DNA of 64,000 nt from a virus, in the IMG/VR virus record IMGVR_UViG_3300042377_000625, positions 28,344 to 92,343 of that record; one strand, written 5' to 3'. This document shows, one piece after another, positions 1 through 64,000 of the stretch; the first letter of the stretch is position 1, and the number at the start of each line of letters is the position of its first letter. Made by a program: the position numbers and the translations under genes. The notes beneath the pieces are model-generated. The model worked only from the letters and a program-made list of their open reading frames with translations, was not told the origin of the DNA and made no database searches.

Positions 1-564
1 TTTGAATACAAAGACGGTGAAAATCTTGACGGTGATATGAAAACTGTTAAAAAGGTTGAAACCAAAGAAGCATCAAGAACTTTAGGAAACGGTTCTAACT
101 TTAGAAAGGGTGGTTTATCAAAACCAAGAGCTCACTCTAAATTTAATACCGCAATCCAAAAAGAGAGTGTTGATAACAAAGAATTACAAGTTCTTAGAGA
201 AAAAAATGAAGAGTACAGAAAAGCACTTAACGTTTTCAGAAATAAATTAAACGAAGTTGCAGTGTTTAATTCAAACTTAGCTTATGCTACACGTTTGTTT
301 ACAGAACATTCGACATCAAAACAAGAGAAGATTAATATCTTAAGACGTTTTGATAGTGTTGAAACTATTAAAGAATCTAAAAACTTGTATAAGACATTAA
401 AAGATGACCTTTCGGCTACGACAAGTCAACCAATGAATGAATCAATGGAAAGAACCATTCAAAGTTCTCCATCAACAGGTTCTTCGGCTAACTTGATTGA
501 GTCTAAAACATACGAAAATCCTCAGTTCTTAAGAATGAAAGATTTAATGTCAAAATTAAAATAA
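1..564 (+). CDS. Putative prohead scaffolding/core protein, 5'-truncated (frame open from base 1)
   Basis: Charged, coiled-coil-like ORF directly upstream of the major capsid gene, the T4 gp22 position; several L/I-x-E motifs. Confidence 0.55.
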   Translation, partial: FEYKDGENLDGDMKTVKKVETKEASRTLGNGSNFRKGGLSKPRAHSKFNTAIQKESVDNKELQVLREKNEEYRKALNVFRNKLNEVAVFNSNLAYATRLFTEHSTSKQEKINILRRFDSVETIKESKNLYKTLKDDLSATTSQPMNESMERTIQSSPSTGSSANLIESKTYENPQFLRMKDLMSKLK

Positions 565-596
565 AATAAACTAAAAAATTAATAAAAACCAAAAAA

Positions 597-2468
597 ATGG
601 GAGCATTATTAGAATCAGGTCTTGTTGGTAACATCGGGTTAAAACACCTTAAAGTTATCAAAGAAGATACTATCAACAAATGGGATAAATTAGGATTCCT
701 AGAAGGCCTTAAAGGTCACCTAAAAGAAAACGTAGCTCAGTTATATGAGAACCAAGCGTCTTTCTTAATTAACGAAGCAACGTCTGACGGGTCTTCAGGT
801 TCATTTGAAACTGTTGTATTCCCTATCGTAAGACGTGTATTCTCTAAATTATTAGCGAATGACATCGTATCAGTACAAGCGATGAATTTACCAATCGGTA
901 AATTATTCTTCTTTGTACCTAAAATTCAAGGGTATTCAGGTGGTACTAACACTCCATGGAGTGATGTATCTTCAGGAGACCACTACGCACCACTAGGAGC
1001 ACCAAACGGACCAACATCTCAAAATGCAGGTTACACAGGAACTGGAGCGGTTGCTAAAAACCTTTATGACTTATTCTACGAAGGAACTGAACCAGGTTTA
1101 GACCCAGCAGGTTTATTCGATTATTCAAAAGGTCGTTGGTCAGCAATCACTGCAAGTACGTTGATTCAAGCATGGTCAAATGGGTCATTAGTTGATGCAA
1201 CTATTAATGATGGTGCACCAGCAAATGGTATTGAAATTGCTTCAGGTAACACAAGAAAAGTTATTGTTAAAATGTGTGGTTTCGCTGATACAGGAGCTGG
1301 TAAATTAATCGGACCTGACGGTAATGAAATGGATACAGAATCTTTCTTATCTGATTTAGTTATCTTTACAGGTGCTGGTTTAACAGTTGCTGAAGGTTCT
1401 CCATGTACAGTTTCAACAGGAGCATTATTGTTCAGAGTTGTTACTCAACAATATGGTAAAGGAATCGTTTCTTACGGTAATACAGTTCAAACTAATTGGC
1501 CAGCGGCATCAGGTAATAACCCTGCAGGTAACGGTGGTTCGTTTAAAACCGTATGTGACGCTAACGGATGTATCTACTTAGAAGTTGATTTATCTTGTCC
1601 AGTATGTGCTGATTGTGATTCTACATCTTTAGATGGTTACACAGGTACTACTATTACTGAAGCGTCTTCAGGAACATCATTCTACGCAGCGTTCAGACGT
1701 TACGAACAATTAGAATTTGAAGATAAAATCGGTGAGGTTTCTTTCGACTTAGATTCAGTTACTGTATCTGTTACAGAAAGAAAATTAAGAGCACAATGGT
1801 CTCCTGAGTTAGCTCAAGACGTTGCTGCATTCCACAACATCGATGCTGAAGCTGAATTAACGGCTTTATTATCTGAACAAGTTGCTGCTGAAATCGACCG
1901 TGAAATCTTAAGAGATTTACGTAAAGGTGCGGCATGGAACTTACGTTGGGATTACAACGGATGGAGAAGAATTTCTCAAACTACATCTTATACTCAAAAA
2001 GATTGGAATCAAACATTAATTACTGCAATTAACCAATTGTCAGCACAAATCCACAAATCTACATTAAGAGGTGGAGCTAACTGGATTGTAGTTTCTTCTG
2101 AGATTTCGGCTATTTTTGATGATTTAGAGTACTTCCACGTATCTAACGCGTCTCCAGAGCAAGACCAATACAACATGGGTATTGAAAGAGTTGGAACATT
2201 AGCAGGTCGTTACCAAGTTTACCGTGACCCTTACTTCCCAGCTAACACAGTGTTAGTAGGACATAAAGGAACGTCATTGTTAGACACAGGTTACATCTAC
2301 GCACCGTATGTACCATTACAATTAACACCTACAATGTATAACCCATTCAACTTCACACCTATTAAAGGTATTATGACACGTTACGCTAAGAAAATGGTTA
2401 ACAACCGTTTCTACGGACGTATCACAGTTGATGGAGTTAGAACATTCGACTTAAGAGAATTGAGATAA
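597..2468 (+). CDS. gp23: Major capsid protein, T4 gp23 family, with a large internal insertion
   Basis: gp23 motifs: VSVQAMNLPIG, RKLRAQWSPELAQD..AFHNIDAEAELTALLSEQVAAEIDREI, GYIYAPYVPL, GIMTRYA; probable cleavage at LINE60|A. Confidence 0.95.
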   Translation: MGALLESGLVGNIGLKHLKVIKEDTINKWDKLGFLEGLKGHLKENVAQLYENQASFLINEATSDGSSGSFETVVFPIVRRVFSKLLANDIVSVQAMNLPIGKLFFFVPKIQGYSGGTNTPWSDVSSGDHYAPLGAPNGPTSQNAGYTGTGAVAKNLYDLFYEGTEPGLDPAGLFDYSKGRWSAITASTLIQAWSNGSLVDATINDGAPANGIEIASGNTRKVIVKMCGFADTGAGKLIGPDGNEMDTESFLSDLVIFTGAGLTVAEGSPCTVSTGALLFRVVTQQYGKGIVSYGNTVQTNWPAASGNNPAGNGGSFKTVCDANGCIYLEVDLSCPVCADCDSTSLDGYTGTTITEASSGTSFYAAFRRYEQLEFEDKIGEVSFDLDSVTVSVTERKLRAQWSPELAQDVAAFHNIDAEAELTALLSEQVAAEIDREILRDLRKGAAWNLRWDYNGWRRISQTTSYTQKDWNQTLITAINQLSAQIHKSTLRGGANWIVVSSEISAIFDDLEYFHVSNASPEQDQYNMGIERVGTLAGRYQVYRDPYFPANTVLVGHKGTSLLDTGYIYAPYVPLQLTPTMYNPFNFTPIKGIMTRYAKKMVNNRFYGRITVDGVRTFDLRELR

Positions 2469-2488
2469 TCAACATCTTAAATAATATG

Positions 2489-2517
2489 AAAAGGGACGAG
2501 TAATCGTCCCTTTTTTT
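2489..2517 (+). terminator. Intrinsic terminator after the capsid gene
   Basis: AAAAGGGACGA-GTAA-TCGTCCCTTTT hairpin followed by a T run. Confidence 0.85.
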
Positions 2518-2527
2518 GTTTTACAAG

Positions 2528-2535
2528 TATTTATA
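2528..2535 (+). promoter_or_regulatory. Putative late promoter TATTTATA
   Basis: Motif recurs upstream of about 14 structural-type genes; here 4 nt before ATG 2540. Confidence 0.6.
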
Positions 2536-2539
2536 TTAT

Positions 2540-2953
2540 ATGAGCGAATTACGTAGATTAATCAAAGAACATTTATTATTAGAAAAGAAAATTGGGCATA
2601 TTATGGCCAAAATAGAAATTGCCTTTGGTTTTGAGATTGATAGAACTACCCACGCATATGAAAGAAAAAACAGAACTGATATTCCTGATTATAATGATAG
2701 AGAAATATCTAACGGTGAATTAAAATATATAATTGAGAGTTGTAGACGAGAAATTGCGGAAGGAATTACCACAGGAGAGATTAAAGATGATGTAGCATTT
2801 GTTATTAAATCAAAAGAAAAAGAAATCGCTATGGTCATAGTACCAAAACATGGTGGTGGCTCCTATTGGAAATTACTTATAATTACCGTTTTTAGAGAAT
2901 CGTATGATTTATCTTTTAGAGTTGGTAAAGACCAATTTGTTATTTGGATTTAA
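2540..2953 (+). CDS. Hypothetical protein, possible RelE/BECR-like fold; probable start is the ATG at 2540
   Basis: ORF-track start 2516 overlaps the terminator; N-terminal LRRLIKEHLLLE motif; HAYER and LIITVFR motifs. Confidence 0.6.
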   Translation: MSELRRLIKEHLLLEKKIGHIMAKIEIAFGFEIDRTTHAYERKNRTDIPDYNDREISNGELKYIIESCRREIAEGITTGEIKDDVAFVIKSKEKEIAMVIVPKHGGGSYWKLLIITVFRESYDLSFRVGKDQFVIWI

Positions 2954-3066
2954 AAAAGAACGGGACTTAGTATCTAAATCGTTTCTATCCCGTTCAAATT
3001 AGGAGGTTTTCGTCCTAACCATTATGATTGATTTAGTTGTATCTGAATCGTTTCCCTCAACCACAT
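2952..3066 (-). ncRNA. Candidate structured small RNA with a duplicated GAAACGAUUYAGAUAC loop motif
   Basis: Upstream TTG-N19-TATCTTTG promoter; several hairpins with minus-strand G-U wobbles; terminal hairpin plus U6; no substantial ORF. Confidence 0.5.
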
Positions 3067-3068
3067 TA

Positions 3069-3098
3069 CAAAGATAAGTAAATATACTGAATCCACAA
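3069..3098 (-). promoter_or_regulatory. Bacteroidota-type housekeeping promoter (-33 TTG, -7 TATCTTTG)
   Basis: Reverse complement of CAAAGATA (3069-3076) and CAA (3096-3098), spacer 19 nt. Confidence 0.55.
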
Positions 3099-3119
3099 CT
3101 TTTTTTTCGAAAAAACAGA

Positions 3120-3127
3120 TATTTATA
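3120..3127 (+). promoter_or_regulatory. Putative late promoter TATTTATA
   Basis: 18 nt upstream of ATG 3146. Confidence 0.6.
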
Positions 3128-3145
3128 TATTAAACAGAAATAGGT

Positions 3146-4021
3146 ATGAAAAAATTATATTTTTTAAATGAAGAAGAATCTAAAAGAATTCTAAATCTTC
3201 ATAAAGAAGCAACTAAAAAACAATATCTTAAAGAAGACGACACTATGATGTCATCTGAAAATGAGTTAGCCGAAGATGGTGTAATGGCGTCAATGGCAAC
3301 AGGTGCTGCAATTGGTGGAGCCGTTGGTTTAGTTCCAGGAGCAATTATCGGTGGAGCGATTGGATTAATTAACGGATTAATTAATGGTGGGAATTATTCT
3401 TACAAAGGTGCCGAAAAAATTTTACAAGCTTGTGGAAATTTAAAAGAAGTTGGTAAATCAACACTGAGTAGAGCCACATTAAATGGTATTGCCGATGGTA
3501 TTAACGCAGCGGTTGATGGTATGGGTACTGATGAGGATGCAATTAAAAGTAATCTACAAAAAATCACAACAATTCCTGATTTATGTGCGATGTCAAACAT
3601 ATATAATACAAGACATGGTGAAAGTTTATTCGCAGCAATTGATGGGGACATCGATTCTGAGGGTGAATGGAAACAATATGTTTTTTTACCATTATTAGAC
3701 GCATATGAAAACAGTGTTGACCTTGGTAAAAAATTGGCGGCACAAAAGGAATCAAGTGTCGTAAAGGGATTTGAAAAATTTCCTTGTATTCCAAGTAACC
3801 CAAAAGCGAAATCATCAAAATTGAGTGACGGTAGTATTGCTTACATAATTGATGGGGTGGTTTATTACGGGAATGGTAGAAAAAAATTGGTCGACGGAAC
3901 TATGGCCAGTTATTCTTGTGGTAAAGAATCGTCTAATACTAAGACAAATACTAAGACAAAAGTTAAACAACCAACAATACCTTCAGATACAGATTTAGAT
4001 ATGGTATTGACTAAACTTTAA
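3146..4021 (+). CDS. Putative virion protein with a glycine zipper and an annexin-like repeat
   Basis: GAAIGGAVGLVPGAIIGGAIG; AVDGMGTDEDAI...YNTRHGESLFAAIDGD resembles an annexin repeat; N-terminal LNEEESKRILNLH. Confidence 0.6.
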   Translation: MKKLYFLNEEESKRILNLHKEATKKQYLKEDDTMMSSENELAEDGVMASMATGAAIGGAVGLVPGAIIGGAIGLINGLINGGNYSYKGAEKILQACGNLKEVGKSTLSRATLNGIADGINAAVDGMGTDEDAIKSNLQKITTIPDLCAMSNIYNTRHGESLFAAIDGDIDSEGEWKQYVFLPLLDAYENSVDLGKKLAAQKESSVVKGFEKFPCIPSNPKAKSSKLSDGSIAYIIDGVVYYGNGRKKLVDGTMASYSCGKESSNTKTNTKTKVKQPTIPSDTDLDMVLTKL

Positions 4022-4037
4022 ATTATTAATTATTAAA

Positions 4038-4520
4038 ATGAAGAAAATTATAAAAATAACTGAATCTGAAAAAGAGTCTATTTTAAATTTACATAACACG
4101 TATAAAAATAGATTAATGGAACAAACACCAGCTCCTGTAACTGCAGCTCCTGCAACCGCAACTCCTGCAACCGCAGCTCCTGCAACCGCAGCTCCTGCAT
4201 CCCAAGATAGAAAAGTAGATTGTACAACAACTAAAAATCCTACAAGATGTAAACAAAAAGTTTTAGATGTACAAGTTAAAATTAACGATAAATGTACTAA
4301 GATATCTAAAAAATTAGTTGAGGATGGTATATACGGTACTAATACTATGAACGCAATTAATGCTTGTACGGGTATTGATTTGAGTAAAAGTTCGGGAACT
4401 CAAACACCCGCAGGAGTACAAACACCTGCAGGAGTACAAACACCCGCAGGAGTACAAACACCCGCTGGAACTACAGTTGCGTCAGCAACAGATGAACCTG
4501 TTGATAGCTTAACGGTTTAA
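4038..4520 (+). CDS. Putative virion protein with a peptidoglycan-binding-like domain and Pro/Ala/Thr repeats
   Basis: VLDVQVKIN...LVEDGIYGTNTMNAI resembles PG_binding_1; N-terminal ITESEKESILNLH. Confidence 0.55.
   Translation: MKKIIKITESEKESILNLHNTYKNRLMEQTPAPVTAAPATATPATAAPATAAPASQDRKVDCTTTKNPTRCKQKVLDVQVKINDKCTKISKKLVEDGIYGTNTMNAINACTGIDLSKSSGTQTPAGVQTPAGVQTPAGVQTPAGTTVASATDEPVDSLTV
4401..4469 (+). repeat. 18-bp tandem repeat, about 4 copies, encoding QTPAGV
   Basis: CAAACACCCGCAGGAGTA units. Confidence 0.9.
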
Positions 4521-4900
4521 TCTTCTAAGGGACTGATTAATCTACTAGCGGTAGAATAATTCGTAGCGATTGCAATGTCATGGACATTACAAATTCTTAA
4601 TAACATACTAACATCTACTTGATGTGGATGAACTTCTAAGGGGTCGATAAAGAATATAACTATATCGACTTCTTTGTTTACAATCATTGACGCAATCTGA
4701 GCGTCACCACCCATAGGACCACTTAACATCGTCTCAACCTTAGTTAATCCAGCATGTTTTAAATGTTTTCCTGTTGTACCTGTGGCAACTACTTCAACAT
4801 TATCTGAAGTGAAGAAAGGTAGTCGTTTCATTACGAATGATACCATATCGGCCTTCTTACCGTCGTGAGCGATTAACGCTAATTTAATCTTCTGTTTCAT
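4517..4900 (-). CDS. mgsA: Methylglyoxal synthase
   Basis: LALIAHDGKK, ATGTTG, SGPMGGDAQI, FFIDPL..HPHQVDV..LLRIC, ATN motifs; likely start ATG 4900. Confidence 0.93.
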   Translation of the reverse strand: MKQKIKLALIAHDGKKADMVSFVMKRLPFFTSDNVEVVATGTTGKHLKHAGLTKVETMLSGPMGGDAQIASMIVNKEVDIVIFFIDPLEVHPHQVDVSMLLRICNVHDIAIATNYSTASRLISPLED

Positions 4901-5117
4901 TTTTAATTTCCTGTTTTGACATAACTCTAATTGCTCTTGATACAACCTCTGCCTCACCTAAAGAATAAACCCCCTCGTGGTATGCCTTCTTAACCGCTTG
5001 TATTAATAGGTATGAAGCATTGTCTTTATCCATAGATTGTAGTAGCACGTCTAAATGGTCCTCAGTTAGTAGAGGTATTGTGTCGAATAGTTTTCCAAAT
5101 AATTGTTGTTCTTCCAT
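4884..5117 (-). CDS. Hypothetical protein (77 aa)
   Basis: ORF overlapping the mgsA start. Confidence 0.7.
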   Translation of the reverse strand: MEEQQLFGKLFDTIPLLTEDHLDVLLQSMDKDNASYLLIQAVKKAYHEGVYSLGEAEVVSRAIRVMSKQEIKNETED

Positions 5118-5140
5118 TGTGAAAATATCTTTTTTTGATA

Positions 5141-5148
5141 TATTTATA
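5141..5148 (+). promoter_or_regulatory. Putative late promoter TATTTATA
   Basis: 17 nt upstream of ATG 5166. Confidence 0.6.
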
Positions 5149-5165
5149 AGTATACTAAAATATCT

Positions 5166-6611
5166 ATGCTAAATCAATTAATAAAGAAAGTATTACTCGA
5201 GGCAACTTCTGACAGTAATGGGGGTAGAGGGTCCTATGTTTCTCCTTTACAACCTGGTGTTAGAGAATTTAGTAAAGAGTCGTTACAACCATTTATAACA
5301 CCCGTATCAAAGTATGTCAATACTGAGTTGGGATACGACAGTTATGACGGTAAAATGAGTACCCCTAAAAAGAAAATTAAAAAGATGGAAAATAAAGCAA
5401 AAAACATCTCCAATTATATTAAGAATCACCCTACTTTAACATCTGGTGATGATGAAGGTAATAATATAAACCAAACACCTGGAGGTAAAAAAAGTATTGT
5501 ACCAATCACAACTCTAAAAGAGTGGATTGAAATAAAAAAAGACACTGTAGTTGTTGGTGAAAAGAAAGTAATTAAACTTAACGAAGGTGATATTATTCGA
5601 ATGGTAAAAAGAATTTTATCTGAACAAGATGATGAAAAAACTTATTATAAGTTAGGTGCAACAGGTTTAGGATTTAAAATTATTGATGGAAAATTATACA
5701 CGGTATTATTTAATAAATCAACAGGTGAAGTAAAACCAGACTACGCATTAAACGGGGAGTTATACGACTTCAAAGTAGATGTTAAAACAGGTGAAGTACT
5801 TGACGAGGACTATAGAACAAATATCGAATTCACAGAGTTTTATTGGAATGATATAGTTCGTTCTGATATACAACCTGGACAATATAATAATGTAAGATAC
5901 AAATTTATTGCCGTGGCACCTGAAGGTGTTCCTAATAAGGCCTCAATCGGTAAACCAGTTGTTTACACGGGTAATATTGTTGCAGAGGACATAAGTGTCT
6001 TAAAATCAATCGGAATGACCGAATCTAAAGATACTACCATTTCACCTATGATGTATTATAAGAAGGGTGGAAAAGGGTATTATGTGATGTTATATCCTGG
6101 CGCAAGACCTGGTACTGAAGTTACAATTGGTGGGTCATCAAAAAAAACAACACCAACACCGACTAATATTAGTTTGGATATTACAGAACCGTTCGTATTT
6201 GACAAAACAGAATTAAAACCTGAAGCTCAAGATAAGATTGATAAATTTATTTCTAATTTAAATGGTTACTTGAAAACATATCCTAAGTATGGTAAATTCT
6301 TATTACAAAACGTCCCATTAATTATCGGATATTCATCAAGAGATAAAGACCCTAACGATAGAATAATTGGTAAATTACCTGCATGTCAATCATCTAAAAC
6401 TATTGGTGAGTATAATCAATGTTTATCACAACAAAGAGCAAATACAATCGCTAATATGATTAAAGAGAAAACGGGTATTGTTATGACCCCTATTGGTAAA
6501 GGTGAAACGACTGAGTTCGGGCCAGGATGGACAAAAGAAAAATCAACTACTACTGACCAAACACAACCTAATAGAAGGTTTGTAATTAAAATTAAAGATT
6601 ATACAGAATAA
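5166..6611 (+). CDS. Putative virion protein with a C-terminal OmpA-like peptidoglycan-binding domain
   Basis: FVFDKTELKPE...IIGYSS...NQCLSQQRA...GKGE...NRRFVI matches the OmpA_C pattern; internal KLNEGDIIRMVKRILSE motif. Confidence 0.7.
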   Translation: MLNQLIKKVLLEATSDSNGGRGSYVSPLQPGVREFSKESLQPFITPVSKYVNTELGYDSYDGKMSTPKKKIKKMENKAKNISNYIKNHPTLTSGDDEGNNINQTPGGKKSIVPITTLKEWIEIKKDTVVVGEKKVIKLNEGDIIRMVKRILSEQDDEKTYYKLGATGLGFKIIDGKLYTVLFNKSTGEVKPDYALNGELYDFKVDVKTGEVLDEDYRTNIEFTEFYWNDIVRSDIQPGQYNNVRYKFIAVAPEGVPNKASIGKPVVYTGNIVAEDISVLKSIGMTESKDTTISPMMYYKKGGKGYYVMLYPGARPGTEVTIGGSSKKTTPTPTNISLDITEPFVFDKTELKPEAQDKIDKFISNLNGYLKTYPKYGKFLLQNVPLIIGYSSRDKDPNDRIIGKLPACQSSKTIGEYNQCLSQQRANTIANMIKEKTGIVMTPIGKGETTEFGPGWTKEKSTTTDQTQPNRRFVIKIKDYTE

Positions 6612-6639
6612 AAAAAAGAGGTCATTAGACCTCTTTTTT
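6611..6639. terminator. Bidirectional intrinsic terminator
   Basis: AAAAAAGAGGTC-ATTA-GACCTCTTTTTT between convergent genes. Confidence 0.85.
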
Positions 6640-6641
6640 AT

Positions 6642-7037
6642 TTAGAACACTTTGATGTTGATAATTTTCTTATCAGTGTAGTCATCAAAGCAGTAGATTA
6701 AAACATACTTACCTAACTTAGGATGAGTATTAGTATGTGGAATACTATCTAATGTGACAACCCCTGTTTTCTTATCTTGGATATATACGTATGAATCGTA
6801 TGTGAATTCATTATGTAACGTTTGATTAAGTTTGAAGTCCTTGAAAAATCTAACTGAATCAAGATTAGTGATATCAATCTTGTATGTGTTAAGTAACAAC
6901 TTAACGGATACGGAATCTTTAACCCATAAATCACTTAACTCATAGAAGTTCCCCGCCTTCTTAATAGAGGATTCAACCTGAGCGAAACCAACACATGTGG
7001 TTAAGACTAAAACGATGAGTGTGATTAATTTTTTCAT
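6642..7037 (-). CDS. Secreted/periplasmic hypothetical protein
   Basis: Signal peptide MKKLITLIVLVLTTCVGFA|Q; TAACTTTG just upstream (7042-7049). Confidence 0.7.
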   Translation of the reverse strand: MKKLITLIVLVLTTCVGFAQVESSIKKAGNFYELSDLWVKDSVSVKLLLNTYKIDITNLDSVRFFKDFKLNQTLHNEFTYDSYVYIQDKKTGVVTLDSIPHTNTHPKLGKYVLIYCFDDYTDKKIINIKVF

Positions 7038-7046
7038 ATTACAAAG

Positions 7047-7457
7047 TTAAGCAATTTTTTCTAATATTGATGATAAAGAATGAACTATTTGTGATTTTAT
7101 TTCATCTTCGTACCCTTGTCTCATAATCTCTGTTTTGTTATCATACAAAACATTTAATTTTTCCCAATCTCTCTGAGACAAAACTATATCATAATGGTAT
7201 ACGTGATTGGTAATACTAATTTTTCTATCGTCCATAAGGATAAATAAACCTAACGTAACATTCTTGATATATTTCTTACCTGATAGTGGAGCAATTAAAA
7301 ATTTAGAATCAGGATGATTAATAAGTCTACGACAAATTGCGGTACAAATCTTTTCATTTTCCGATAGTCGACTTTTTTCTGTGAAAAATCGATACTTGTG
7401 CCAAAGAGTAAATTTAGTGTACCATCTCTTTAGAACCCTCTTTAAATATATTTTCAT
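7047..7457 (-). CDS. Hypothetical protein
   Basis: 136-aa ORF with TATCTTTG upstream (7493-7500). Confidence 0.7.
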   Translation of the reverse strand: MKIYLKRVLKRWYTKFTLWHKYRFFTEKSRLSENEKICTAICRRLINHPDSKFLIAPLSGKKYIKNVTLGLFILMDDRKISITNHVYHYDIVLSQRDWEKLNVLYDNKTEIMRQGYEDEIKSQIVHSLSSILEKIA

Positions 7458-7514
7458 TTTTTTGTTGTATGTTGATTACATTATCTTAAGTACAAAGATA
7501 GTAAAAATATTGAC

Positions 7515-7549
7515 AAAAAAAAATAACCTTAAAATAATTAAGGTTATTT
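7515..7549 (-). terminator. Probable intrinsic terminator
   Basis: AAATAACCTTAA...TTAAGGTTATTT inverted repeat preceded by an A run. Confidence 0.6.
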
Positions 7550-7578
7550 CTTGTATTTTTTATTATTAGTCTTACTAA

Positions 7579-8181
7579 TTACCCGTTTAATCCGTTACCA
7601 CCAATAAGAACCGCGTTCATTTGAACAACTTCTCTACCAGCACTATTTGTATAGGTTGGATGTGGAGGAATTATTGTAATTACCGAATTGTCGCATATTT
7701 CCTGGCATATGGTGGTTTCAGTGTTAGACGATAATGGTGGTAGATTTTTACAATCTTCACAATCTAAAAATGGCCCTGAACTGTAATGATAATTTGTTTC
7801 ACCCGTTAGTGATAACTCATCAAAAGTAGCACAAAATGGTGTTTCAGAACCAAATTGTATTTCATAAGTAATACCTGTTGTAGGAGTACCATATTCACGA
7901 CAAAAATTAGTTGCTTCAATATTAAACACTTCTAAGTCATTACATCCTATAAATTTAAAATTTAAAGACTCTGTAAGACCACTTAAACACGTACAACAAT
8001 CGTCGTGTAATTGAACAAAGGATATATTTAGAGTTTCCGCGCTTTCTGTTACTGCCCCAACAGTACCACAAAATCGAGCCTCGCTAATATCGAACTCTAC
8101 TGTGGCCCCCAAAGTTAACGTTGCTGCAGAAAGAATGTATACATCATTAGTTAAACATTCATTTATAATATAATTTGCCAT
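7579..8181 (-). CDS. Cys-rich putative structural protein with internally repeated modules
   Basis: DDCCTC and DCEDC motifs in two similar halves; late motif at 8267-8274. Confidence 0.6.
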   Translation of the reverse strand: MANYIINECLTNDVYILSAATLTLGATVEFDISEARFCGTVGAVTESAETLNISFVQLHDDCCTCLSGLTESLNFKFIGCNDLEVFNIEATNFCREYGTPTTGITYEIQFGSETPFCATFDELSLTGETNYHYSSGPFLDCEDCKNLPPLSSNTETTICQEICDNSVITIIPPHPTYTNSAGREVVQMNAVLIGGNGLNG

Positions 8182-8279
8182 ATCTTTTGTGTTATTTTTT
8201 TTTTAATTTTTATAGGTTATAATGTAAAATTTAATAATTTTATATTATTTAACATTTTGTTTTTATTATAAATATCTTA

Positions 8280-9755
8280 TTAATCTAAATACTTCATATT
8301 AACGATTTGAAATTTAACTTGTCGTTTGTATGTATTTATCTCTCCACTACTATCCACCTTAATATCTATATAATACTCGTTAGGTATTTTATCCCTAGTG
8401 TCAAACATAAAATAATATTCGTTTGGCGTCCTGTTGATTTTGGTCCAACCTTGAACCTCAACCTCAGTCTGGCCTTCTCTAACATATACTCTGTAGTGAG
8501 CGTCAACATTTTGTAAAAGTTTTTGAGTTGTGTAAGCTTGTTTAATGACAACACCAACTTTTCTAATATCAGTATTGTATATTTTTTCATCTTGTTTAAT
8601 ACCATAAAAGTCAAACCCATATAATTTAGGGTCGACTGAATTAGTACCAATCTGAATTGAATTTTTTAATGGTTGTATTGTAAACTCATTAAACGATTGG
8701 GGTAATGGGAAACCATTGTAATTTAAGTTGTACCATTTATCAGTAAACATACATGGTGTTTTATAACCAATTATTGGTGGTATAACAATTTCATAAACAC
8801 CTTTAGTTCTTTGACAAGCGGTTAACCCTGTTAATCCAGGAATGTCATTTCCCGATGAATCCATAATAGTAACACTTGGATTATTGTCTAAATTGATTGG
8901 GTTACCGTTATCAAACAAGTACAAATAAAGTTTGTTTGTTCTACCTAAAGAAAATAAGTTTCTATCATCTTCAATAAGGTCATTATAGTTTGTTTCTAAA
9001 AATGGTTCGTAAAATGTTTGAGTATGTCTTGTAAAAAATTGAGTTTCATAGGTATCAGTAAGACCTGATAAGTTTTCGACCTGAGGTTTGTAAGCAATTC
9101 CCCATCCTGTGACATTAGTTAATGAACCATCAATAATTGAATTAATTTCACTAGTCATGTCAAAACTAACGTTCTCATTACCAAATTCAAAATGTTGTGT
9201 GTCAACGATAGTTAATGAGCTAAAAGGAACAACCCCACTGTTTAAGTTATTGTAGACACCAGGCTCAGTCCAAACACCAATTGTCGTTGTTTGAAACCAA
9301 TTCGAGGGTCTATCAGAAAAAGATTTGTCCGTATCACTATATTCATAAACTAAATCAGCAAAATCATAACCAACACCTTCATCCCAAATCTGTGGGTTTA
9401 GTGGGTTGTTATTAATGTATGGGATTCTGAATAAAATTAAATCAAATGACGTGGCTCTTTTTCTACCTTGAGATGTTGAGGTGTTTAATAACTCAATATC
9501 AAAGGTTGAGGTATTCACCATTCTTAAAGTGTGAACAATTGTGTCGTTACAAGTTGTAGAAATTGTACCGTCATTTATCTTCTGAAATAGTAATGAAAGG
9601 TCTAAATCGAATATGAATCTACTATACCCACTAGGATATTGAGACACTGCGGTAGAACCATAAAACAATTCCGTAACTGGGTTTCTACCAGTATTGGTGA
9701 AACTGTTGGATATGATAGTATTGTTCTTACTAAAGTAGGAGTTATTAATTGACAT
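8280..9755 (-). CDS. Putative baseplate/tail structural protein
   Basis: Beta-rich 491 aa next to the spike gene; late motif at 9770-9777. Confidence 0.5.
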   Translation of the reverse strand: MSINNSYFSKNNTIISNSFTNTGRNPVTELFYGSTAVSQYPSGYSRFIFDLDLSLLFQKINDGTISTTCNDTIVHTLRMVNTSTFDIELLNTSTSQGRKRATSFDLILFRIPYINNNPLNPQIWDEGVGYDFADLVYEYSDTDKSFSDRPSNWFQTTTIGVWTEPGVYNNLNSGVVPFSSLTIVDTQHFEFGNENVSFDMTSEINSIIDGSLTNVTGWGIAYKPQVENLSGLTDTYETQFFTRHTQTFYEPFLETNYNDLIEDDRNLFSLGRTNKLYLYLFDNGNPINLDNNPSVTIMDSSGNDIPGLTGLTACQRTKGVYEIVIPPIIGYKTPCMFTDKWYNLNYNGFPLPQSFNEFTIQPLKNSIQIGTNSVDPKLYGFDFYGIKQDEKIYNTDIRKVGVVIKQAYTTQKLLQNVDAHYRVYVREGQTEVEVQGWTKINRTPNEYYFMFDTRDKIPNEYYIDIKVDSSGEINTYKRQVKFQIVNMKYLD

Positions 9756-9777
9756 TTAAGTGTTTTACTTATAAATA

Positions 9778-11358
9778 TCAATTAATTCGGATATTTTGAT
9801 TTAGGATGGTATTTTCTGCGTCAGCAAGAATTGCATTAATTTCTGCGGAGGTTTGTCCGTTACCTGCGGCAACAGGAATAGGTGGTGCCGTAGCCACAGG
9901 ATGTACGTGACCAGTAACAAATGAAAATATTTTTCTAAGTAGTTTCATTAACTCATCACCTCTTGTTGTTGGGTATGTCTTATTAAAAATACTACTTTCG
10001 TCACCAATAAATTTATCTTGTGGTATACCATATAAAGTTTGACTTAAACTAATCTTACCTTTAGGTCCTGTAGAGTCTTGAGATAGTAAATAAATTTTTT
10101 GAGCTCCTAAGACACCATAAGTGACATCTGAAGGTACAAACTCGGATGGAGTAACTGTTTCAGTTTTAATATCCCCTTGAGGTCCAATAAGTGCAGTTCC
10201 ATTTTTGTTTTCCCAAACTAAAAACCACCCACTATTAACTAACCCCATATTTAATTTAATTTTACTATAAAAATTAACATAATTAGTTAGTTCCGCAACA
10301 TCATTTACAACTTGTGATGGTGAGAATTTAACACCTTTTTCATAAGTTAATTTTGATGGGGTAACAACAAATGGAAATATTTGGTCTTGAGGTATATTAC
10401 GTAATTGGTTGTTAACAACATAATTAGGTAAATCAATAAATTTTTTAAAAACTCCATCACTAAATTTATTAATTAAAGTTAATGATTCGTTAAAACTTTT
10501 GGCGGTAAATTTTACTTCCTCAATAGGGCCACTATAATCGGTACCAACACTTAAGTTAAGGATAGTGTCGGACTTAAAATTTTTACTGTTAACTTTCTGA
10601 CTTGGTATTACATTGTATAATCCAACAGACCCATTAAAAACATTTTGAGTGTTTTCTAAATTTTCAATATCCCAGATTATTATTTTTTTAACTACCTTTA
10701 CATTTTCAACTAATCTAGCTTGACTTTCTTGGGGTAATAAAACTTTTTGTTGGGTAAAATTTGAAAGTTGTAAGAATGACCTCATCGCATTTCCAACAGG
10801 TAATTGTGTTGTACTTAATACTTTTGTTTTACCCGCTCTAATTAAAACCTCATTTTCTTTAACAACTACATCGGCGGAACCACGTCCTAACAATGCGTTA
10901 TCACCAGGTTCGGGAAATACACCATAACTATCTTTGTTACGATATTGCCCATCACTATTTTTAATCGAAATACCTTGTTTAATTCTATCTCCCGCAGCTA
11001 AAAATTTCTTAGCGCCTTGATAATACTCAAAAGGTGTTGTCATTGGTGACGAAAACGGTCCTTGAATATAAAATTGACTTTGGAAATTAAATTTTTTATT
11101 TTGATATATAATATGTACGTACTCGTCTTTTTTCGGTACTTGGCTAAAATAAAAAGGTAGTAATGGTAAAAAAATTAACGGGTCTTTAGAAGTCCATTTA
11201 TCTATTTCCTCATTCCAATCAGGAACTGAAGCTAAAATATCACTATATGTTTGTGTTTCAGGTATTACTCTAAGTCTACCTAACATCATCGGGTCTTGGT
11301 TATCGTAAACGATACCAGGAAATATAATTTGATACTTATTAGATTGGTCTATTTTCAT
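9778..11358 (-). CDS. Baseplate central spike (gp5/VgrG/gpV-like OB fold)
   Basis: [17 protein letters not shown]...[12 protein letters not shown]-fold signature; C-terminal HVHP (HxH) tip motif. Confidence 0.75.
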
Positions 11359-11570
11359 TATTTAATAGTTCTGTTTTGATATTCTTTAAGAATAGTATTG
11401 TAAGTTAATTCTAATTTATCTAAATGTTCGGTCATTTTAATGACCGCATCTTTGGTAAATTTAAAATCTTCCTGAATAAAATCCATAACAAAAGTCAAAT
11501 CTTTATTTGAGTGTGATTTGTAGTCTTTTATTATTTTTACGGCTTTTTCCGATTGTTCTTTTTTTGTCAT
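11358..11570 (-). CDS. Small hypothetical coiled-coil protein
   Basis: 70-aa ORF translationally coupled within the operon. Confidence 0.65.
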
Positions 11571-11572
11571 AA

Positions 11573-13480
11573 TTACATTTTTTTACCGAAAGCACTCGAA
11601 GGAACTGTCAGACCTGCTGGTGTCATTGTTAATGGTGGTATTGCAATTTGTACCTTACCATTTTCAGCCTCTTCCGATGACATAGATTTCATTTGCCCTA
11701 ACATTTTTAGAACATCTAAATTAGGACTTCCATCTGGCATTGTACCTGTTGGGATACCAAGTTTTTGCATTTCCTCAATAGCTCCAATAAACGCACGAGA
11801 TTCAGAATATCCATCCATAAATTGAGATGCAAATAATAGAGGTAATGGTATTTCACCACCCCATCCAGAAGTCGCAATCTTTAACAATGATAGAATTTCA
11901 TCAATAACACTCTTACATTTACGCCAATCCGATATAAACTGAGCCACAACAATTATAAGTTGGATTAACTTTAAAATCATAATAATTCTTTTATCCATTT
12001 TTTCTCTAGCAACATCTTGAATTACTGATTGGATTAAATTTAAAATATCTTTTTTAATTATTTCAAAAAGTTCCTTAACAAATAAAGCTCCTATTTTTGA
12101 CATTAAGTTTATAAAAAACTTTTTAAATGTTTTCATGAAAGCGACGAATGAGTTAACACCATCAACAAATGTTTGACCTAATGATTTTAACATTACAAAT
12201 ATTGGTAATAATACTTTTGGAGATAGTAACGACGCGGCAATTCCTTGAACGATTAATTTAAGGAAGTTTAAATCTACCGTGGCTTTAATATTCCCCTCAA
12301 TAGCAAAACCTTGCCATTCAGGATTGTTAATTAATGTTTGAGTTAATGCGTCAGCAGCATCGACTAAATCCTTATCCTCAATAAAATTTAATGTACCTAA
12401 ATCATTTAGAATGTCATCATAATTAACGGGTAATTTAACATTACCACAATCCTCAAATTCAATCACACCATTTTTAATGTTAGTTACTCTTTGGTCAATA
12501 TTACGTAAATCAATATCTGTGAATTCAAAAAACGACTCATCAATATCATCGAGTTCGGCTAATTTTGCAATACCACTAACATCGATTTCTTTTTTATTAT
12601 CAAAACATAAACCTAAAACCCTTTGGATGATTAACATAAGTTTATTAGTGTCTTCGGCTTGAGCTACTCCAACATTTGCACTAATAGATATGGCTCCACT
12701 TAATGACTCCATAATATTTGCCATAATATTTGTGAACTCAACAACTTTAGTTGTTCTATAATAATCGGCTAAAAAAGTACCAACTTTATTAATATTGTTT
12801 GCTCTATTAGGTAGAGTTACCTTAAACCACGGACCAGTTTCTCCTAAGTTATTTGTGTCAACGTATTGAATATCAAATAACGCTTGTCCTGATTGACCAA
12901 TATATTGTTGACCGTTGTCAGTTGAGTAAGGTTGACCACTTTGAATTCTTTGATACAACTCTTTGTTCATTGAGAATGGATAAAGTTGTACGTTAACAGG
13001 ATTTCTTTCGTATAAGACTTTACCTTCTTTACTTGACGGGTCTTTTTTTAATAGGTTAATCAAGTCTATTGAACTTACTTTAACATACACCACCTGAGCC
13101 GCATATGTTTGTTGTTGGTCACAACCAACCGCATTTATTGCTTCTTCCATAAGAAGCTCAATAATTTTAGGTTCAATATTCTTAATAACCCTAATTAATG
13201 TTTTTTTAACGTAACTAATTGAACTACCTCCCTTACCACCAGTAAGATTATTAATATCTAGTAATTGTTCAAATTGATTTTTGATTTCCCTTTGAAATCT
13301 TTTAGTCTGTTCTTTGACTTTATCTATAGACTCAGTAACGTTTTGTTTGGCAGTATCAAAAGACTCTCCAGCTTTTTTAGAAGTGTCATCATATTGAGTT
13401 TTTAAATCCTTATATGTGGTGGTCGCCGCAATCTTTTTTTGTGCGTCTTTATAATCAAGACCTAAATCTAATGATGCCAT
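11573..13480 (-). CDS. Large helical hypothetical protein, probably baseplate/virion
   Basis: 635-aa ORF in the operon with the spike gene. Confidence 0.55.
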   Translation of the reverse strand: MASLDLGLDYKDAQKKIAATTTYKDLKTQYDDTSKKAGESFDTAKQNVTESIDKVKEQTKRFQREIKNQFEQLLDINNLTGGKGGSSISYVKKTLIRVIKNIEPKIIELLMEEAINAVGCDQQQTYAAQVVYVKVSSIDLINLLKKDPSSKEGKVLYERNPVNVQLYPFSMNKELYQRIQSGQPYSTDNGQQYIGQSGQALFDIQYVDTNNLGETGPWFKVTLPNRANNINKVGTFLADYYRTTKVVEFTNIMANIMESLSGAISISANVGVAQAEDTNKLMLIIQRVLGLCFDNKKEIDVSGIAKLAELDDIDESFFEFTDIDLRNIDQRVTNIKNGVIEFEDCGNVKLPVNYDDILNDLGTLNFIEDKDLVDAADALTQTLINNPEWQGFAIEGNIKATVDLNFLKLIVQGIAASLLSPKVLLPIFVMLKSLGQTFVDGVNSFVAFMKTFKKFFINLMSKIGALFVKELFEIIKKDILNLIQSVIQDVAREKMDKRIIMILKLIQLIIVVAQFISDWRKCKSVIDEILSLLKIATSGWGGEIPLPLLFASQFMDGYSESRAFIGAIEEMQKLGIPTGTMPDGSPNLDVLKMLGQMKSMSSEEAENGKVQIAIPPLTMTPAGLTVPSSAFGKKM

Positions 13481-13485
13481 TTTAG

Positions 13486-13863
13486 TTAGTTTTTCATTTT
13501 GTAAGACCCGTCAGGTTTAGACGCGTCTTTTAGTATTAAATTTTCTAATAAATCATCATCCACACCTAAATCAGTAATTGAGAAACTACCACTTCCTGCG
13601 GTATTAGATTTTTCCCACATAGTAGATTGCAGTTTAGATAATGTTAATTTCTTTTCAACACAATCGTTAATGATTTTTTGTTGCTTTTCAATAACAGGAC
13701 CTATTAGAGTCATATCTTCAGGTTCTTTCATCATTGTCAACATTTTATTTTGTATTCTAATCGCAGTGTTTCTTTGTTCAACAAGTTCATTATAGATTTC
13801 TTGCATCAAAGATAACATCGACTCTTTAGTTAAATTAATTTCTTTTTTTTGTGGTCTTCCCAT
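13486..13863 (-). CDS. Hypothetical protein
   Basis: 125-aa ORF with TATTTATT just upstream (13867-13874). Confidence 0.65.
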   Translation of the reverse strand: MGRPQKKEINLTKESMLSLMQEIYNELVEQRNTAIRIQNKMLTMMKEPEDMTLIGPVIEKQQKIINDCVEKKLTLSKLQSTMWEKSNTAGSGSFSITDLGVDDDLLENLILKDASKPDGSYKMKN

Positions 13864-13888
13864 TACAATAAATATTAACTATAAAATT

Positions 13889-14638
13889 TTATTTAACCAT
13901 ATTCTCCACTAAAGTATAATACATTGTTTTGTATTTCTTCATTGACCCCCTAATTTCTTTGGTTGACAAATTAGTCATTTCCCTTAATGAGAGTAGTATA
14001 ATATTTTTATTAAATTTATTATTATCGTTACCGATAAAAATAGATTCATAATTCTCAAAAAGGTCATGTAACGCATGACCTAGTTTGATTTCGTTTTCCG
14101 ATAAACTCTCATTTTCTAGCAAATTATCTAACTCAAGTAAAAAGTTTTTAATTACTTTTTCTGAATCAATACCTTCTTTTTCTATACTGTAAGAAAAGTT
14201 AGGGTTATTTTCTATACTCGTTGAGATATCTTCATATGATATTTTTCGGTTAGTTTCTTTTTGGTCCTTAATAATTTGACCCATAAGATAATTCTTACAG
14301 ATTGTACCAAAATATGAATAAGCTTTTTTCTCTCTAGAGGGTTTAAACTTTTCAATTTTTGTCATTAAGAATGAGTGAGTGTCTACATGTATCTCCGTAA
14401 AGTCCATGTCTTTTCTATATAATTTGTATCTTCGAATTATCGAAGATATCATCTTATCTAAAGGTTTTTTTAAAAAATCATTATAAATTTTATTTCGTTC
14501 TTCGTAGGAGGTTGATTCTAAAAATCTAACAACGGCCTGCTCTTCGGGAACATCAAAATAATTTAATTGTGTTGGTTTTCTACCTTTCTTTTTTAACTCA
14601 ACATTGGTGTTTCCTGTTAAATTAATAATTTCTGTCAT
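13889..14638 (-). CDS. Putative late-transcription sigma factor (gp55-like)
   Basis: KIEKFKPSREKKAYSYFGTICKNYL resembles the sigma region 2 / gp55 'FDP...AYFT.I' motif. Confidence 0.6.
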   Translation of the reverse strand: MTEIINLTGNTNVELKKKGRKPTQLNYFDVPEEQAVVRFLESTSYEERNKIYNDFLKKPLDKMISSIIRRYKLYRKDMDFTEIHVDTHSFLMTKIEKFKPSREKKAYSYFGTICKNYLMGQIIKDQKETNRKISYEDISTSIENNPNFSYSIEKEGIDSEKVIKNFLLELDNLLENESLSENEIKLGHALHDLFENYESIFIGNDNNKFNKNIILLSLREMTNLSTKEIRGSMKKYKTMYYTLVENMVK

Positions 14639-15450
14639 TAAACTGTTTGGGGTTCATACTTTATGGCCCTGTCGTTAATAAAAAAGTATTCTTTTTTGGC
14701 CGAGTCAATCCAAAATCTTACTTCACCTTCCGTTAATCTATCGTCACCATTTTTATAATTCCAAAAAATAGACCCGTCTCTCAAGTTAACATGTTTATAC
14801 CCAATCTTAGGTATTGACATAATCTTAACTGAGTTATGTGTCATTCTTAAGAAAAATTCATATCCAAATGTTAATTTGAATGATGGTTTAATTAAACCAA
14901 AATCAATAAAAGATGATGTTTTAATAACCATACCTGAAGTTTGAAAATTCTGATATTCTAATAAAGTTTCATGAGTTAAAATACCCATTTCTGGTGTGAA
15001 GTTTGCTGCGAATGTTGCCTCATTTGTAAATCCTGCAAATTTACCTGTTTGGTCTGTATCAACAACGATAGGTAAGAATGCGTCAACATCAGGATATGAG
15101 TTAGCGTAGACCTCAACGTTTTTAAACCAAATACTTGAATACTCATCGTCAAACTCAAATAGAGAAACCCATTTAGATTTTGCCGACCTCACACCATGAT
15201 TTATTTGTGATGCGTAGTTAGCGTCTTTTGTCCACGCAACTTTAACTACATTTAAAGTACCAAAATCAAATTGATTTAAGTAATCTACAATATGTGTTTC
15301 GTTAGTGTGAACTATAATTAATTCATTGATACCAACTTTTTGATTTTTTAATGACTCAATACATTTTTCAAAATATTCAGTAAATCCGTTTGCTTTTCCT
15401 GACTTAATTGGTAAAATAACCGATACGTCAAATTTTTGTGTGTTTTCCAT
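14638..15450 (-). CDS. Glycosyltransferase, GT2-like
   Basis: VSVILPI..., KWVSLFEFDDEY (DxD-like). Confidence 0.75.
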   Translation of the reverse strand: MENTQKFDVSVILPIKSGKANGFTEYFEKCIESLKNQKVGINELIIVHTNETHIVDYLNQFDFGTLNVVKVAWTKDANYASQINHGVRSAKSKWVSLFEFDDEYSSIWFKNVEVYANSYPDVDAFLPIVVDTDQTGKFAGFTNEATFAANFTPEMGILTHETLLEYQNFQTSGMVIKTSSFIDFGLIKPSFKLTFGYEFFLRMTHNSVKIMSIPKIGYKHVNLRDGSIFWNYKNGDDRLTEGEVRFWIDSAKKEYFFINDRAIKYEPQTV

Positions 15451-15451
15451 A

Positions 15452-16516
15452 TTACTCTTCGATAGTTTCTAGTTTAGTTAATTGTTCTTGAAATGAGGCA
15501 AATCTTGTGTTAATATAATCAGTAAATAATTTTACCGAAACCTCATTGAATTCTTTTTTTGTTGGTAAATTCTCAACTGTTTTAATCATTTCCTCATATA
15601 AATTAGGGTTAACATTGTCCTCCAACCAATTTTGTAAGAAGTCAGCAACAAAATCAACCATTTGATTTTTATTGTTAATCCATATACCATTATCCTCTGA
15701 CATCCAAGATGGTAGTAAGTTTGGTGTTAAACCTAAAACAGGTACCCCGCAAGTCATTGATTCTAATGGGAATGTACCATAAGCACTTGTTTCATCAATC
15801 CATACAGATAAGAAACTTTCTTTTAATGATTTAGAAAATTCTTCTTCGGATAAACCTCTCATATCTCTAAAAGTGACCCATCTATATTGAGGGAATTTTA
15901 TGTAGAAAGATTTAATTAAATTAACCGAATCTCTTTGGTCTCTTGAATGGACTGCAACAATTGGTTTTGGTGGTAATGTTTGTTTGGTGAATGATTCCGA
16001 AATGAATGGTTTTAAAACATCATAAGAAATACCTTTCATTAAGTTTTCTAAAAACTCCATTTGGGTTTCTGATGTAGTAATACATTTGTAAAACCCTAAT
16101 TGTGACCAAGATTGACCTGGTTGTAATGTTTCCAATACGTGGTCATAAGCTTGACATAACACAATTTTACCACAAGGTAATTTAGCGATTTGACTCATTA
16201 CAAATCCGTATAATTCAGGGATAACAATAAAATCTTCAGGTGAAACCTCTAAGTTTTGACCTTCGATAGATTTATGAGGTAATGATGTCATGTATGATTC
16301 ACCTAACCATCCTGATACTCCTGTATAATCAGGTTTCTCATGTAAAATGATTGGGTTATATCCTTCGTTTAATAATGCCATTCCTAAATTATAAATGTAG
16401 GCGATTGATGCTTTGGCATTACCCTTAGTATCCTGAACTAAAAGATAGATTCTTGATTTCTTATCTTTCATGTTTTGAACTGACTGTTCTAATTTTGAAA
16501 TTTGTTCTTTATTCAT
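15452..16516 (-). CDS. Glycosyltransferase, GT-B/GT4-like
   Basis: SAYGTFPLESMTCGVPVLG donor-binding motif. Confidence 0.65.
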   Translation of the reverse strand: MNKEQISKLEQSVQNMKDKKSRIYLLVQDTKGNAKASIAYIYNLGMALLNEGYNPIILHEKPDYTGVSGWLGESYMTSLPHKSIEGQNLEVSPEDFIVIPELYGFVMSQIAKLPCGKIVLCQAYDHVLETLQPGQSWSQLGFYKCITTSETQMEFLENLMKGISYDVLKPFISESFTKQTLPPKPIVAVHSRDQRDSVNLIKSFYIKFPQYRWVTFRDMRGLSEEEFSKSLKESFLSVWIDETSAYGTFPLESMTCGVPVLGLTPNLLPSWMSEDNGIWINNKNQMVDFVADFLQNWLEDNVNPNLYEEMIKTVENLPTKKEFNEVSVKLFTDYINTRFASFQEQLTKLETIEE

Positions 16517-16520
16517 TGTA

Positions 16521-16796
16521 TTAGTATTTATTTAGTAATTTTTTATTTAAAAGTGTGTTAAAGGCTAATTTAAATGGAATTGTAATCTCTGACCCTTTAC
16601 CTGCTAAAGTTTCGTCGACTTCATCTCCATCATCCATAATAACATCTAACATGAGTTTAATCGTTTCGTATTTTACGATATTAATTTGTGTACTATCGGT
16701 TTCACCCGAAGAAGATGACGGCTCTTGTTTTATTTGGATATATTCGTCAATCTTATCTAAATCCAAATAGTAATGTTCTCCTAATATTTTTAACAT
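16521..16796 (-). CDS. Hypothetical protein
   Basis: 91-aa ORF coupled to the upstream gene. Confidence 0.65.
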   Translation of the reverse strand: MLKILGEHYYLDLDKIDEYIQIKQEPSSSSGETDSTQINIVKYETIKLMLDVIMDDGDEVDETLAGKGSEITIPFKLAFNTLLNKKLLNKY

Positions 16797-17392
16797 TATA
16801 AAATAATTTTTAATTTATCTTCCAATTCTTTGATTGTGTTTATTGTGTATTCCGATTCAACATTATTGTTATAAATTGTTTCATATTTAATTAATGTTTT
16901 ATCTGATGGATGGTCTAATAATAGTGCGGGATTTGCGGTAAGTAAAACATCAATTTCATCCCACATAGAGTTAATTGTTAAATTACTATAGAATTTTACC
17001 TTTTCAAATTCGCATCCAAATTTAGATAAGAAAAATAATGAAGCGGGTTTTGATTTATTAATTTCGTCAGAAATAATAATTAAATCATGTTCATTTCTTA
17101 ATTTTAAGTAGATTTCATTTAAATCGTTAAATGTTGAGTATTCTGCTGATTGAGCATGTCCAAAAATTTCCATAGGAAATTCTTCATACAAGAATGAGTA
17201 TAACTCCTCATCATTTTCAAAACTAAAATGTTTTTTTAAATCAAGACTATCAACAGGTGTTGTTATCTCGTAATTGAAGGTGTTTTCTTCCTCAATACCG
17301 TCAGTCTTATCAATCATGAATTTTTGATAAGTTTGTTCTATTTTGTCTAAAGTGTTTCGTAGAACACCATTAATTTCTATACCTATTCTCAT
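16796..17392 (-). CDS. HAD-fold 5'(3')-deoxyribonucleotidase-like protein with degenerate catalytic motifs
   Basis: RIGIEINGVL in place of IGIDIDGVL; DVLLTAN in place of DxLIDD. Confidence 0.55.
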   Translation of the reverse strand: MRIGIEINGVLRNTLDKIEQTYQKFMIDKTDGIEEENTFNYEITTPVDSLDLKKHFSFENDEELYSFLYEEFPMEIFGHAQSAEYSTFNDLNEIYLKLRNEHDLIIISDEINKSKPASLFFLSKFGCEFEKVKFYSNLTINSMWDEIDVLLTANPALLLDHPSDKTLIKYETIYNNNVESEYTINTIKELEDKLKIIL

Positions 17393-17410
17393 ATACGTAA
17401 AAAAATATGT

Positions 17411-17456
17411 AAAAAACCCAATAAGTAAATTAAATTGAATTTATACTTATTGGGTT
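17411..17456 (-). terminator. Probable terminator after phoH
   Basis: AACCCAATAAGTA...TACTTATTGGGTT inverted repeat with an A run. Confidence 0.6.
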
Positions 17457-17466
17457 CGTAATTATT

Positions 17467-18204
17467 TTAGTTTTCGTATCTTTTTAGGATTTTACTAATT
17501 AATGGGTTTCTAACCACATCTTCAGGTTTGAATTCGAATGTTCCAATATCATCCATATTTTGAAACTTTTGTAGTGCGTCCCACAACCCTGTCTGAGTTT
17601 TATCTTTATGTCGGTCAAATTGTTCTAAGTCACCTGAAAGGAAGAATTTAGAATTAAACCCAATCCTTGTTAATAATAATTTCATTTGACTTGGTGTTGA
17701 GTTCTGAGCCTCCTCGAATAGTAGAATTGAATTGTCGATGTTCATACCTCTCATGTAGGCCAATGCAAAAACTTCGATAGCTTCAATCTCTTTTAATTTT
17801 TCTCTCGCTTCTTTACCAATAATCTTATTTAATAAATAATACGATGGGAAAATGTAAGGGTCTAATTTCTCTTCAACATTACCAGGGAGTGAACCTAATT
17901 TTTCTTCGGCCTCAACTGCGGGTCTTACAATAATGATTTTTTCATAAGGTGTTGTAGGGTCTGCGAGTAAATCTACCGCCGCTTTCATCGCTATGTAACT
18001 TTTACCAACACCTGCAGGTCCTGAACAAATGGTAATTTGACTATTAGTTAAAATGTCATAATACTTTCTTTGACTTTCCGAAAGAAACTTCTCTTTAGAT
18101 TTTTTCTTTATGATTTGTGATATTAATTCTTTTTTTGTTAGTCTTGGTTTGTACTCATCAACTGGTTTTGGTGGTACTGTACTTCTTTTTTTTCTTTCTG
18201 TCAT
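17467..18204 (-). CDS. phoH: PhoH-like ATPase
   Basis: GPAGVGKS, RPAVEAEEKLGSLPG, AYMRG, EEAQN, SGDLEQ, DVVRNPL. Confidence 0.95.
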   Translation of the reverse strand: MTERKKRSTVPPKPVDEYKPRLTKKELISQIIKKKSKEKFLSESQRKYYDILTNSQITICSGPAGVGKSYIAMKAAVDLLADPTTPYEKIIIVRPAVEAEEKLGSLPGNVEEKLDPYIFPSYYLLNKIIGKEAREKLKEIEAIEVFALAYMRGMNIDNSILLFEEAQNSTPSQMKLLLTRIGFNSKFFLSGDLEQFDRHKDKTQTGLWDALQKFQNMDDIGTFEFKPEDVVRNPLISKILKRYEN

Positions 18205-18263
18205 GTTAAAAACTTAAATGTTAATTGTTTTTTAAAATATACTTTAGTTACTGTTTATGTAAA

Positions 18264-18974
18264 TCAATTTCTTTCAAATCCTTCTTCATCATGGTGACAG
18301 GTTATTGAGTTAATTAAATAACTTTTTAAGTTATTTTTTAATATATGTTCTCTACATCTATTCCATAATTCACCATCAGAGGGTAACCCAACAACCCCTG
18401 TTTCATCAAATAAATCACGATATTTAAATGGTATTGTATTAAAATTCATACATACTGAAGAATGGATTAATGTCGCATAACTTGGTAGAAAATTAATATA
18501 ATGATTTTCGATACCAATTATTTTTGGCATAGTTTTTTCTGGTGACAAGTAAGTTGACTTAGTACAAACCCAATCGGCGTTTGTATTTAATAGACATTTA
18601 TTAATTACTTCTAAATGATTTGGTTCCCATACGTCGTCATGGTCCAAATGACAAATATAATAGTTTCCATCGTCTAATGATTTATCAATTCCGTAGTTAA
18701 CCGCGTTAACACCACCGTAAGACCAAAGAGCATACCCTTTACCATAACGGTCCCTTTCTTTAGCAAACGGGAGGTTTTCAAAATAGAGTTTATCTTTATC
18801 GTAACTTTTACATATGTTAATAAACTCTTCATTATCTTCGTACTTGTCTCCAATAACGTAAACTTTAAAATCTTCATGAGTTTGATTAAAAACACAATCT
18901 AACGCTCTTTTTAAGTAAAAAGGTGTTGAGTTATCTGTTCTTTGGTATGTTGATATTATAATTGATAGTTTCAT
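18264..18974 (-). CDS. Glycosyltransferase family 2
   Basis: LSIIISTY, YICHLDHDDVWEPNHL. Confidence 0.85.
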   Translation of the reverse strand: MKLSIIISTYQRTDNSTPFYLKRALDCVFNQTHEDFKVYVIGDKYEDNEEFINICKSYDKDKLYFENLPFAKERDRYGKGYALWSYGGVNAVNYGIDKSLDDGNYYICHLDHDDVWEPNHLEVINKCLLNTNADWVCTKSTYLSPEKTMPKIIGIENHYINFLPSYATLIHSSVCMNFNTIPFKYRDLFDETGVVGLPSDGELWNRCREHILKNNLKSYLINSITCHHDEEGFERN

Positions 18975-18992
18975 GATTATTTAGTTTTTACT

Positions 18993-19361
18993 TTATTTTT
19001 TTAAAACTATCGCATTACCATCAATAATTTCTACATCGTCTCTTATTATTTTTGTTTTTAAAAAATACTTATTATTTTCTTTTTTGTCTAACTCAATCAC
19101 AATTTCAATCTCATCATTAATGTAACAAGGGTTTTTAAAATTTAAATCTTGTTTTAAATATATTGAACCTTCACCAGGGTAATAGGTTGCAATTATCTTA
19201 GAAAAAAAGGAAGATAATAACATTCCATGTGCAATTCTTTTTCCAAATATACTATTTTTGGAATACTCATCATCTAAGTGGATTGGATTTTTATCTCCAG
19301 ACAGTTCGGAAAAATCCCTCACCATTTTATCTGTTATAGTTATTTTTTCAGAAACTCGCAT
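18993..19361 (-). CDS. MaoC-like (R)-specific enoyl-CoA hydratase
   Basis: FSELSGDKNPIHLD...FGKRIAHGML...PGEGSIYLKQDLNF. Confidence 0.9.
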   Translation of the reverse strand: MRVSEKITITDKMVRDFSELSGDKNPIHLDDEYSKNSIFGKRIAHGMLLSSFFSKIIATYYPGEGSIYLKQDLNFKNPCYINDEIEIVIELDKKENNKYFLKTKIIRDDVEIIDGNAIVLKK

Positions 19362-19897
19362 TCTAAACTGTATAAATTATTTTCTCTATTTTTTATGACC
19401 TTAGATGGTATACCAACAACAATTTTAGACTTTTCAACATCTTTAGTCACTAATGATAACGAACCAACAGAACTATGGTCATCAATATTAACATTTGGTA
19501 ATATCACACTCCCCGCACCAACAATAACGTGTTTACCTAACCTAACATCACCTGATATAACATTAGTGTATTCTTTACTTACTGTTGGATTTGTTAAAAA
19601 ATTACCACTATAATCATCAGTTGAACTGTATATTGATACTCTTGATGATAATCCTGAAAAATCGTCAAGTGTTATTTTACCGTTCCCGATTAAACTACAA
19701 AAAACGGCAATGTGAACATAGTTACCTATTTTAATTCCACCTTCACCAGCGCTAATCACACAAAAATCATCAATTCTAACATTGTTACCTATCGATATGT
19801 TCCGTGGATTGTAAATTGAACATTTGTTTGAAATCAAAACATTTTCCCCAATTGATTTAAATCCAATTAATTTTAATTCTTCTTTAGTATAAAACAT
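19340..19897 (-). CDS. Hexapeptide-repeat (left-handed beta-helix) sugar acyltransferase
   Basis: IGENVLIS, IGNNVRIDDF, IGNYVHI, LGKHVIVGAGSVILP, VGIPSKVIK. Confidence 0.9.
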   Translation of the reverse strand: MFYTKEELKLIGFKSIGENVLISNKCSIYNPRNISIGNNVRIDDFCVISAGEGGIKIGNYVHIAVFCSLIGNGKITLDDFSGLSSRVSIYSSTDDYSGNFLTNPTVSKEYTNVISGDVRLGKHVIVGAGSVILPNVNIDDHSSVGSLSLVTKDVEKSKIVVGIPSKVIKNRENNLYSLECEFLKK

Positions 19898-19984
19898 AGT
19901 TATTTTAATTAATTTTTATAGACAGTAAAGAAAGATTATTACTCACTTTCCTTCCAAACTCACCTGTACCTATTCTCGATTTTT

Positions 19985-20602
19985 TTATTTTATTTTTTTA
20001 ATTATTTTACGGTAATTTGAATGTAATTCGGTAATATAGTCAGAAAAGGTTAACATAAAATAGTCTACAGATTCTTTCGGTCTTAAGTTTGTTGGCCGAC
20101 TCATTTCCCATAAGTAATCGTCAAAAATAATAATACCATTATCATTTAATAATTCCCATGACATAATCGCATCCATCATAACATATGGTGCGGTATGATT
20201 ACCGTCAATAAAAATTATATCGTACATTTTTCCTTCAGTAATTAAAAATGGTAAGACTTTATTTGAAAGACCTTCCCTAACGATTACCTTATTGGCGTTT
20301 GTACTTTCATTAATATTATGTAAAAACATTTCTTTAGTTTTTCTTTCACTTAATAACCATTCAGCGTTATCTTTAAAGTAAGAATTTAAACTATTATTAT
20401 CTTGACTAAAATTAGTCCATGGGTCGACACAAGTTATCGTTGATTTGTCGTTTTGTAAAATATTATCTAAAAACCAAATAGTGGATTTACCCTCAAAACA
20501 ACCTATCTCAAGGATATGAATTTCTTTTGTTGGGTCTAAATTATTTAATACGGATAACCCATCGTTGGTAAACCATTCTTCTGTAAATTTGTAATTTTTC
20601 AT
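19985..20602 (-). CDS. Class I SAM-dependent methyltransferase (Methyltransf_24-like)
   Basis: ILEIGCFEGKST, YDIIFIDGNH, GIIIFDDYLW. Confidence 0.88.
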   Translation of the reverse strand: MKNYKFTEEWFTNDGLSVLNNLDPTKEIHILEIGCFEGKSTIWFLDNILQNDKSTITCVDPWTNFSQDNNSLNSYFKDNAEWLLSERKTKEMFLHNINESTNANKVIVREGLSNKVLPFLITEGKMYDIIFIDGNHTAPYVMMDAIMSWELLNDNGIIIFDDYLWEMSRPTNLRPKESVDYFMLTFSDYITELHSNYRKIIKKIK

Positions 20603-21228
20603 TGTTGATATATTTTAAAATTTGATAAATCTGGATAAGGTAATTCTAAATCCTCATTATGTTTTGGAGTCCCATCCATATTATAGAACTGATTCATTAA
20701 TAAATAACCTCTCGCGGCTAATTCGGGCATCATATAAAAATTCCAACCTAACATATCAAAATGGTCGTCATGGTATGAACATTCTCTTCTCCCACTATAT
20801 CTTGCTCGTTTGAACCAAAGATACGCATCATAGTCGTCTGTTAAAATTGCACCACCCTTAGACAGTTTAAAGTGTTTGTATGGTCCTGTGAATGAGATAC
20901 ACATATGAGTGTTAGGTATGTACATATTACTAGTAAACCTAAGTGCCGAATCCCAAACTTTTGTTGGGGACAACTGGTACGCACCTTTTATAGTTTTACC
21001 CTCAACAGGGGTAAATTTAACCTTACCTCCCGCATGAATAATCTCACATGGTACCGATGGGTATGTTCTGGATGGAATCTCAATTTCCATACCTTTAATA
21101 TTCTCATACATTAGTGATAAGAATAATGCGTTACTTTGATTATCCACTGTTACAACGTACTTCGCACCTGTATATTCGGATAGTTTAGTTTCAAAATTTT
21201 CTGTTATTTGGTAAATTCCTTGTGCCAT
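20599..21228 (-). CDS. Short DegT/DnrJ/EryC1/StrS-family sugar aminotransferase
   Basis: FETKLSEYTGAKYVV, PSRTYPSV, WDSA, SFTGPYKHF..GGAI, GWNFYM. Confidence 0.75.
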   Translation of the reverse strand: MAQGIYQITENFETKLSEYTGAKYVVTVDNQSNALFLSLMYENIKGMEIEIPSRTYPSVPCEIIHAGGKVKFTPVEGKTIKGAYQLSPTKVWDSALRFTSNMYIPNTHMCISFTGPYKHFKLSKGGAILTDDYDAYLWFKRARYSGRRECSYHDDHFDMLGWNFYMMPELAARGYLLMNQFYNMDGTPKHNEDLELPYPDLSNFKIYQQ

Positions 21229-22727
21229 TAGTTTAATTTAAATATAAAAGGTTTAATATTGTTTTCGTTTTTAATCATAAAAGGATAAAAAGTGTTAATG
21301 TAATCTTGACGGTAATTATCATCATTATCTCCTCTGGTTTGACTCTCATAGTGATAAGCAACTAAATTACCGTCATAATAATTATTTAGACCTAATGAAA
21401 GACATTTGATGTTTAATTCCGCATCCTCTAAACAAGTTTGATAATTTTCGTTAAAATAACCACACTTTTCAAATATGGTTTTATTAATCATTAATAGAGC
21501 TGCAGTAGACCCCAATACTTTTTTTATTGATGGTGTATAAGTATAATATCCTTTTAATCCCGAATGTGTTAATTGTATTATATTGTTATGAATATAAATT
21601 ACCATACCATCATGTTGTACGGTATTATCTAAATAATGTAGACGACAACCGACAGTACCAACTTTTGGAGTTGTTTTGAATATTTTTAACATACCATAAA
21701 TAACGTTGTTTAATAATTTAATATCATTATTACAAAATAACAAATATTCGTGAGTGTTATTTAGATGGTTTTTAACCACATCATTATTAATTTTTGCAAA
21801 ATTATAATAATCATATTCAATTAATTTAATATTATTATAATCAGAAATAAATGATTTAAGTTTTTCTTTATTTTCATCAGTTGACCCAGTGTCGGCGATA
21901 AAAATGTCAAATAAATTAGGGTTACAATGTTCGTAAAAAGATAGAATACATTCACTTATTAATTCGAACTTATCTTTTGTTGGTATAATTACCGAAACTT
22001 TACCAATATTTTTAGTTGGTTTTTCGTTTATTTTAGGAACGTAAATACTGTTTGGTTTTAAGTCTAATGGCAATTTAGACGAGAACTTCTCTAAAAATTT
22101 AGTTTTACTTTCAAAAAATTCCTCATTTGGTCGTCCAACTGATTGGTGGGTAATATCAAAAGAAAATGTAACCCCAATTTTTACCCCGTCTAAATAATTA
22201 CTTAAACAGAATGGGTGGTCATAAAAATGAAACTTACCAATAGTCTCATTAAAATTATGTTTTATTTTTGTTTTATCGAATGAAATGAATAAACCATCAA
22301 TAGTCACTACTGGTGTTAATTCATCTAATTTTGCGGAATACTTATTAACCCATTTTTTACGACCCTCAGGTTGGTGATATACATGACCAACCATTGTTTG
22401 AGCCATTCGTTCCCAATAGACTCCTGATTCAGGAAAATATGTTGACCCTGCCTTCCCAATGATTCCGTAATCAGGGTTATTTTCGAAATCTTTAAATAAT
22501 TTCTTACCCCAATTATTTTCTAATTTGATGTCGTTATGACAACAAACCACAATATCATAAATTGATTGTGATATACCTTTGTTATATACCTCAGCCAAAC
22601 TGTATTGATTATTGTTCTGAAACTCTAAAATCTGAACATGTTTTAATCCAACAGTTTGTAACAAATGTTGTTTAAATTTGTTATTATAAGTTTCGTCTTT
22701 ATGGGTTGAATAAATTATTGTTATCAT
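21228..22727 (-). CDS. Tandem two-domain GT2 glycosyltransferase
   Basis: N-domain CCHNDI...FHFYD; C-domain VSVIIPTKD...LLFCNNDI...EDAELN...HYESQTRG. Confidence 0.85.
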   Translation of the reverse strand: MITIIYSTHKDETYNNKFKQHLLQTVGLKHVQILEFQNNNQYSLAEVYNKGISQSIYDIVVCCHNDIKLENNWGKKLFKDFENNPDYGIIGKAGSTYFPESGVYWERMAQTMVGHVYHQPEGRKKWVNKYSAKLDELTPVVTIDGLFISFDKTKIKHNFNETIGKFHFYDHPFCLSNYLDGVKIGVTFSFDITHQSVGRPNEEFFESKTKFLEKFSSKLPLDLKPNSIYVPKINEKPTKNIGKVSVIIPTKDKFELISECILSFYEHCNPNLFDIFIADTGSTDENKEKLKSFISDYNNIKLIEYDYYNFAKINNDVVKNHLNNTHEYLLFCNNDIKLLNNVIYGMLKIFKTTPKVGTVGCRLHYLDNTVQHDGMVIYIHNNIIQLTHSGLKGYYTYTPSIKKVLGSTAALLMINKTIFEKCGYFNENYQTCLEDAELNIKCLSLGLNNYYDGNLVAYHYESQTRGDNDDNYRQDYINTFYPFMIKNENNIKPFIFKLN

Positions 22728-22728
22728 A

Positions 22729-23331
22729 TTAAATTCCTGTTGAACCGAATCCGTTACTATTACGGTCTTTTTTTGTTACTTCATTTCTCTCATCCAAATA
22801 AACCCAACCACCATTAACTACGGGACATAAAACTGCTTGAGCAACTTTCATACCTTTAGTAATTGTAAAAGGTTCTTTATTTGTATTAAATATAATTACT
22901 TTTACTTCACCTGTATATCCATTATCTACCGTTCCTGGAGAGTTTAAACACATTAAACCTTGATTAATGGCTAACCCACTTTTAGACCTAACTTGAATTT
23001 CATATCCATCTTTAATGTCAAATGATAATCCTGTCGGAACTAAACCTCTACCAAGTCCCTCAATTGTAATATCTTCAACTGAGTATAAATCAAATCCAGA
23101 ATCACTTGGGTAGTTATAACTTGGGGTTACGGCATCAAGATGTAGTTTATTAAAACCTAATTCTAACTGAGCTTTATAGTTTTTCATATCAACTTCTAAT
23201 TGTTTAACATCAACACCAAACTCCTCAAGGATTTGATTATAATCAATATCATTGTTTTCTGACATTGATAGTATTGATTTTAGCTCTTCGGCTTTTTTCT
23301 TTAAAAAATCTAAATCTATTTCTTCTGACAT
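22729..23331 (-). CDS. dut: dUTPase (trimeric)
   Basis: SGFDL, RSKSGLA, GTVDNGYTGE, VAQAV, RNSNGFGSTG. Confidence 0.95.
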   Translation of the reverse strand: MSEEIDLDFLKKKAEELKSILSMSENNDIDYNQILEEFGVDVKQLEVDMKNYKAQLELGFNKLHLDAVTPSYNYPSDSGFDLYSVEDITIEGLGRGLVPTGLSFDIKDGYEIQVRSKSGLAINQGLMCLNSPGTVDNGYTGEVKVIIFNTNKEPFTITKGMKVAQAVLCPVVNGGWVYLDERNEVTKKDRNSNGFGSTGI

Positions 23332-24050
23332 TATTTAAGTTCTTTTAATTTTTTTATCACCTCAATTAATACGTTAACGTCTCGTTCACAGTATTCTGAG
23401 ATTTCTTTTAATTTACCATGGTTCCAATATGAATTATGTACTTTATCTCCTGTGATTTCACCTTCTTTTGGTGATGGAATCTCCATTGAGGTACACATTA
23501 AATCTAATGAACCAATCGCCGTATAAGCACCATATTGCCAAATTTCTTTAGTGTCGATGGCTTTAATTTCCCATGGTTTTGTATCGTATGACGGTAAAAT
23601 TGATGGTGGAAGTAATCCATTAATAATCATTCTTTTAGCCATCATTGGAATATCAAAATTCTTTAGATTATGCCCACACAGAAAGAAATCCAATCTTCCA
23701 CAACGGTCCAATAATTTCTGACAATCACGTAATAATTGTTCCTCATCATCACCAGAAAACGTTTGTTTTTTAACTTCACCATTATCCATAACAAAGGCAA
23801 CACTAACACATACAATCTTTGCAAATTCGGGTACCAGCGCGGTTCTTGTTGAGAATATAATATTTTTTCTTTCATCTTCGTTTTCCCCTTTAATTGCGTC
23901 TTCAGGGAATCGTTTTAAAAACCAATCGAAATACTTATCGAATTGATGTGCAATTTCAGGACGTTTTTCAACACAAGTATCGAAGTCTTTTTCAATCCCA
24001 ACTGTTTCTATATCAAGAAACAAAATTTTAGTAATAGGTATTTTAATCAT
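23331..24050 (-). CDS. DEDD 3'-5' exonuclease (PolB-exonuclease-like)
   Basis: FLDIETV, GHNLKNFDIP, YCERDV. Confidence 0.88.
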   Translation of the reverse strand: MIKIPITKILFLDIETVGIEKDFDTCVEKRPEIAHQFDKYFDWFLKRFPEDAIKGENEDERKNIIFSTRTALVPEFAKIVCVSVAFVMDNGEVKKQTFSGDDEEQLLRDCQKLLDRCGRLDFFLCGHNLKNFDIPMMAKRMIINGLLPPSILPSYDTKPWEIKAIDTKEIWQYGAYTAIGSLDLMCTSMEIPSPKEGEITGDKVHNSYWNHGKLKEISEYCERDVNVLIEVIKKLKELK

Positions 24051-24501
24051 TTGTCTCTAAATTTTTTAAAATTTCAGGGTTTTGTTTCAATGTTTGTATT
24101 GTGATTAAATCTTTGATTTTAGTTGTTGACCAATTGTGAGACCTTGTGGTGTAAACTACCTCAATTGGTAGATGGTCTCCAGTAAACCTCTTACCAATAT
24201 AATCGTCACCTAAAATTCTAACATCAGGTTTATAAAACTCAATAAGTTTTATTAAATCCTCTTCAGTTTGATATGTCACAACTTCATCAACATACTTTAT
24301 TGACATTAAAGTTTTATATCTTTCATATAATGGAACGACTGGTTTATACTTTGTAAATCTTGTCTCAGACGGGTCTCTTTGTAAAAAGACCATAAAGTAA
24401 TCACACTTTTCTTTTGCCGCTTCAAAAGTGTAAATATAACCTGGGTGTAATAAATCAAAATTACCTGCGGTGAACCCAACTTTACCTTTTTTATTATACA
24501 T
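24043..24501 (-). CDS. Cytidylyl/adenylyltransferase (TagD or RfaE domain II-like)
   Basis: GFTAGNFDLLHPGY (HxGH variant), ER...KYVDEV, GDDY, STTKIK. Confidence 0.85.
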   Translation of the reverse strand: MYNKKGKVGFTAGNFDLLHPGYIYTFEAAKEKCDYFMVFLQRDPSETRFTKYKPVVPLYERYKTLMSIKYVDEVVTYQTEEDLIKLIEFYKPDVRILGDDYIGKRFTGDHLPIEVVYTTRSHNWSTTKIKDLITIQTLKQNPEILKNLETND

Positions 24502-24502
24502 A

Positions 24503-25723
24503 TTATTTAATTAATGATTTATAAAATTCTGCTCTATTTTTTGTTACGGTATTTAAATCGTATTTGTCTTTAACCGTTTCATATAATCTTTCTCCCATAT
24601 CTGTAATCAAATTAGGGTTTTGAACTAACTTTTTGATGTGTTTCGACCAATCACTATGATTTCTTTGCTCACCGACTAATAAAGCATTACCATCAACAAA
24701 GTTACCATTCTTCATACAATGTTTCAAGTCGATTGTATATGGACCTATTTCAGACGCGATTAACGCTTTCTTATAAAATCCTGCTTCAATAACTTTTAAC
24801 TGAGATTTCATTCTATTAAAGACGTGATTTTTGATTGGAGCTAATGAAATATCAAATTTAGAATAATTCATTGCATATGTGGTAACAGGTTTTGTCCAAA
24901 CTCTAAGATAAGGTAATTCTTTATTTGAAACATAATCTTGTTCTTTATATTCCATTAAGAATTTTTTATAATCCTCATCAACTAAATTATAATTGTTTGT
25001 AAAAATCTCTTCATATTTTGCCCACACAGTTTCGTGAGGTAAAATGTCTCTACGTTTTTGTTCCCCCGTTTGTGGATTAATCTCAGTAACAGTACCACGA
25101 GTATCAAACCCACAAATAACATATTGAATTTTGTCATTAATGTCCTTACCATTTCTTTGAGTGAACCCTTGTAGTAACATTAAATCATGTAAGTGAGATG
25201 AGCCACCTAACCACCCAACTCTAATTCTATCTGATTCAACGGTTGGTTGATTGAATTGAGGTTCTTTTGGGTTAATTGCATTGGGGAATACAACAACATT
25301 TTTATTAAACCTTCTAATTTCATTTGCAAAAATATCTGTTGTTGTTGTAACATAATCAGCTTCTTTTAAGTTTGCAACAATTTTTTCGTTAATTTTTTGT
25401 TGAACAATTATTTGATGAATAGGATGTTCTTTTGTTGGTAACCAATAATCATCAATGTCAACAATAACGATAATTCCTAGTGATTTTAACTTTCTAATGA
25501 TTAGTGGAGTATTGTCGTAATTACTACCAATATTTCTATGTACGTGAACGATTTGATATTTTTTCCAATAATTTGGGTCATTGATTTTTGGTTCGTAGTC
25601 AATGTCTAAATGGAAGTCGTCAGGATATAAATTTTGTAAATGTACGTGAGGGTCGATAGAACGAAATTTCCCAACACCACTTTTATCACTTGGTAGTACT
25701 AAAACATTAATTTTTTCTTTCAT
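24503..25723 (-). CDS. Glycosyltransferase, GT-B/GT4-like
   Basis: DIDDYW, GWLGGSSHLHDL, DISLAPI...FNRMKSQLKVIEAG. Confidence 0.8.
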   Translation of the reverse strand: MKEKINVLVLPSDKSGVGKFRSIDPHVHLQNLYPDDFHLDIDYEPKINDPNYWKKYQIVHVHRNIGSNYDNTPLIIRKLKSLGIIVIVDIDDYWLPTKEHPIHQIIVQQKINEKIVANLKEADYVTTTTDIFANEIRRFNKNVVVFPNAINPKEPQFNQPTVESDRIRVGWLGGSSHLHDLMLLQGFTQRNGKDINDKIQYVICGFDTRGTVTEINPQTGEQKRRDILPHETVWAKYEEIFTNNYNLVDEDYKKFLMEYKEQDYVSNKELPYLRVWTKPVTTYAMNYSKFDISLAPIKNHVFNRMKSQLKVIEAGFYKKALIASEIGPYTIDLKHCMKNGNFVDGNALLVGEQRNHSDWSKHIKKLVQNPNLITDMGERLYETVKDKYDLNTVTKNRAEFYKSLIK

Positions 25724-25783
25724 AATATAAAATTGTCTTAGAAAATATAATAAGAAAATAATAGAATATCAACCTTATAAAAT

Positions 25784-25816
25784 AAAAAACCCCCACATAG
25801 TTATGAGGGGGGTTTT
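25784..25816 (-). terminator. Intrinsic terminator
   Basis: AAAAAACCCCC...GGGGGGTTTT inverted repeat downstream of the 25836 gene. Confidence 0.7.
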
Positions 25817-25835
25817 CTTTAGAGTAAACTTGTTT

Positions 25836-26420
25836 TTAAGATATTTTTTTTATCTTAGTAACCTTACCTTCAAATATATGCTTACCTACCTTAAAAGAAA
25901 ATACTTCATTTGATTTTTGGGTTGATTCGGCGATTAATCCATTTTCTAATAAAACCTCTTCAACAACTTCTCTTAACAATTCTTTTAAACTTGACAAATC
26001 TTGAGTCGGTATTGATTGTTCGGTAACTCTTTTTGGTTGAGGTCCTCTTGGAGTTCCTTTAGCGTCAACATTCATCAATCTTGCGGCTTTATCAATCAAA
26101 TCATTAGATAATGAAGGTCCTGCCATTGAGTTTGGTTGATTGATTGGATGTTCTATCATTAACCTTTTAATCTCATCAGGTAATTTAGATGACATAACCC
26201 TATCTTTGGTTATTGGTTGTTGTGTTGAAGGAACTGATTGAGTTACAGATTCCTGCATAAATTCTTGTGGTAAGTTATACTTGGCTTGTGGGGCTTCGTA
26301 ATCCTGAACCATTGGACTTGTCATATTTAAATTATTACCCGCTCTTGGGGTATTATTATGTTTATCCATAATAGCCTTAGATACCATTAATTTTTGTATT
26401 AAGTCGTTTTCGTTTGTCAT
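25836..26420 (-). CDS. Hypothetical protein, possibly virion
   Basis: LKELLREVVEEVLLE motif; last gene of a late-type operon. Confidence 0.6.
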   Translation of the reverse strand: MTNENDLIQKLMVSKAIMDKHNNTPRAGNNLNMTSPMVQDYEAPQAKYNLPQEFMQESVTQSVPSTQQPITKDRVMSSKLPDEIKRLMIEHPINQPNSMAGPSLSNDLIDKAARLMNVDAKGTPRGPQPKRVTEQSIPTQDLSSLKELLREVVEEVLLENGLIAESTQKSNEVFSFKVGKHIFEGKVTKIKKIS

Positions 26421-26427
26421 ATCTTAA

Positions 26428-26862
26428 TTATTGTATTGGTTCCGTTGGTTCCGTTGGTTCCGTTGGTTCCGTTGGTTGTTGATTAAACACTGCGTTAATA
26501 ATAACTCTATTCATACTTTTGTCCCCTGATGGATTATATCCTGGTTTAGATGAATCAAAATTTTCTCCCGTTGGTTTAAATGATAATATTTTATCAACTC
26601 TGAATAATCTCCACCCAGGTAAAGGTTGTTCGCCTTTATACGCGGTATGAGAAGACCCTTCATTATCCCAAGCTCTTAAAACAGGATTATCTGACTTACT
26701 ATACCCAAGACAAACAGGTTCGATTTCTCTTAACCCTCTACCACCTGGCTCATCACCATCATAGTAAATTACTATCTTATTTCTTTTTTTTATAGCATCA
26801 ACGATTGAGTCAATCGACGCTACTTCTAAAATAAGAGATTTAACTGTGTTGTAAAGTTTCAT
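26428..26862 (-). CDS. Stand-alone WYL-domain protein
   Basis: IVIYY...REIEPVCLG...LRAWD...WRLFRVDKI. Confidence 0.8.
   Translation of the reverse strand: MKLYNTVKSLILEVASIDSIVDAIKKRNKIVIYYDGDEPGGRGLREIEPVCLGYSKSDNPVLRAWDNEGSSHTAYKGEQPLPGWRLFRVDKILSFKPTGENFDSSKPGYNPSGDKSMNRVIINAVFNQQPTEPTEPTEPTEPIQ
26436..26477 (-). repeat. 9-bp tandem repeat, about 4.6 copies, encoding (PTE)n
   Basis: TTGGTTCCG units on the + strand. Confidence 0.9.
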
Positions 26863-27155
26863 TATGCACTTGGTGTAGTATACGGTGAGTTGGGTTTAAA
26901 TTCATTAATAACTACCTCGGCCTTTCTCTCTAAAATGTCTTGGATTGCTCCCGCACCTTGATTATAAACATCTAAAAATCCTCCAGTACCTTTACCTTGA
27001 GCATCTCCATCGGCAATAGCGTCAGGATTAACCGCAGAATATTGGTTTGTTGGTTTATAATCATTCTTTGGGAATAATTTTGCTCTCTCCATCTCAGCAA
27101 TTGATGATAAATCATTTTTAGGTTGCTCGAAACTAATTGGTTCTGTTGTTGGCAT
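26862..27155 (-). CDS. Hypothetical protein
   Basis: 97-aa coupled ORF. Confidence 0.65.
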   Translation of the reverse strand: MPTTEPISFEQPKNDLSSIAEMERAKLFPKNDYKPTNQYSAVNPDAIADGDAQGKGTGGFLDVYNQGAGAIQDILERKAEVVINEFKPNSPYTTPSA

Positions 27156-27156
27156 A

Positions 27157-27627
27157 TTATATTATTTTTTTAATTAAATCGTTTATTCTAGTTAAATTTT
27201 CCATGATAGCAGTGTCATATTTATCAACGGTTGATTTGTGACTTTTACTAGGTCTATTAATCGTTGTCATGTCATTCTTCTCATGTGGCTGAATAAATTG
27301 ATTAGGTAAAACCTCAGATTTATTCTTTTTAGTATTGTGTACATTATCTCTCATTGAAGTTAAGGTGTTGTGAACCCAATTTTTAACATAATGACCCCCA
27401 TTTAAAATATAAGATAAATCATTTTCGTCACCCTCAAACTTATCAAACCAATTTTTCATTCGTTTTAATTGTTGATATGTAACTTCACGACTATCTCTTA
27501 GTTCTTTGTTTCTCTTATAACCCTCAACACTTTCGTCAGCACCTCCCGCGGCATCATGACACTGTTGTAAATAACTTACAACCTCCTCAGGTAGAGAAAA
27601 TTTATTTCCATATAAATCTTTATTCAT
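27157..27627 (-). CDS. Hypothetical protein
   Basis: 156-aa ORF in the operon. Confidence 0.65.
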   Translation of the reverse strand: MNKDLYGNKFSLPEEVVSYLQQCHDAAGGADESVEGYKRNKELRDSREVTYQQLKRMKNWFDKFEGDENDLSYILNGGHYVKNWVHNTLTSMRDNVHNTKKNKSEVLPNQFIQPHEKNDMTTINRPSKSHKSTVDKYDTAIMENLTRINDLIKKII

Positions 27628-28456
27628 TTGATTTTAATATGTTAATTAATTTAGAAATACTGATACCTTCTTTATCTGCTAATTTTTTAATTGATTGTAA
27701 ATTTTTAACTAATATCTTACTAACGCTTTCATCACGTTTTACAACGTCTGAACTATCTTTAGATTTCTTAGTTAAGATGTCCTCAACCATTTTAATCATT
27801 TTTTCTTTTTGTTGTTCTTCAATACTATCTTTTTCAGAAAGTCTTTGTTTTAATTTACCACCAACTTTCTTAGCTTTGGGTAATTTACCAAATTCTTTTG
27901 CTCTTTGTACGGGATTCTCAACACCCATCTTTTTTAATATATTTATAGTTTCTTTAAAATCTTTTCCTTCAGTCTCAACATATCCAAAGGCTTCTGAATA
28001 GTCAACTTCTGACACAATATTTTCTTTTTCTTCTTCACTCTCACCATAATAAACACGGTAACCTCTTGTTACAGGGTCATTTGTTGTTCTAGCCATAACA
28101 ACAGTTTGGTCCATTGTTTTTCTTGGGGAAAGGGTTAAATTTATCAAAGGAATTCTTGAACTTAACATAGTTCCGTCAGAATCAACTAACTCACCAATCT
28201 CACCCGAAGATTTTTTTACACCTTTTAATTTATCCTCAATATCAATTGTTGTTTGTTTTTCTTTTGATTTTAAAATATTATTTACAACATCTTTAACTTT
28301 TTTCGAATCTTTTTTATCGAAGTCCATTTTTTTGTCTTTTTTTCTAGATTCGGTTAAAGTGTCAGCAATAGAATAGTATAAGGAGATTTGGTCTCCTCTA
28401 TCTTTTAAAAAGAAGTAATAATTATTACTGTAGTATTCTTTGTTAAAATTTATCAT
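27620..28456 (-). CDS. Hypothetical Lys/Glu-rich protein
   Basis: 278-aa ORF with the late motif upstream (28469-28476). Confidence 0.65.
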   Translation of the reverse strand: MINFNKEYYSNNYYFFLKDRGDQISLYYSIADTLTESRKKDKKMDFDKKDSKKVKDVVNNILKSKEKQTTIDIEDKLKGVKKSSGEIGELVDSDGTMLSSRIPLINLTLSPRKTMDQTVVMARTTNDPVTRGYRVYYGESEEEKENIVSEVDYSEAFGYVETEGKDFKETINILKKMGVENPVQRAKEFGKLPKAKKVGGKLKQRLSEKDSIEEQQKEKMIKMVEDILTKKSKDSSDVVKRDESVSKILVKNLQSIKKLADKEGISISKLINILKSNE

Positions 28457-28468
28457 AACACATTTTCC

Positions 28469-28497
28469 AATAAATACTTCGATTTAGAGTATTTATC
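28469..28497. promoter_or_regulatory. Back-to-back divergent late promoters (TATTTATT on minus, TATTTATC on plus)
   Basis: AATAAATA at 28469-28476 and TATTTATC at 28490-28497 in a 50-bp divergent gap. Confidence 0.6.
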
Positions 28498-28506
28498 ATA
28501 AAAAAG

Positions 28507-31500
28507 ATGGCAAGTCAAAATATAAATCAATACGTCCGCTCAAATTGGTCTCTAAAACTTAATTTAGATTCCAATGATATGTCTTTGACCTCAGATGAAC
28601 AAGACTACAATCAAGAGGTTGTTTTCTCCCCATATTTGATTGCACAAACATACGGAAACCGACTTCCTGTTTATTTTGACATTAACAATCCTTTAAGTGT
28701 TCAAAACCAAACACTTTCATATAAACAATACAATAATAATAATATTTTTGTATCTCAAAATTATTACAATCCAAATAATGATGATTTGACTTGTTACTCA
28801 TCATCAACATCATGTGATATTGGGTTAACAGGTGTTGACAACGGATTAGTCAACCAAATGACGGGTGAAACGATAACATTCACTAAAGGTTTATATTCTG
28901 ATTATTTAAAATTCAATAGAATGTATTACGACCGAAGATTAAAGTTACATCAAGTTACAGGTCACACCAATTTACCTAACGTAAGATTTTCGGGGTTTAA
29001 TAAAACCGTTTTATACGAAGTGGTTAGTAAATCAAGCCCTTTTGAGGGTAGATACCACGAATTATATGGTGGTTTTTATCAAGGGTTTTATAAATTATTT
29101 GGTTTTGATTATGAGATTTTTCCTGAAAGAATGAATAAAGGATGGTCCGTTGAAATGGTTTTGAAACCAAGACTTATCAATGAGTATTCTCCATTACCTA
29201 ATGAAACAACTCTTAATGAAATTTATCCAAACAATAAGAATACTTTTTTTTATTTTGGAACTAGAGCTGAAAATAAATTTTATCACCACGCCAGTGGTAG
29301 TCCATTGTGTTTTTCGGGGTACAATCGAGTAACATCAGGTCTAACTCAACTACAAACATGTGCTTGTTGTAATAGAACAATTACGGATAGTAGATGTGTA
29401 TTTGTTTATCCGCCAAGGTCAGTAAATAATATTCATGACCCTCACGTTAATTATGGGTGTAGTAGTTGTAATGGAGACCCAGAAAAGAAAATTACTTGTG
29501 GTTGTGATTGTAATTTAGACCCTTGTGAAACTTGTGGGTGGGAATGTCAAACACACATATGCGACACTATAATTATCCCAACACCAACACCAACACCCCC
29601 TCCAACGCCAATACCTGATTGTGAACTACCACCTGTTTGCACACCATCATGTGATGTTTGTACAACAACCACAACTTGTTATAACTGTAATACAGGATTT
29701 ACATCAATCGAAAATACTTGTGAAACAAATCCAATATATGATTCTATGTCAAACGCATTATCTTTTAGATTATGTGGTGACCCAAAAAATCCTGGTATCG
29801 GAGTTAGAATGTTAAAATTCACAGGAGACTGTGTTACTACGGGTTCTTGTGAAACAAGTGGAATTACGTACACTACAGGACACACTATTGTTGATTATTG
29901 TACACCCCCAATTTACCCTACATGTTTATTAGAGAATCCCGCGTGGTTAGAGGAGGAACATTGGTTTCAAGTAGATGCGGTATGGGAAAGATATACATGG
30001 TTAGATACGTGTGATTTATGGTATCGAGGAGGACTTGGTGATATAACTGAAAAACTTTATTTAGAATCATTAGCAAATAATGCAACATCATTAATTACAA
30101 TACCATACACTCAAATTGGTGGTAAAACATCAGAACAAATTGAGTTGGTTAGATTAAATGAAAAATGGTTAATTGATAAATTATATCGAAATGGGAGACT
30201 TAAGATTTACGTTAATGGTAAATTATTTCATACAATTGAAAATTTTGAGGAGATTATCCCAAGAGGGTTAGATACCGACAAAGAAAAACAAGTTGGTGTT
30301 CCATTTAATATATCGTGGGGTGGAGGTACCCAAGGACTTAGAGAAAATTTAACTTTTTCATCTATGACGCAACCTTACGGACCTTATATTCAAGACCCTG
30401 AAAATTTCCCAATTAATGATTTATCGGGGACAACATTTAATGGGTTAAAAACTAATATATTAATTGAACAGAATTTTGCGGGAACTTTTGATGGTGCCAT
30501 TTCACAATTTAGAATGTATGTTACCCCATTATCGGCTCCTGAGGTAAAACACAACTTTAATTTATTAAAAAATACTTTCAGAATGTTTAACCCTGATTGT
30601 CCTGACTGCTCGACATCGGTTTGTTTACCTAACGACTTTACATACCAAATATCTGGAGAAACAACAACAACCACCACCACAAATTTAACCACAACGACAA
30701 CAACAACCTCAAATTTAACGACAACAACTACAACCTCAAATTTAACAACAACAACTACAACCTCAAATTTAACAACAACTACAACCACATATTCACCGAC
30801 CCCAACACCAACTAACACCCCAACACCAACACCGACTAACACTTCAACACCAACTTCAACACCAACTTCAACACCAACACCTACACCTACACCTACACCT
30901 ACGGTTTATACACCTGGAGAGTGTATTCGTTTTATTGATGATTTAACGGATTGTACTGGTACAATTGCATTACCATCAAATATAAGTCCTTCAACTCAGA
31001 TTAATGGTAAATCATCATATTATTTCACTTATTACTCTATCGCCCCACCCACCGTATTAATGAGGATTTCTTGGGATAATATAAATAATTATTGGATTTT
31101 AGAGGATATGTCCACATATTATCCATTACCTAACCCACTCGCATATCTTCCTATAAATAGTCTTACACCAATTGGGGGAATGAATAATTGGGTACCACTA
31201 CCAAATATTATAGGTAGTTGTCTATATGGAGGCGGTGCAGGAATACAGCATATAAATTTTCTGACGTATACGGTTATTGGAGATTGTTCATCTTGTTGCA
31301 AAACATTCCAATTATATAGTGGATTTGGACCTGGAACTGGTTCAACGTATCAAATTTTATATTGTGATAATACTGTCGAAGTTATTGATGTACCATTATA
31401 TGTTACCATAACTTATAAATGTGCCATCAATGTAATTAAACTTAATGGTGGAGGAACTGTAACAGTTGTTGATATCAATTGTGATTGTGACCCAAATAAT

Positions 31501-31512
31501 TTAAGTATATGA
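28507..31512 (+). CDS. Large virion protein: split LamG/ConA-like domain, Cys-rich inserts, Thr- and Pro-Thr linkers
   Basis: WSVEMVLK...LKIYVNGKL...[11 protein letters not shown] LamG-like strands; many CxxC/CxC; poly-Thr and (PT)n. Confidence 0.6.
30661..30903 (+). repeat. Low-complexity Thr-rich (TTTTTSNL) and (PT)n coding repeat
   Basis: Visible in both DNA and translation. Confidence 0.9.
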
Positions 31513-32006
31513 ATGAAACAATTGTAATATCTAGTATCAATTATAATGGTCAAATTGCTAATGTTGTTTTTAAACCTGACAACAGTATGGACGCTATTAA
31601 TTTAGGTGATGTATTATTACCTTTTTTATTTGAACCTAACTTATTAACTCCCCCAAGAGAGGTTTATGGTGTTTATACTATATTAGTTATTAATTCTGAC
31701 TGCCCTAACTTCTTAACTGTTGTTAGACCAATTCCATCACCAACACCTACACCAACACCTACAAGTACCCCAACTCCTATTCCTACAAGTACGCCAACAC
31801 CAACACCAACAGACACTCCTTGCCCCCCACAACCAACTAAAACGCCTAAACCAACCAAAACACCAACTCCAACACTACACCCAACACCAACCCCTACTTT
31901 TGACCCTTGCGCCACCCCAACACCAACCCCAAAACCAACTCGTGCTCCAAGACCAACACCAACATTAACTCGCACCCCTTGTGTAACACCAACAATTGGT
32001 TTATAA
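31509..32006 (+). CDS. Small virion-type protein with a long Pro-Thr tail
   Basis: Beta-rich N-terminus plus (PT)n; overlaps the upstream stop. Confidence 0.65.
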
Positions 32007-32063
32007 TATTAAGTTTAAGAATAAAATAAAAATAAAAGATATTTATTAAATAAAAAAAAAACT

Positions 32064-33098
32064 ATGTCAACATCAAGACCATTTGCATATAATCCAACAT
32101 TATCACTAATCAATGGGGCTATCCGAGTATTTAATAGTACATTAACTATTGGGGTTGACGACCAAGACTACACATTACAACCAGGTGGAATTCAATGGTG
32201 GAACGGACCCGATGAAGACCTTGGGTATGTAATCGCTCACTCAGTTCCAACAGGAACACAACCAAATCCGTTAGGGATTTCTGCGTATGTAGGATTTTGG
32301 AGGTCGTTGTCGTTAAATGAAATTTCATTTGTTGAAAAGGCGGGATTTGTTAGTAGTAAAACTTACACAACAGGTGACGAGGCGTATATTTGGATGAACG
32401 GTTTTGGACATTGGTCTTCTTGGGAAGTAAATCCAGGTTCGTTAATATTTCCAAATAGTTCTAATACGGCAAGGATTATTCCTACTCATATTGGTACAGT
32501 TAATGAATTCTTTACAATTGAATTTTGGTATTTTGGAAATCCAGTATCAACAGGTAGTAACCAATACATATTTAGTCAAAGTGCTTCATTTGGTGGTGGT
32601 GATTTAAATTTATATATTGACCCATCAGATAGTTGTCTTCACGGATTATCCACTGGTAATGCGATATCTCTACCATTGTCAACAAATGTTTGGCAACACA
32701 TTGCAATTACATGTGACAATGGTCAAGTTAAAGTCTATTTTGATGGTAATGACAAAACTGCCGTTGGAATACCTAACACTCTGATTAGTAACACTATTGG
32801 TTTAATTTATTTTGGCTCTTTACTATCGAGTAGTAATTTTTTAGATGCGAAACTTACTGATATAAGGATATGTAGAAATATTGTATATACAAGTGGGTTT
32901 ACAACCCCCAAAAGTTCATTATTACCAATACAAGGTGCAAATCCTTACGGAGGTGCGTCCACTAATCAAATTAATGATGGTGACTGTGTTCTTTTAATTG
33001 ACTCATTAAATTCACCCTCTTTTCAACAAGACCTTAGTAATTTAGGTAGTACCGTTATTGTTGGGGCAATAACACGTAGTTCTGACACTCCTTATTAA
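32064..33098 (+). CDS. LamG/concanavalin A-like domain virion protein
   Basis: FTIEFWY...WQHIAIT...VKVYFDG...LTDIRI; late motif at 32040-32047. Confidence 0.75.
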   Translation: MSTSRPFAYNPTLSLINGAIRVFNSTLTIGVDDQDYTLQPGGIQWWNGPDEDLGYVIAHSVPTGTQPNPLGISAYVGFWRSLSLNEISFVEKAGFVSSKTYTTGDEAYIWMNGFGHWSSWEVNPGSLIFPNSSNTARIIPTHIGTVNEFFTIEFWYFGNPVSTGSNQYIFSQSASFGGGDLNLYIDPSDSCLHGLSTGNAISLPLSTNVWQHIAITCDNGQVKVYFDGNDKTAVGIPNTLISNTIGLIYFGSLLSSSNFLDAKLTDIRICRNIVYTSGFTTPKSSLLPIQGANPYGGASTNQINDGDCVLLIDSLNSPSFQQDLSNLGSTVIVGAITRSSDTPY

Positions 33099-33117
33099 TA
33101 ACTATAAAAACATAAAT

Positions 33118-33146
33118 AAAGTCCTCCAACCCTTGGGGGATTTTTT
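33118..33146 (+). terminator. Intrinsic terminator
   Basis: AAAGTCCTCCAA-CCC-TTGGGGGATTTT followed by further Ts. Confidence 0.7.
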
Positions 33147-33189
33147 GTTTTAAAAAAGAGTTAAAGTAAATACTAACTATTTATTCAAT

Positions 33190-33492
33190 ATGACACAAAT
33201 TGAGATTACTGGAGTTTCTGGAGTTACATTACCGTATGATTTATATGCGTGTGATGTGTATGGGAATCAATGTGTTTTAATTTCAACTATTAACACTCAA
33301 GTACCTCCATCAATATCTATTGTACTACCAACCACATTCAATTCAGCCCCCGCCGTTGGAATAAAAATCATAGACTCTTTGGGGTGCGAAAAGTTCGGAA
33401 TAATTTATTGTGACGAGAAAGGTAAGATTTATCAAGACGGAGAAATCTTTATTTTCATGGATGCAAATATTTATATATTCGAAGACCAATAA
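33190..33492 (+). CDS. Small putative fibre adaptor protein (paralog of 61532)
   Basis: IEI..V..PY...CDV....C...KIIDS.GC pattern shared with 61532; late motif at 33178. Confidence 0.6.
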   Translation: MTQIEITGVSGVTLPYDLYACDVYGNQCVLISTINTQVPPSISIVLPTTFNSAPAVGIKIIDSLGCEKFGIIYCDEKGKIYQDGEIFIFMDANIYIFEDQ

Positions 33493-33539
33493 AAACCAAA
33501 TTATGAAAAGATTCATATTTATACATATAGACTAAAAAG

Positions 33540-36500
33540 ATGCCGAATTATCAAAGACTGACCGACAGAACCCAAGCTCCGATAGTATCTCCAGATGACA
33601 TTGTACACATTGTCATTACGGGTGATACATCACAAAACCCCGCAGGTTCATCATATAAAGCAAGTATCCAACAAATTGCGGATGCTCTATCCCTTGCTGG
33701 TACTTCAGGTACTGCAGGAACAAGTGGTGTTAATGGTTCATCAGGAACAAGTGGTGTTAATGGTTCGTCAGGTTCAAGTGGTCAAAATGGTACTTCAGGT
33801 TTAAGTGGTTCTTCAGGAAGTAGTGGAACATCAGGAAGTAGCGGTTCTTCGGGTAGTTCAGGAACTAAAGGAACATCAGGTTCAAGTGGTACTTCAGGAA
33901 TATCAGGTTCTAGTGGAACAAGTGGTTCATCAGGAAGTTCAGGTTCAAGTGGTTCATCAGGAAGTTCAGGTTCAAGTGGTTCTTCTGGTAGTAGTGGTTC
34001 TTCAGGAACTAACGGTTCTTCAGGAACTAACGGTTCTTCAGGAACTAACGGTTCATCGGGTTCATCGGGTTCTTCGGGTGAAAGTGGTTCATCAGGAACA
34101 TCGGGTACGTCAGGTAGTAGTGGTTCTTCTGGTAGTAGTGGTTCTTCAGGAACTAACGGCTCTTCAGGGACTAACGGCTCTTCAGGGACTAACGGCTCTT
34201 CAGGGACTAGTGGAAGTTCGGGTACTGATGGTTCATCAGGTACTTCAGGTACTGATGGTAGTTCAGGAACAAGTGGGACTGACGGTTCTTCAGGAACGTC
34301 AGGTTCTTCAGGAACAAGTGGGATTGACGGTTCTTCAGGAACTTCAGGAACTGACGGTAGTTCGGGAACTTCAGGTGCTGATGGTTCTTCGGGAACTTCA
34401 GGGTCTAGTGGTATAAGTGGTGTTAATGGTTCTTCAGGGACTTCAGGTATTAGTGGGACCGATGGTAGTTCAGGTACGTCAGGAAATAGTGGGTCTTCAG
34501 GAACATCAGGAACAGATGGTTCTTCAGGAACATCGGGCTCAAGCGGAACAAGTGGTACCAATGGTAGTTCAGGTACAAGTGGAACTGACGGTAGTTCAGG
34601 TACAAGTGGAACTGACGGTAGTTCAGGAACTAGTGGTATTGACGGTTCTTCAGGAACAAGCGGTACTGACGGTAGTTCAGGAACAGATGGTTCATCAGGA
34701 ACTAGTGGAACAGATGGTTCTTCAGGAACATCGGGCTCAAGTGGTACAGATGGTAGTTCAGGTACAAGCGGAACTGACGGTAGTTCAGGAACTTCAGGAA
34801 CAGATGGTTCATCAGGAACTAGCGGAAGTTCAGGAACAGATGGTTCATCAGGAACAAGTGGAACTGACGGAAGTTCAGGCACTTCGGGTTCAAGCGGATT
34901 AAGTGGTGTTGATGGTTCTTCAGGAACAAGTGGAACTGACGGTAGTTCAGGAACAGATGGTTCATCAGGAACTAGCGGAACTGACGGTAGTTCAGGAACA
35001 AGCGGAAGTTCAGGAACAGATGGTTCTTCAGGAACAAGTGGAACGGATGGTTCTTCAGGGACTAGCGGTTCTTCAGGAACAAGTGGGAGTTCAGGTACTT
35101 CAGGAACTGATGGTTCTTCAGGAACAAGTGGAACTGACGGTAGTTCAGGAACAAGTGGTACCGATGGTTCAAGTGGTACCTCGGGTTCAAGTGGAATTAG
35201 TGGTGTTAACGGAACTAATGGTACGTCAGGTTCTTCAGGAACAAGCGGAACAGATGGTTCATCAGGGACAAGCGGTAGTTCAGGAACAGATGGTTCATCA
35301 GGAACTAGTGGTACTAACGGTTCTTCAGGAACTAGCGGAACAGATGGTTCATCAGGAACAAGTGGAACTAGCGGAACAGATGGGTCATCGGGAACAAGTG
35401 GAACATCAGGTTCAAGTGGATTAAGTGGTGTTGACGGTTCTTCAGGAACAAGCGGAACAGACGGTTCTTCAGGAACTAGCGGTACTGATGGTTCTTCAGG
35501 AACAAGCGGAACTGATGGTTCTTCAGGTACTAGTGGAACAAGCGGAACAGATGGTTCTTCAGGAACAAGTGGAACATCAGGTTCAAGTGGATTAAGTGGT
35601 GTTGATGGTTCTTCAGGTACTTCAGGAACAGATGGTTCTTCAGGAACAAGTGGAAGTTCAGGTACTTCAGGAACAGATGGTTCATCAGGAACTAGCGGTA
35701 CTGACGGTAGTTCAGGTACTTCAGGAACATCGGGGTCAAGTGGTTCTTCAGGAACTAGCGGTACTGATGGTTCTTCAGGAACAAGCGGAACTGATGGTTC
35801 TTCAGGTACAAGTGGAAGTTCGGGTACTGATGGTTCTTCAGGTACAAGTGGAAGTTCTGGTACAAGCGGTTCTTCAGGTTCAGGCGGTTCCTCAGGAACA
35901 AGTGGAACAGATGGTAGTTCAGGTACTAGTGGAACAGATGGTTCTTCAGGTACTTCAGGGACAGATGGTTCATCAGGTACTTCAGGAACAGATGGGTCAT
36001 CGGGAACAAGTGGAAGTTCGGGTACTGACGGTAGTTCAGGAACTAGCGGAACTGATGGTTCTTCAGGAACATCGGGGTCAAGCGGATTAAGCGGTGTTGA
36101 TGGTTCTTCAGGTACAAGCGGAACTGACGGTTCTTCAGGGACTAGTGGGAGTTCAGGAACTGATGGTTCTTCAGGAACTAGTGGTACATCAGGTACAGAC
36201 GGCTCTTCAGGAACTAGCGGTACATCAGGTACAAGTGGGACAGATGGTAGTTCAGGAACCTCGGGTTCAAGTGGATTAAGTGGTGTTGATGGTTCTTCAG
36301 GAACTAGCGGAACTGACGGTAGTTCAGGAACAGATGGTTCTTCAGGAACTAGTGGAAGTTCAGGAACTAGTGGAAGTTCAGGTACAGATGGTTCTTCAGG
36401 AACAAGTGGAACGGATGGTTCTTCAGGGACTAGCGGTTCTTCAGGAAGTTCAGGAACAAGTGGTACTGACGGTTCTTCAGGAACTAGCGGGACAGATGGC

Positions 36501-39500
36501 TCGTCAGGTTCAAGTGGTATTAGTGGTGTGAATGGTTCATCAGGAACAAGCGGTACTAACGGTTCATCGGGGACCAGTGGTTCTTCAGGAACAGATGGTT
36601 CATCAGGAACAAGTGGTTCGTCAGGAACAAGTGGGACTGATGGTAGTTCAGGAACAAGCGGTACGGATGGTAGTTCAGGAACAAGCGGAACTGACGGTTC
36701 TTCAGGCACTAGCGGAACAGATGGTTCATCAGGTACTTCAGGTACTAGTGGAACAGATGGTTCATCAGGAACTAGCGGAACAGATGGTTCATCAGGAACA
36801 GATGGTTCTTCAGGAACTTCGGGAACAGATGGCTCTTCAGGTACTAGTGGAACTTCAGGAACAGATGGTAGTTCAGGAACAAGTGGAACTAATGGGAGTA
36901 GTGGAACATCAGGTTCAAGTGGATTAAGTGGTGTTGACGGTTCTTCAGGAACAAGCGGAACAGATGGTTCTTCAGGAACAAGTGGAAGTTCAGGTACTTC
37001 AGGAACAGATGGTTCTTCAGGAACAAGCGGAACAGATGGTTCTTCAGGGACTAGTGGGAGTTCAGGAACTGATGGTTCTTCAGGAACTAGTGGTACATCA
37101 GGTACAGACGGCTCTTCAGGAACTAGCGGTACATCAGGTACAGACGGCTCTTCAGGAACTAGCGGAAGTTCGGGAACTGATGGTTCTTCAGGAAGTAGTG
37201 GTACTTCAGGTACAGACGGCTCTTCAGGAACATCAGGTACTAGTGGAACCGATGGTTCTTCAGGAACAAGTGGAACCGATGGTTCTTCAGGAACAAGTGG
37301 AACTTCAGGAACAGACGGTTCTTCAGGAACATCAGGAACAGACGGTTCTTCAGGAACTTCAGGTACAGACGGCTCTTCAGGAACATCAGGTACTAGTGGA
37401 ACCGATGGTTCATCAGGAACAAGCGGAACTGATGGTTCTTCAGGAACATCGGGTTCAAGCGGATTAAGTGGTGTTGATGGTTCTTCAGGAACTTCAGGAA
37501 TAGATGGTTCTTCGGGAACTAGTGGTACTTCAGGTACTGATGGTTCATCGGGAACAAGTGGAAGTTCAGGTTCATCAGGAACTAGCGGTAGTTCAGGTAC
37601 TTCAGGAACATCAGGTTCAAGTGGATTAAGTGGTGTTGATGGTAGTTCAGGTACAAGTGGAACTGATGGTTCTTCAGGAACTAGCGGAACTGATGGTTCT
37701 TCAGGAACTAGCGGAACAAGTGGTACAGATGGTTCATCAGGAACTAGTGGTACTTCAGGTACGGATGGCTCATCAGGAACATCAGGTACTAGTGGAACAG
37801 ATGGTTCATCAGGAACATCAGGTACTAGTGGAACAGATGGTTCATCAGGAACAGATGGGTCAAGTGGAACTTCAGGAACAAGCGGAACTGACGGTAGTTC
37901 AGGTACAAGTGGAACAGATGGTTCATCAGGAACGGATGGTAGTAGCGGAACTTCAGGCTCAAGTGGTATTAGTGGTGTAAATGGTTCATCAGGAACAAGT
38001 GGTACATCTGGTTCAAGCGGAACAAGTGGCTCATCAGGAACTTCAGGGTCAAGTGGGACATCAGGTTCTAGTGGAACAAGTGGGTCTTCAGGTACAAGCG
38101 GGTCATCAGGTTCAAGTGGTTCGTCAGGAACAAGTGGTAGCTCGGGTACATCAGGCACTAGCGGTAGTTCAGGTTCATCGGGGACATCAGGTTCAAGTGG
38201 TTCGTCAGGAACTAGCGGAACAGATGGTTCTTCAGGAACATCGGGTTCTTCAGGAACATCAGGTTCAAGTGGTACTTCAGGTTCGTCAGGAACTAGTGGT
38301 TCATCAGGAACTAGCGGAACATCGGGGTCAAGCGGTTCTTCAGGGTCTAGCGGAACAAGTGGAACATCAGGAAGTTCAGGTTCATCAGGAAGTTCAGGGT
38401 CTAGTGGTTCGTCAGGTACTGCGGGTACAAGCGGAACGTCAGGAAGTTCAGGTTCATCAGGAACTAGCGGTAGTTCAGGTACAAGTGGTTCATCGGGAAC
38501 AAGTGGAACGTCAGGTTCTTCGGGTACTTCAGGAACTAATGGTTCATCAGGAACATCGGGTTCAAGTGGTTCATCGGGAACAAGTGGAACGTCAGGTTCT
38601 TCGGGTACTTCAGGAACAAGCGGTTCATCAGGAACAAGTGGTTCATCAGGAACAAGTGGTTCATCAGGAACAAGTGGTTCATCAGGAACTAACGGAAGTT
38701 CAGGAACTAGCGGAACTTCAGGTTCAAGTGGTACTTCAGGAACTAGTGGAAGTTCAGGGTCATCAGGTTCAAGTGGTTCTTCAGGAACTAGCGGAAGTTC
38801 AGGTACGTCAGGGACAAGTGGTTCTTCAGGAACATCAGGTACTAGCGGAACATCAGGTACAAGTGGTTCATCAGGAACTAGCGGAAGTTCAGGTACGTCA
38901 GGGACAAGTGGTTCTTCAGGAACTAGCGGAACTTCAGGTTCAAGTGGTTCATCAGGAACTAACGGGTCATCAGGAACTTCAGGTTCTGCGGGTACAAGTG
39001 GGACTAGCGGAACATCAGGTACTAGCGGAAGTTCAGGTACATCAGGAAGTTCAGGTTCTAGTGGTAGTTCAGGTTCATCAGGGTCTAGTGGGACAAGCGG
39101 TTCATCGGGGTCAAGCGGTTCTTCAGGTACTGCAGGTACAAGTGGAAGTAGTGGAACATCAGGGTCAAGCGGTTCTTCAGGTACAAGTGGAACATCAGGT
39201 TCTAGTGGTAGTTCAGGTTCTAGTGGAAGTAGTGGAACATCGGGAACGTCAGGTAGTTCAGGTTCAAGTGGTACATCGGGTAGTTCAGGAACGTCGGGGA
39301 CAAGTGGTTCTTCAGGAACTAGTGGAACTTCAGGTTCTTCAGGAACTAGCGGTTCTTCAGGTACGAGTGGCTCATCAGGTTCTTCAGGAACTAGCGGAAC
39401 TTCAGGTACGAGTGGCTCATCAGGAACATCAGGTTCATCAGGTAGTTCGGGCTCAAGTGGAACAAGTGGTTCGTCAGGAACAAGTGGTAGCTCGGGTACA

Positions 39501-41192
39501 TCAGGCACTAGCGGTAGTTCAGGTTCAAGTGGCTCATCAGGTTCATCAGGGTCTAGTGGGACAAGTGGTTCTTCAGGAACTGCAGGTACATCAGGTTCAT
39601 CAGGAACTTCAGGTACGTCTGGCTCAAGTGGTAGTAGCGGTTCATCAGGTTCAAGTGGTTCATCAGGAACTTCAGGTAGTTCAGGTTCAAGCGGTAGTAG
39701 CGGCTCTTCAGGAACTGCGGGTACTAGTGGAACGTCAGGAAGTTCAGGTTCGTCGGGGTCAAGTGGTTCTTCAGGAACTAGCGGAACTTCAGGTTCAAGT
39801 GGTAGTTCGGGGTCTTCAGGTTCTAGTGGTAGTTCGGGGTCTTCAGGAACATCAGGAACAAGCGGTTCTTCAGGAACTGCAGGTACATCAGGCACAAGCG
39901 GAAGTAGTGGAACATCGGGTAGTTCAGGAACAAGCGGTTCATCGGGGTCAAGTGGTTCTTCAGGAAGTAGCGGTTCTTCAGGAACTGCGGGTACAAGTGG
40001 AAGTAGTGGAACATCGGGGTCAAGCGGTTCTTCGGGTTCATCAGGTTCTAGTGGAAGTAGTGGAACTTCGGGTTCTTCGGGTAGTTCAGGAACAAGTGGT
40101 TCATCAGGAACTGCGGGTACAAGCGGAACATCAGGTAGTTCAGGTTCATCAGGAACTTCAGGGAGTAGTGGAACATCGGGTTCATCAGGAACCGCGGGTA
40201 CAAGCGGAAGTAGTGGAACATCGGGAACATCAGGTTCTAGTGGTAGTTCGGGTTCTTCAGGAACTGCGGGTACAAGTGGAACATCAGGTTCAAGTGGTTC
40301 CTCAGGTAGTTCAGGGTCTAGTGGTACAAGTGGAACGTCAGGTTCTTCAGGAACAAGCGGGTCTTCAGGTTCTTCAGGAACATCGGGTTCAAGTGGAACT
40401 GCAGGTACATCAGGAAGTAGTGGAACATCAGGAACAAGTGGTTCTTCAGGAACATCGGGTACGTCAGGTAGTTCAGGAACATCGGGTACGTCAGGTAGTT
40501 CAGGAACATCGGGTACGAGCGGAACTTCAGGTACGAGTGGCTCATCAGGAACATCGGGTAGTTCGGGCTCAAGCGGAACATCAGGTAGTTCTGGTTCATC
40601 AGGAACAAGCGGTTCTTCAGGAACATCGGGTACAAGTGGTTCTTCGGGAACTACGGGTACGAGCGGAACAAGTGGTTTGCAAGGAACTAGTGGGACATCA
40701 GGGACAAGTGGGACATCAGGTTCTTCAGGTACAAGTGGTTTATCTCCTGTCGTATCAGGTAATGATAATGAAGTATTAACTTCAGATGGTGCGGGTGGTA
40801 TAACATCAGAACCTAATTTAACCTTTGATGGTACTACTTTAGGAATAACAGGTGACACTATTGAACAAGGTAATCAGTCATTACAATCATGTAGAGAAAC
40901 AGGTGTTACAACAACAACATTAATTTGTCGTTTTCCATTCGCATCAGGTTCAAGTGCAACATTTGATTATTACGTATACGATTCTGGAACAAACGCGATG
41001 AGAAGTGGTATTATTATGACAGTGTGGGACGGAACTAATACGGCATTTACTGATAGTTCAACACCTGATTTAAACGCTTCAACGGTGGCGGTTAAATTCT
41101 ACACAGTAATTATAGGTTCAAATCTTGAGTTGTACGCAGCAATTGGAGGCGGAACTTGGGATATAAGTGTAGGAACAAGGATTGTCTTCTAA
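33540..41192 (+). CDS. Giant Gly-X-Y (Ser/Thr/Asp) repeat fibre protein 1, 2550 aa
   Basis: Short N-terminal anchor; about 2350 aa with Gly at every third residue; C-terminal fibre-like domain (NEVLTSDG...EPNLTFDG); late motif at 33516. Confidence 0.85.
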   Translation: MPNYQRLTDRTQAPIVSPDDIVHIVITGDTSQNPAGSSYKASIQQIADALSLAGTSGTAGTSGVNGSSGTSGVNGSSGSSGQNGTSGLSGSSGSSGTSGSSGSSGSSGTKGTSGSSGTSGISGSSGTSGSSGSSGSSGSSGSSGSSGSSGSSGSSGTNGSSGTNGSSGTNGSSGSSGSSGESGSSGTSGTSGSSGSSGSSGSSGTNGSSGTNGSSGTNGSSGTSGSSGTDGSSGTSGTDGSSGTSGTDGSSGTSGSSGTSGIDGSSGTSGTDGSSGTSGADGSSGTSGSSGISGVNGSSGTSGISGTDGSSGTSGNSGSSGTSGTDGSSGTSGSSGTSGTNGSSGTSGTDGSSGTSGTDGSSGTSGIDGSSGTSGTDGSSGTDGSSGTSGTDGSSGTSGSSGTDGSSGTSGTDGSSGTSGTDGSSGTSGSSGTDGSSGTSGTDGSSGTSGSSGLSGVDGSSGTSGTDGSSGTDGSSGTSGTDGSSGTSGSSGTDGSSGTSGTDGSSGTSGSSGTSGSSGTSGTDGSSGTSGTDGSSGTSGTDGSSGTSGSSGISGVNGTNGTSGSSGTSGTDGSSGTSGSSGTDGSSGTSGTNGSSGTSGTDGSSGTSGTSGTDGSSGTSGTSGSSGLSGVDGSSGTSGTDGSSGTSGTDGSSGTSGTDGSSGTSGTSGTDGSSGTSGTSGSSGLSGVDGSSGTSGTDGSSGTSGSSGTSGTDGSSGTSGTDGSSGTSGTSGSSGSSGTSGTDGSSGTSGTDGSSGTSGSSGTDGSSGTSGSSGTSGSSGSGGSSGTSGTDGSSGTSGTDGSSGTSGTDGSSGTSGTDGSSGTSGSSGTDGSSGTSGTDGSSGTSGSSGLSGVDGSSGTSGTDGSSGTSGSSGTDGSSGTSGTSGTDGSSGTSGTSGTSGTDGSSGTSGSSGLSGVDGSSGTSGTDGSSGTDGSSGTSGSSGTSGSSGTDGSSGTSGTDGSSGTSGSSGSSGTSGTDGSSGTSGTDGSSGSSGISGVNGSSGTSGTNGSSGTSGSSGTDGSSGTSGSSGTSGTDGSSGTSGTDGSSGTSGTDGSSGTSGTDGSSGTSGTSGTDGSSGTSGTDGSSGTDGSSGTSGTDGSSGTSGTSGTDGSSGTSGTNGSSGTSGSSGLSGVDGSSGTSGTDGSSGTSGSSGTSGTDGSSGTSGTDGSSGTSGSSGTDGSSGTSGTSGTDGSSGTSGTSGTDGSSGTSGSSGTDGSSGSSGTSGTDGSSGTSGTSGTDGSSGTSGTDGSSGTSGTSGTDGSSGTSGTDGSSGTSGTDGSSGTSGTSGTDGSSGTSGTDGSSGTSGSSGLSGVDGSSGTSGIDGSSGTSGTSGTDGSSGTSGSSGSSGTSGSSGTSGTSGSSGLSGVDGSSGTSGTDGSSGTSGTDGSSGTSGTSGTDGSSGTSGTSGTDGSSGTSGTSGTDGSSGTSGTSGTDGSSGTDGSSGTSGTSGTDGSSGTSGTDGSSGTDGSSGTSGSSGISGVNGSSGTSGTSGSSGTSGSSGTSGSSGTSGSSGTSGSSGTSGSSGSSGSSGTSGSSGTSGTSGSSGSSGTSGSSGSSGTSGTDGSSGTSGSSGTSGSSGTSGSSGTSGSSGTSGTSGSSGSSGSSGTSGTSGSSGSSGSSGSSGSSGTAGTSGTSGSSGSSGTSGSSGTSGSSGTSGTSGSSGTSGTNGSSGTSGSSGSSGTSGTSGSSGTSGTSGSSGTSGSSGTSGSSGTSGSSGTNGSSGTSGTSGSSGTSGTSGSSGSSGSSGSSGTSGSSGTSGTSGSSGTSGTSGTSGTSGSSGTSGSSGTSGTSGSSGTSGTSGSSGSSGTNGSSGTSGSAGTSGTSGTSGTSGSSGTSGSSGSSGSSGSSGSSGTSGSSGSSGSSGTAGTSGSSGTSGSSGSSGTSGTSGSSGSSGSSGSSGTSGTSGSSGSSGTSGSSGTSGTSGSSGTSGTSGSSGTSGSSGTSGSSGSSGTSGTSGTSGSSGTSGSSGSSGSSGTSGSSGTSGSSGTSGTSGSSGSSGSSGSSGSSGTSGSSGTAGTSGSSGTSGTSGSSGSSGSSGSSGSSGTSGSSGSSGSSGSSGTAGTSGTSGSSGSSGSSGSSGTSGTSGSSGSSGSSGSSGSSGSSGTSGTSGSSGTAGTSGTSGSSGTSGSSGTSGSSGSSGSSGSSGSSGTAGTSGSSGTSGSSGSSGSSGSSGSSGTSGSSGSSGTSGSSGTAGTSGTSGSSGSSGTSGSSGTSGSSGTAGTSGSSGTSGTSGSSGSSGSSGTAGTSGTSGSSGSSGSSGSSGTSGTSGSSGTSGSSGSSGTSGSSGTAGTSGSSGTSGTSGSSGTSGTSGSSGTSGTSGSSGTSGTSGTSGTSGSSGTSGSSGSSGTSGSSGSSGTSGSSGTSGTSGSSGTTGTSGTSGLQGTSGTSGTSGTSGSSGTSGLSPVVSGNDNEVLTSDGAGGITSEPNLTFDGTTLGITGDTIEQGNQSLQSCRETGVTTTTLICRFPFASGSSATFDYYVYDSGTNAMRSGIIMTVWDGTNTAFTDSSTPDLNASTVAVKFYTVIIGSNLELYAAIGGGTWDISVGTRIVF
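33699..40745 (+). repeat. 9-bp-period degenerate coding repeat (GGN-WSN-WSN)
   Basis: GTS/GSS/GTD/GTA triplets with synonymous variation. Confidence 0.95.
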
Positions 41193-41213
41193 AATAAAAA
41201 CATATTAATTAAT

Positions 41214-41251
41214 AACCACCATATTACTCAAATTATATGGTGGTTTTTTTT
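41214..41251 (+). terminator. Intrinsic terminator
   Basis: AACCACCATAT...ATATGGTGGTT followed by a T run. Confidence 0.8.
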
Positions 41252-41342
41252 ATTTTAAAAAGAGAAAAGGTTATGATAACATATTTATAAGTTAATAAAC
41301 ATAGAAGAATTTTCTTTTGGAAAGTGAAAAAAGAAAAATATA

Positions 41343-44300
41343 ATGGCAAATGAATTCATAGCCCGCAATGGGGTCAAATCTTTAGGTGGCGTAACAGTAC
41401 CTTATAAATCAGTGTCAAGTGCTTATAGCGTGTCAACTGATGATTATCTTATCGAGGGGTCTTCGAATGCCCCATTTTCAGTAACATTACCCACCTCAGT
41501 TGGTATTTCGGGTAAAATATACGTTGTTAAAAATACAGGGTCAGCGACCATAACGGTAAATACAACGTCAAGCCAAACAATTGATGGTAGTACTACTAAA
41601 ACATTAACCACAGATAATTCTCTTTATGTACAGAGTAATGGTACTGGATGGTTAATTATTGGTATTAACGGAACATCAGGAACAAGTGGAACATCAGGTA
41701 GTTCGGGAACAAGTGGTTCGTCAGGTACAAGCGGAACATCGGGTTCAAGTGGAAGTAGTGGTTCATCAGGAACTTCGGGTACGTCTGGCTCAAGTGGTAG
41801 TAGCGGTTCATCAGGTTCAAGTGGGTCTTCGGGTTCATCAGGAACAAGCGGAACATCAGGTTCAAGTGGAAGTAGTGGTTCATCAGGAACTGCTGGTACA
41901 TCAGGGTCTTCAGGTTCAAGTGGTTCATCAGGATTGAGTGGAACTTCAGGAACATCAGGTTCAAGTGGAAGTAGTGGTTCATCAGGAACTGCGGGAACAA
42001 GCGGAAGTTCAGGGTCTAGTGGGTCTTCAGGTACATCAGGAAGTTCAGGTTCTTCAGGGACTGCGGGCACAAGTGGAAGTTCAGGCTCTAGCGGGTCATC
42101 TGGTAGTAGTGGTACATCAGGGTCTTCAGGTTCAAGCGGAACAAGTGGTACGTCAGGTAGTTCAGGAACTGCGGGTACTTCAGGCTCAAGTGGTGTAAGT
42201 GGTACATCAGGAACATCAGGTTCTTCGGGGTCTAGTGGTTCTTCAGGTACATCAGGAACAGGTGGTACTTCAGGTTCAAGTGGAACATCAGGCTCAAGTG
42301 GAAGTAGTGGTAGTTCGGGTTCATCAGGAACTGCGGGTACTTCAGGTAGTTCAGGTTCTTCAGGAACAAGTGGTTCTTCAGGTACTTCAGGTAGTTCGGG
42401 AACAAGCGGAACTTCGGGCTCTTCAGGTACTAGTGGAACGTCAGGTAGTTCAGGTACAAGTGGAACATCAGGCTCAAGTGGAAGTAGTGGTAGTTCAGGT
42501 TCAAGTGGGTCTTCAGGAACTGCGGGTACATCAGGTAGTGCTGGTACAAGTGGAACATCAGGTTCATCAGGAAGTTCAGGTTCAAGCGGTACTAGCGGTT
42601 CTTCAGGAACTTCAGGTAGTGCTGGTACAAGTGGAACATCAGGAACAAGCGGTTCATCAGGGACTAGCGGAACAAGTGGTTCGTCAGGTAGTTCAGGTTC
42701 AAGTGGGTCGTCAGGTAGTTCAGGTTCAAGTGGTACTGCGGGTACAAGTGGTTCTTCAGGAACTAGCGGAACATCAGGTAGTTCAGGTTCAAGCGGAAGT
42801 TCAGGTGTAAGTGGTACATCAGGAACCTCAGGTTCTTCAGGAAGCTCAGGTTCAAGTGGTTCTTCAGGTAGTGCTGGTACAAGTGGGACATCAGGTTCAT
42901 CTGGTTCAAGTGGTTCTTCAGGAACTAGCGGAACATCAGGTTCAAGTGGAACTGCGGGAACAAGTGGCTCATCAGGTAGTTCAGGTTCAAGTGGAACTTC
43001 AGGTTCAAGTGGTAGTAGTGGCTCGTCAGGTTCCTCGGGGACAAGCGGTACGTCAGGCTCAAGTGGTAGTTCAGGTTCTTCAGGAACATCTGGAACTAGC
43101 GGAACATCAGGTTCATCAGGAACTTCGGGAACGTCAGGTTCATCAGGAACTGCGGGAACGTCAGGTTCTAGTGGAAGTTCAGGTTCAAGTGGTTCTTCAG
43201 GTAGTTCGGGTTCAAGCGGAACATCAGGTACTTCAGGTTCATCAGGAACTAGCGGAACAAGTGGTTCTTCAGGTAGTTCGGGTTCAAGCGGAAGTAGTGG
43301 AACAAGCGGAAGTAGTGGAACATCAGGAACTTCAGGTTCATCAGGAACTTCAGGTTCATCAGGTACCTCAGGGTCAAGTGGAAGTAGTGGTTCATCAGGT
43401 TCAAGTGGTTCTTCAGGTACTTCAGGTAGTACTGGTACAAGTGGGACATCAGGAACAAGCGGTTCTTCAGGAACTGCGGGTACATCAGGAAGTAGTGGAA
43501 GTTCGGGTTCGAGTGGTTCTTCAGGAACTAGCGGTACTTCAGGGTCATCAGGAACAAGTGGTTCTTCAGGAAGTTCGGGTACATCAGGAACTAGAGGTAC
43601 TTCAGGTTCTTCAGGAACATCAGGAACAAGTGGAACGTCAGGTTCAAGTGGAAGTAGTGGTTCATCAGGGACTGCGGGTACAAGTGGCTCATCAGGGACT
43701 GCAGGTACTAGCGGTAGTTCGGGGTCAAGTGGGTCTTCGGGTTCGAGTGGTAGTAGCGGTTCTTCAGGAACTTCTGGAACTAGAGGTACGTCAGGTTCTT
43801 CGGGGACTAGCGGAACATCAGGTTCGTCAGGTACTAGCGGAACTTCAGGTTCAAGTGGAATTAGTGGTGTTAATGGAACTAATGGTACATCAGGTTCTTC
43901 GGGTTCAAGTGGAAGTAGTGGAACATCAGGGTCTTCAGGTACTAGCGGTTCTTCAGGTAGTTCAGGTAGTTCAGGTTCAAGTGGTTCTTCAGGAACATCA
44001 GGTTCGAGTGGAACATCAGGAACTAGAGGTACGTCAGGTTCTTCGGGAACGAGTGGTACATCAGGAACGAGTGGTACATCAGGTTCATCGGGTTCAAGCG
44101 GAAGTAGTGGCTCATCAGGAACTGCTGGTACGAGTGGAAGTTCAGGCTCAAGTGGCTCGTCAGGTACAAGCGGTTCATCAGGTTCAAGCGGTAGTTCGGG
44201 TTCGAGTGGAAGTAGCGGAACATCAGGAACTGCGGGAACGTCAGGTTCTAGTGGAAGTTCAGGAACATCAGGGTCGAGTGGTTCTTCAGGTTCTTCAGGA

Positions 44301-47300
44301 AGTAGTGGAAGTTCAGGTACAAGTGGTTCTTCTGGAACTTCAGGCTCATCAGGCTCATCAGGAACTGCGGGTAGTTCAGGTACGAGCGGAACGTCAGGTT
44401 CATCAGGAACAAGCGGAACGTCAGGGAGTTCGGGCTCAAGTGGTACATCTGGAACAAGTGGAACGTCAGGTTCTTCAGGGTCAAGTGGTACGAGTGGTAT
44501 AAGCGGAACCTCAGGTACTAGCGGAACATCAGGTAGTAGTGGTAGTTCAGGTTCTTCTGGGTCAAGTGGTTCTTCAGGAACTGCGGGCACATCAGGAAGT
44601 GCGGGAACAAGCGGAACTTCAGGTAGTTCAGGTTCAAGTGGTAGTAGTGGTTCTTCAGGAACTGCGGGTACATCAGGAAGTAGTGGAAGTTCGGGCTCGA
44701 GTGGTTCTTCAGGAACATCGGGTACAAGCGGAAGTTCGGGTTCATCAGGTTCTTCGGGGACTAGCGGAACTTCAGGTACATCAGGTAGTTCAGGTTCAAG
44801 CGGTTCATCAGGAACTAGCGGAACATCAGGTTCAAGTGGTTCTTCAGGTAGTTCAGGTTCAAGCGGAACATCAGGTTCTAGTGGTTCATCAGGAAGTAGT
44901 GGAAGTTCAGGGACTGCGGGTACATCAGGTAGTGCTGGTACAAGTGGAACATCAGGTTCTAGCGGTTCGTCAGGAAGTAGTGGAAGTTCAGGGACTGCAG
45001 GTACAAGTGGAACATCAGGTTCTAGCGGTTCTTCGGGTACATCAGGTTCAAGCGGTACATCAGGTTCAAGCGGTAGTAGTGGTTCTTCAGGTACTTCAGG
45101 AACAAGAGGTACGTCAGGTTCTTCAGGGACAAGTGGAACTAGCGGAACATCAGGAACTAGCGGAACATCAGGCTCAAGTGGTAGTAGTGGTTCATCAGGA
45201 ACAAGTGGAACAAGTGGGTCTTCAGGTTCAAGTGGGAGTAGTGGTAGTTCGGGTTCATCAGGAACTGCGGGTACATCTGGCTCAAGTGGAACTGCGGGAA
45301 CAAGCGGTTCGTCAGGTAGTTCAGGGTCTAGTGGTTCTTCAGGTTCAAGTGGAAGTTCGGGAGTAAGCGGTACGTCAGGAACTAGTGGAACATCAGGTTC
45401 GAGTGGTACATCAGGTACGTCAGGAAGTTCAGGGTCATCAGGTTCTTCGGGTAGTTCAGGCTCAAGTGGAACAAGTGGTTCATCAGGAACTAGCGGTACT
45501 TCAGGTTCAAGTGGTTCATCAGGAACCTCAGGTTCAAGTGGTTCGTCAGGTAGTTCAGGTTCAAGTGGAAGTAGTGGTTCATCAGGAACATCAGGAACTA
45601 GAGGTACGTCAGGGTCTTCAGGTACAAGTGGAACAAGTGGTTCATCAGGTACAAGTGGAACTTCAGGTTCTAGTGGAAGTAGTGGTTCGTCAGGTACATC
45701 TGGCTCAAGTGGGACTGCGGGAACAAGTGGTTCATCAGGAAGTTCAGGTTCAAGTGGTAGTTCAGGTTCAAGCGGTAGTAGCGGGTCGTCAGGCTCAAGT
45801 GGTACTTCAGGGACAAGCGGTTCATCAGGTAGTTCAGGTTCTAGTGGTAGTAGTGGAACTTCAGGAACAAGAGGTACGTCAGGTTCTTCGGGAACAAGTG
45901 GAACTAGCGGAACGTCAGGTTCAAGTGGTAGTAGTGGTTCTTCAGGAACATCAGGATTAAGTGGTACTTCAGGCACTAGCGGAACATCAGGTAGTAGTGG
46001 TTCTTCAGGTAGTTCAGGTTCAAGTGGAAGTTCGGGGGTAAGTGGTACATCAGGAACTAGCGGAACATCGGGCTCTTCAGGAAGTTCAGGTTCGAGTGGG
46101 AGTAGTGGCTCTTCAGGAACATCAGGTAGTTCGGGGTCAAGTGGTAGTAGCGGTTCATCAGGTACTAGTGGTAGTAGCGGTTCTTCAGGAAGTTCGGGTA
46201 CATCAGGAACTAGAGGTACTTCAGGTTCTTCAGGAACAAGTGGAACTTCAGGATTAAATGGGACTGCAGGAACTAGCGGAACTTCAGGGTCAAGTGGTTC
46301 TTCAGGTACAAGTGGAACAAGTGGGTCTAGTGGTAGTTCAGGTTCAAGCGGTAGTAGCGGTTCATCAGGAACTAGCGGAACGTCAGGTTCTTCAGGTAGT
46401 AGTGGTTCGTCAGGTTTGTCAGGTACAAGTGGAACATCAGGTTCATCAGGAAGTTCAGGTTCAAGTGGGTCTTCAGGAAGTTCAGGAACATCAGGTTCAT
46501 CTGGTAGTAGTGGTTCTTCAGGTTCTTCGGGAACAAGTGGTTCTTCAGGTTCTAGTGGAACTTCAGGTACTAGAGGTACGTCAGGTAGTTCAGGAACAAG
46601 TGGGACTTCAGGTTTAAGTGGAACATCAGGTACTAGCGGAACGTCAGGCTCAAGCGGTTCTTCAGGTTCAAGTGGTTCATCAGGAACTGCGGGAACATCA
46701 GGTAGTTCAGGGTCAAGCGGCAGTAGCGGTTCATCAGGAACTGCGGGAACATCAGGTAGTTCAGGAACTAGTGGTTCTTCGGGTTCAAGTGGTAGTAGTG
46801 GTTCATCAGGTACGTCAGGGTCAAGTGGTTCTAGCGGTAGTTCAGGAACTTCAGGTACAAGAGGTACTTCGGGGTCAAGTGGTACTAGTGGTGTGAGCGG
46901 TACATCAGGTACTAGCGGAACATCAGGTACTAGCGGAACATCAGGAAGTAGTGGTTCTTCAGGAAGTTCAGGTTCAAGTGGTGTAAGTGGTACTTCAGGG
47001 ACTGCTGGTACATCAGGAAGTAGCGGGTCATCAGGTTCAAGTGGTTCTTCAGGTTCTTCAGGAAGTTCAGGTTCTAGTGGAACTTCAGGTACATCAGGTT
47101 CGAGTGGTAGTTCGGGTTCTAGCGGTAGTTCGGGGATAAGTGGAACATCAGGAACATCAGGTTCATCTGGTAGTAGTGGTTCTTCAGGTTCTAGTGGAAC
47201 TTCAGGTACTAGAGGTACGTCAGGTAGTTCAGGAACAAGTGGGACTTCAGGTTTAAGTGGGACTGCGGGAACTAGCGGAACGTCAGGTTCAAGTGGTAGT

Positions 47301-50300
47301 TCAGGTTCAAGCGGTTCTTCAGGAACTGCGGGAACATCAGGTAGTTCAGGGTCAAGTGGTAGTAGCGGTTCATCAGGAACAAGTGGAACGTCAGGTTCTT
47401 CGGGTAGTAGTGGTAGTTCAGGTTCTTCGGGTTCAAGTGGGACATCGGGTACTAGAGGTACTTCAGGTTCATCAGGAACTAGCGGAACATCAGGTTCTTC
47501 AGGAACTAGCGGAACATCAGGAAGTAGTGGTTCTTCAGGAAGCTCAGGTTCATCAGGAAGTTCAGGCTCATCAGGAACTTCAGGTGTTAGCGGTTCTTCA
47601 GGAAGTTCAGGTACAAGTGGTTCTTCAGGGTCAAGTGGTTCATCAGGAAGCTCAGGTGTTAGTGGTTCTTCAGGTAGTTCAGGTTCATCAGGAACTAGCG
47701 GAACATCAGGTTCTTCAGGTAGTTCAGGAAGTTCAGGTTCAAGCGGAACATCAGGTACTAGAGGTACTTCAGGTTCTTCAGGAACTGCGGGTACGAGTGG
47801 GGTTAATGGAGCTTCATCATGTATCACATGGTTATCAGATACTTCGAATACAACTATACCAGCATCAACTCGTATTTCTTACGGACCTGTAAACGTTATT
47901 AATAGTTTAAACACAATATACGTAAATAAAACATCATATAATCCTAGTGTTGATACATCGGCTTGGTGGACAGGGTTACAAAACTACGTAACTGCAAATG
48001 GTGCGGGTAGTGCTTATATAACAGTTGTTGAAGTTGAAACAGGATTGGTTGGGATATATACCGTAAACTCAGTTTCATTAGCGGGCAATGTTTACACAGT
48101 GTCTGTGGCGGTTAATAGTGGAGGTGTTAGTTCATGGACAAACAATTATAATCATTGTATAAATTGGGTTGGAAGTGGTAAATCAGGGACAAGTGGAACA
48201 TCGGGAACTAGAGGTACTTCAGGTTCATCAGGAACTAGCGGAACATCAGGAACAAGTGGTTCAAGCGGTTCTTCGGGAAGTTCAGGTTCAAGTGGTTCTT
48301 CAGGAAGTTCAGGTTCAAGCGGTTCTTCAGGAACTTCAGGTACAAGTGGTTCTTCAGGGTCAAGTGGTTCTTCAGGAACTTCAGGTGTTAGCGGTTCTTC
48401 AGGAAGTTCAGGTACAAGTGGTTCTTCAGGTAGTTCAGGTTCAAGTGGAAGTAGCGGTAGTTCAGGAACTAGTGGAATTTCAGGTTCAAGTGGTAGTTCA
48501 GGTTCATCAGGTTCAAGTGGAAGTTCAGGTTCATCAGGAACAAGTGGAACATCGGGTTCAAGTGGTAGTTCAGGAAGTTCAGGTTCAAGTGGAACATCGG
48601 GTACTAGAGGTACTTCAGGTTCTTCAGGAACATCAGGTACAAGTGGAACGTCAGGAAGTTCAGGTTCAAGCGGTTCTTCAGGAACTAGCGGAACATCAGG
48701 TAGTTCAGGTTCATCAGGAACGTCAGGTTCAAGTGGTTCTTCAGGTAGTTCAGGTTCAAGTGGTTCGTCAGGAACTGCGGGTACGTCAGGAGTTTCAGGA
48801 GCATCGGGCGTTTCAGGAACAAGTGGGACATCAGGAAATTCAGGGTCAAGCGGTACTAGCGGAACTTCAGGAAGTTCAGGTTCATCAGGAAGTTCAGGTT
48901 CAAGTGGTACTAGCGGAAATTCAGGTTCATCAGGAAGTTCAGGTTCAAGTGGTTCTTCAGGTAGTTCAGGAAGTAGTGGTACATCAGGTAGTTCAGGAAG
49001 TAGCGGTACATCAGGTAGTTCAGGTTCTTCAGGAAGTTCAGGAACATCAGGTACTAGAGGTACTTCAGGTTCTTCAGGAACATCAGGAACAAGTGGAACA
49101 TCAGGTTCATCGGGCTCATCAGGAAGTAGCGGCTCATCAGGGTCTTCAGGAACAAGTGGAGTATCAGGTTCATCAGGTTCATCAGGTTCATCAGGTTCAT
49201 CAGGTTCATCAGGTTCAAGTGGTACTAGCGGAAATTCAGGTTCATCAGGAAGTTCAGGAAGTAGTGGTTCTTCAGGTTCAAGTGGAACATCGGGTACTAG
49301 AGGTACTTCAGGTTCGTCAGGTACTTCAGGTACTTCAGGTTCGTCAGGAACAAGTGGTATTACCGCAAATGATGGGTCAAACTCAGGTAGATGGGAATAT
49401 AAAGGAGTTGGGGTTGGGTTGGACCCATTAGCAACACGTTTCGCGACAAGTAATGCAACTCAAGGGTTATATAACAATTTGACAATTAATGTATTAGACT
49501 ATGCTGGGACTAATTATACAAATTGGTTTAAAGCTCTTGCGTTAGTTGTTGGATTAGGTAATAAAGTATTTTTCCAAGTAACTAAATTAGGGGATAATTC
49601 TAATATTGCAATTTATGAGATAACAACCATAGTTGATAACACTACATGGTTTGATATTAACTTTTCTTCAAGTTTAGTTGGAAGTGGTGTGTTAACCAGT
49701 GGTGATGTATGTACAATTTCATGGGTTTATAATGGTAAATCGGGAACAAACGGAACTTCAGGTTCAAGTGGAACATCGGGTACTAGAGGTACTTCAGGTT
49801 CATCAGGAACTAGCGGAACGTCAGGAACAAGTGGTTCATCAGGAAGTTCAGGAAGTAGCGGTTCTTCAGGAAGTTCAGGAACATCAGGTACTAGAGGTAC
49901 TTCAGGTTCTTCAGGAACATCAGGAACAAGTGGAACATCAGGTTCTTCGGGTAGCTCAGGTAGTTCAGGAAGTTCAGGTTCATCAGGAAGTTCAGGTTCA
50001 AGCGGATTGACGGGTGTTGCAGGAACTTCAGGTACATCAGGTGGTGGTGGTGGTTCCATTGCGATTTACGATGAGGGTACTTTAGTAACATCAAGTGCGG
50101 TTAGTTTAAATTTTGCGGGTACTTGTATAACGGCGGTTGATGATGGTGGTGGAGCAATTACCGTTGGAATTGACTGCTCAAAGATATATGTAATTGCTTC
50201 AACTTCAGCAACCATTGGTGACTTTCAAGTGAATGAATCTCTCGACAATTATCGTATTGGAGACTCGGCTTGCGGATGGAATGGATGTGAATGGACTGTC

Positions 50301-50696
50301 TTAAGTCCAATAGTTAGTGGTGTTGGGACTCCATTCCCCACTCAGAATGGTTCTTGTGCAATTCCTAATCTATACGATACGTCGGTACCACCATTTAAAA
50401 TAAATCTTTGTGGTCATGTATTTTGCGATACCGCAGTAGGTGCTGACCAGGTGGGTGTGAGTGTATCGTGGGTTAAATGTTCAGAGTTAAGTCAGATTGG
50501 GGTGTCACAACCTACTATAATTTTCGAAGATGTATATAATTATAATCCAAATACCAAGTCCGTATGTATTGGGTCACAAGTTACATATTATGACCCAATA
50601 TCTCAATGTGACGGTATGTTTATTGTTGGTATTAGTAGTCGTCTAGCTACCCCAAATAAAGTTCGATTTACTTGGACACTCTCAATACTATATTAA
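41343..50696 (+). CDS. Giant Gly-X-Y (Ser/Thr/Arg) repeat fibre protein 2, 3117 aa, with two inserted globular domains and a Cys-rich C-terminus
   Basis: N-terminal fibre-type domain (VTLPTS...YVVKN...QTIDG...SNGTGW); three repeat tracts; late motif at 41282. Confidence 0.85.
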   Translation: MANEFIARNGVKSLGGVTVPYKSVSSAYSVSTDDYLIEGSSNAPFSVTLPTSVGISGKIYVVKNTGSATITVNTTSSQTIDGSTTKTLTTDNSLYVQSNGTGWLIIGINGTSGTSGTSGSSGTSGSSGTSGTSGSSGSSGSSGTSGTSGSSGSSGSSGSSGSSGSSGTSGTSGSSGSSGSSGTAGTSGSSGSSGSSGLSGTSGTSGSSGSSGSSGTAGTSGSSGSSGSSGTSGSSGSSGTAGTSGSSGSSGSSGSSGTSGSSGSSGTSGTSGSSGTAGTSGSSGVSGTSGTSGSSGSSGSSGTSGTGGTSGSSGTSGSSGSSGSSGSSGTAGTSGSSGSSGTSGSSGTSGSSGTSGTSGSSGTSGTSGSSGTSGTSGSSGSSGSSGSSGSSGTAGTSGSAGTSGTSGSSGSSGSSGTSGSSGTSGSAGTSGTSGTSGSSGTSGTSGSSGSSGSSGSSGSSGSSGTAGTSGSSGTSGTSGSSGSSGSSGVSGTSGTSGSSGSSGSSGSSGSAGTSGTSGSSGSSGSSGTSGTSGSSGTAGTSGSSGSSGSSGTSGSSGSSGSSGSSGTSGTSGSSGSSGSSGTSGTSGTSGSSGTSGTSGSSGTAGTSGSSGSSGSSGSSGSSGSSGTSGTSGSSGTSGTSGSSGSSGSSGSSGTSGSSGTSGTSGSSGTSGSSGTSGSSGSSGSSGSSGSSGTSGSTGTSGTSGTSGSSGTAGTSGSSGSSGSSGSSGTSGTSGSSGTSGSSGSSGTSGTRGTSGSSGTSGTSGTSGSSGSSGSSGTAGTSGSSGTAGTSGSSGSSGSSGSSGSSGSSGTSGTRGTSGSSGTSGTSGSSGTSGTSGSSGISGVNGTNGTSGSSGSSGSSGTSGSSGTSGSSGSSGSSGSSGSSGTSGSSGTSGTRGTSGSSGTSGTSGTSGTSGSSGSSGSSGSSGTAGTSGSSGSSGSSGTSGSSGSSGSSGSSGSSGTSGTAGTSGSSGSSGTSGSSGSSGSSGSSGSSGTSGSSGTSGSSGSSGTAGSSGTSGTSGSSGTSGTSGSSGSSGTSGTSGTSGSSGSSGTSGISGTSGTSGTSGSSGSSGSSGSSGSSGTAGTSGSAGTSGTSGSSGSSGSSGSSGTAGTSGSSGSSGSSGSSGTSGTSGSSGSSGSSGTSGTSGTSGSSGSSGSSGTSGTSGSSGSSGSSGSSGTSGSSGSSGSSGSSGTAGTSGSAGTSGTSGSSGSSGSSGSSGTAGTSGTSGSSGSSGTSGSSGTSGSSGSSGSSGTSGTRGTSGSSGTSGTSGTSGTSGTSGSSGSSGSSGTSGTSGSSGSSGSSGSSGSSGTAGTSGSSGTAGTSGSSGSSGSSGSSGSSGSSGVSGTSGTSGTSGSSGTSGTSGSSGSSGSSGSSGSSGTSGSSGTSGTSGSSGSSGTSGSSGSSGSSGSSGSSGSSGTSGTRGTSGSSGTSGTSGSSGTSGTSGSSGSSGSSGTSGSSGTAGTSGSSGSSGSSGSSGSSGSSGSSGSSGTSGTSGSSGSSGSSGSSGTSGTRGTSGSSGTSGTSGTSGSSGSSGSSGTSGLSGTSGTSGTSGSSGSSGSSGSSGSSGVSGTSGTSGTSGSSGSSGSSGSSGSSGTSGSSGSSGSSGSSGTSGSSGSSGSSGTSGTRGTSGSSGTSGTSGLNGTAGTSGTSGSSGSSGTSGTSGSSGSSGSSGSSGSSGTSGTSGSSGSSGSSGLSGTSGTSGSSGSSGSSGSSGSSGTSGSSGSSGSSGSSGTSGSSGSSGTSGTRGTSGSSGTSGTSGLSGTSGTSGTSGSSGSSGSSGSSGTAGTSGSSGSSGSSGSSGTAGTSGSSGTSGSSGSSGSSGSSGTSGSSGSSGSSGTSGTRGTSGSSGTSGVSGTSGTSGTSGTSGTSGSSGSSGSSGSSGVSGTSGTAGTSGSSGSSGSSGSSGSSGSSGSSGTSGTSGSSGSSGSSGSSGISGTSGTSGSSGSSGSSGSSGTSGTRGTSGSSGTSGTSGLSGTAGTSGTSGSSGSSGSSGSSGTAGTSGSSGSSGSSGSSGTSGTSGSSGSSGSSGSSGSSGTSGTRGTSGSSGTSGTSGSSGTSGTSGSSGSSGSSGSSGSSGSSGTSGVSGSSGSSGTSGSSGSSGSSGSSGVSGSSGSSGSSGTSGTSGSSGSSGSSGSSGTSGTRGTSGSSGTAGTSGVNGASSCITWLSDTSNTTIPASTRISYGPVNVINSLNTIYVNKTSYNPSVDTSAWWTGLQNYVTANGAGSAYITVVEVETGLVGIYTVNSVSLAGNVYTVSVAVNSGGVSSWTNNYNHCINWVGSGKSGTSGTSGTRGTSGSSGTSGTSGTSGSSGSSGSSGSSGSSGSSGSSGSSGTSGTSGSSGSSGSSGTSGVSGSSGSSGTSGSSGSSGSSGSSGSSGTSGISGSSGSSGSSGSSGSSGSSGTSGTSGSSGSSGSSGSSGTSGTRGTSGSSGTSGTSGTSGSSGSSGSSGTSGTSGSSGSSGTSGSSGSSGSSGSSGSSGTAGTSGVSGASGVSGTSGTSGNSGSSGTSGTSGSSGSSGSSGSSGTSGNSGSSGSSGSSGSSGSSGSSGTSGSSGSSGTSGSSGSSGSSGTSGTRGTSGSSGTSGTSGTSGSSGSSGSSGSSGSSGTSGVSGSSGSSGSSGSSGSSGSSGTSGNSGSSGSSGSSGSSGSSGTSGTRGTSGSSGTSGTSGSSGTSGITANDGSNSGRWEYKGVGVGLDPLATRFATSNATQGLYNNLTINVLDYAGTNYTNWFKALALVVGLGNKVFFQVTKLGDNSNIAIYEITTIVDNTTWFDINFSSSLVGSGVLTSGDVCTISWVYNGKSGTNGTSGSSGTSGTRGTSGSSGTSGTSGTSGSSGSSGSSGSSGSSGTSGTRGTSGSSGTSGTSGTSGSSGSSGSSGSSGSSGSSGSSGLTGVAGTSGTSGGGGGSIAIYDEGTLVTSSAVSLNFAGTCITAVDDGGGAITVGIDCSKIYVIASTSATIGDFQVNESLDNYRIGDSACGWNGCEWTVLSPIVSGVGTPFPTQNGSCAIPNLYDTSVPPFKINLCGHVFCDTAVGADQVGVSVSWVKCSELSQIGVSQPTIIFEDVYNYNPNTKSVCIGSQVTYYDPISQCDGMFIVGISSRLATPNKVRFTWTLSILY
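41661..50052 (+). repeat. 9-bp-period coding repeat in three tracts (about 41661-47810, 48171-49360, 49734-50052)
   Basis: GSS/GTS/GTA/GTR triplets. Confidence 0.95.
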
Positions 50697-50699
50697 AAT

Positions 50700-50728
50700 A
50701 AAAAAGGGAGTCGTTTGACTCCCTTTTT
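50700..50728. terminator. Bidirectional terminator between fibre 2 and the glycosylation operon
   Basis: AAAAAGGGAGTC-GTTT-GACTCCCTTTTT. Confidence 0.85.
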
Positions 50729-51099
50729 TAATATTCCTTGTATGACTTCTCTTCAACAAAAAGAGACCCATATTTTAAATTAATCTCTTTCTTTAATTCT
50801 GCTCGTTTATCGTTTGTTACATAAACGGACCGAGCTAATTCTATGAATTCGGTGTCAAATACCTTATCTCTTTCTTTATCTCTAATAAGGTCTTCAATAT
50901 CCCAAAGACGTTCATTAACCAATAATAGATTATAAAAATCATCTGATTCAATTTTTAATTGATTAAATACAACATCATATAGATAATCGTATTCTGTAAT
51001 AACATTAAAAAGTTTACCTTTATCTGTTATATTATTTTTTTTAATTCTTAGGATAGTTAATTTGTCAACTATTTCCCCAATTGAAACTTCTATATTCAT
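50728..51099 (-). CDS. DUF6165-like small helical protein
   Basis: IEVSIGEIVDKLTILRIK...NERLWDIED...ARSVYVTNDKRAELK...EEKSY. Confidence 0.7.
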   Translation of the reverse strand: MNIEVSIGEIVDKLTILRIKKNNITDKGKLFNVITEYDYLYDVVFNQLKIESDDFYNLLLVNERLWDIEDLIRDKERDKVFDTEFIELARSVYVTNDKRAELKKEINLKYGSLFVEEKSYKEY

Positions 51100-53201
51100 T
51101 ATAATAAATGTTGTATTCTGTCAATAACCATTTGAGAGGTTATCGATTTATGGCATTCAAACTGTCTTTCTGTTCCTTTATGTTCAGGACACCAATTCCA
51201 ATCACCCTTATCAAATTTAAACATTGGATTATTCCAACACCCGTTACAAACTGATGGGTTAGTGATTCTTGTGCAATTAGAAGTAAACTCATGGTCAGGT
51301 TCGGTAAAGTTAGAAATCATAACAACATGTTTTCCTAATGCCCATGTCAACCAAGATAATCCACTTGATAAACCAATAAAGAACTCACTATGATGAATAC
51401 AATTCATTGTGTTCTCAATTGACGTGTCCTTTAGTTTTGTCACACCATCCATTCGGTCACTTTCTTTAGATACATTAATGACCCTATATCCTTTAGATAC
51501 TAAGTAATCAATTAGTTCCCTCCACCCATTAGGATTATTCCAATACTTAACTCCCGCGGTTGATTCATTTGCAATCGTAATATACTTTTCCGTAAATGGT
51601 CGTTCTGATGGAATAAAATCAATGTTTGGTTTAATTTCGTTAAACTCTAAACCAATAATATTTGTTATTGCTTTTTGTAATGGGATTGTATTTGGTAATT
51701 CGGGTTCTTTATTTGTATCATAGAACCACCCAATTGTATACATACCAATTAAATCATGAACCGTACTTCCTGGTGAAACAAACTCAATCTCAGAGTAAGA
51801 TTTTTCAAATAACTTATTCCAAAATGTTGAAACAATAACATGACAATTGTGTTTCTTCTTAAATTCTAAAACATATGGTATCCAAGCAATACTATCCCCA
51901 AGAGAACGAGAATCGAATGAAATGAATACTCTTTTGTTAATAAAATTTGGTTTATATTCATAAATTAATTCCTCACCATCAAGAACTTTAACATCCCAAT
52001 CAGTATAATACTGTCTAGATAGTTTAGTCCACATATTTGGTTTTAACTCGGTTGAGTAGTATAAATTTTCTTTATCATAAAATTGTACTTTGTATGACTT
52101 TACGCCAGAACCTTTAATTTCTAAAAAAGGATTATTGACGAAATGTATAACACAATCAATATCTTCTTCAACAACAGGTACAAATTTTTCTGTATTTTCA
52201 ATATTATCAACTAATAATTCTTTTGTATCATTTGAGTTATATTCTTTTTTAATTAATTTAGTTACTTCATACATTTTTAACATACGCTCACAAATTACCA
52301 ACCAATCAAATTTTTCTCTATTCTTCAGTGTTTGGGACACATAAAAATTATAATTATTAATAATATCTTGTATTCCGTTTATGACAGAATTAGTGTTAAG
52401 TTCACAAACAATCATACCTTTAATTTTTTGGGTACCACTATAAGTACCAACAATTGGTATTCCACAAGAAATTGCTTCAAGTAATGTTAAATTAGGATGA
52501 CCCGCCTCTAAACAAGATGGGTGTAGAAAAATTGAATGCGATTTGTATAATTCTAATATCTCATCCTCATTTGGATTTGTTAATAATAGTGTTAACTTAT
52601 CATATTCTAATAAGTCTTTGTGGTGTTCAAAAAAGTTATGGTTATTTTCAGGGCCAGCAATTGTTATTGGTAACCCCAATGACTTAGCCGCTTCAATAGC
52701 ATATCTAAATCCTTTTCTATCGTAAGACGAGTCTCCTCCAATACCGTTGTTCGCTAAACACAATAATTTATGTTCCGTTCGATAAGGTTGGTCTACTTTA
52801 AAGAATTTAGTATCAACTCCGTGAGATAAATAAAATAATTTATCAGTCTCACTAAAGTAATCCACTAAGAACTCCGCATGACAAAATGAAATAACAGACT
52901 TTTGGATTGCTTCTAAATTTTGTTGATAGTTAAATGAATCTTTACCATTATACACAACATGATGGTCGTGTAATGAAAAAATGTAAGGTATACCTCGTTC
53001 ATACGCTTCAATAGCTAAATTTGCGATATGAATGTGAACAATATCGGTATTGTTAATGTCAACCCCATTTAAATACTTTATATCAGAAATATGACCTAAT
53101 GAGTTTAAATGGTTATTGTAGTTAAAAATTATCTTTTCAACGGCACCCCATCCATTTGGGGGTATGGAAATAATTCCTGGTGTTACTTGTGTTATATTCA
53201 T
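51099..53201 (-). CDS. GT4 glycosyltransferase fused to an Aah/TibC-like autotransporter O-heptosyltransferase
   Basis: N-terminal PPNGWGAVE...EAGHPNLTLLEAISCGIP; C-terminal SLGDSIAW, FIGLSSGLSWL.W, CNGCW...WCPEH...FEC. Confidence 0.85.
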   Translation of the reverse strand: MNITQVTPGIISIPPNGWGAVEKIIFNYNNHLNSLGHISDIKYLNGVDINNTDIVHIHIANLAIEAYERGIPYIFSLHDHHVVYNGKDSFNYQQNLEAIQKSVISFCHAEFLVDYFSETDKLFYLSHGVDTKFFKVDQPYRTEHKLLCLANNGIGGDSSYDRKGFRYAIEAAKSLGLPITIAGPENNHNFFEHHKDLLEYDKLTLLLTNPNEDEILELYKSHSIFLHPSCLEAGHPNLTLLEAISCGIPIVGTYSGTQKIKGMIVCELNTNSVINGIQDIINNYNFYVSQTLKNREKFDWLVICERMLKMYEVTKLIKKEYNSNDTKELLVDNIENTEKFVPVVEEDIDCVIHFVNNPFLEIKGSGVKSYKVQFYDKENLYYSTELKPNMWTKLSRQYYTDWDVKVLDGEELIYEYKPNFINKRVFISFDSRSLGDSIAWIPYVLEFKKKHNCHVIVSTFWNKLFEKSYSEIEFVSPGSTVHDLIGMYTIGWFYDTNKEPELPNTIPLQKAITNIIGLEFNEIKPNIDFIPSERPFTEKYITIANESTAGVKYWNNPNGWRELIDYLVSKGYRVINVSKESDRMDGVTKLKDTSIENTMNCIHHSEFFIGLSSGLSWLTWALGKHVVMISNFTEPDHEFTSNCTRITNPSVCNGCWNNPMFKFDKGDWNWCPEHKGTERQFECHKSITSQMVIDRIQHLL

Positions 53202-53202
53202 A

Positions 53203-54192
53203 TTAATTATTTTTAATTAATTTGTTATTTTTTTTAAATTTTTCAATAACTTCATCATCATCTAATTGATATTCAAATATTAATATATTATTTGAATATA
53301 ATTTTACTTTTTTAATGTCCTTTAATTCACCAATAGTTCTAAAATGAAACGTGTTTGGTTTTATCATAGGAATATTTAAATAGGTGTTATCGTTAATGAT
53401 AATGTCAATATTTTCGTTAATTTTATTTGGGTTACTATTATTACAATACACATGTAGTTTATTGTCATCATAAAATAATGTCTTAAACACTACAGGAGAA
53501 TCTGTATTACTTTTAATGGTATCGGCATTTAGCCCTTGGTTTAATAATTCTGACTTATCAAATGATATAAAATTTTTATTATTAATTAATAAAGATTCTG
53601 ATACCTTCTCAACTAAAAGATTATTATCTTCTTTTGAAAACTCGTGTAAAATTTTTTCTCGATTCCACAACAATTCATCATACGTATATGAATTAAGGTT
53701 ATATGCTGAGTATGGGCCAAATAAATGGTCTGAATCCCCGTCGAACCCTCGTTTTGTTAAATAATAAACACAATCATAATCTTTAAGTAAAACGTCATTA
53801 TTATCAATAACTTTAATGTCGGTTATTTCCGAATCGTATTCAATATAATGTAATACATTATACCCCAACATTTTAGAAATAAACATCCCAAAGAATAGAT
53901 TTCTAGTACAAGGTAAAATTGATGTTGATTGTTTTATAACATCTTTACTTACCAAGGTATTTCCAAAAAGTTCAATGTGACCCCATCCTTTTAAATTGTC
54001 TTCGTCGACAAATTCGTTTTCACTATCATAAAAATGATAGTTAACATCAGATATAATGTCAGATGGGGTAAAACTATGGGTTATTAGAAAAATGTCCTTT
54101 TTTTCTTTTTTTAATTTTCTAATTAAATTTCTTAACGCATCTTGTTTTTCTTTTGTTGGTGTGTGAGACGCGACTAAACAAATTGATTTCAT
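53203..54192 (-). CDS. Putative glycosyltransferase-like protein (unclassified repeated domain)
   Basis: Homologous to 54857 and the middle of 55834; YIEYDS acidic motif. Confidence 0.55.
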   Translation of the reverse strand: MKSICLVASHTPTKEKQDALRNLIRKLKKEKKDIFLITHSFTPSDIISDVNYHFYDSENEFVDEDNLKGWGHIELFGNTLVSKDVIKQSTSILPCTRNLFFGMFISKMLGYNVLHYIEYDSEITDIKVIDNNDVLLKDYDCVYYLTKRGFDGDSDHLFGPYSAYNLNSYTYDELLWNREKILHEFSKEDNNLLVEKVSESLLINNKNFISFDKSELLNQGLNADTIKSNTDSPVVFKTLFYDDNKLHVYCNNSNPNKINENIDIIINDNTYLNIPMIKPNTFHFRTIGELKDIKKVKLYSNNILIFEYQLDDDEVIEKFKKNNKLIKNN

Positions 54193-54193
54193 T

Positions 54194-54856
54194 TTAATAT
54201 TTGTGTTTGTTGGTTATGTGAACCATTAAATAATCTCTACTCTCTTCCTGAGAATCGACAATGATATAATCTTTCATTAGTAAAAACGTGACCGCGTCCC
54301 CACCAATATCTTCTAACCAAATCATCGGTTTATCTTTTTCTAATAAATTAACCATTCCTTCAAACGAAGATTTTTCAAATCCCTCAACATCAATTTTAAT
54401 AAACTTAACGGGTTCGGGTAAATTAAATGTATCTAAAGAAATTACTAAATTAGTGTTATTACTATACTCAACTACTTTAACAACACCACTATTAGAGTCA
54501 TGACCATTGTCGAAATGTACCATGGAATTACAACTACCAACACCTAAACAAAAACAATGTACGTTATCCAATTGTTTAGTGTTTAATCTAAGTAATTCAT
54601 AATTTTCAAAATACGGCTCAAAAGCCCAAATAGATATATTTGGTAAATAATGTTTTAATTGTACGCAGTGATTACCTATGTTAGCCCCAATATCCAGATA
54701 AAGACCGTTTTTAGGAAAAAAATGTAACCATTTGTTAACAATCTTAAATTCCCAAAAATTATTGTATTTTACTATGTCATCTGAAATACATTCAGGGCCA
54801 TCAAATACCACCATTGGTTTATTAAATATACTAACTAATCTAATATCTCTTTTCAT
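54194..54856 (-). CDS. FkbM-family methyltransferase
   Basis: LDIGANIGNH, AFEP, FIKIDVEGFE. Confidence 0.92.
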   Translation of the reverse strand: MKRDIRLVSIFNKPMVVFDGPECISDDIVKYNNFWEFKIVNKWLHFFPKNGLYLDIGANIGNHCVQLKHYLPNISIWAFEPYFENYELLRLNTKQLDNVHCFCLGVGSCNSMVHFDNGHDSNSGVVKVVEYSNNTNLVISLDTFNLPEPVKFIKIDVEGFEKSSFEGMVNLLEKDKPMIWLEDIGGDAVTFLLMKDYIIVDSQEESRDYLMVHITNKHKY

Positions 54857-55834
54857 TTAATTAAATTCAATTAATCCTTTTTCTTTTATTTGTTCTAAAC
54901 TATCCTCATTTAATACTAATGTTTTCACATATTCTATTGTATCATTTTCGTACACCTCAATTATTAATTTATCGTCTCTTAAAGATAGTGGTATATAAAA
55001 CCAATGTGTAGGATAAACAATTTTATCTGTAATGACTTTATTATTCATTTTAACAACGACTCGATATTCATATGAATTTCTGACACCACTGTGACAATAT
55101 AATATTGGTGTTGATGGGTCTTTAACGTTATGTAATACCTCAATCATAAAATTCTCAACCCTAAATAAATTAATATCACTTTCATTAAAATACTCACTTG
55201 AGTGTTCGTTGATTATTAAAAACTCATGCTCATAATGTTGTAATTTTTGGAAAAACGCCAACTCTAATGTTAACGGCATTAAGTGTTCGTACCACTCATT
55301 TTCTGTGACAGGTAATTTTAAAATTTCATTAAAGTAGGAAGGTGTAATCCCGAATAGTTGTGTCTCATAAACATAAGACCCACTATCTCTATACCCCTCA
55401 GGTTTAAAGAAAATACATTTCTTTCTTTCCTCAACCATAGTATCAACCAATTGATTTAATTTTGTAACATCATTTTCCGAGAATAAATTATCATTCTCAA
55501 TAAAATAAACAAAATCGTATTTTTTTATATCGGCAAATTTAAATGCGTTAAACATATTTTGACAAATCGGTAACGAATGTCTTGAGTTATTAACCCTTAA
55601 GAAAAAAGAGTCGGTTTTAAACCAATAATACGGTGATTTATCTAATGGTGTTAAAGTTTGGTTTTTATCGTAAATATAATACTCAACCATTGATTGTAAT
55701 TCAATTGATACAGGGTAATGACTAACTAACATAAAATCAAAACCACTATTTTTTAATGAGTTTATTTCATTAATTAGAACTTGTTCTTTTTTTGGTGTAT
55801 TCGGGTATGCTCCGATAACTATTAATTTTTTCAT
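54857..55834 (-). CDS. Putative glycosyltransferase-like protein (unclassified repeated domain)
   Basis: IGAYPNT...MLVSHYPVS...YYIYD...FIENDN. Confidence 0.55.
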   Translation of the reverse strand: MKKLIVIGAYPNTPKKEQVLINEINSLKNSGFDFMLVSHYPVSIELQSMVEYYIYDKNQTLTPLDKSPYYWFKTDSFFLRVNNSRHSLPICQNMFNAFKFADIKKYDFVYFIENDNLFSENDVTKLNQLVDTMVEERKKCIFFKPEGYRDSGSYVYETQLFGITPSYFNEILKLPVTENEWYEHLMPLTLELAFFQKLQHYEHEFLIINEHSSEYFNESDINLFRVENFMIEVLHNVKDPSTPILYCHSGVRNSYEYRVVVKMNNKVITDKIVYPTHWFYIPLSLRDDKLIIEVYENDTIEYVKTLVLNEDSLEQIKEKGLIEFN

Positions 55835-58521
55835 TACTTAATAAATGTTTTAAATTCCTTATCGATTAATGACACTCCATCAGCTTGAGTTGTAATTCTG
55901 TTTTTTAGAATACCCATATTTAACCCATGTTCGATAAAAATAAGGTTGAAATATGAGTCAGCACAATCCCACTTATGATTACGTAATTGTTCGTATAAGA
56001 ATTCTCTAGTTTTTCTTGGGAACATAATACATTGTAACCCAATAATTTTATCAGTAATAAACAACAAGTCTTGGTTCGGGATTTCTTTAATCACATTTGA
56101 TTGATGCCAAGCGAAGTCTAATGTTTTAGTGTCCCCAAATGAAAAATATTGTATGTCCGATTCGATAACGGTATCACACACTTGTTTAACTTTATCAATG
56201 AATTCCTCAATAGGGACCTCAATTAAACAGTCTCCCTCACAAACAATTAAGAAATCCAAATCTTTATCGAATTCAGATATAATACCATTTTTAAATGATT
56301 CAAAACATCCGTAATGTGCTGGTGTTAGTGCAGTACCTAGTCGGTTTGTTGTCTCTTCATCAAAAAGTTCCATAGACACACATTGTGGTCTAACACAATT
56401 ATGTGATGGAGGTATAGATTTGTATAGTTCATTTGTATGTAAAACATATTCAATACCGTATTTTGATACTTGTTGTAACGACTCTCTTGATAAGATTTCT
56501 CTCTCATCGTTATTTGTTGTTTGTAAATGAACTAATTTAATTTTAGGTAATCGTTTATACTTAAACCATCCATTATTTTTGTAACTAATTATTGTTTCAT
56601 TATTTAATATGTAAGATTCTGATTTATATTGAACTCCACCCTCAAAAAAGGTTAACTTAATCTCTATTGGAACTCCATCGTAGTCAATTTCTTTTAAGAA
56701 TTCTCGGGTTTGTAGAATATTAAATGATTTAGAATAAATGGTTTCGTTATTTTTATTAATCTCAACACTAACTGTTCTGTCATCAATATTATATGTGTAG
56801 AAATAAAACACCCATTTATTCTCGTTATTAATAATTGGTAATATAGAATAGTATTCTGAATTAGATGAGACTCCTTTACCTGAATTAATTAAGAATGTAT
56901 GACTATCATTTGTAATGACATTAACTGTTGGTTCGTGAATTAATTTCTTATAAAAGAAATCCTCTAAGAAGTTTTGACAATTATTTATTCTACATTCTGA
57001 TTTGTAAATTTCTTTAGTTATTATATGTGAAAATTTTTCTAAAAAGAAATCAGTTTTAAACGTCATTGCGGTAGTCTCAATACCAACATTAAACGCCGTA
57101 GGTAAAGTACATAAGAATGCGTCTTTTTCATCCAACAATTTAAATGATTGATTAACATATTCAATATCATCATGATGTAATATAACATCGTAGGTTATGT
57201 AAAATACTTTATTAAAATTAAAATCTTTTGCGGATTTAAACCCATTAATTAAATTAGTTAAAACAGGTAATGATTGGTTAGTATCTTTTAATCCGTTAAT
57301 GTTAATCTCAACATCAAACTCTGATTTATAATTATAAAACTTAGTATAATAAGAATGTTCTGTTGTTGGGTTATTTGAATCAAAAATATAATAGTCGACC
57401 ATTTTTTGAATATCGTTCGACACTGGATAATGAGAAACCAACATTACTTTTCGACCTAATTTTTTAACAGACTTAATACATTCGATAGTTAATTTTTCTC
57501 GTGATTTAGTATTCGGATAAGTACCAACAATAACTAACTCATTATTATCATATTTTTCTTTATAAGGATTTAATAATGATAGTAATTTTGATGTATCATG
57601 ATTAATATCTCCTGTTAAAAATGTTATATTTTCGTACTTATCGTATTTTCCACAATAAACATCCAAGTTATACATCATCATTGGGATTCTATACTCCAAA
57701 GCCTCTTTTAAGGCGATTGGGTTTAATTCTTTATTGTTTCTGTCACCTTTTGAAGGAAACAAGAATAAGTCCGACGCTTCAATAAATGATTGTACGTCTT
57801 TTCTTTCTCCCCAAACAACGCAGTTATCAGGTTTATTTTTAATCAACGGACCCCAATATGATTGGAAGTTTTCGGCCTGATTACCCAAAAAATGAAATTT
57901 TATTTTATAATCCTTTAATTTATGTGCGATGTCAAAAATATAGGATTGATTTTTTCTTGCCGTGAACAATCCAACATTTAAAACATGTTTATATGTTGGG
58001 TCTAAATCTAATAATTCTTGGTTTTGTTTTTTATTTTTTTCTTTATAGTCTACAGGGTATTCAACAATGTCATACGGAATATCATATATAGAATATCTAA
58101 ATGCGTTATACGCACTTACGAATATAAATTTATCGGGGAACCATCTTTTATGTGAAACAGAAAAACTAGAATCATGTGTGGTTTCAAATATTGTGTATTC
58201 CCTATCTTCCCTATATAATTCTTTTGTGACAGAATCATCCATGAAAAATTCAGGAAATTCTTCCATACTAACAACATCAGGTTTAAACTCATTAACAATT
58301 CTAATTAACTCGTTTTTATCTTCCCCTAAAGAATGGAAATTATCACCAAGTAATTCTTGTATTTGATTTCTTTGAACGACAAACGTCCAAGCAACAAATG
58401 CGTACTCAACACATTTGATTTCATATTCATTGTTAATTAATTGTATTTTATTTAATGTGACTTGAGGCGCTCCTCCAGTACTTAAATGAGGAGAAACAAC
58501 TAATATTTTTTTCTTTTTCAT
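55834..58521 (-). CDS. Multidomain glycosyltransferase: GT4 + unclassified domain + GT25-like domain
   Basis: HLSTGGAP...RKNQ...ELNPIALKEAL; VGTYPNT...VSHYPV; HYGCFESF...VCEGDC. Confidence 0.75.
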   Translation of the reverse strand: MKKKKILVVSPHLSTGGAPQVTLNKIQLINNEYEIKCVEYAFVAWTFVVQRNQIQELLGDNFHSLGEDKNELIRIVNEFKPDVVSMEEFPEFFMDDSVTKELYREDREYTIFETTHDSSFSVSHKRWFPDKFIFVSAYNAFRYSIYDIPYDIVEYPVDYKEKNKKQNQELLDLDPTYKHVLNVGLFTARKNQSYIFDIAHKLKDYKIKFHFLGNQAENFQSYWGPLIKNKPDNCVVWGERKDVQSFIEASDLFLFPSKGDRNNKELNPIALKEALEYRIPMMMYNLDVYCGKYDKYENITFLTGDINHDTSKLLSLLNPYKEKYDNNELVIVGTYPNTKSREKLTIECIKSVKKLGRKVMLVSHYPVSNDIQKMVDYYIFDSNNPTTEHSYYTKFYNYKSEFDVEININGLKDTNQSLPVLTNLINGFKSAKDFNFNKVFYITYDVILHHDDIEYVNQSFKLLDEKDAFLCTLPTAFNVGIETTAMTFKTDFFLEKFSHIITKEIYKSECRINNCQNFLEDFFYKKLIHEPTVNVITNDSHTFLINSGKGVSSNSEYYSILPIINNENKWVFYFYTYNIDDRTVSVEINKNNETIYSKSFNILQTREFLKEIDYDGVPIEIKLTFFEGGVQYKSESYILNNETIISYKNNGWFKYKRLPKIKLVHLQTTNNDEREILSRESLQQVSKYGIEYVLHTNELYKSIPPSHNCVRPQCVSMELFDEETTNRLGTALTPAHYGCFESFKNGIISEFDKDLDFLIVCEGDCLIEVPIEEFIDKVKQVCDTVIESDIQYFSFGDTKTLDFAWHQSNVIKEIPNQDLLFITDKIIGLQCIMFPRKTREFLYEQLRNHKWDCADSYFNLIFIEHGLNMGILKNRITTQADGVSLIDKEFKTFIK

Positions 58522-59474
58522 TATTTTATTAAATTAATATTATATGCGTAAATTAATCCGATATCGTTAGACCCTAAAGTATCCTCAATTATAAAGTTGT
58601 TTGATTTTAGTATATCTAAAACTTCATCGTAAATTTCTTTTGAGTGGTATTCCATTGCAATTTTACCAATATTATTTTGTAAATATTCTTTATCAATTGT
58701 TCGGAATAAATCCAACTCACCACCTTCACAATCAACTTTTAAAAAATCAATTCTGTCGATATCGTAGTCAGAAATTAATTGGTTAATAGTGATAGTCTCA
58801 ACAATCTCTTCACCAATCACTGTTGATGGGTGAAACCCACTTTCGTTTTTTTGTGAAAAATTATTACCATTAACTTCGGTTATCATAAATTTCTCAAACC
58901 CATTCTCATTACTAACCGCCTTATTAATACAAGTTACTCCGTGTTCGGAAAGATTCTTTTTCATACTTTTAAATGTAGCCTTAAGAGGTTCTACCGCATA
59001 AACGTTAGATGGGTTAAACATTTGTGAGTATAATGAGAATACTCCGTAATTCGCCCCAATATCAACAACCGTATCATTGATGCTAAGTCTAACAAAATCC
59101 CTCTCATATACTTTATCGTAAAAAATCTCAGTAACAATTGGAAATAAATCATCCCCCAAGTGAGATAATTTAACTTGTTTTGAGTTAATTACTAAAAATC
59201 TATTTTGACCAAATAGTTTTAATTCCTGAGAATATTGTAGGTCACCATACATAATGGATAAGGTTATGTTTCTAAGTCTTTTTGCGTTAGATTCACCAGT
59301 CGATATCCACCAATTGGTTCCTTTTCGTAACCCCATGTTTGATTTATGTACGGTTAATCCCGTATTGTTATCAATAATTGAGACCTCGTATATTTCTTTT
59401 ATGTCATCACCATTAAAGTCAAAATGGATTATACCATTCTCTTCAATATTAGTTACTGTAAAAATATTATTCAT
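58521..59474 (-). CDS. FkbM-family methyltransferase with an N-terminal beta domain
   Basis: VVDIGANYGVFS, AVEP, FLKVDCEGGE, MEYH. Confidence 0.9.
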   Translation of the reverse strand: MNNIFTVTNIEENGIIHFDFNGDDIKEIYEVSIIDNNTGLTVHKSNMGLRKGTNWWISTGESNAKRLRNITLSIMYGDLQYSQELKLFGQNRFLVINSKQVKLSHLGDDLFPIVTEIFYDKVYERDFVRLSINDTVVDIGANYGVFSLYSQMFNPSNVYAVEPLKATFKSMKKNLSEHGVTCINKAVSNENGFEKFMITEVNGNNFSQKNESGFHPSTVIGEEIVETITINQLISDYDIDRIDFLKVDCEGGELDLFRTIDKEYLQNNIGKIAMEYHSKEIYDEVLDILKSNNFIIEDTLGSNDIGLIYAYNINLIK

Positions 59475-59475
59475 A

Positions 59476-60501
59476 TTATATGTGTATAAATTCGTTATGG
59501 ATTATTTGTTTGTTTAATGTCACCTCAACTCTGAATTTTTTGAACTCATTAATTTCGTGAAATATAATTGATGACGGCCACACAAAATAAGTTGTTTTGG
59601 GTAGAATGTTTAAAAATGTTTCATAAATTTGGTCCCCTGTCTGTCCATCAAAAAATCTAAAATTTAGTGATTGTGGTTTAGTTATATTTTTAATATAAAA
59701 TTTATTCTCATTTCTAATAAAATCAATTGTAAATTCATTTGAGGAGATATCAATTGATTCGTGTAAAATTGGTTTTTCCAAACCACGACTTTCGTAAAAG
59801 TTTTCTGAATATTTTAAAGAGTTGGTTTTATCGTCCCAAATAAATGAACAACCACCGACAAATCTTTGTTGTTGGTAACTGATTTTTTCTTTAGACCTAC
59901 TATCCTCATTTAACCAAGAATAATGTTTAACCCATGCAATATCTCTTGGTATCGAAATTGTTGGTTTAGATTCAAAAGTTTCACCATCGTTATATAAGAT
60001 ATGGTTGTCAAAATAAAAATGAGTTATCCCTCCATTCCTATTGGTTCTAAAAATTCTTGGTGGACAGAAACCATCCACCCATAACTGTTTTGTAAATGTG
60101 TAATTTTTAAGGTTAACCGAATACCAATCGTATTGAGGTGTTTCCTGAATAAAATTTAAAATATTTCTAATTTCGTCTTCGGTGTAAAACTCATCAGAAT
60201 CCACAATCCAAACTAAATCACAATTATTCTTTAAGACATGTAAAACATTATTCTTACTCTCATTTTCACCAAACAATGATTTCATTCCTGTGGTGATTAA
60301 AAAGTCTAATTCATAATTTATTAATTTAGTTAGAGTCTCTTTATTCTTTGGTTTAAATCCAAAATTAATATATTCCTGGTACATACCACTATTACAACCA
60401 ATAGTAATGTCTAATTCATTTTTTAAGTTTATCCAAGGACGTAAACACTCATCAATATATTCTTCGGAGTTGTATGCGGAAAGTAATATTCCTATTTTCA
60501 T
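59476..60501 (-). CDS. GT2-like glycosyltransferase
   Basis: LLSAYNSEEYI, WIVDSDEFY, KHYSW. Confidence 0.75.
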   Translation of the reverse strand: MKIGILLSAYNSEEYIDECLRPWINLKNELDITIGCNSGMYQEYINFGFKPKNKETLTKLINYELDFLITTGMKSLFGENESKNNVLHVLKNNCDLVWIVDSDEFYTEDEIRNILNFIQETPQYDWYSVNLKNYTFTKQLWVDGFCPPRIFRTNRNGGITHFYFDNHILYNDGETFESKPTISIPRDIAWVKHYSWLNEDSRSKEKISYQQQRFVGGCSFIWDDKTNSLKYSENFYESRGLEKPILHESIDISSNEFTIDFIRNENKFYIKNITKPQSLNFRFFDGQTGDQIYETFLNILPKTTYFVWPSSIIFHEINEFKKFRVEVTLNKQIIHNEFIHI

Positions 60502-61439
60502 ATAATTTCTAAAATTTTATTAAACACTTGCTCAACTGAGGGATGGCACTCAAATGTTGGTTTATTTTCTAAACAATTAATTAAAGGTGGTACCCCTTGG
60601 ATATCCCCCCATTCTTTAACTCCGTATTTTATATCTGAACCACAAAACAGACTACAACCACCACCAACATAATGGTATTTATATTCTTGTGAATTATTTC
60701 GATATGGGGCTCTAAATTCGTAATTGATAGAACTTCCTAATTGAATGATTTCTGAATCAGTTGTTCCTGCTAAATGAAGTAATCCTGAATCCATTGTGAC
60801 AAAACACAATGATTTATTAATTAAATGCCACGATTGACTTAATGTGGTTTTATTCATTAAATTAAGGCCATTTTTAATCTCAAAATTAAAAATTGGTTTT
60901 TTAACATTAAAAAATCCAACCTCACTTGAGTCTTTACCAACTGAAATTACACTAATATTATGGTCGTTTAATTTTTTACTTAATTCCATCCATTTAACCG
61001 CATCCCAAGTTCTGCTTGGCCAATTTTGGACGGGGTGTATTAGTACATATTTCTCAGGTAATCCTTTAATTGGTTCATACTCATCAGGAATATAATCAAT
61101 ATTCATTTCATCTTTGGTTAACATAAAACCAAGTTTAATTGCGTGATATTGTCTAATGTCAATACGGTTATGTTTAAACTCAACTCCTCGGTTATTTTTT
61201 TGTCCATTCTCATAAAATGAATTATGAGTTATAAAATTAGATTTAATGAAATCTAAATTAACCGAATTCGAGTGGTAAACCTTTTCAACCAAAGGATGAT
61301 TTTTAAATAATTCAGGGAAATTAGTTACAACGGTAACTTTTGAGTCATATGATTGATGTAGTTTTCTAAGTACGGGGGTTGAGCAAAGGGTATCCCCGAT
61401 TGCCTTTGCTTCCGATAAATCAAGACATATTTTTTTCAT
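60498..61439 (-). CDS. GT9 (heptosyltransferase-like) glycosyltransferase
   Basis: IGDTLCSTPVLRKL, SRTW..W, FVTMDSGLLHLA; C-terminal CSLFC...C...FECHP. Confidence 0.85.
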   Translation of the reverse strand: MKKICLDLSEAKAIGDTLCSTPVLRKLHQSYDSKVTVVTNFPELFKNHPLVEKVYHSNSVNLDFIKSNFITHNSFYENGQKNNRGVEFKHNRIDIRQYHAIKLGFMLTKDEMNIDYIPDEYEPIKGLPEKYVLIHPVQNWPSRTWDAVKWMELSKKLNDHNISVISVGKDSSEVGFFNVKKPIFNFEIKNGLNLMNKTTLSQSWHLINKSLCFVTMDSGLLHLAGTTDSEIIQLGSSINYEFRAPYRNNSQEYKYHYVGGGCSLFCGSDIKYGVKEWGDIQGVPPLINCLENKPTFECHPSVEQVFNKILEII

Positions 61440-61531
61440 AAGTAAAATATAAAATAAAAACTCAAAAATTATACCCCAAGTTTAGTTAATTATCTATTTA
61501 TGGTAAACCGTTCAGGTGTATATTTATAGTA

Positions 61532-62125
61532 ATGCAATCAATTGAAATACTTTCGTTTACTGGTGTTAGTCCGTATACCATTACAATTTGTGATGTTACG
61601 TTAACTTATTGCTATGTAGTTGCGACAGGTGTTTCTTCAGCTCCAATTACCGTTACAGTACCAACATTATTACAACCTGCAGCCCAAATAATATTAAAAG
61701 TAACCGATAGTACGTCGTGTGATTATTTCCAAATAATATCTTGTATTACTCCCACACCAACACCGACACCAACACCAACACCGACACCATCACCAACACA
61801 TGGTGATTGTGATTGTATTGGATTTAACAATTTATATGGTAATCTAAATTACCCAATTAGTTTAACACAGTGTGATGGTACTATATTAAACACTGTGGTA
61901 TATTCAGGAACTTCGGTTTATTATTGTGGTAGTCAACCAGTTGCGGGGTCTGATGTTACAATTACTATTGGTTTACCTTGTATTAATAACACATGTCCTA
62001 CACCTACACCACCTGGACCAACGCCAACTCCGACACCTACACCAACAACAGGGAGTAACTACCTATCACAAGAAGATTTATTCCTAATCTTACAAGAAAA
62101 TGGGGGTAGAATAATCATTACATAA
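61532..62125 (+). CDS. Putative fibre adaptor protein, Cys/Pro-Thr-rich (paralog of 33190)
   Basis: N-domain shared with 33190; C-terminal YLSQEDLFLILQENG; late motif at 61521. Confidence 0.6.
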   Translation: MQSIEILSFTGVSPYTITICDVTLTYCYVVATGVSSAPITVTVPTLLQPAAQIILKVTDSTSCDYFQIISCITPTPTPTPTPTPTPSPTHGDCDCIGFNNLYGNLNYPISLTQCDGTILNTVVYSGTSVYYCGSQPVAGSDVTITIGLPCINNTCPTPTPPGPTPTPTPTPTTGSNYLSQEDLFLILQENGGRIIIT

Positions 62126-62165
62126 TAAACACAATAATCTAAAGTATAATATTTATAACTAAACT

Positions 62166-63329
62166 ATGGCAGATTTACCAATATCCTCACTCCCCTTAGC
62201 ATCAACAGGTTATTCAGACTCGTTGTTGGCAATCGTTAATTATAACCCTATAAGTTCTGGAAGGACTGAAGCAATATATTTTTCATCATTTACGGGTTCT
62301 AATATTAGTATTTCGGCAAATACGGGGTTAGGTGTTGATGGTGGTGTATTATACACAACTTATAATACCTTATTAGACCCTACGATTTCTATGGCAAGTG
62401 CCGTTGGTGGATTATCAGGAGGAACCACCGTTGCTCAATTATCGGGTAAAACTTTTGTTTCGTTGTTTGACGAGTTACTATTCCCGACAGAACCCCCAAC
62501 ATATACAATACCAACAATATCAATAGGAGGTGTATCAAATTCAACTGTTGAGGTTGGGTCAAATCTCACCTCAAATATAACGGTTTCTGCGGTTAAAAAT
62601 GATGCAGGAATTTATAATCAACTTAGGATTTTTAGAGATGGGACACCGATTTTAACTGACACAACATTATCAAGTTCATCGGCAACAGACATACCAGCAC
62701 AATTCGGTTATACGGATTTAAACAATCCAAATTCGGGATTCACAATAAGTCCATCCCCATATACCGATAGTTATACTATACCAGCACCAACAGGTGGTAA
62801 TCAGTCTACGACAACAACTTATAATGCCGATGGTAATTATCTTGCGGGAGTTGTTAAAAAAAATAATAAAGGTGTTAATGATACTCGAACCCCGTTAGTT
62901 AGAAGTACTAACGCACCTCAAGACTCGTCAAATAATTTTGCAACTTCGGTGGTGACGTATACAGGTATCTATCCATTTTTCTATGGGGTATCAAGTACAT
63001 TACCAAACGCAAGTAGTATCTCAAGTGCAATACAAGCAAACTCGGCAAATAAAGTTCTATCTTCCGCATCAGGAACTATTAATATCACATTCGCCGCATC
63101 GTCCGAATATCTATGGTTTGCTCACTTTTCAAATTATACTGACAAAACTGTTTGGTTTGTTGACTCATTGAATAGTGGTGGTATTGGTGGAAGTGGTAAT
63201 TTATTTGGGTCACCGATAATTCAATCGGTTACAAGTCCTAGCAGCTACTGGAGTAGCATAAATTTTGATATTTATATTTCTAATTATCAAACAACTACAA
63301 CGGGCGTAATGCAACTAAGAAATTCTTAA
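62166..63329 (+). CDS. Putative tail fibre/virion structural protein
   Basis: MADLPISSLP fibre-type N-terminus; Ser/Thr-rich beta domains; late motif at 62150. Confidence 0.6.
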   Translation: MADLPISSLPLASTGYSDSLLAIVNYNPISSGRTEAIYFSSFTGSNISISANTGLGVDGGVLYTTYNTLLDPTISMASAVGGLSGGTTVAQLSGKTFVSLFDELLFPTEPPTYTIPTISIGGVSNSTVEVGSNLTSNITVSAVKNDAGIYNQLRIFRDGTPILTDTTLSSSSATDIPAQFGYTDLNNPNSGFTISPSPYTDSYTIPAPTGGNQSTTTTYNADGNYLAGVVKKNNKGVNDTRTPLVRSTNAPQDSSNNFATSVVTYTGIYPFFYGVSSTLPNASSISSAIQANSANKVLSSASGTINITFAASSEYLWFAHFSNYTDKTVWFVDSLNSGGIGGSGNLFGSPIIQSVTSPSSYWSSINFDIYISNYQTTTTGVMQLRNS

Positions 63330-63333
63330 AGAT

Positions 63334-64000
63334 ATGGGTATTATAATAAATGATAATTTAACAACTTTTTCACCAAAACCATTAGATAGTAGGTTTGGGC
63401 CATATTCTAGTACAACATTTGCTAACACCAGTGTTATTACCGCAAATAGATATATTGGATTAACTGTGGGTATTTTAACGGGAGTAACTGATATTGTTGA
63501 ATATTGGTATCTTAGTGGTATTACCGACTTAGATTTAGTCTTAAAAACCTCAGGTGGTGGAACTGGTACTTCAGGAACTTCAGGAACCTCAGGGTCAAGT
63601 GGTGAAAGCGGAACTTCAGGAGAGAATGGAACTTCAGGCGAGAATGGAACTTCAGGCGAGAATGGAACTTCAGGCGAGAATGGAACTTCAGGTGAGAATG
63701 GAACTTCGGGTGAGAATGGAACTTCGGGAGAGAATGGAACTTCGGGTGAAAGTGGAACTTCGGGAGAGAATGGAACTTCGGGTGAGAGCGGTACTAGCGG
63801 ATTAAGTGGTACTTCAGGTGAAAGCGGAACTTCAGGTGAAAGCGGAACTTCGGGAGAGAATGGAACATCAGGTGAGAATGGAACTTCAGGTGAGAATGGA
63901 ACTTCAGGTGAGAGCGGTACTTCAGGTGAGAGCGGTACTTCAGGTGAGAGCGGTACTAGCGGATTAAGTGGAACTTCAGGTGAAAGAGGAACTAGCGGAT
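63334..64000 (+). CDS. Third Gly-X-Y repeat fibre protein (GEN/GES type), 3'-truncated by the window end
   Basis: Manual translation from ATG 63334: MGIIINDNLTTFSPKPLDSRFGPY...GTSGENGTSGES...; no stop codon, so absent from the ORF track. Confidence 0.85.
   Translation, partial: MGIIINDNLTTFSPKPLDSRFGPYSSTTFANTSVITANRYIGLTVGILTGVTDIVEYWYLSGITDLDLVLKTSGGGTGTSGTSGTSGSSGESGTSGENGTSGENGTSGENGTSGENGTSGENGTSGENGTSGENGTSGESGTSGENGTSGESGTSGLSGTSGESGTSGESGTSGENGTSGENGTSGENGTSGESGTSGESGTSGESGTSGLSGTSGERGTSG

Follow-up and report, generated by a model that had tools for sequence, protein, structure and literature searches.

A predicted small RNA gene of a T4-like phage with a conserved loop motif on covarying hairpins

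We describe a gene in a T4-like phage that, as judged from its sequence, encodes a stand-alone small RNA of ~110 nt (minus strand, 3063-2952 of the window). The window is the whole stretch of 64,000 nucleotides that was analysed and corresponds to bases 28344-92343 of a 92-kb IMG/VR virus contig (CheckV completeness estimate 31%). The conserved unit of the RNA is a stem-loop module in which a variable stem closes a large loop of ~20 nt with the near-invariant core ACGAUUYAGAUAC. The RNA is an uncatalogued family within a known kind, the small structured phage RNAs with conserved loops: no family of Rfam 15 (4227 models) matched the whole window at gathering score, a search of window 2850-3200 at E ≤ 10 returned only four chance-level rows (14-26 bits), and a full-text literature search found no description of an RNA with ACGAUUYAGAUAC loops. 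The reading that we tentatively prefer is a trans-acting RNA whose loops would bind a protein, possibly a RelE-fold RNase.

The phage is classed as T4-like because a Gp23-type major capsid gene is located at 597-2468, and its host class is Bacteroidota-type. The contig has a G+C content of ~30%, and phage GenBank records contain no similar DNA. The RNA gene lies in the gap between the 137-aa ORF that follows the capsid gene and a 291-aa ORF (3146-4021, +). The original prediction described this gap as ORF-free, which is correct except that the U-tract ending the RNA shares 2 nt with the stop codon (2951-2953) of the convergent 137-aa ORF. An A+T-rich motif, (T)ATTTATAT(A), is present just 5' of both flanking plus-strand ORFs (2528-2540 and 3118-3130, +); its counterparts in related loci are GATATTTATATAATA and TATATTTATTTT, and it looks like the late promoter that these related phages use. 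A 12-bp G+C-rich hairpin flanked by T-runs (2488-2515) comes immediately 3' of the capsid gene and resembles a bidirectional terminator. Further along the window, two giant plus-strand ORFs (33540-41192, 2550 aa; 41343-50696, 3117 aa) have a G+C content of 0.46-0.49 vs ~0.30 elsewhere, a strong skew towards G over C, and opposite-strand frames that stay open for very long stretches; they probably encode repetitive fibre/adhesin-like proteins.

Table 1. Features of the small RNA gene and its convergent neighbour (window coordinates)
Feature	Position	Strand	Remarks
Convergent 137-aa ORF, N-terminal LRxLIKExLLLEK leader	2540..2953	+	Conserved neighbour of two-/three-hairpin RNAs
-33 element TTG, Bacteroidota-type promoter	3096..3098	-	Direct reading; 19 nt upstream of -7 box
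-7 box TATCTTTG (TAnnTTTG)	3069..3076	-	Same place in nearly all 38 distinct relatives
Hairpin 1 (5' module)	3023..3065	-	9-bp stem with two G-U pairs, motif in 25-nt loop; MFE fold
Loop motif copy 1, GAAACGAUUCAGAUAC	3039..3054	-	Exact match
Hairpin 2 (middle)	2997..3020	-	7-8-bp stem, A-rich loop; MFE fold
Hairpin 3 (3' module)	2958..2995	-	G+C-rich 9-bp stem, motif in 20-nt loop; MFE fold
Loop motif copy 2, GAAACGAUUUAGAUAC	2970..2985	-	Exact match
U6 tract ending RNA	2952..2957	-	Direct reading

The anatomy of the gene (Table 1) agrees closely with what had been predicted. The minus-strand host-type promoter, TTG-N19-TATCTTTG, is present and is the sole match to such a promoter pattern that we read as intergenic in the window; in the contig, a module lies 3' of two of the ~9 loose host-type promoter-pattern matches read as intergenic. 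The expected ~110-nt RNA ends in hairpin 3 followed by U6, which together form an intrinsic terminator. The duplicated loop motif GAAACGAUUYAGAUAC, proposed at 2970-2985 and 3039-3054, is found there as two exact minus-strand copies of GAAACGATTYAGATAC, with the predicted further hairpin between them. When up to three mismatches are allowed, the motif has seven matches in the window vs 1.6 expected, and seven was reached in none of 100 shuffles. Formation of hairpin 1 requires two G-U pairs that are available on the minus strand only, in line with the strand assignment made originally. The folding energy of the single sequence is unremarkable (z = -1.3), and the case therefore rests on comparison with relatives.

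Relatives of the element are found in dozens of viral contigs. It is located directly 3' of the ORF in 13 of 13 viral contigs encoding relatives of the 137-aa ORF (57-100% identity), and a motif scan of IMG/VR yielded many further loci, a set from which chance motif matches inside coding DNA were excluded. RNAalifold predicted the three hairpins from 24 sequences, with a compensatory change in 12 of 20 pairs. A covariance-model alignment collected 58 matches, representing 38 distinct sequences, and among the latter 93.8% of the cells in stem columns are paired vs 31-47% after sliding of the partner columns and 73% for shuffled controls. Compensatory changes on both sides occur in 23 of 24 pairs: eight of nine in helix 1, all seven in hairpin 2 (e.g., UUAGGAC/CCUCCUAA vs AUAAGUC/GACUUAU) and all eight in helix 3. 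G-U or U-G combinations fill 66 cells vs 15 for A-C or C-A, an excess that fixes the RNA strand as the minus strand of the window. The promoter element TAnnTTTG is kept nearly throughout the relatives, and the last stem is followed by 5-10 U in most of them, a few forms having an interrupted or short run. Public metatranscriptomes provided two records (word share 0.06), in which a piece of a relative's contig covers 2915-2985 and strand, ends and expression are not readable.

The comparison also bears on two other explanations raised with the original prediction. A peptide encoded by the 14-codon ORF from ATG 3066 is rejected as the conserved unit: the ORF is confined to the window's own variant, the ATG is ATT in the closest relatives, and no ORF starting with ATG is present in 13 of the 35 distinct sequences that were examined. 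A DNA-level site, in which a DNA-binding protein would use the 16-bp motif as its operator immediately 3' of early promoters, is extremely improbable. The motif is asymmetric, keeps a fixed distance from the promoter and occurs two to three times per genome, as an operator might. However, the flanking inverted repeats change compensatorily and, on only one of the strands, accept G-T while rejecting A-C, and compensatory changes together with a G-U excess are a signature of RNA, not of duplex DNA.

As proposed from the single sequence, conserved loops are carried on different stems. Variation affects the stems, flanks and middle hairpin and extends to the type of phage, while the loop core remains near-invariant, no copy departing from it by more than one base (G to A in the L036 group, Y to A in L016/L019). 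In alignment A1, most core columns of loop copy 1 are invariant. The core is usually set within GGRAACGAUUYAGAUACWA, and the conserved stretch of 13-17 bases is shared by T4-like, jumbo and 31-kb phages. Modules are present in one to three copies per genome, in elements of 55-125 nt and in three layouts. Besides the three-hairpin RNA of the window, there are two-hairpin RNAs that lack the middle hairpin (L025, L029, L052, L060, L063 and others), two-module RNAs being ~95-125 nt long, and there are single hairpins in which a promoter is followed after 12-17 nt by one module; the same distance from TAnnTTTG holds for all 5' modules. The single modules of L021/L122, L049, L092 and L067 are followed by a U-run and then a second, similar promoter, and those of L021, L049 and L092 head phage tRNA arrays on the same strand. 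A 385-kb jumbo phage genome (95% complete) contains exactly one true module, arranged as promoter, hairpin, U9 and second promoter. A complete 31-kb phage has a two-module RNA on the same strand as its small flanking genes. In several relatives (L006:3600-3700, L008:2560-2660 and the corresponding position of L007 and L009-L012), a conserved block, AGTTTATCAGTCCCCAGCC..GCTGTTGAGTATTCACGGA.AC.AAGGTATTGGTAAC, takes the place of the gene that otherwise follows the RNA. The block has the stem CAGCC/GGCTG with a variable loop and may be a further structured RNA; Rfam scans of L006, L008 and L010 gave no matches.

Two copies of the module are linked to GOLLD RNA (Rfam RF02032), one in L081 (GOLLD score 322 bits) and the other in this same phage, where the module is at contig 8602-8615 and GOLLD scores 326.8 bits, the whole arrangement spanning contig G000:C1 ~8440-9560 (locus L127:1340-2461). 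The GOLLD RNA of this phage is located 3' of two near-identical tandem host-type promoters with the module hairpin between them. In both linked copies the module is followed by an A-run or other sequence, the second promoter, a boxA-like GTTCTTTGACA and GOLLD. Neither has a U-run, and these modules are therefore read as parts of longer transcripts. An extra promoter at contig 8442 is followed by a short hairpin-rich stretch ending in an A-run.

The convergent 137-aa ORF is a conserved neighbour of the two- and three-hairpin RNAs. ORF and RNA are arranged tail-to-tail in 62 loci (44-100% amino-acid identity), most of them behind a capsid gene; the L029 group is inside tRNA arrays with no capsid gene nearby. 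The ORF family consists of metagenomic hypothetical proteins only. No Pfam family above cutoff, no PHROG match and no match in a PDB profile search were found for it, and Atlas gave only a 0.80 lead to DUF4258. An AF2 model built from an 80-sequence alignment (pLDDT 87.4) was compared with known folds. Most of the top 30 matches to the core (residues 29-128) are RelE, ParE, HigB, YoeB, YafQ, BrnT and MqsR toxins, CdiA-CT toxins, colicin E5/D and T4 RegB. The best VIA-align match is RelE (Z 6.2, rmsd 3.2 Å over 77 residues), with T4 RegB at Z 4.9; all Z values fall short of 8, the tool's caution line, and no Foldseek match to the model reached E ≤ 0.001. A RelE/ParE-like (BECR) ribonuclease fold of the modelled core is possible, and we treat it as a lead, not a finding. 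His38 is nearly invariant among 80 homologues. The best-conserved stretch among close relatives is the leader LRxLIKExLLLEK (residues 1-16, window 2540-2590), which could be a head-targeting or protease-cleaved leader. The leader is missing in a distant homologue encoded by the jumbo phage 54 kb from its module (hhalign 99%, E 3e-18), and the complete 31-kb phage with the two-module RNA has no homologue of the ORF.

Searches for host copies, targets and partners of the loop were largely negative. The motif together with its promoter had no match in 185,579 cellular species genomes. The 18-mer had 57 matches in the same genomes vs ~140 expected by chance (a hand estimate), none of them in an array, and the 13-mer core was present at most three times in any of 401 Bacteroidia-class genomes, a frequency that by eye resembles that of a reversed-pattern control. 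These counts argue against a mimic of a CRISPR repeat or of a repeated host antitoxin RNA, and equally against a copy of the RNA encoded by hosts and a conserved host target with perfect complementarity. The suggestion of an RNA anti-CRISPR accordingly lost its support, although the loop may mimic part of a CRISPR repeat. The alternative suggestion of a type III antitoxin mimic fared no better: the RNA has no tandem repeats, and it is convergent with its neighbour gene instead of upstream on the same strand. The general class of mechanism proposed at the outset, a protein-binding decoy, is still the most plausible candidate.

Several specific candidates were rejected. Among the 18-mer matches only three sites look module-like; they are in Flavobacteriaceae/Bacteroidetes MAG contigs (L138, L170 and L179) and look like binned phage DNA. 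For a trans target within the phage, the best RNAduplex energy in the 92-kb contig, the modules' own antisense strands aside, was -18.5 kcal/mol, a value inside the range given by shuffles (-15 to -21); only those antisense strands were complementary beyond chance, and the scan did not support GOLLD as a target of the loop. The loop core GAUU(Y)AGAUAC resembles the 16S '790 loop' GGAUUAGAUAC with one extra base, but local alignment to a Bacteroidia-class rRNA operon was no better than that of 33% of shuffled loops, and the best matches in the operon fell elsewhere. A shared phage protein partner was sought among the ORFs of the 31-kb phage, which are common to none of the module-bearing loci except a related small phage. 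Phage S21 was considered as a partner and dismissed: it is encoded in three module-bearing records (including G001 and G008) and is absent from the complete 31-kb phage, and it is probably a lineage marker. In the contig of this phage, a bS21 homologue (PF01165, 30.6 bits, 68-aa frame) is located at G000:C1:25542-25700 (-), locus L219.

Since no RNA partner was found, a protein partner is the simplest reading. The loop is fixed across T4-like, jumbo and 31-kb phages while its surroundings change, which points to a common conserved molecular partner. In the mechanism that we tentatively propose, host RNA polymerase would transcribe the RNA from the Bacteroidota-type promoter, and the RNA's own hairpin and U6 would terminate it. 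The loops would then present a binding surface through which the RNA titrates, blocks or recruits a protein. The most concrete candidate partner is a RelE/RegB-fold ribonuclease, for which the loop could be a pseudo-substrate or inhibitor; it might be the phage's own 137-aa late protein or, where a phage lacks that gene, similar host toxins. Action in trans is consistent with self-contained genes that have their own promoter and terminator and often a fresh promoter right after, with selection on single-stranded loop bases amid changing stems and phage types, and with the stand-alone one-module genes of the jumbo phage and of L021, L049 and L092. The two GOLLD-linked modules, lacking a U-run, do not fit a stand-alone gene. 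A RelE-fold partner is suggested by the tail-to-tail pairing, kept both behind the capsid gene and in tRNA arrays, by the distant ORF homologue that the jumbo phage also has, and by the near-invariance of His38. Against it stand the low fold scores (Z at most 6.2, nothing significant in Foldseek, no Pfam family), the 54-kb separation in the jumbo phage, and the complete 31-kb phage, whose two-module RNA has same-strand neighbours and no ORF homologue to accompany it.

In a stronger version, which we consider quite improbable, the RNA would serve as antidote to a RelE-fold ribonuclease that the capsid delivers. This enzyme would be the 137-aa late protein, whose leader ends in LLLE-K (as in T4 head-targeting peptides); it would be packaged in heads and, once injected, would attack host RNA. 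The two-loop RNA, made early from the host-type promoter, would bind the protein as a pseudo-substrate and leave the producing cell unharmed, while one-loop RNAs beside tRNA arrays or GOLLD would do likewise or mark protected transcripts. If true, this would be the first RNA antitoxin for an enzyme of the RelE superfamily and would link GOLLD/tRNA islands to RNase warfare.

For the T4-like layout, the main rival to a trans-acting, protein-binding RNA is cis-antisense action, which we judge unlikely. The RNA from the early promoter would pair with the opposite-running late polycistronic mRNA, as lambda OOP does with cII or as 3'-overlapping type I antitoxins do; loop-loop kissing would come first, and pairing would lead to cleavage or would uncouple the RelE-fold ORF from the next gene. 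The RNA is indeed convergent on the ORF, with its U-tract overlapping the stop codon, and the pairing is kept in 62 loci. In addition, no plus-strand terminator is present between 2953 and the next ORF at 3146, so the late mRNA is expected to span the complement of the entire RNA, which leaves room for an antisense effect. The only strong loop duplexes in the contig are with the modules' antisense strands, and the GOLLD-linked module could also kiss the late mRNA. Yet antisense pairing needs no particular sequence, and the loop core is near-invariant among unrelated phages; moreover, the single module of the jumbo phage has no complementary site in the 95%-complete genome, and the RNA of the 31-kb phage is on the same strand as its neighbours. 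Pairing might instead be with a host mRNA or stable RNA, the exposed 13-17-nt loop serving as seed. Long single-stranded conserved loops are typical of seeds, and the variants seen most often, Y at one site and R at two, are transitions compatible with a fixed G or U in the target. We regard a base-pairing small RNA of this kind as rather improbable, given that perfect complements of the 13-mer (401 Bacteroidia-class genomes) and of the 18-mer (185,579 species genomes) are not above chance.

The position of the modules raises another explanation, to which we give a similarly low probability: the promoter-proximal hairpin could be a cis-acting leader of the boxB/nut or put kind, a mark by which its transcript is processed, stabilised or anti-terminated; the short RNAs that end at the terminator would be by-products or attenuated forms. 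The uniform 12-17 nt spacing of the 5' modules after TAnnTTTG is consistent with a leader, as is the placement of modules before GOLLD in two phages (with the boxA-like GTTCTTTGACA further on), before tRNA arrays and, in the 31-kb phage, before small genes; the L029 RNA is likewise directed towards a tRNA array. In the window, however, only antisense sequence lies downstream. Most forms have a good terminator followed by a fresh promoter, the terminator hairpin itself carries the same loop, and the 385-kb genome has one copy, not one per operon.

Knowledge of phage small RNAs is sparse and, for Bacteroidota phages, close to nil. The RNA described here adjoins three items of open function, namely a putative RNase-fold late protein, phage tRNA arrays and GOLLD RNA. 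At 55-125 nt, the element is small enough for pull-down and mutational work and is ready for RNA family catalogues.

Among known systems, the sponge RNAs CsrB and RsmZ are similar in that one short sequence is repeated in the loops of different hairpins of a short, terminator-ended RNA and selection acts on loops rather than stems. They differ in that the phage RNA has one or two copies of a 13-17-nt motif that is not GGA, GGA not being invariant in it; Bacteroidota are not known to encode CsrA. As in ToxIN, a structured RNA adjoins a gene for a putative ribonuclease-fold protein, and the idea of an RNA pseudo-substrate is shared. In ToxI, 36-nt direct repeats form a tandem array upstream of the toxin gene on the same strand, whereas the phage RNA has two loops on unrelated stems and is convergent, and the predicted fold of its neighbour points to RelE/ParE, not ToxN. 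Lambda OOP and the 3'-overlapping type I antitoxin RNAs also have their own promoter and terminator and converge on the 3' end of a protein gene; in the phage RNA, by contrast, the coding overlap is only 2 nt, and the loop is conserved in unrelated phages, also where no gene lies on the opposite strand. With boxB/nut and put it shares promoter-proximal hairpins, conservation of loop rather than stem and few copies per genome. Unlike those elements, the phage modules have loops of ~20 nt, the hairpin is followed by, or built into, a terminator, in most cases with a second promoter after it, and a single copy is present in 385 kb. The RNA anti-CRISPRs, which are solitary repeat units, are likewise small phage RNAs proposed as decoys, but the phage motif is in no repeat array of the genomes searched. 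Finally, the tRNA region of T4 encodes the stable small RNAs species 1 and 2 beside its tRNA arrays, and the RNAs described here, compared with them by description only, are similarly phage small RNAs beside the tRNA arrays of T4-type phages.

Follow-up and report, generated by a model that had tools for sequence, protein, structure and literature searches.

A putative phage-encoded O-glycosylation system for giant proline-free collagen-like fibres

Giant genes made of proline-free Gly-X-Y triplets are found beside a glycosyltransferase of the TibC/Aah type in many phages, and the recurrence of this pairing indicates that the phage described here probably glycosylates its own fibres. From the comparison of sequences, we put at roughly 65% the probability that the locus described here encodes a cytoplasmic protein O-glycosylation system acting on the phage's own fibres. 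A search of the literature recovered no published description of the glycosylation of collagen-like fibres by TibC-like enzymes of phages.

The window, i.e., the whole stretch of 64,000 nucleotides analyzed, covers the final 64 kb of a 92-kb IMG/VR record (IMGVR_UViG_3300042377_000625) with an estimated completeness of 31%. A T4-type major head gene at positions 597 to 2468 confirmed the phage context. The source phage is large, uncultured and comes from a lake. The fibre open reading frames (ORFs), the operon and the TibC-like gene described by the first-pass annotation were all recovered where it had placed them. The features are as follows.

14638..25723, minus strand: second sugar-metabolism island, outside the region covered by the first-pass annotation
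28507..33492, plus strand: four upstream genes on the fibre strand (Laminin_G_3, PHROG virion/baseplate hits, composition)
33515..33523, plus strand: late-promoter-like motif ATATTTATA before fibre A (exact match)
33540..41192, plus strand: fibre A, 2550 aa (Pfam Collagen, 36.7 bits)
41343..50696, plus strand: fibre B, 3117 aa (weak Phage_depo_C match, E 0.003)
50699..50730, both strands: predicted bidirectional intrinsic terminator common to fibre B and the operon (14-bp stem, T runs on both strands)
50728..51099, minus strand: small DUF6165 protein, last operon gene (Pfam, 33.4 bits)
51099..53201, minus strand: GT4 fused to a TibC/Aah-type domain (Pfam GT1 and GT9 matches; TIGR04414)
53203..54192, minus strand: 329-aa protein (kept in 6 of 80 related loci)
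54194..54856, minus strand: FkbM-type methyltransferase, 220 aa (PF05050, 38.9 bits; phrog_8156)
54857..55834, minus strand: 325-aa protein of a phage-only family (16 of 80 loci)
55834..58521, minus strand: 895-aa protein with a GT4 domain (PF00534, 40.7 bits)
58521..59474, minus strand: FkbM-type methyltransferase, 317 aa (PF05050, 70 bits)
59476..60501, minus strand: 341-aa protein with a weak GT2 match (PF00535, 20.7 bits, below cut-off)
60498..61439, minus strand: GT9-family glycosyltransferase, 313 aa, first operon gene (PF01075, 55 bits; 22 of 80 loci)
61468..61496, minus strand: sigma-70-like promoter match ahead of the operon, TAGATA-17-TATAAT (consensus match only)
61532..63329, plus strand: two genes with the late motif (197 aa, Thr/Pro-rich; 387 aa), separating the operon from fibre C
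63334..63999, plus strand: fibre C, partial, open at the contig end (G-T-S-G-E-N/S triplets; Collagen matches)

Fibre A is made of a 53-aa N-terminal domain, a single unbroken run of 783 G-X-Y triplets (aa 54 to 2402, zero register breaks) and a 148-aa C-terminal beta-sandwich. Along this run, X is T in 403 triplets and S in 342, and Y is S in 643 and D in 103 (13% Asp). Fibre B begins with a 106-aa beta-sandwich-like domain and ends with a 212-aa Cys-rich one; its 852 triplets are arranged in runs of 684, 132 and 36, with two globular inserts of ~120 aa between them, and Arg is found solely in the Y position (18 times). The incomplete fibre C has a 74-aa N-terminal domain followed by 49 triplets of the G-T-S-G-E-N/S type. 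Pfam PF01391 (Collagen) gave 116 matches in the record, all within A, B and C and all but the weakest above the cut-off (27.2 bits), and these scores, with Gly at every third residue over long runs, place the proteins in the collagen family. The residues that stabilize collagen, Pro/Hyp or charge pairs in X and Y, are missing from the repeats: Pro is absent, X is Thr or Ser, Y is mostly Ser, and charged residues are few. The description of three late-type genes of Pro-free Gly-Ser/Thr-Ser triplets was thus borne out, as was that of thousands of potential hydroxyl acceptors, since Ser and Thr total 3171 in A and B.

Five different codons are used for Ser in the repeats, so the repeat is maintained at the protein level and not as a simple DNA tandem repeat. 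The true repeat lengths hinge on short-read assembly, and C is partial; comparably large ORFs are present in independent assemblies (920 triplets in one run in L003 and 1104 in total in L098). Across loci, the globular domains vary while the triplet consensus is conserved (X = T 66%, S 21%; Y = S 73%), with Ile, Val, Leu and Glu nearly only in X and Asp, Asn and Arg nearly only in Y. The N-terminal domain of A is kept ahead of GXY runs in nine other loci, and the order A then B is found again in L086, L092 and L118. An AF2 model of the C-terminal domain of A (pLDDT 84) was compared by Foldseek and resembled the C-terminal domains of phage tailspikes and tail fibres; viral collagen-repeat proteins were also among the matches, and the best ones were not C1q/TNF-type proteins. 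This distal fold and the late-like motif support a role of the fibres in the virion. Besides fibre A, the motif precedes B (41281) and C (63268), is found at 61520 and 62149, and stands before genes in the head-gene region, those starting at 3146, 5166, 8181 (minus strand) and 9755 (minus strand). In all there are 11 exact copies against 2.5 expected, a number reached in 0 of 100 shuffles. The genes just upstream of A code for a 1001-aa protein with poly-Thr and (Thr-Pro)n tracts, a 165-aa Pro/Thr-rich protein, a LamG-domain protein and a conserved 100-aa protein; they are conserved near GXY genes in 12 to 18 of 79 loci.

The key enzyme carries a GT4 domain at aa ~110 to 310 and the TibC/Aah-type domain at aa 370 to 698. 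Its proposed likeness to Aah/TibC was clear: the domain matched TibC (4rap/4rb4) with an E value of 8e-51 (phmmer) and TIGR04414 (NCBIfam Aah/TibC) with 285.3 bits over aa 370 to 698, where the equivalog cut-off is 200 bits. The catalytic domain is therefore homologous to those of the E. coli systems TibC-TibA and Aah-AIDA-I (PMC4358343), and the catalytic residues are largely shared. The catalytic base of TibC, Asp-110, corresponds to D436 within an LGD motif, and the cysteines of the 1Fe-0S iron finger (C339, C342, C358 and C370) align exactly with C652, C655, C671 and C683; at least 97% of 80 phage homologues keep both the base and the cysteines. The donor contacts Thr-226 and Lys-230, which bind the beta-phosphate (PMC4358343), are T548 (T or S in 80/80) and K552 (Lys in 80/80), and Trp-305, contacting O4 of the heptose in TibC, is W617 (Trp in 79/80). 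The position equivalent to Pro-300 is Ser or Gly in the phage clade, as in AAH. The E. coli genes also lie beside a highly repetitive, Ser-rich protein with many acceptor sites, and TibC modifies Ser, not Thr, e.g., the Ser in N-S-G-G (PMC4358343), so that in both cases the acceptor would be a Ser followed by Gly. However, the partner here is a Gly-X-Y fibre and not a beta-helical autotransporter passenger, and in phages the domain frequently occurs as a fusion with GT4, in some cases with FkbM as well.

The donor sugar may be different too. Arg-286 of TibC contacts N1 of the adenine, which is the basis of its specificity for ADP-sugars, and the thumb builds the TibC dodecamer (PMC4358343). 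The equivalent position, 598, is occupied by Thr in the protein of the window and by Thr (53), Val (17) or Arg (4) among the 80 homologues, with some uncertainty as it aligns directly after a gap. The beta-hairpin thumb has pairwise gaps of 6 and 4 residues over TibC 267 to 280, and its tip lacks a pair like Phe-265/Val-266. With Arg-286 replaced and 10 residues deleted in the thumb region, donor and quaternary structure may differ from those of TibC. No GmhA-like (SIS_2) or PfkB-kinase gene was found in the record (31% complete), and a GmhA-like gene was present in 2 of 15 complete phage genomes carrying the enzyme. The suggestion that heptose is attached, giving steps of +192 Da, is thus not supported, given the Thr or Val in place of the adenine-reading Arg and the scarcity of heptose-pathway genes; the phage enzyme could use a sugar other than the ADP-heptose-derived one of TibC/Aah.

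The association of enzyme and repeat, which the first-pass annotation had named as a check, was evident in both directions. In a forward set of 80 IMG/VR loci with the enzyme (34 to 89% identity), Ser/Thr-rich, Pro-free GXY runs were located 3′ of it in 47 of 75 loci and 5′ in 4 of 74, with 6749 triplets on the 3′ side vs 129 on the 5′ side (~603 kb each). Where at least 3 kb of 3′ sequence was available, runs were present in 40 of 62 loci; 22 loci of the viral clade with this length of sequence had no GXY run within 10 kb. In the reverse set, 79 loci picked by the repeat alone, the enzyme was downstream of the repeat in 18 of the 39 loci with at least 3 kb of sequence there, and upstream in 3 of 67. 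Each of the 24 large records searched scored above the TIGR04414 cut-off, including the 11 picked by the repeat. Two close relatives of the phage, 100% complete and with a major head protein ~79% identical, had no TibC-like, Collagen, FkbM or GT1/GT4 matches.

In the sequence-based enzyme tree, the TibC-like domain falls in a mainly viral clade of its own, sister to the bacterial autotransporter heptosyltransferases (BAHTs). GXY runs accompany 72 of 107 loci of the viral clade (13 more were too short to judge) and 0 of 43 of the BAHT clade; AIDA repeats were seen beside bacterial-clade homologues only, in 2 of 5 large neighbouring ORFs checked. The association traces to essentially one origin on this tree, so the locus counts are not independent events. 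The pairing holds in convergent and same-strand arrangements, in genomes of 108 to 373 kb, and whether the TibC-like domain stands alone, is joined to GT4 or is part of a three-domain GT4-TibC-FkbM ORF. The enzyme is present in 4 of 50,697 deposited phage records, and the cultured Microcystis phage Mel-JY01 carries the same module (TibC-like enzyme and GXY). In a betaproteobacterial chromosome, a TibC-like gene (305 bits) lies among housekeeping genes together with genes for a methyltransferase and for a 99-aa lipoprotein with 18 G-T/S-S triplets.

It is conceivable, though in our judgement unlikely, that the fibres are glycosylated by this system and yet are not triple helices but flexible, mucin-like acceptor brushes, their three-residue period reflecting enzyme recognition and repeat expansion instead of helix packing. 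G-T-S triplets are low in triple-helix propensity in host-guest studies. The lack of Pro and scarcity of charged residues would fit a brush, as would the short bacterial lipoprotein, which has no obvious trimerization domain, and the classical mucin-like poly-Thr and (TP)n tracts of the adjoining late genes. However, 783 triplets follow each other in A with the register intact, the rules for X and Y residues are strong across phages, and the varied synonymous codons speak against recent slippage; the Pfam Collagen scores and the viral collagen-repeat proteins matched by the distal domain likewise favor a triple helix, to which the fibre-end type of that domain lends indirect support. We propose only tentatively, as an idea that may well fail, that the TibC-like clade reads Gly-Thr/Ser-Ser triplets and that dense (methylated) O-glycosylation lets a Pro-free collagen fold.

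The operon consists of nine minus-strand ORFs from 61439 to 50728, spaced by 2 nt or less or overlapping, and converges on fibre B. As described earlier, it contains glycosyltransferases (the GT4-TibC fusion, another GT4, a GT9 and a weak GT2 match) and two FkbM methyltransferases, both above the PF05050 gathering cut-off of 22.7 bits. Its members differ in how closely they follow the TibC-like gene. The 895-aa GT4 protein has a tblastn relative in 69 of the 80 TibC-like loci, and the separate GT4 gene, where located in other loci, adjoins the TibC-like gene, as does a DUF6165 homologue in 26 of 80. The 325-aa protein gave only viral hypothetical clusters in the ESM Atlas and a faint Glyco_transf_25 lead, and the 329-aa protein had zero matches in Pfam, PHROG and NCBIfam. 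The genes for the latter, the GT2-like protein and the 220-aa FkbM are seldom conserved beside the enzyme in the 80 loci and may serve other acceptors. Comparison therefore links to the fibres only the TibC-like gene with its GT4 and FkbM partners, and not several of the others, rarely conserved nearby. The GT9 protein was considered as a TibC-type enzyme and rejected as a confident call, being a generic GT9 with a TibC match far below the cut-off.

These uneven partners leave some room, albeit little, for another target: the operon could act on host LPS or capsule (surface conversion or superinfection exclusion) or on other virion proteins, e.g., the poly-Thr ones, and adjoin the fibre genes solely by inherited module order. 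GT9 enzymes classically build the LPS core, and the one here has weak matches, far below cut-offs, to LPS heptosyltransferase models. Phage glycosyltransferases that modify the host serotype are well known (reviewed in PMC12619734), and both the single origin of the association and the poor conservation of most operon genes beside fibres would agree with inherited order. However, the partner that is conserved is of the protein-specific TibC type, above the equivalog cut-off, and the pairing has withstood rearrangement and gene fusion, as well as transfer to a bacterial chromosome that has no phage module of any kind beside it. Enzyme and fibres are also lost together in close relatives, and no sign of a temperate lifestyle was found within the 64-kb window. 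Hypermodification of phage DNA, as by T4-like glucosyltransferases, is very improbable: the phage is T4-like, GT-B enzymes glycosylate T-even DNA and diverse DNA glycans are known (cited in PMC12619734), and a dUTPase/dCTP-deaminase-like gene lies nearby, but no hydroxymethylase was seen in the 64-kb window, the family of the key enzyme is one that acts on protein serines, its acceptor-activating Asp is intact, and the link to GXY genes would be left unexplained.

Under the favored reading, in which the phage glycosylates its own fibres, the TibC/Aah-type domain would transfer the first sugar from a nucleotide sugar onto Ser in the Gly-Thr/Ser-Ser triplets, the likeliest acceptor being the Ser at position Y, directly before each Gly. 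The glycan would be lengthened by the fused GT4 and by some, at least, of the remaining transferases, and the FkbM methyltransferases would O-methylate it. BAHTs are soluble cytoplasmic enzymes that use nucleotide-sugar donors (PMC4358343), which suits a virion assembled in the cytoplasm. The late-like motif is absent from the operon, and an apparent host-type promoter there, with the late-type motif on the fibre genes, suggests that the enzymes would be made earlier than the fibres. The latter would then be modified in the cytoplasm, trimerize and be mounted on the virion as appendages of about half a micrometre, up to ~0.6 to 0.7 micrometre.

To our knowledge, phages have so far been shown to glycosylate their own virion only in the case of a few mycobacteriophages, none of which is known to us to have a TibC-type enzyme or a collagen-like acceptor. 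According to the review's account of them (Freeman et al. 2023, via PMC12619734), their glycosyltransferases decorate the phage's own structural proteins, the glycans being on the C-termini of capsid and tail-tube subunits, and the hosts are actinobacteria. If true, the case described here would be far larger: each chain would offer thousands of acceptor sites, and the appendages would be several times as long as the virion. Among cellular systems, BclA of the Bacillus exosporium forms hair-like GXT collagen repeats with rhamnose-anthrose oligosaccharides, including methylated or unusual sugars, and a globular C-terminus. Hydroxyl residues within triplets and a globular C-terminal domain are common to both, but the BclA repeats are Pro-rich (GPT) and number tens of triplets instead of hundreds, its glycosyltransferases are unrelated to TibC, and the distal domain of fibre A is of the tailspike/tail-fibre kind. 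In Mimivirus, virus-encoded glycosylation and sugar-synthesis clusters coat the virion fibres (120 to 140 nm) with methylated sugars, and L230 glucosylates hydroxylysine of viral collagen-like proteins (PMC4691112); this is, however, a eukaryotic virus, and its enzymes are unrelated to the TibC-like operon. Closer to phages, the collagen-like tail-fibre proteins of E. coli O157:H7 prophages have short Gly-X-Y tracts forming trimeric fibre segments (PMC3368898), but these are typical bacterial collagen-like tracts, and no dedicated glycosyltransferase partner is reported for these proteins.

The module occurs widely among jumbo and T4-like phages of freshwater and marine habitats. Fibre glycosylation, if real, would give the BAHT family, so far characterized on autotransporter adhesins, a new class of substrate and probably a new donor, and may account for hairy or filamentous decorations of large phages, with effects on host finding and evasion of recognition. 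It would also be a natural system in which to ask whether collagen can be stabilized by glycans in place of proline and hydroxyproline, with a bearing on the design of recombinant collagen materials. The long tail fibre of T4 measures ~145 nm. Should the clade indeed read triplets and its glycans let Pro-free collagen fold, there would be a second chemical route to triple-helix stability in phages and a few bacteria (lipoproteins), and glycan-sheathed filaments of up to ~0.7 micrometre, far beyond that T4 fibre, might capture hosts at long range or shield the virion. The cultured carrier, Mel-JY01, makes the question directly testable.

The second sugar-metabolism island has a 152-aa nucleotidyltransferase matching rfaE_dom_II (69.8 bits) and TagD (69.2), both below cut-offs. 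It also contains three GT2 proteins (one with two GT2-type domains), a PHROG glycosyltransferase, a DegT-like fragment, a methyltransferase and a hexapeptide acyltransferase.

Three large genes on the plus strand of the window are built on Gly-X-Y (GXY, collagen-like) triplets that lack proline, and we consider it probable (about 0.65) that the phage glycosylates these fibres of its own through a TibC-like enzyme encoded in the convergent operon between the second and the third, a reading drawn from sequence comparison.

33540-41192, plus strand: fibre A, 2550 aa, one uninterrupted run of 783 Gly-X-Y triplets
41343-50696, plus strand: fibre B, 3117 aa, runs of 684, 132 and 36 triplets with globular inserts of ~120 aa between them
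From 63334, plus strand: fibre C, cut off by the contig end

In the repeats, X is Thr or Ser plus a few Val, Leu or Ile, and Y is mostly Ser, with Asp as well in fibre A and Ala or Arg in fibre B; in fibre C, Glu occurs at X alone. Five different serine codons are used, so the triplet period is kept at the protein level. Pfam Collagen gave 116 matches in the record, only in the three fibre ORFs, and all except the weakest were above the cut-off. The long antisense ORFs over the repeats (e.g., 33782-40858, minus strand) are repeat by-products, since start context, flanking domains and Collagen matches all lie on the plus frame. The rise of a collagen helix is 0.286 nm per residue, at which fibre A would be ~670 nm long and the longest segment of fibre B ~590 nm. 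The 148-aa distal domain of fibre A has a predicted fold (pLDDT 84). Its structural matches include the C-terminal domains of tailspikes from Acinetobacter phages (E 4e-4), of T4 gp9 (a weak match, E 0.02), of cyanophage tail fibres and of viral collagen-repeat proteins. The AlphaFold model of the C-terminal 212-aa domain of fibre B (pLDDT 40) was set aside.

The operon consists of nine minus-strand ORFs, from 61439 to 50728, which abut or overlap.

50699-50730, both strands: bidirectional terminator at the end of the operon, common to fibre B
Gene 1 in transcription order, minus strand: GT9 (55 bits)
Gene 2, minus strand: GT2-like, weak match
Gene 3, minus strand: FkbM (70 bits)
Gene 4, minus strand: GT4 protein, 895 aa
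Gene 5, minus strand: 325 aa, phage-only, matching viral hypothetical clusters alone in the ESM Atlas
Gene 6, minus strand: FkbM (39 bits)
Gene 7, minus strand: 329-aa protein without an assigned family
Gene 8, minus strand: GT4-TibC fusion, 700 aa
Gene 9, minus strand: DUF6165 protein

The sequence observations of the first-pass annotation were borne out: the fibre genes of proline-free Gly-Ser/Thr-Ser triplets, their thousands of hydroxyl acceptor sites (Ser plus Thr total 3171 in fibres A and B), and a convergent nine-gene operon with glycosyltransferases and two FkbM methyltransferases, including an Aah/TibC-like enzyme. Upstream, on the strand of the fibres, there is a LamG protein that matches virion/baseplate PHROGs. 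Also beside the fibres are a 1001-aa protein (28507-31512) with (T5-7 S/N L)n poly-Thr tracts followed by (Thr-Pro)n at aa 717-800, a 165-aa protein (31509-32006) with 24% Pro and 21% Thr, and a Thr/Pro-rich 197-aa protein (61532-62125). The mucin-like tracts of these three are possible further O-glycosylation acceptors.

Residues 370-698 of the fusion (51099-53201, minus strand) match E. coli TibC with an E value of 8e-51 and score 285 bits on TIGR04414, the NCBIfam equivalog model for Aah/TibC, against a cut-off of 200. For the residue reading, the TibC structure paper (PMC4358343) was set against the pairwise alignment and 80 phage homologues. The catalytic Asp-110, Lys-230, Trp-305 and all four iron-finger cysteines are kept in these homologues (n = 80), and Thr-226 of TibC is Thr or Ser. 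The acceptor of TibC is Ser, not Thr, and includes Ser followed by Gly (PMC4358343), which fits the invariant Y-position Ser of the fibres. With these positions conserved, the predicted TibC fold, chemistry and serine acceptor are well supported for the phage enzyme. At the position of TibC Pro-300, which governs stereoselectivity, the phage enzymes have Ser or Gly, as in AAH. Arg-286, which in TibC reads the adenine of ADP-heptose, is replaced by Thr or Val in the phage clade (Arg in 4/80), and the thumb hairpin, needed for the TibC dodecamer (PMC4358343), is shorter by 10 residues in the phage enzyme, so neither the ADP-heptose donor nor the dodecamer is supported. In two of the whole records behind fetched loci, GT4, TibC-like and FkbM domains share one open frame (977 aa, G005:C1:52709-54871, behind L085; 966 aa, G004:C1:11713-13914, behind L083), which places the three predicted activities in one pathway. 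Of the operon's gene types, only GT4 and FkbM are linked to the TibC-like domain through gene fusion, and we infer the roles of the other genes from position alone; participation of all nine in fibre glycosylation is proposed with lower confidence.

The genomic co-occurrence of enzyme and fibres, proposed at first pass as a check, was found from both directions. In 80 viral loci carrying the enzyme (34-89% identity), a GXY run was counted if it was rich in Ser/Thr, free of Pro and 15 or more triplets long; such runs lay 3' of the enzyme in 47/75 and 5' in 4/74, with 6749 triplets on the 3' side against 129 on the 5' side for equal amounts of DNA. Enzyme and GXY genes were nearly always convergent in these loci, a median of 2.9 kb apart. 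Many of the loci without a GXY run end within 1-3 kb, probably through assembly breaks in repeats. Conversely, in 79 loci fetched solely with a 200-aa repeat stretch as query, the enzyme was downstream of the repeat in 18 of the 39 that offered 3 kb or more on that side, and upstream in 3/67. TIGR04414 was above its cut-off in all 24 large records searched, including the 11 selected by repeat; in several of these 11 the enzyme was absent from the fetched flank and present elsewhere in the record. As a base rate, the enzyme occurs in 4 of 50,697 deposited phage records; it was found in 0/14 control genomes. What is conserved between loci is the G-T-S consensus of the triplets (X = T 66% or S 21%, Y = S 73%), not the globular fibre domains. 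Matches to TibC-like, Collagen, FkbM and GT1/GT4 models were all missing from two 100% complete genomes (G025 and G027, behind L238 and L284; 296 and 321 kb) whose head protein is ~79% identical to that of the window, and another genome of the lineage, 93% complete, had all four. This joint absence makes the fibre-plus-glycosylation block an accessory module within the lineage.

The tree of the enzyme domain, to which a prokaryote scan with one genome per species contributed 55 loci, splits into a bacterial and a viral clade. In the former, mostly from high-G+C Proteobacteria, GXY was present in 0/43 loci, and AIDA repeats were detected in two of the five large neighbouring ORFs checked; in the latter, 72/107 loci had GXY and 22 had none, the remaining 13 being too short for a call. 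Given this topology, the association has essentially one origin and the loci cannot be counted as independent events; what lends it weight is that it persists in changed contexts. The pairing holds in convergent and same-strand layouts, with the TibC-like domain free, fused to GT4 or within GT4-TibC-FkbM ORFs of 966-977 aa, and in carrier genomes of 108-373 kb. Most tellingly, it is present on a betaproteobacterial chromosome: a 139-kb MAG contig (L164, 9046-11417; also L163) has a minimal cassette in which a TibC-like gene (305 bits) is accompanied by a gene for a class-I methyltransferase (BioC-like, below cut-off) and a convergent one for a 99-aa lipoprotein with the lipobox LVTAC and 18 G-T/S-S triplets at its end. 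The surrounding genes encode a Na+/H+ exchanger, a DEAD-box helicase, TctC and RsgA, and none nearby is a phage gene. The cultured cyanophage Mel-JY01 (PP395634.1) starts its record with a G-T-S/G-S-S/G-T-R collagen-like gene (1-3050, plus strand; one run of 149 triplets), deposited as two hypothetical proteins on the wrong (minus) strand, and ~1.7 kb downstream (4750-8430) encodes a GT4...TibC fusion of 1226 aa whose sole annotation is "methyltransferase FkbM". A literature search found no paper on this Microcystis phage. A 735-kb uncultured phage, among the largest phage genomes known (LR756501.1), has a TibC-like gene (43% identity; locus L298, 9799-16077) and a 19-triplet G-T/S-S run 5 kb from it on the opposite strand; a 636-kb phage (LR756504.1, enzyme 36% identity) has no GXY run within 15 kb.

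The exact motif ATATTTATA occurs 11 times in comparison with 2.5 expected (0/100 shuffles reach 11), and is a candidate late promoter that differs from the T4 TATAAATA in the central two bases. With one mismatch, the 84 copies are barely over chance (60 expected), and exact copies alone were used.

3119, 5140, 8267 (minus), 9770 (minus), 33515, 41281, 61520, 62149 and 63268, coding strand: ATATTTATA copies 4 to ~60 nt upstream of gene starts

These nine precede fibres A, B and C, two genes between the operon and fibre C, and four head-region genes. Ahead of the operon there is a sigma-70-like match and no copy of the motif, a pattern of consensus matches which suggests that the enzymes would be expressed first and the fibres late.

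Heptose, the sugar that the first-pass annotation implied for the fibres, was not supported and seems unlikely. Besides the replaced Arg-286, no SIS_2 (GmhA-like) or PfkB-kinase gene was found in the 92-kb record (31% complete), a 152-aa nucleotidyltransferase scores equally, and below cut-off, on rfaE_dom_II (heptose-1-P adenylyltransferase) and TagD (glycerol-3-P cytidylyltransferase), and only 2/15 complete carrier genomes have a GmhA-like gene. That annotation thus stands in its sequence observations and, as an interpretation, in part: the TibC-type enzyme and the co-occurrence are supported, heptose as the sugar is not. An unusual sugar could be supplied by a second island.

14638-25723, minus strand: three GT2 proteins (one with two GT2-type domains), a PHROG glycosyltransferase, a methyltransferase, a hexapeptide acyltransferase and the 152-aa nucleotidyltransferase

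PhoH, dUTPase and exonuclease genes are interspersed here. A DegT-like (aminotransferase fragment) ORF at 20599-21228 (209 aa) matches profile positions 26-98 only and may be truncated.

Hyperglycosylation of adhesins by bacterial autotransporter heptosyltransferases is already known, and collagen-like BclA is a known glycosylated protein. So are virion glycosylation in mycobacteriophages (summarised in PMC12619734) and Mimivirus fibrils with L230 (PMC4691112). Our literature search found no paper joining collagen-like proteins, phage and heptosyltransferase, and none describing an enzyme of the TibC type that serves proline-free, collagen-like fibres of a phage. New in this analysis are the residues at which the phage enzyme departs from TibC, the joint absence of enzyme and fibres from complete close relatives, the bacterial cassette with a lipoprotein, the fusions of three domains in one ORF and the cultured carrier Mel-JY01.

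The window makes up the final 64 kb of a 92,343-base IMG/VR virus record (completeness 31% by CheckV) and includes a head gene of T4 type.

597-2468, plus strand: T4-type major head gene (phrog_138, E 1e-66)

The T4-type matches span about half of this 623-aa protein, in two pieces; the best PHROG stretch is aa 344-600, and a long part of the N-terminal half lies outside the matches. Its closest deposited relatives (41-46% identity) are an uncultured 484-kb phage, Mel-JY01 and the Flavobacterium "immuto" phages. Megablast of the operon DNA against deposited phages gave no match. Relatives of the head protein are encoded in at least 596 IMG/VR stretches, the best 80 being 77-94% identical; their number, together with the complete 296- and 321-kb genomes among them, indicates a common aquatic jumbo-phage lineage. 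The G+C content is 28-34% in the backbone versus 48-50% in the repeat genes.
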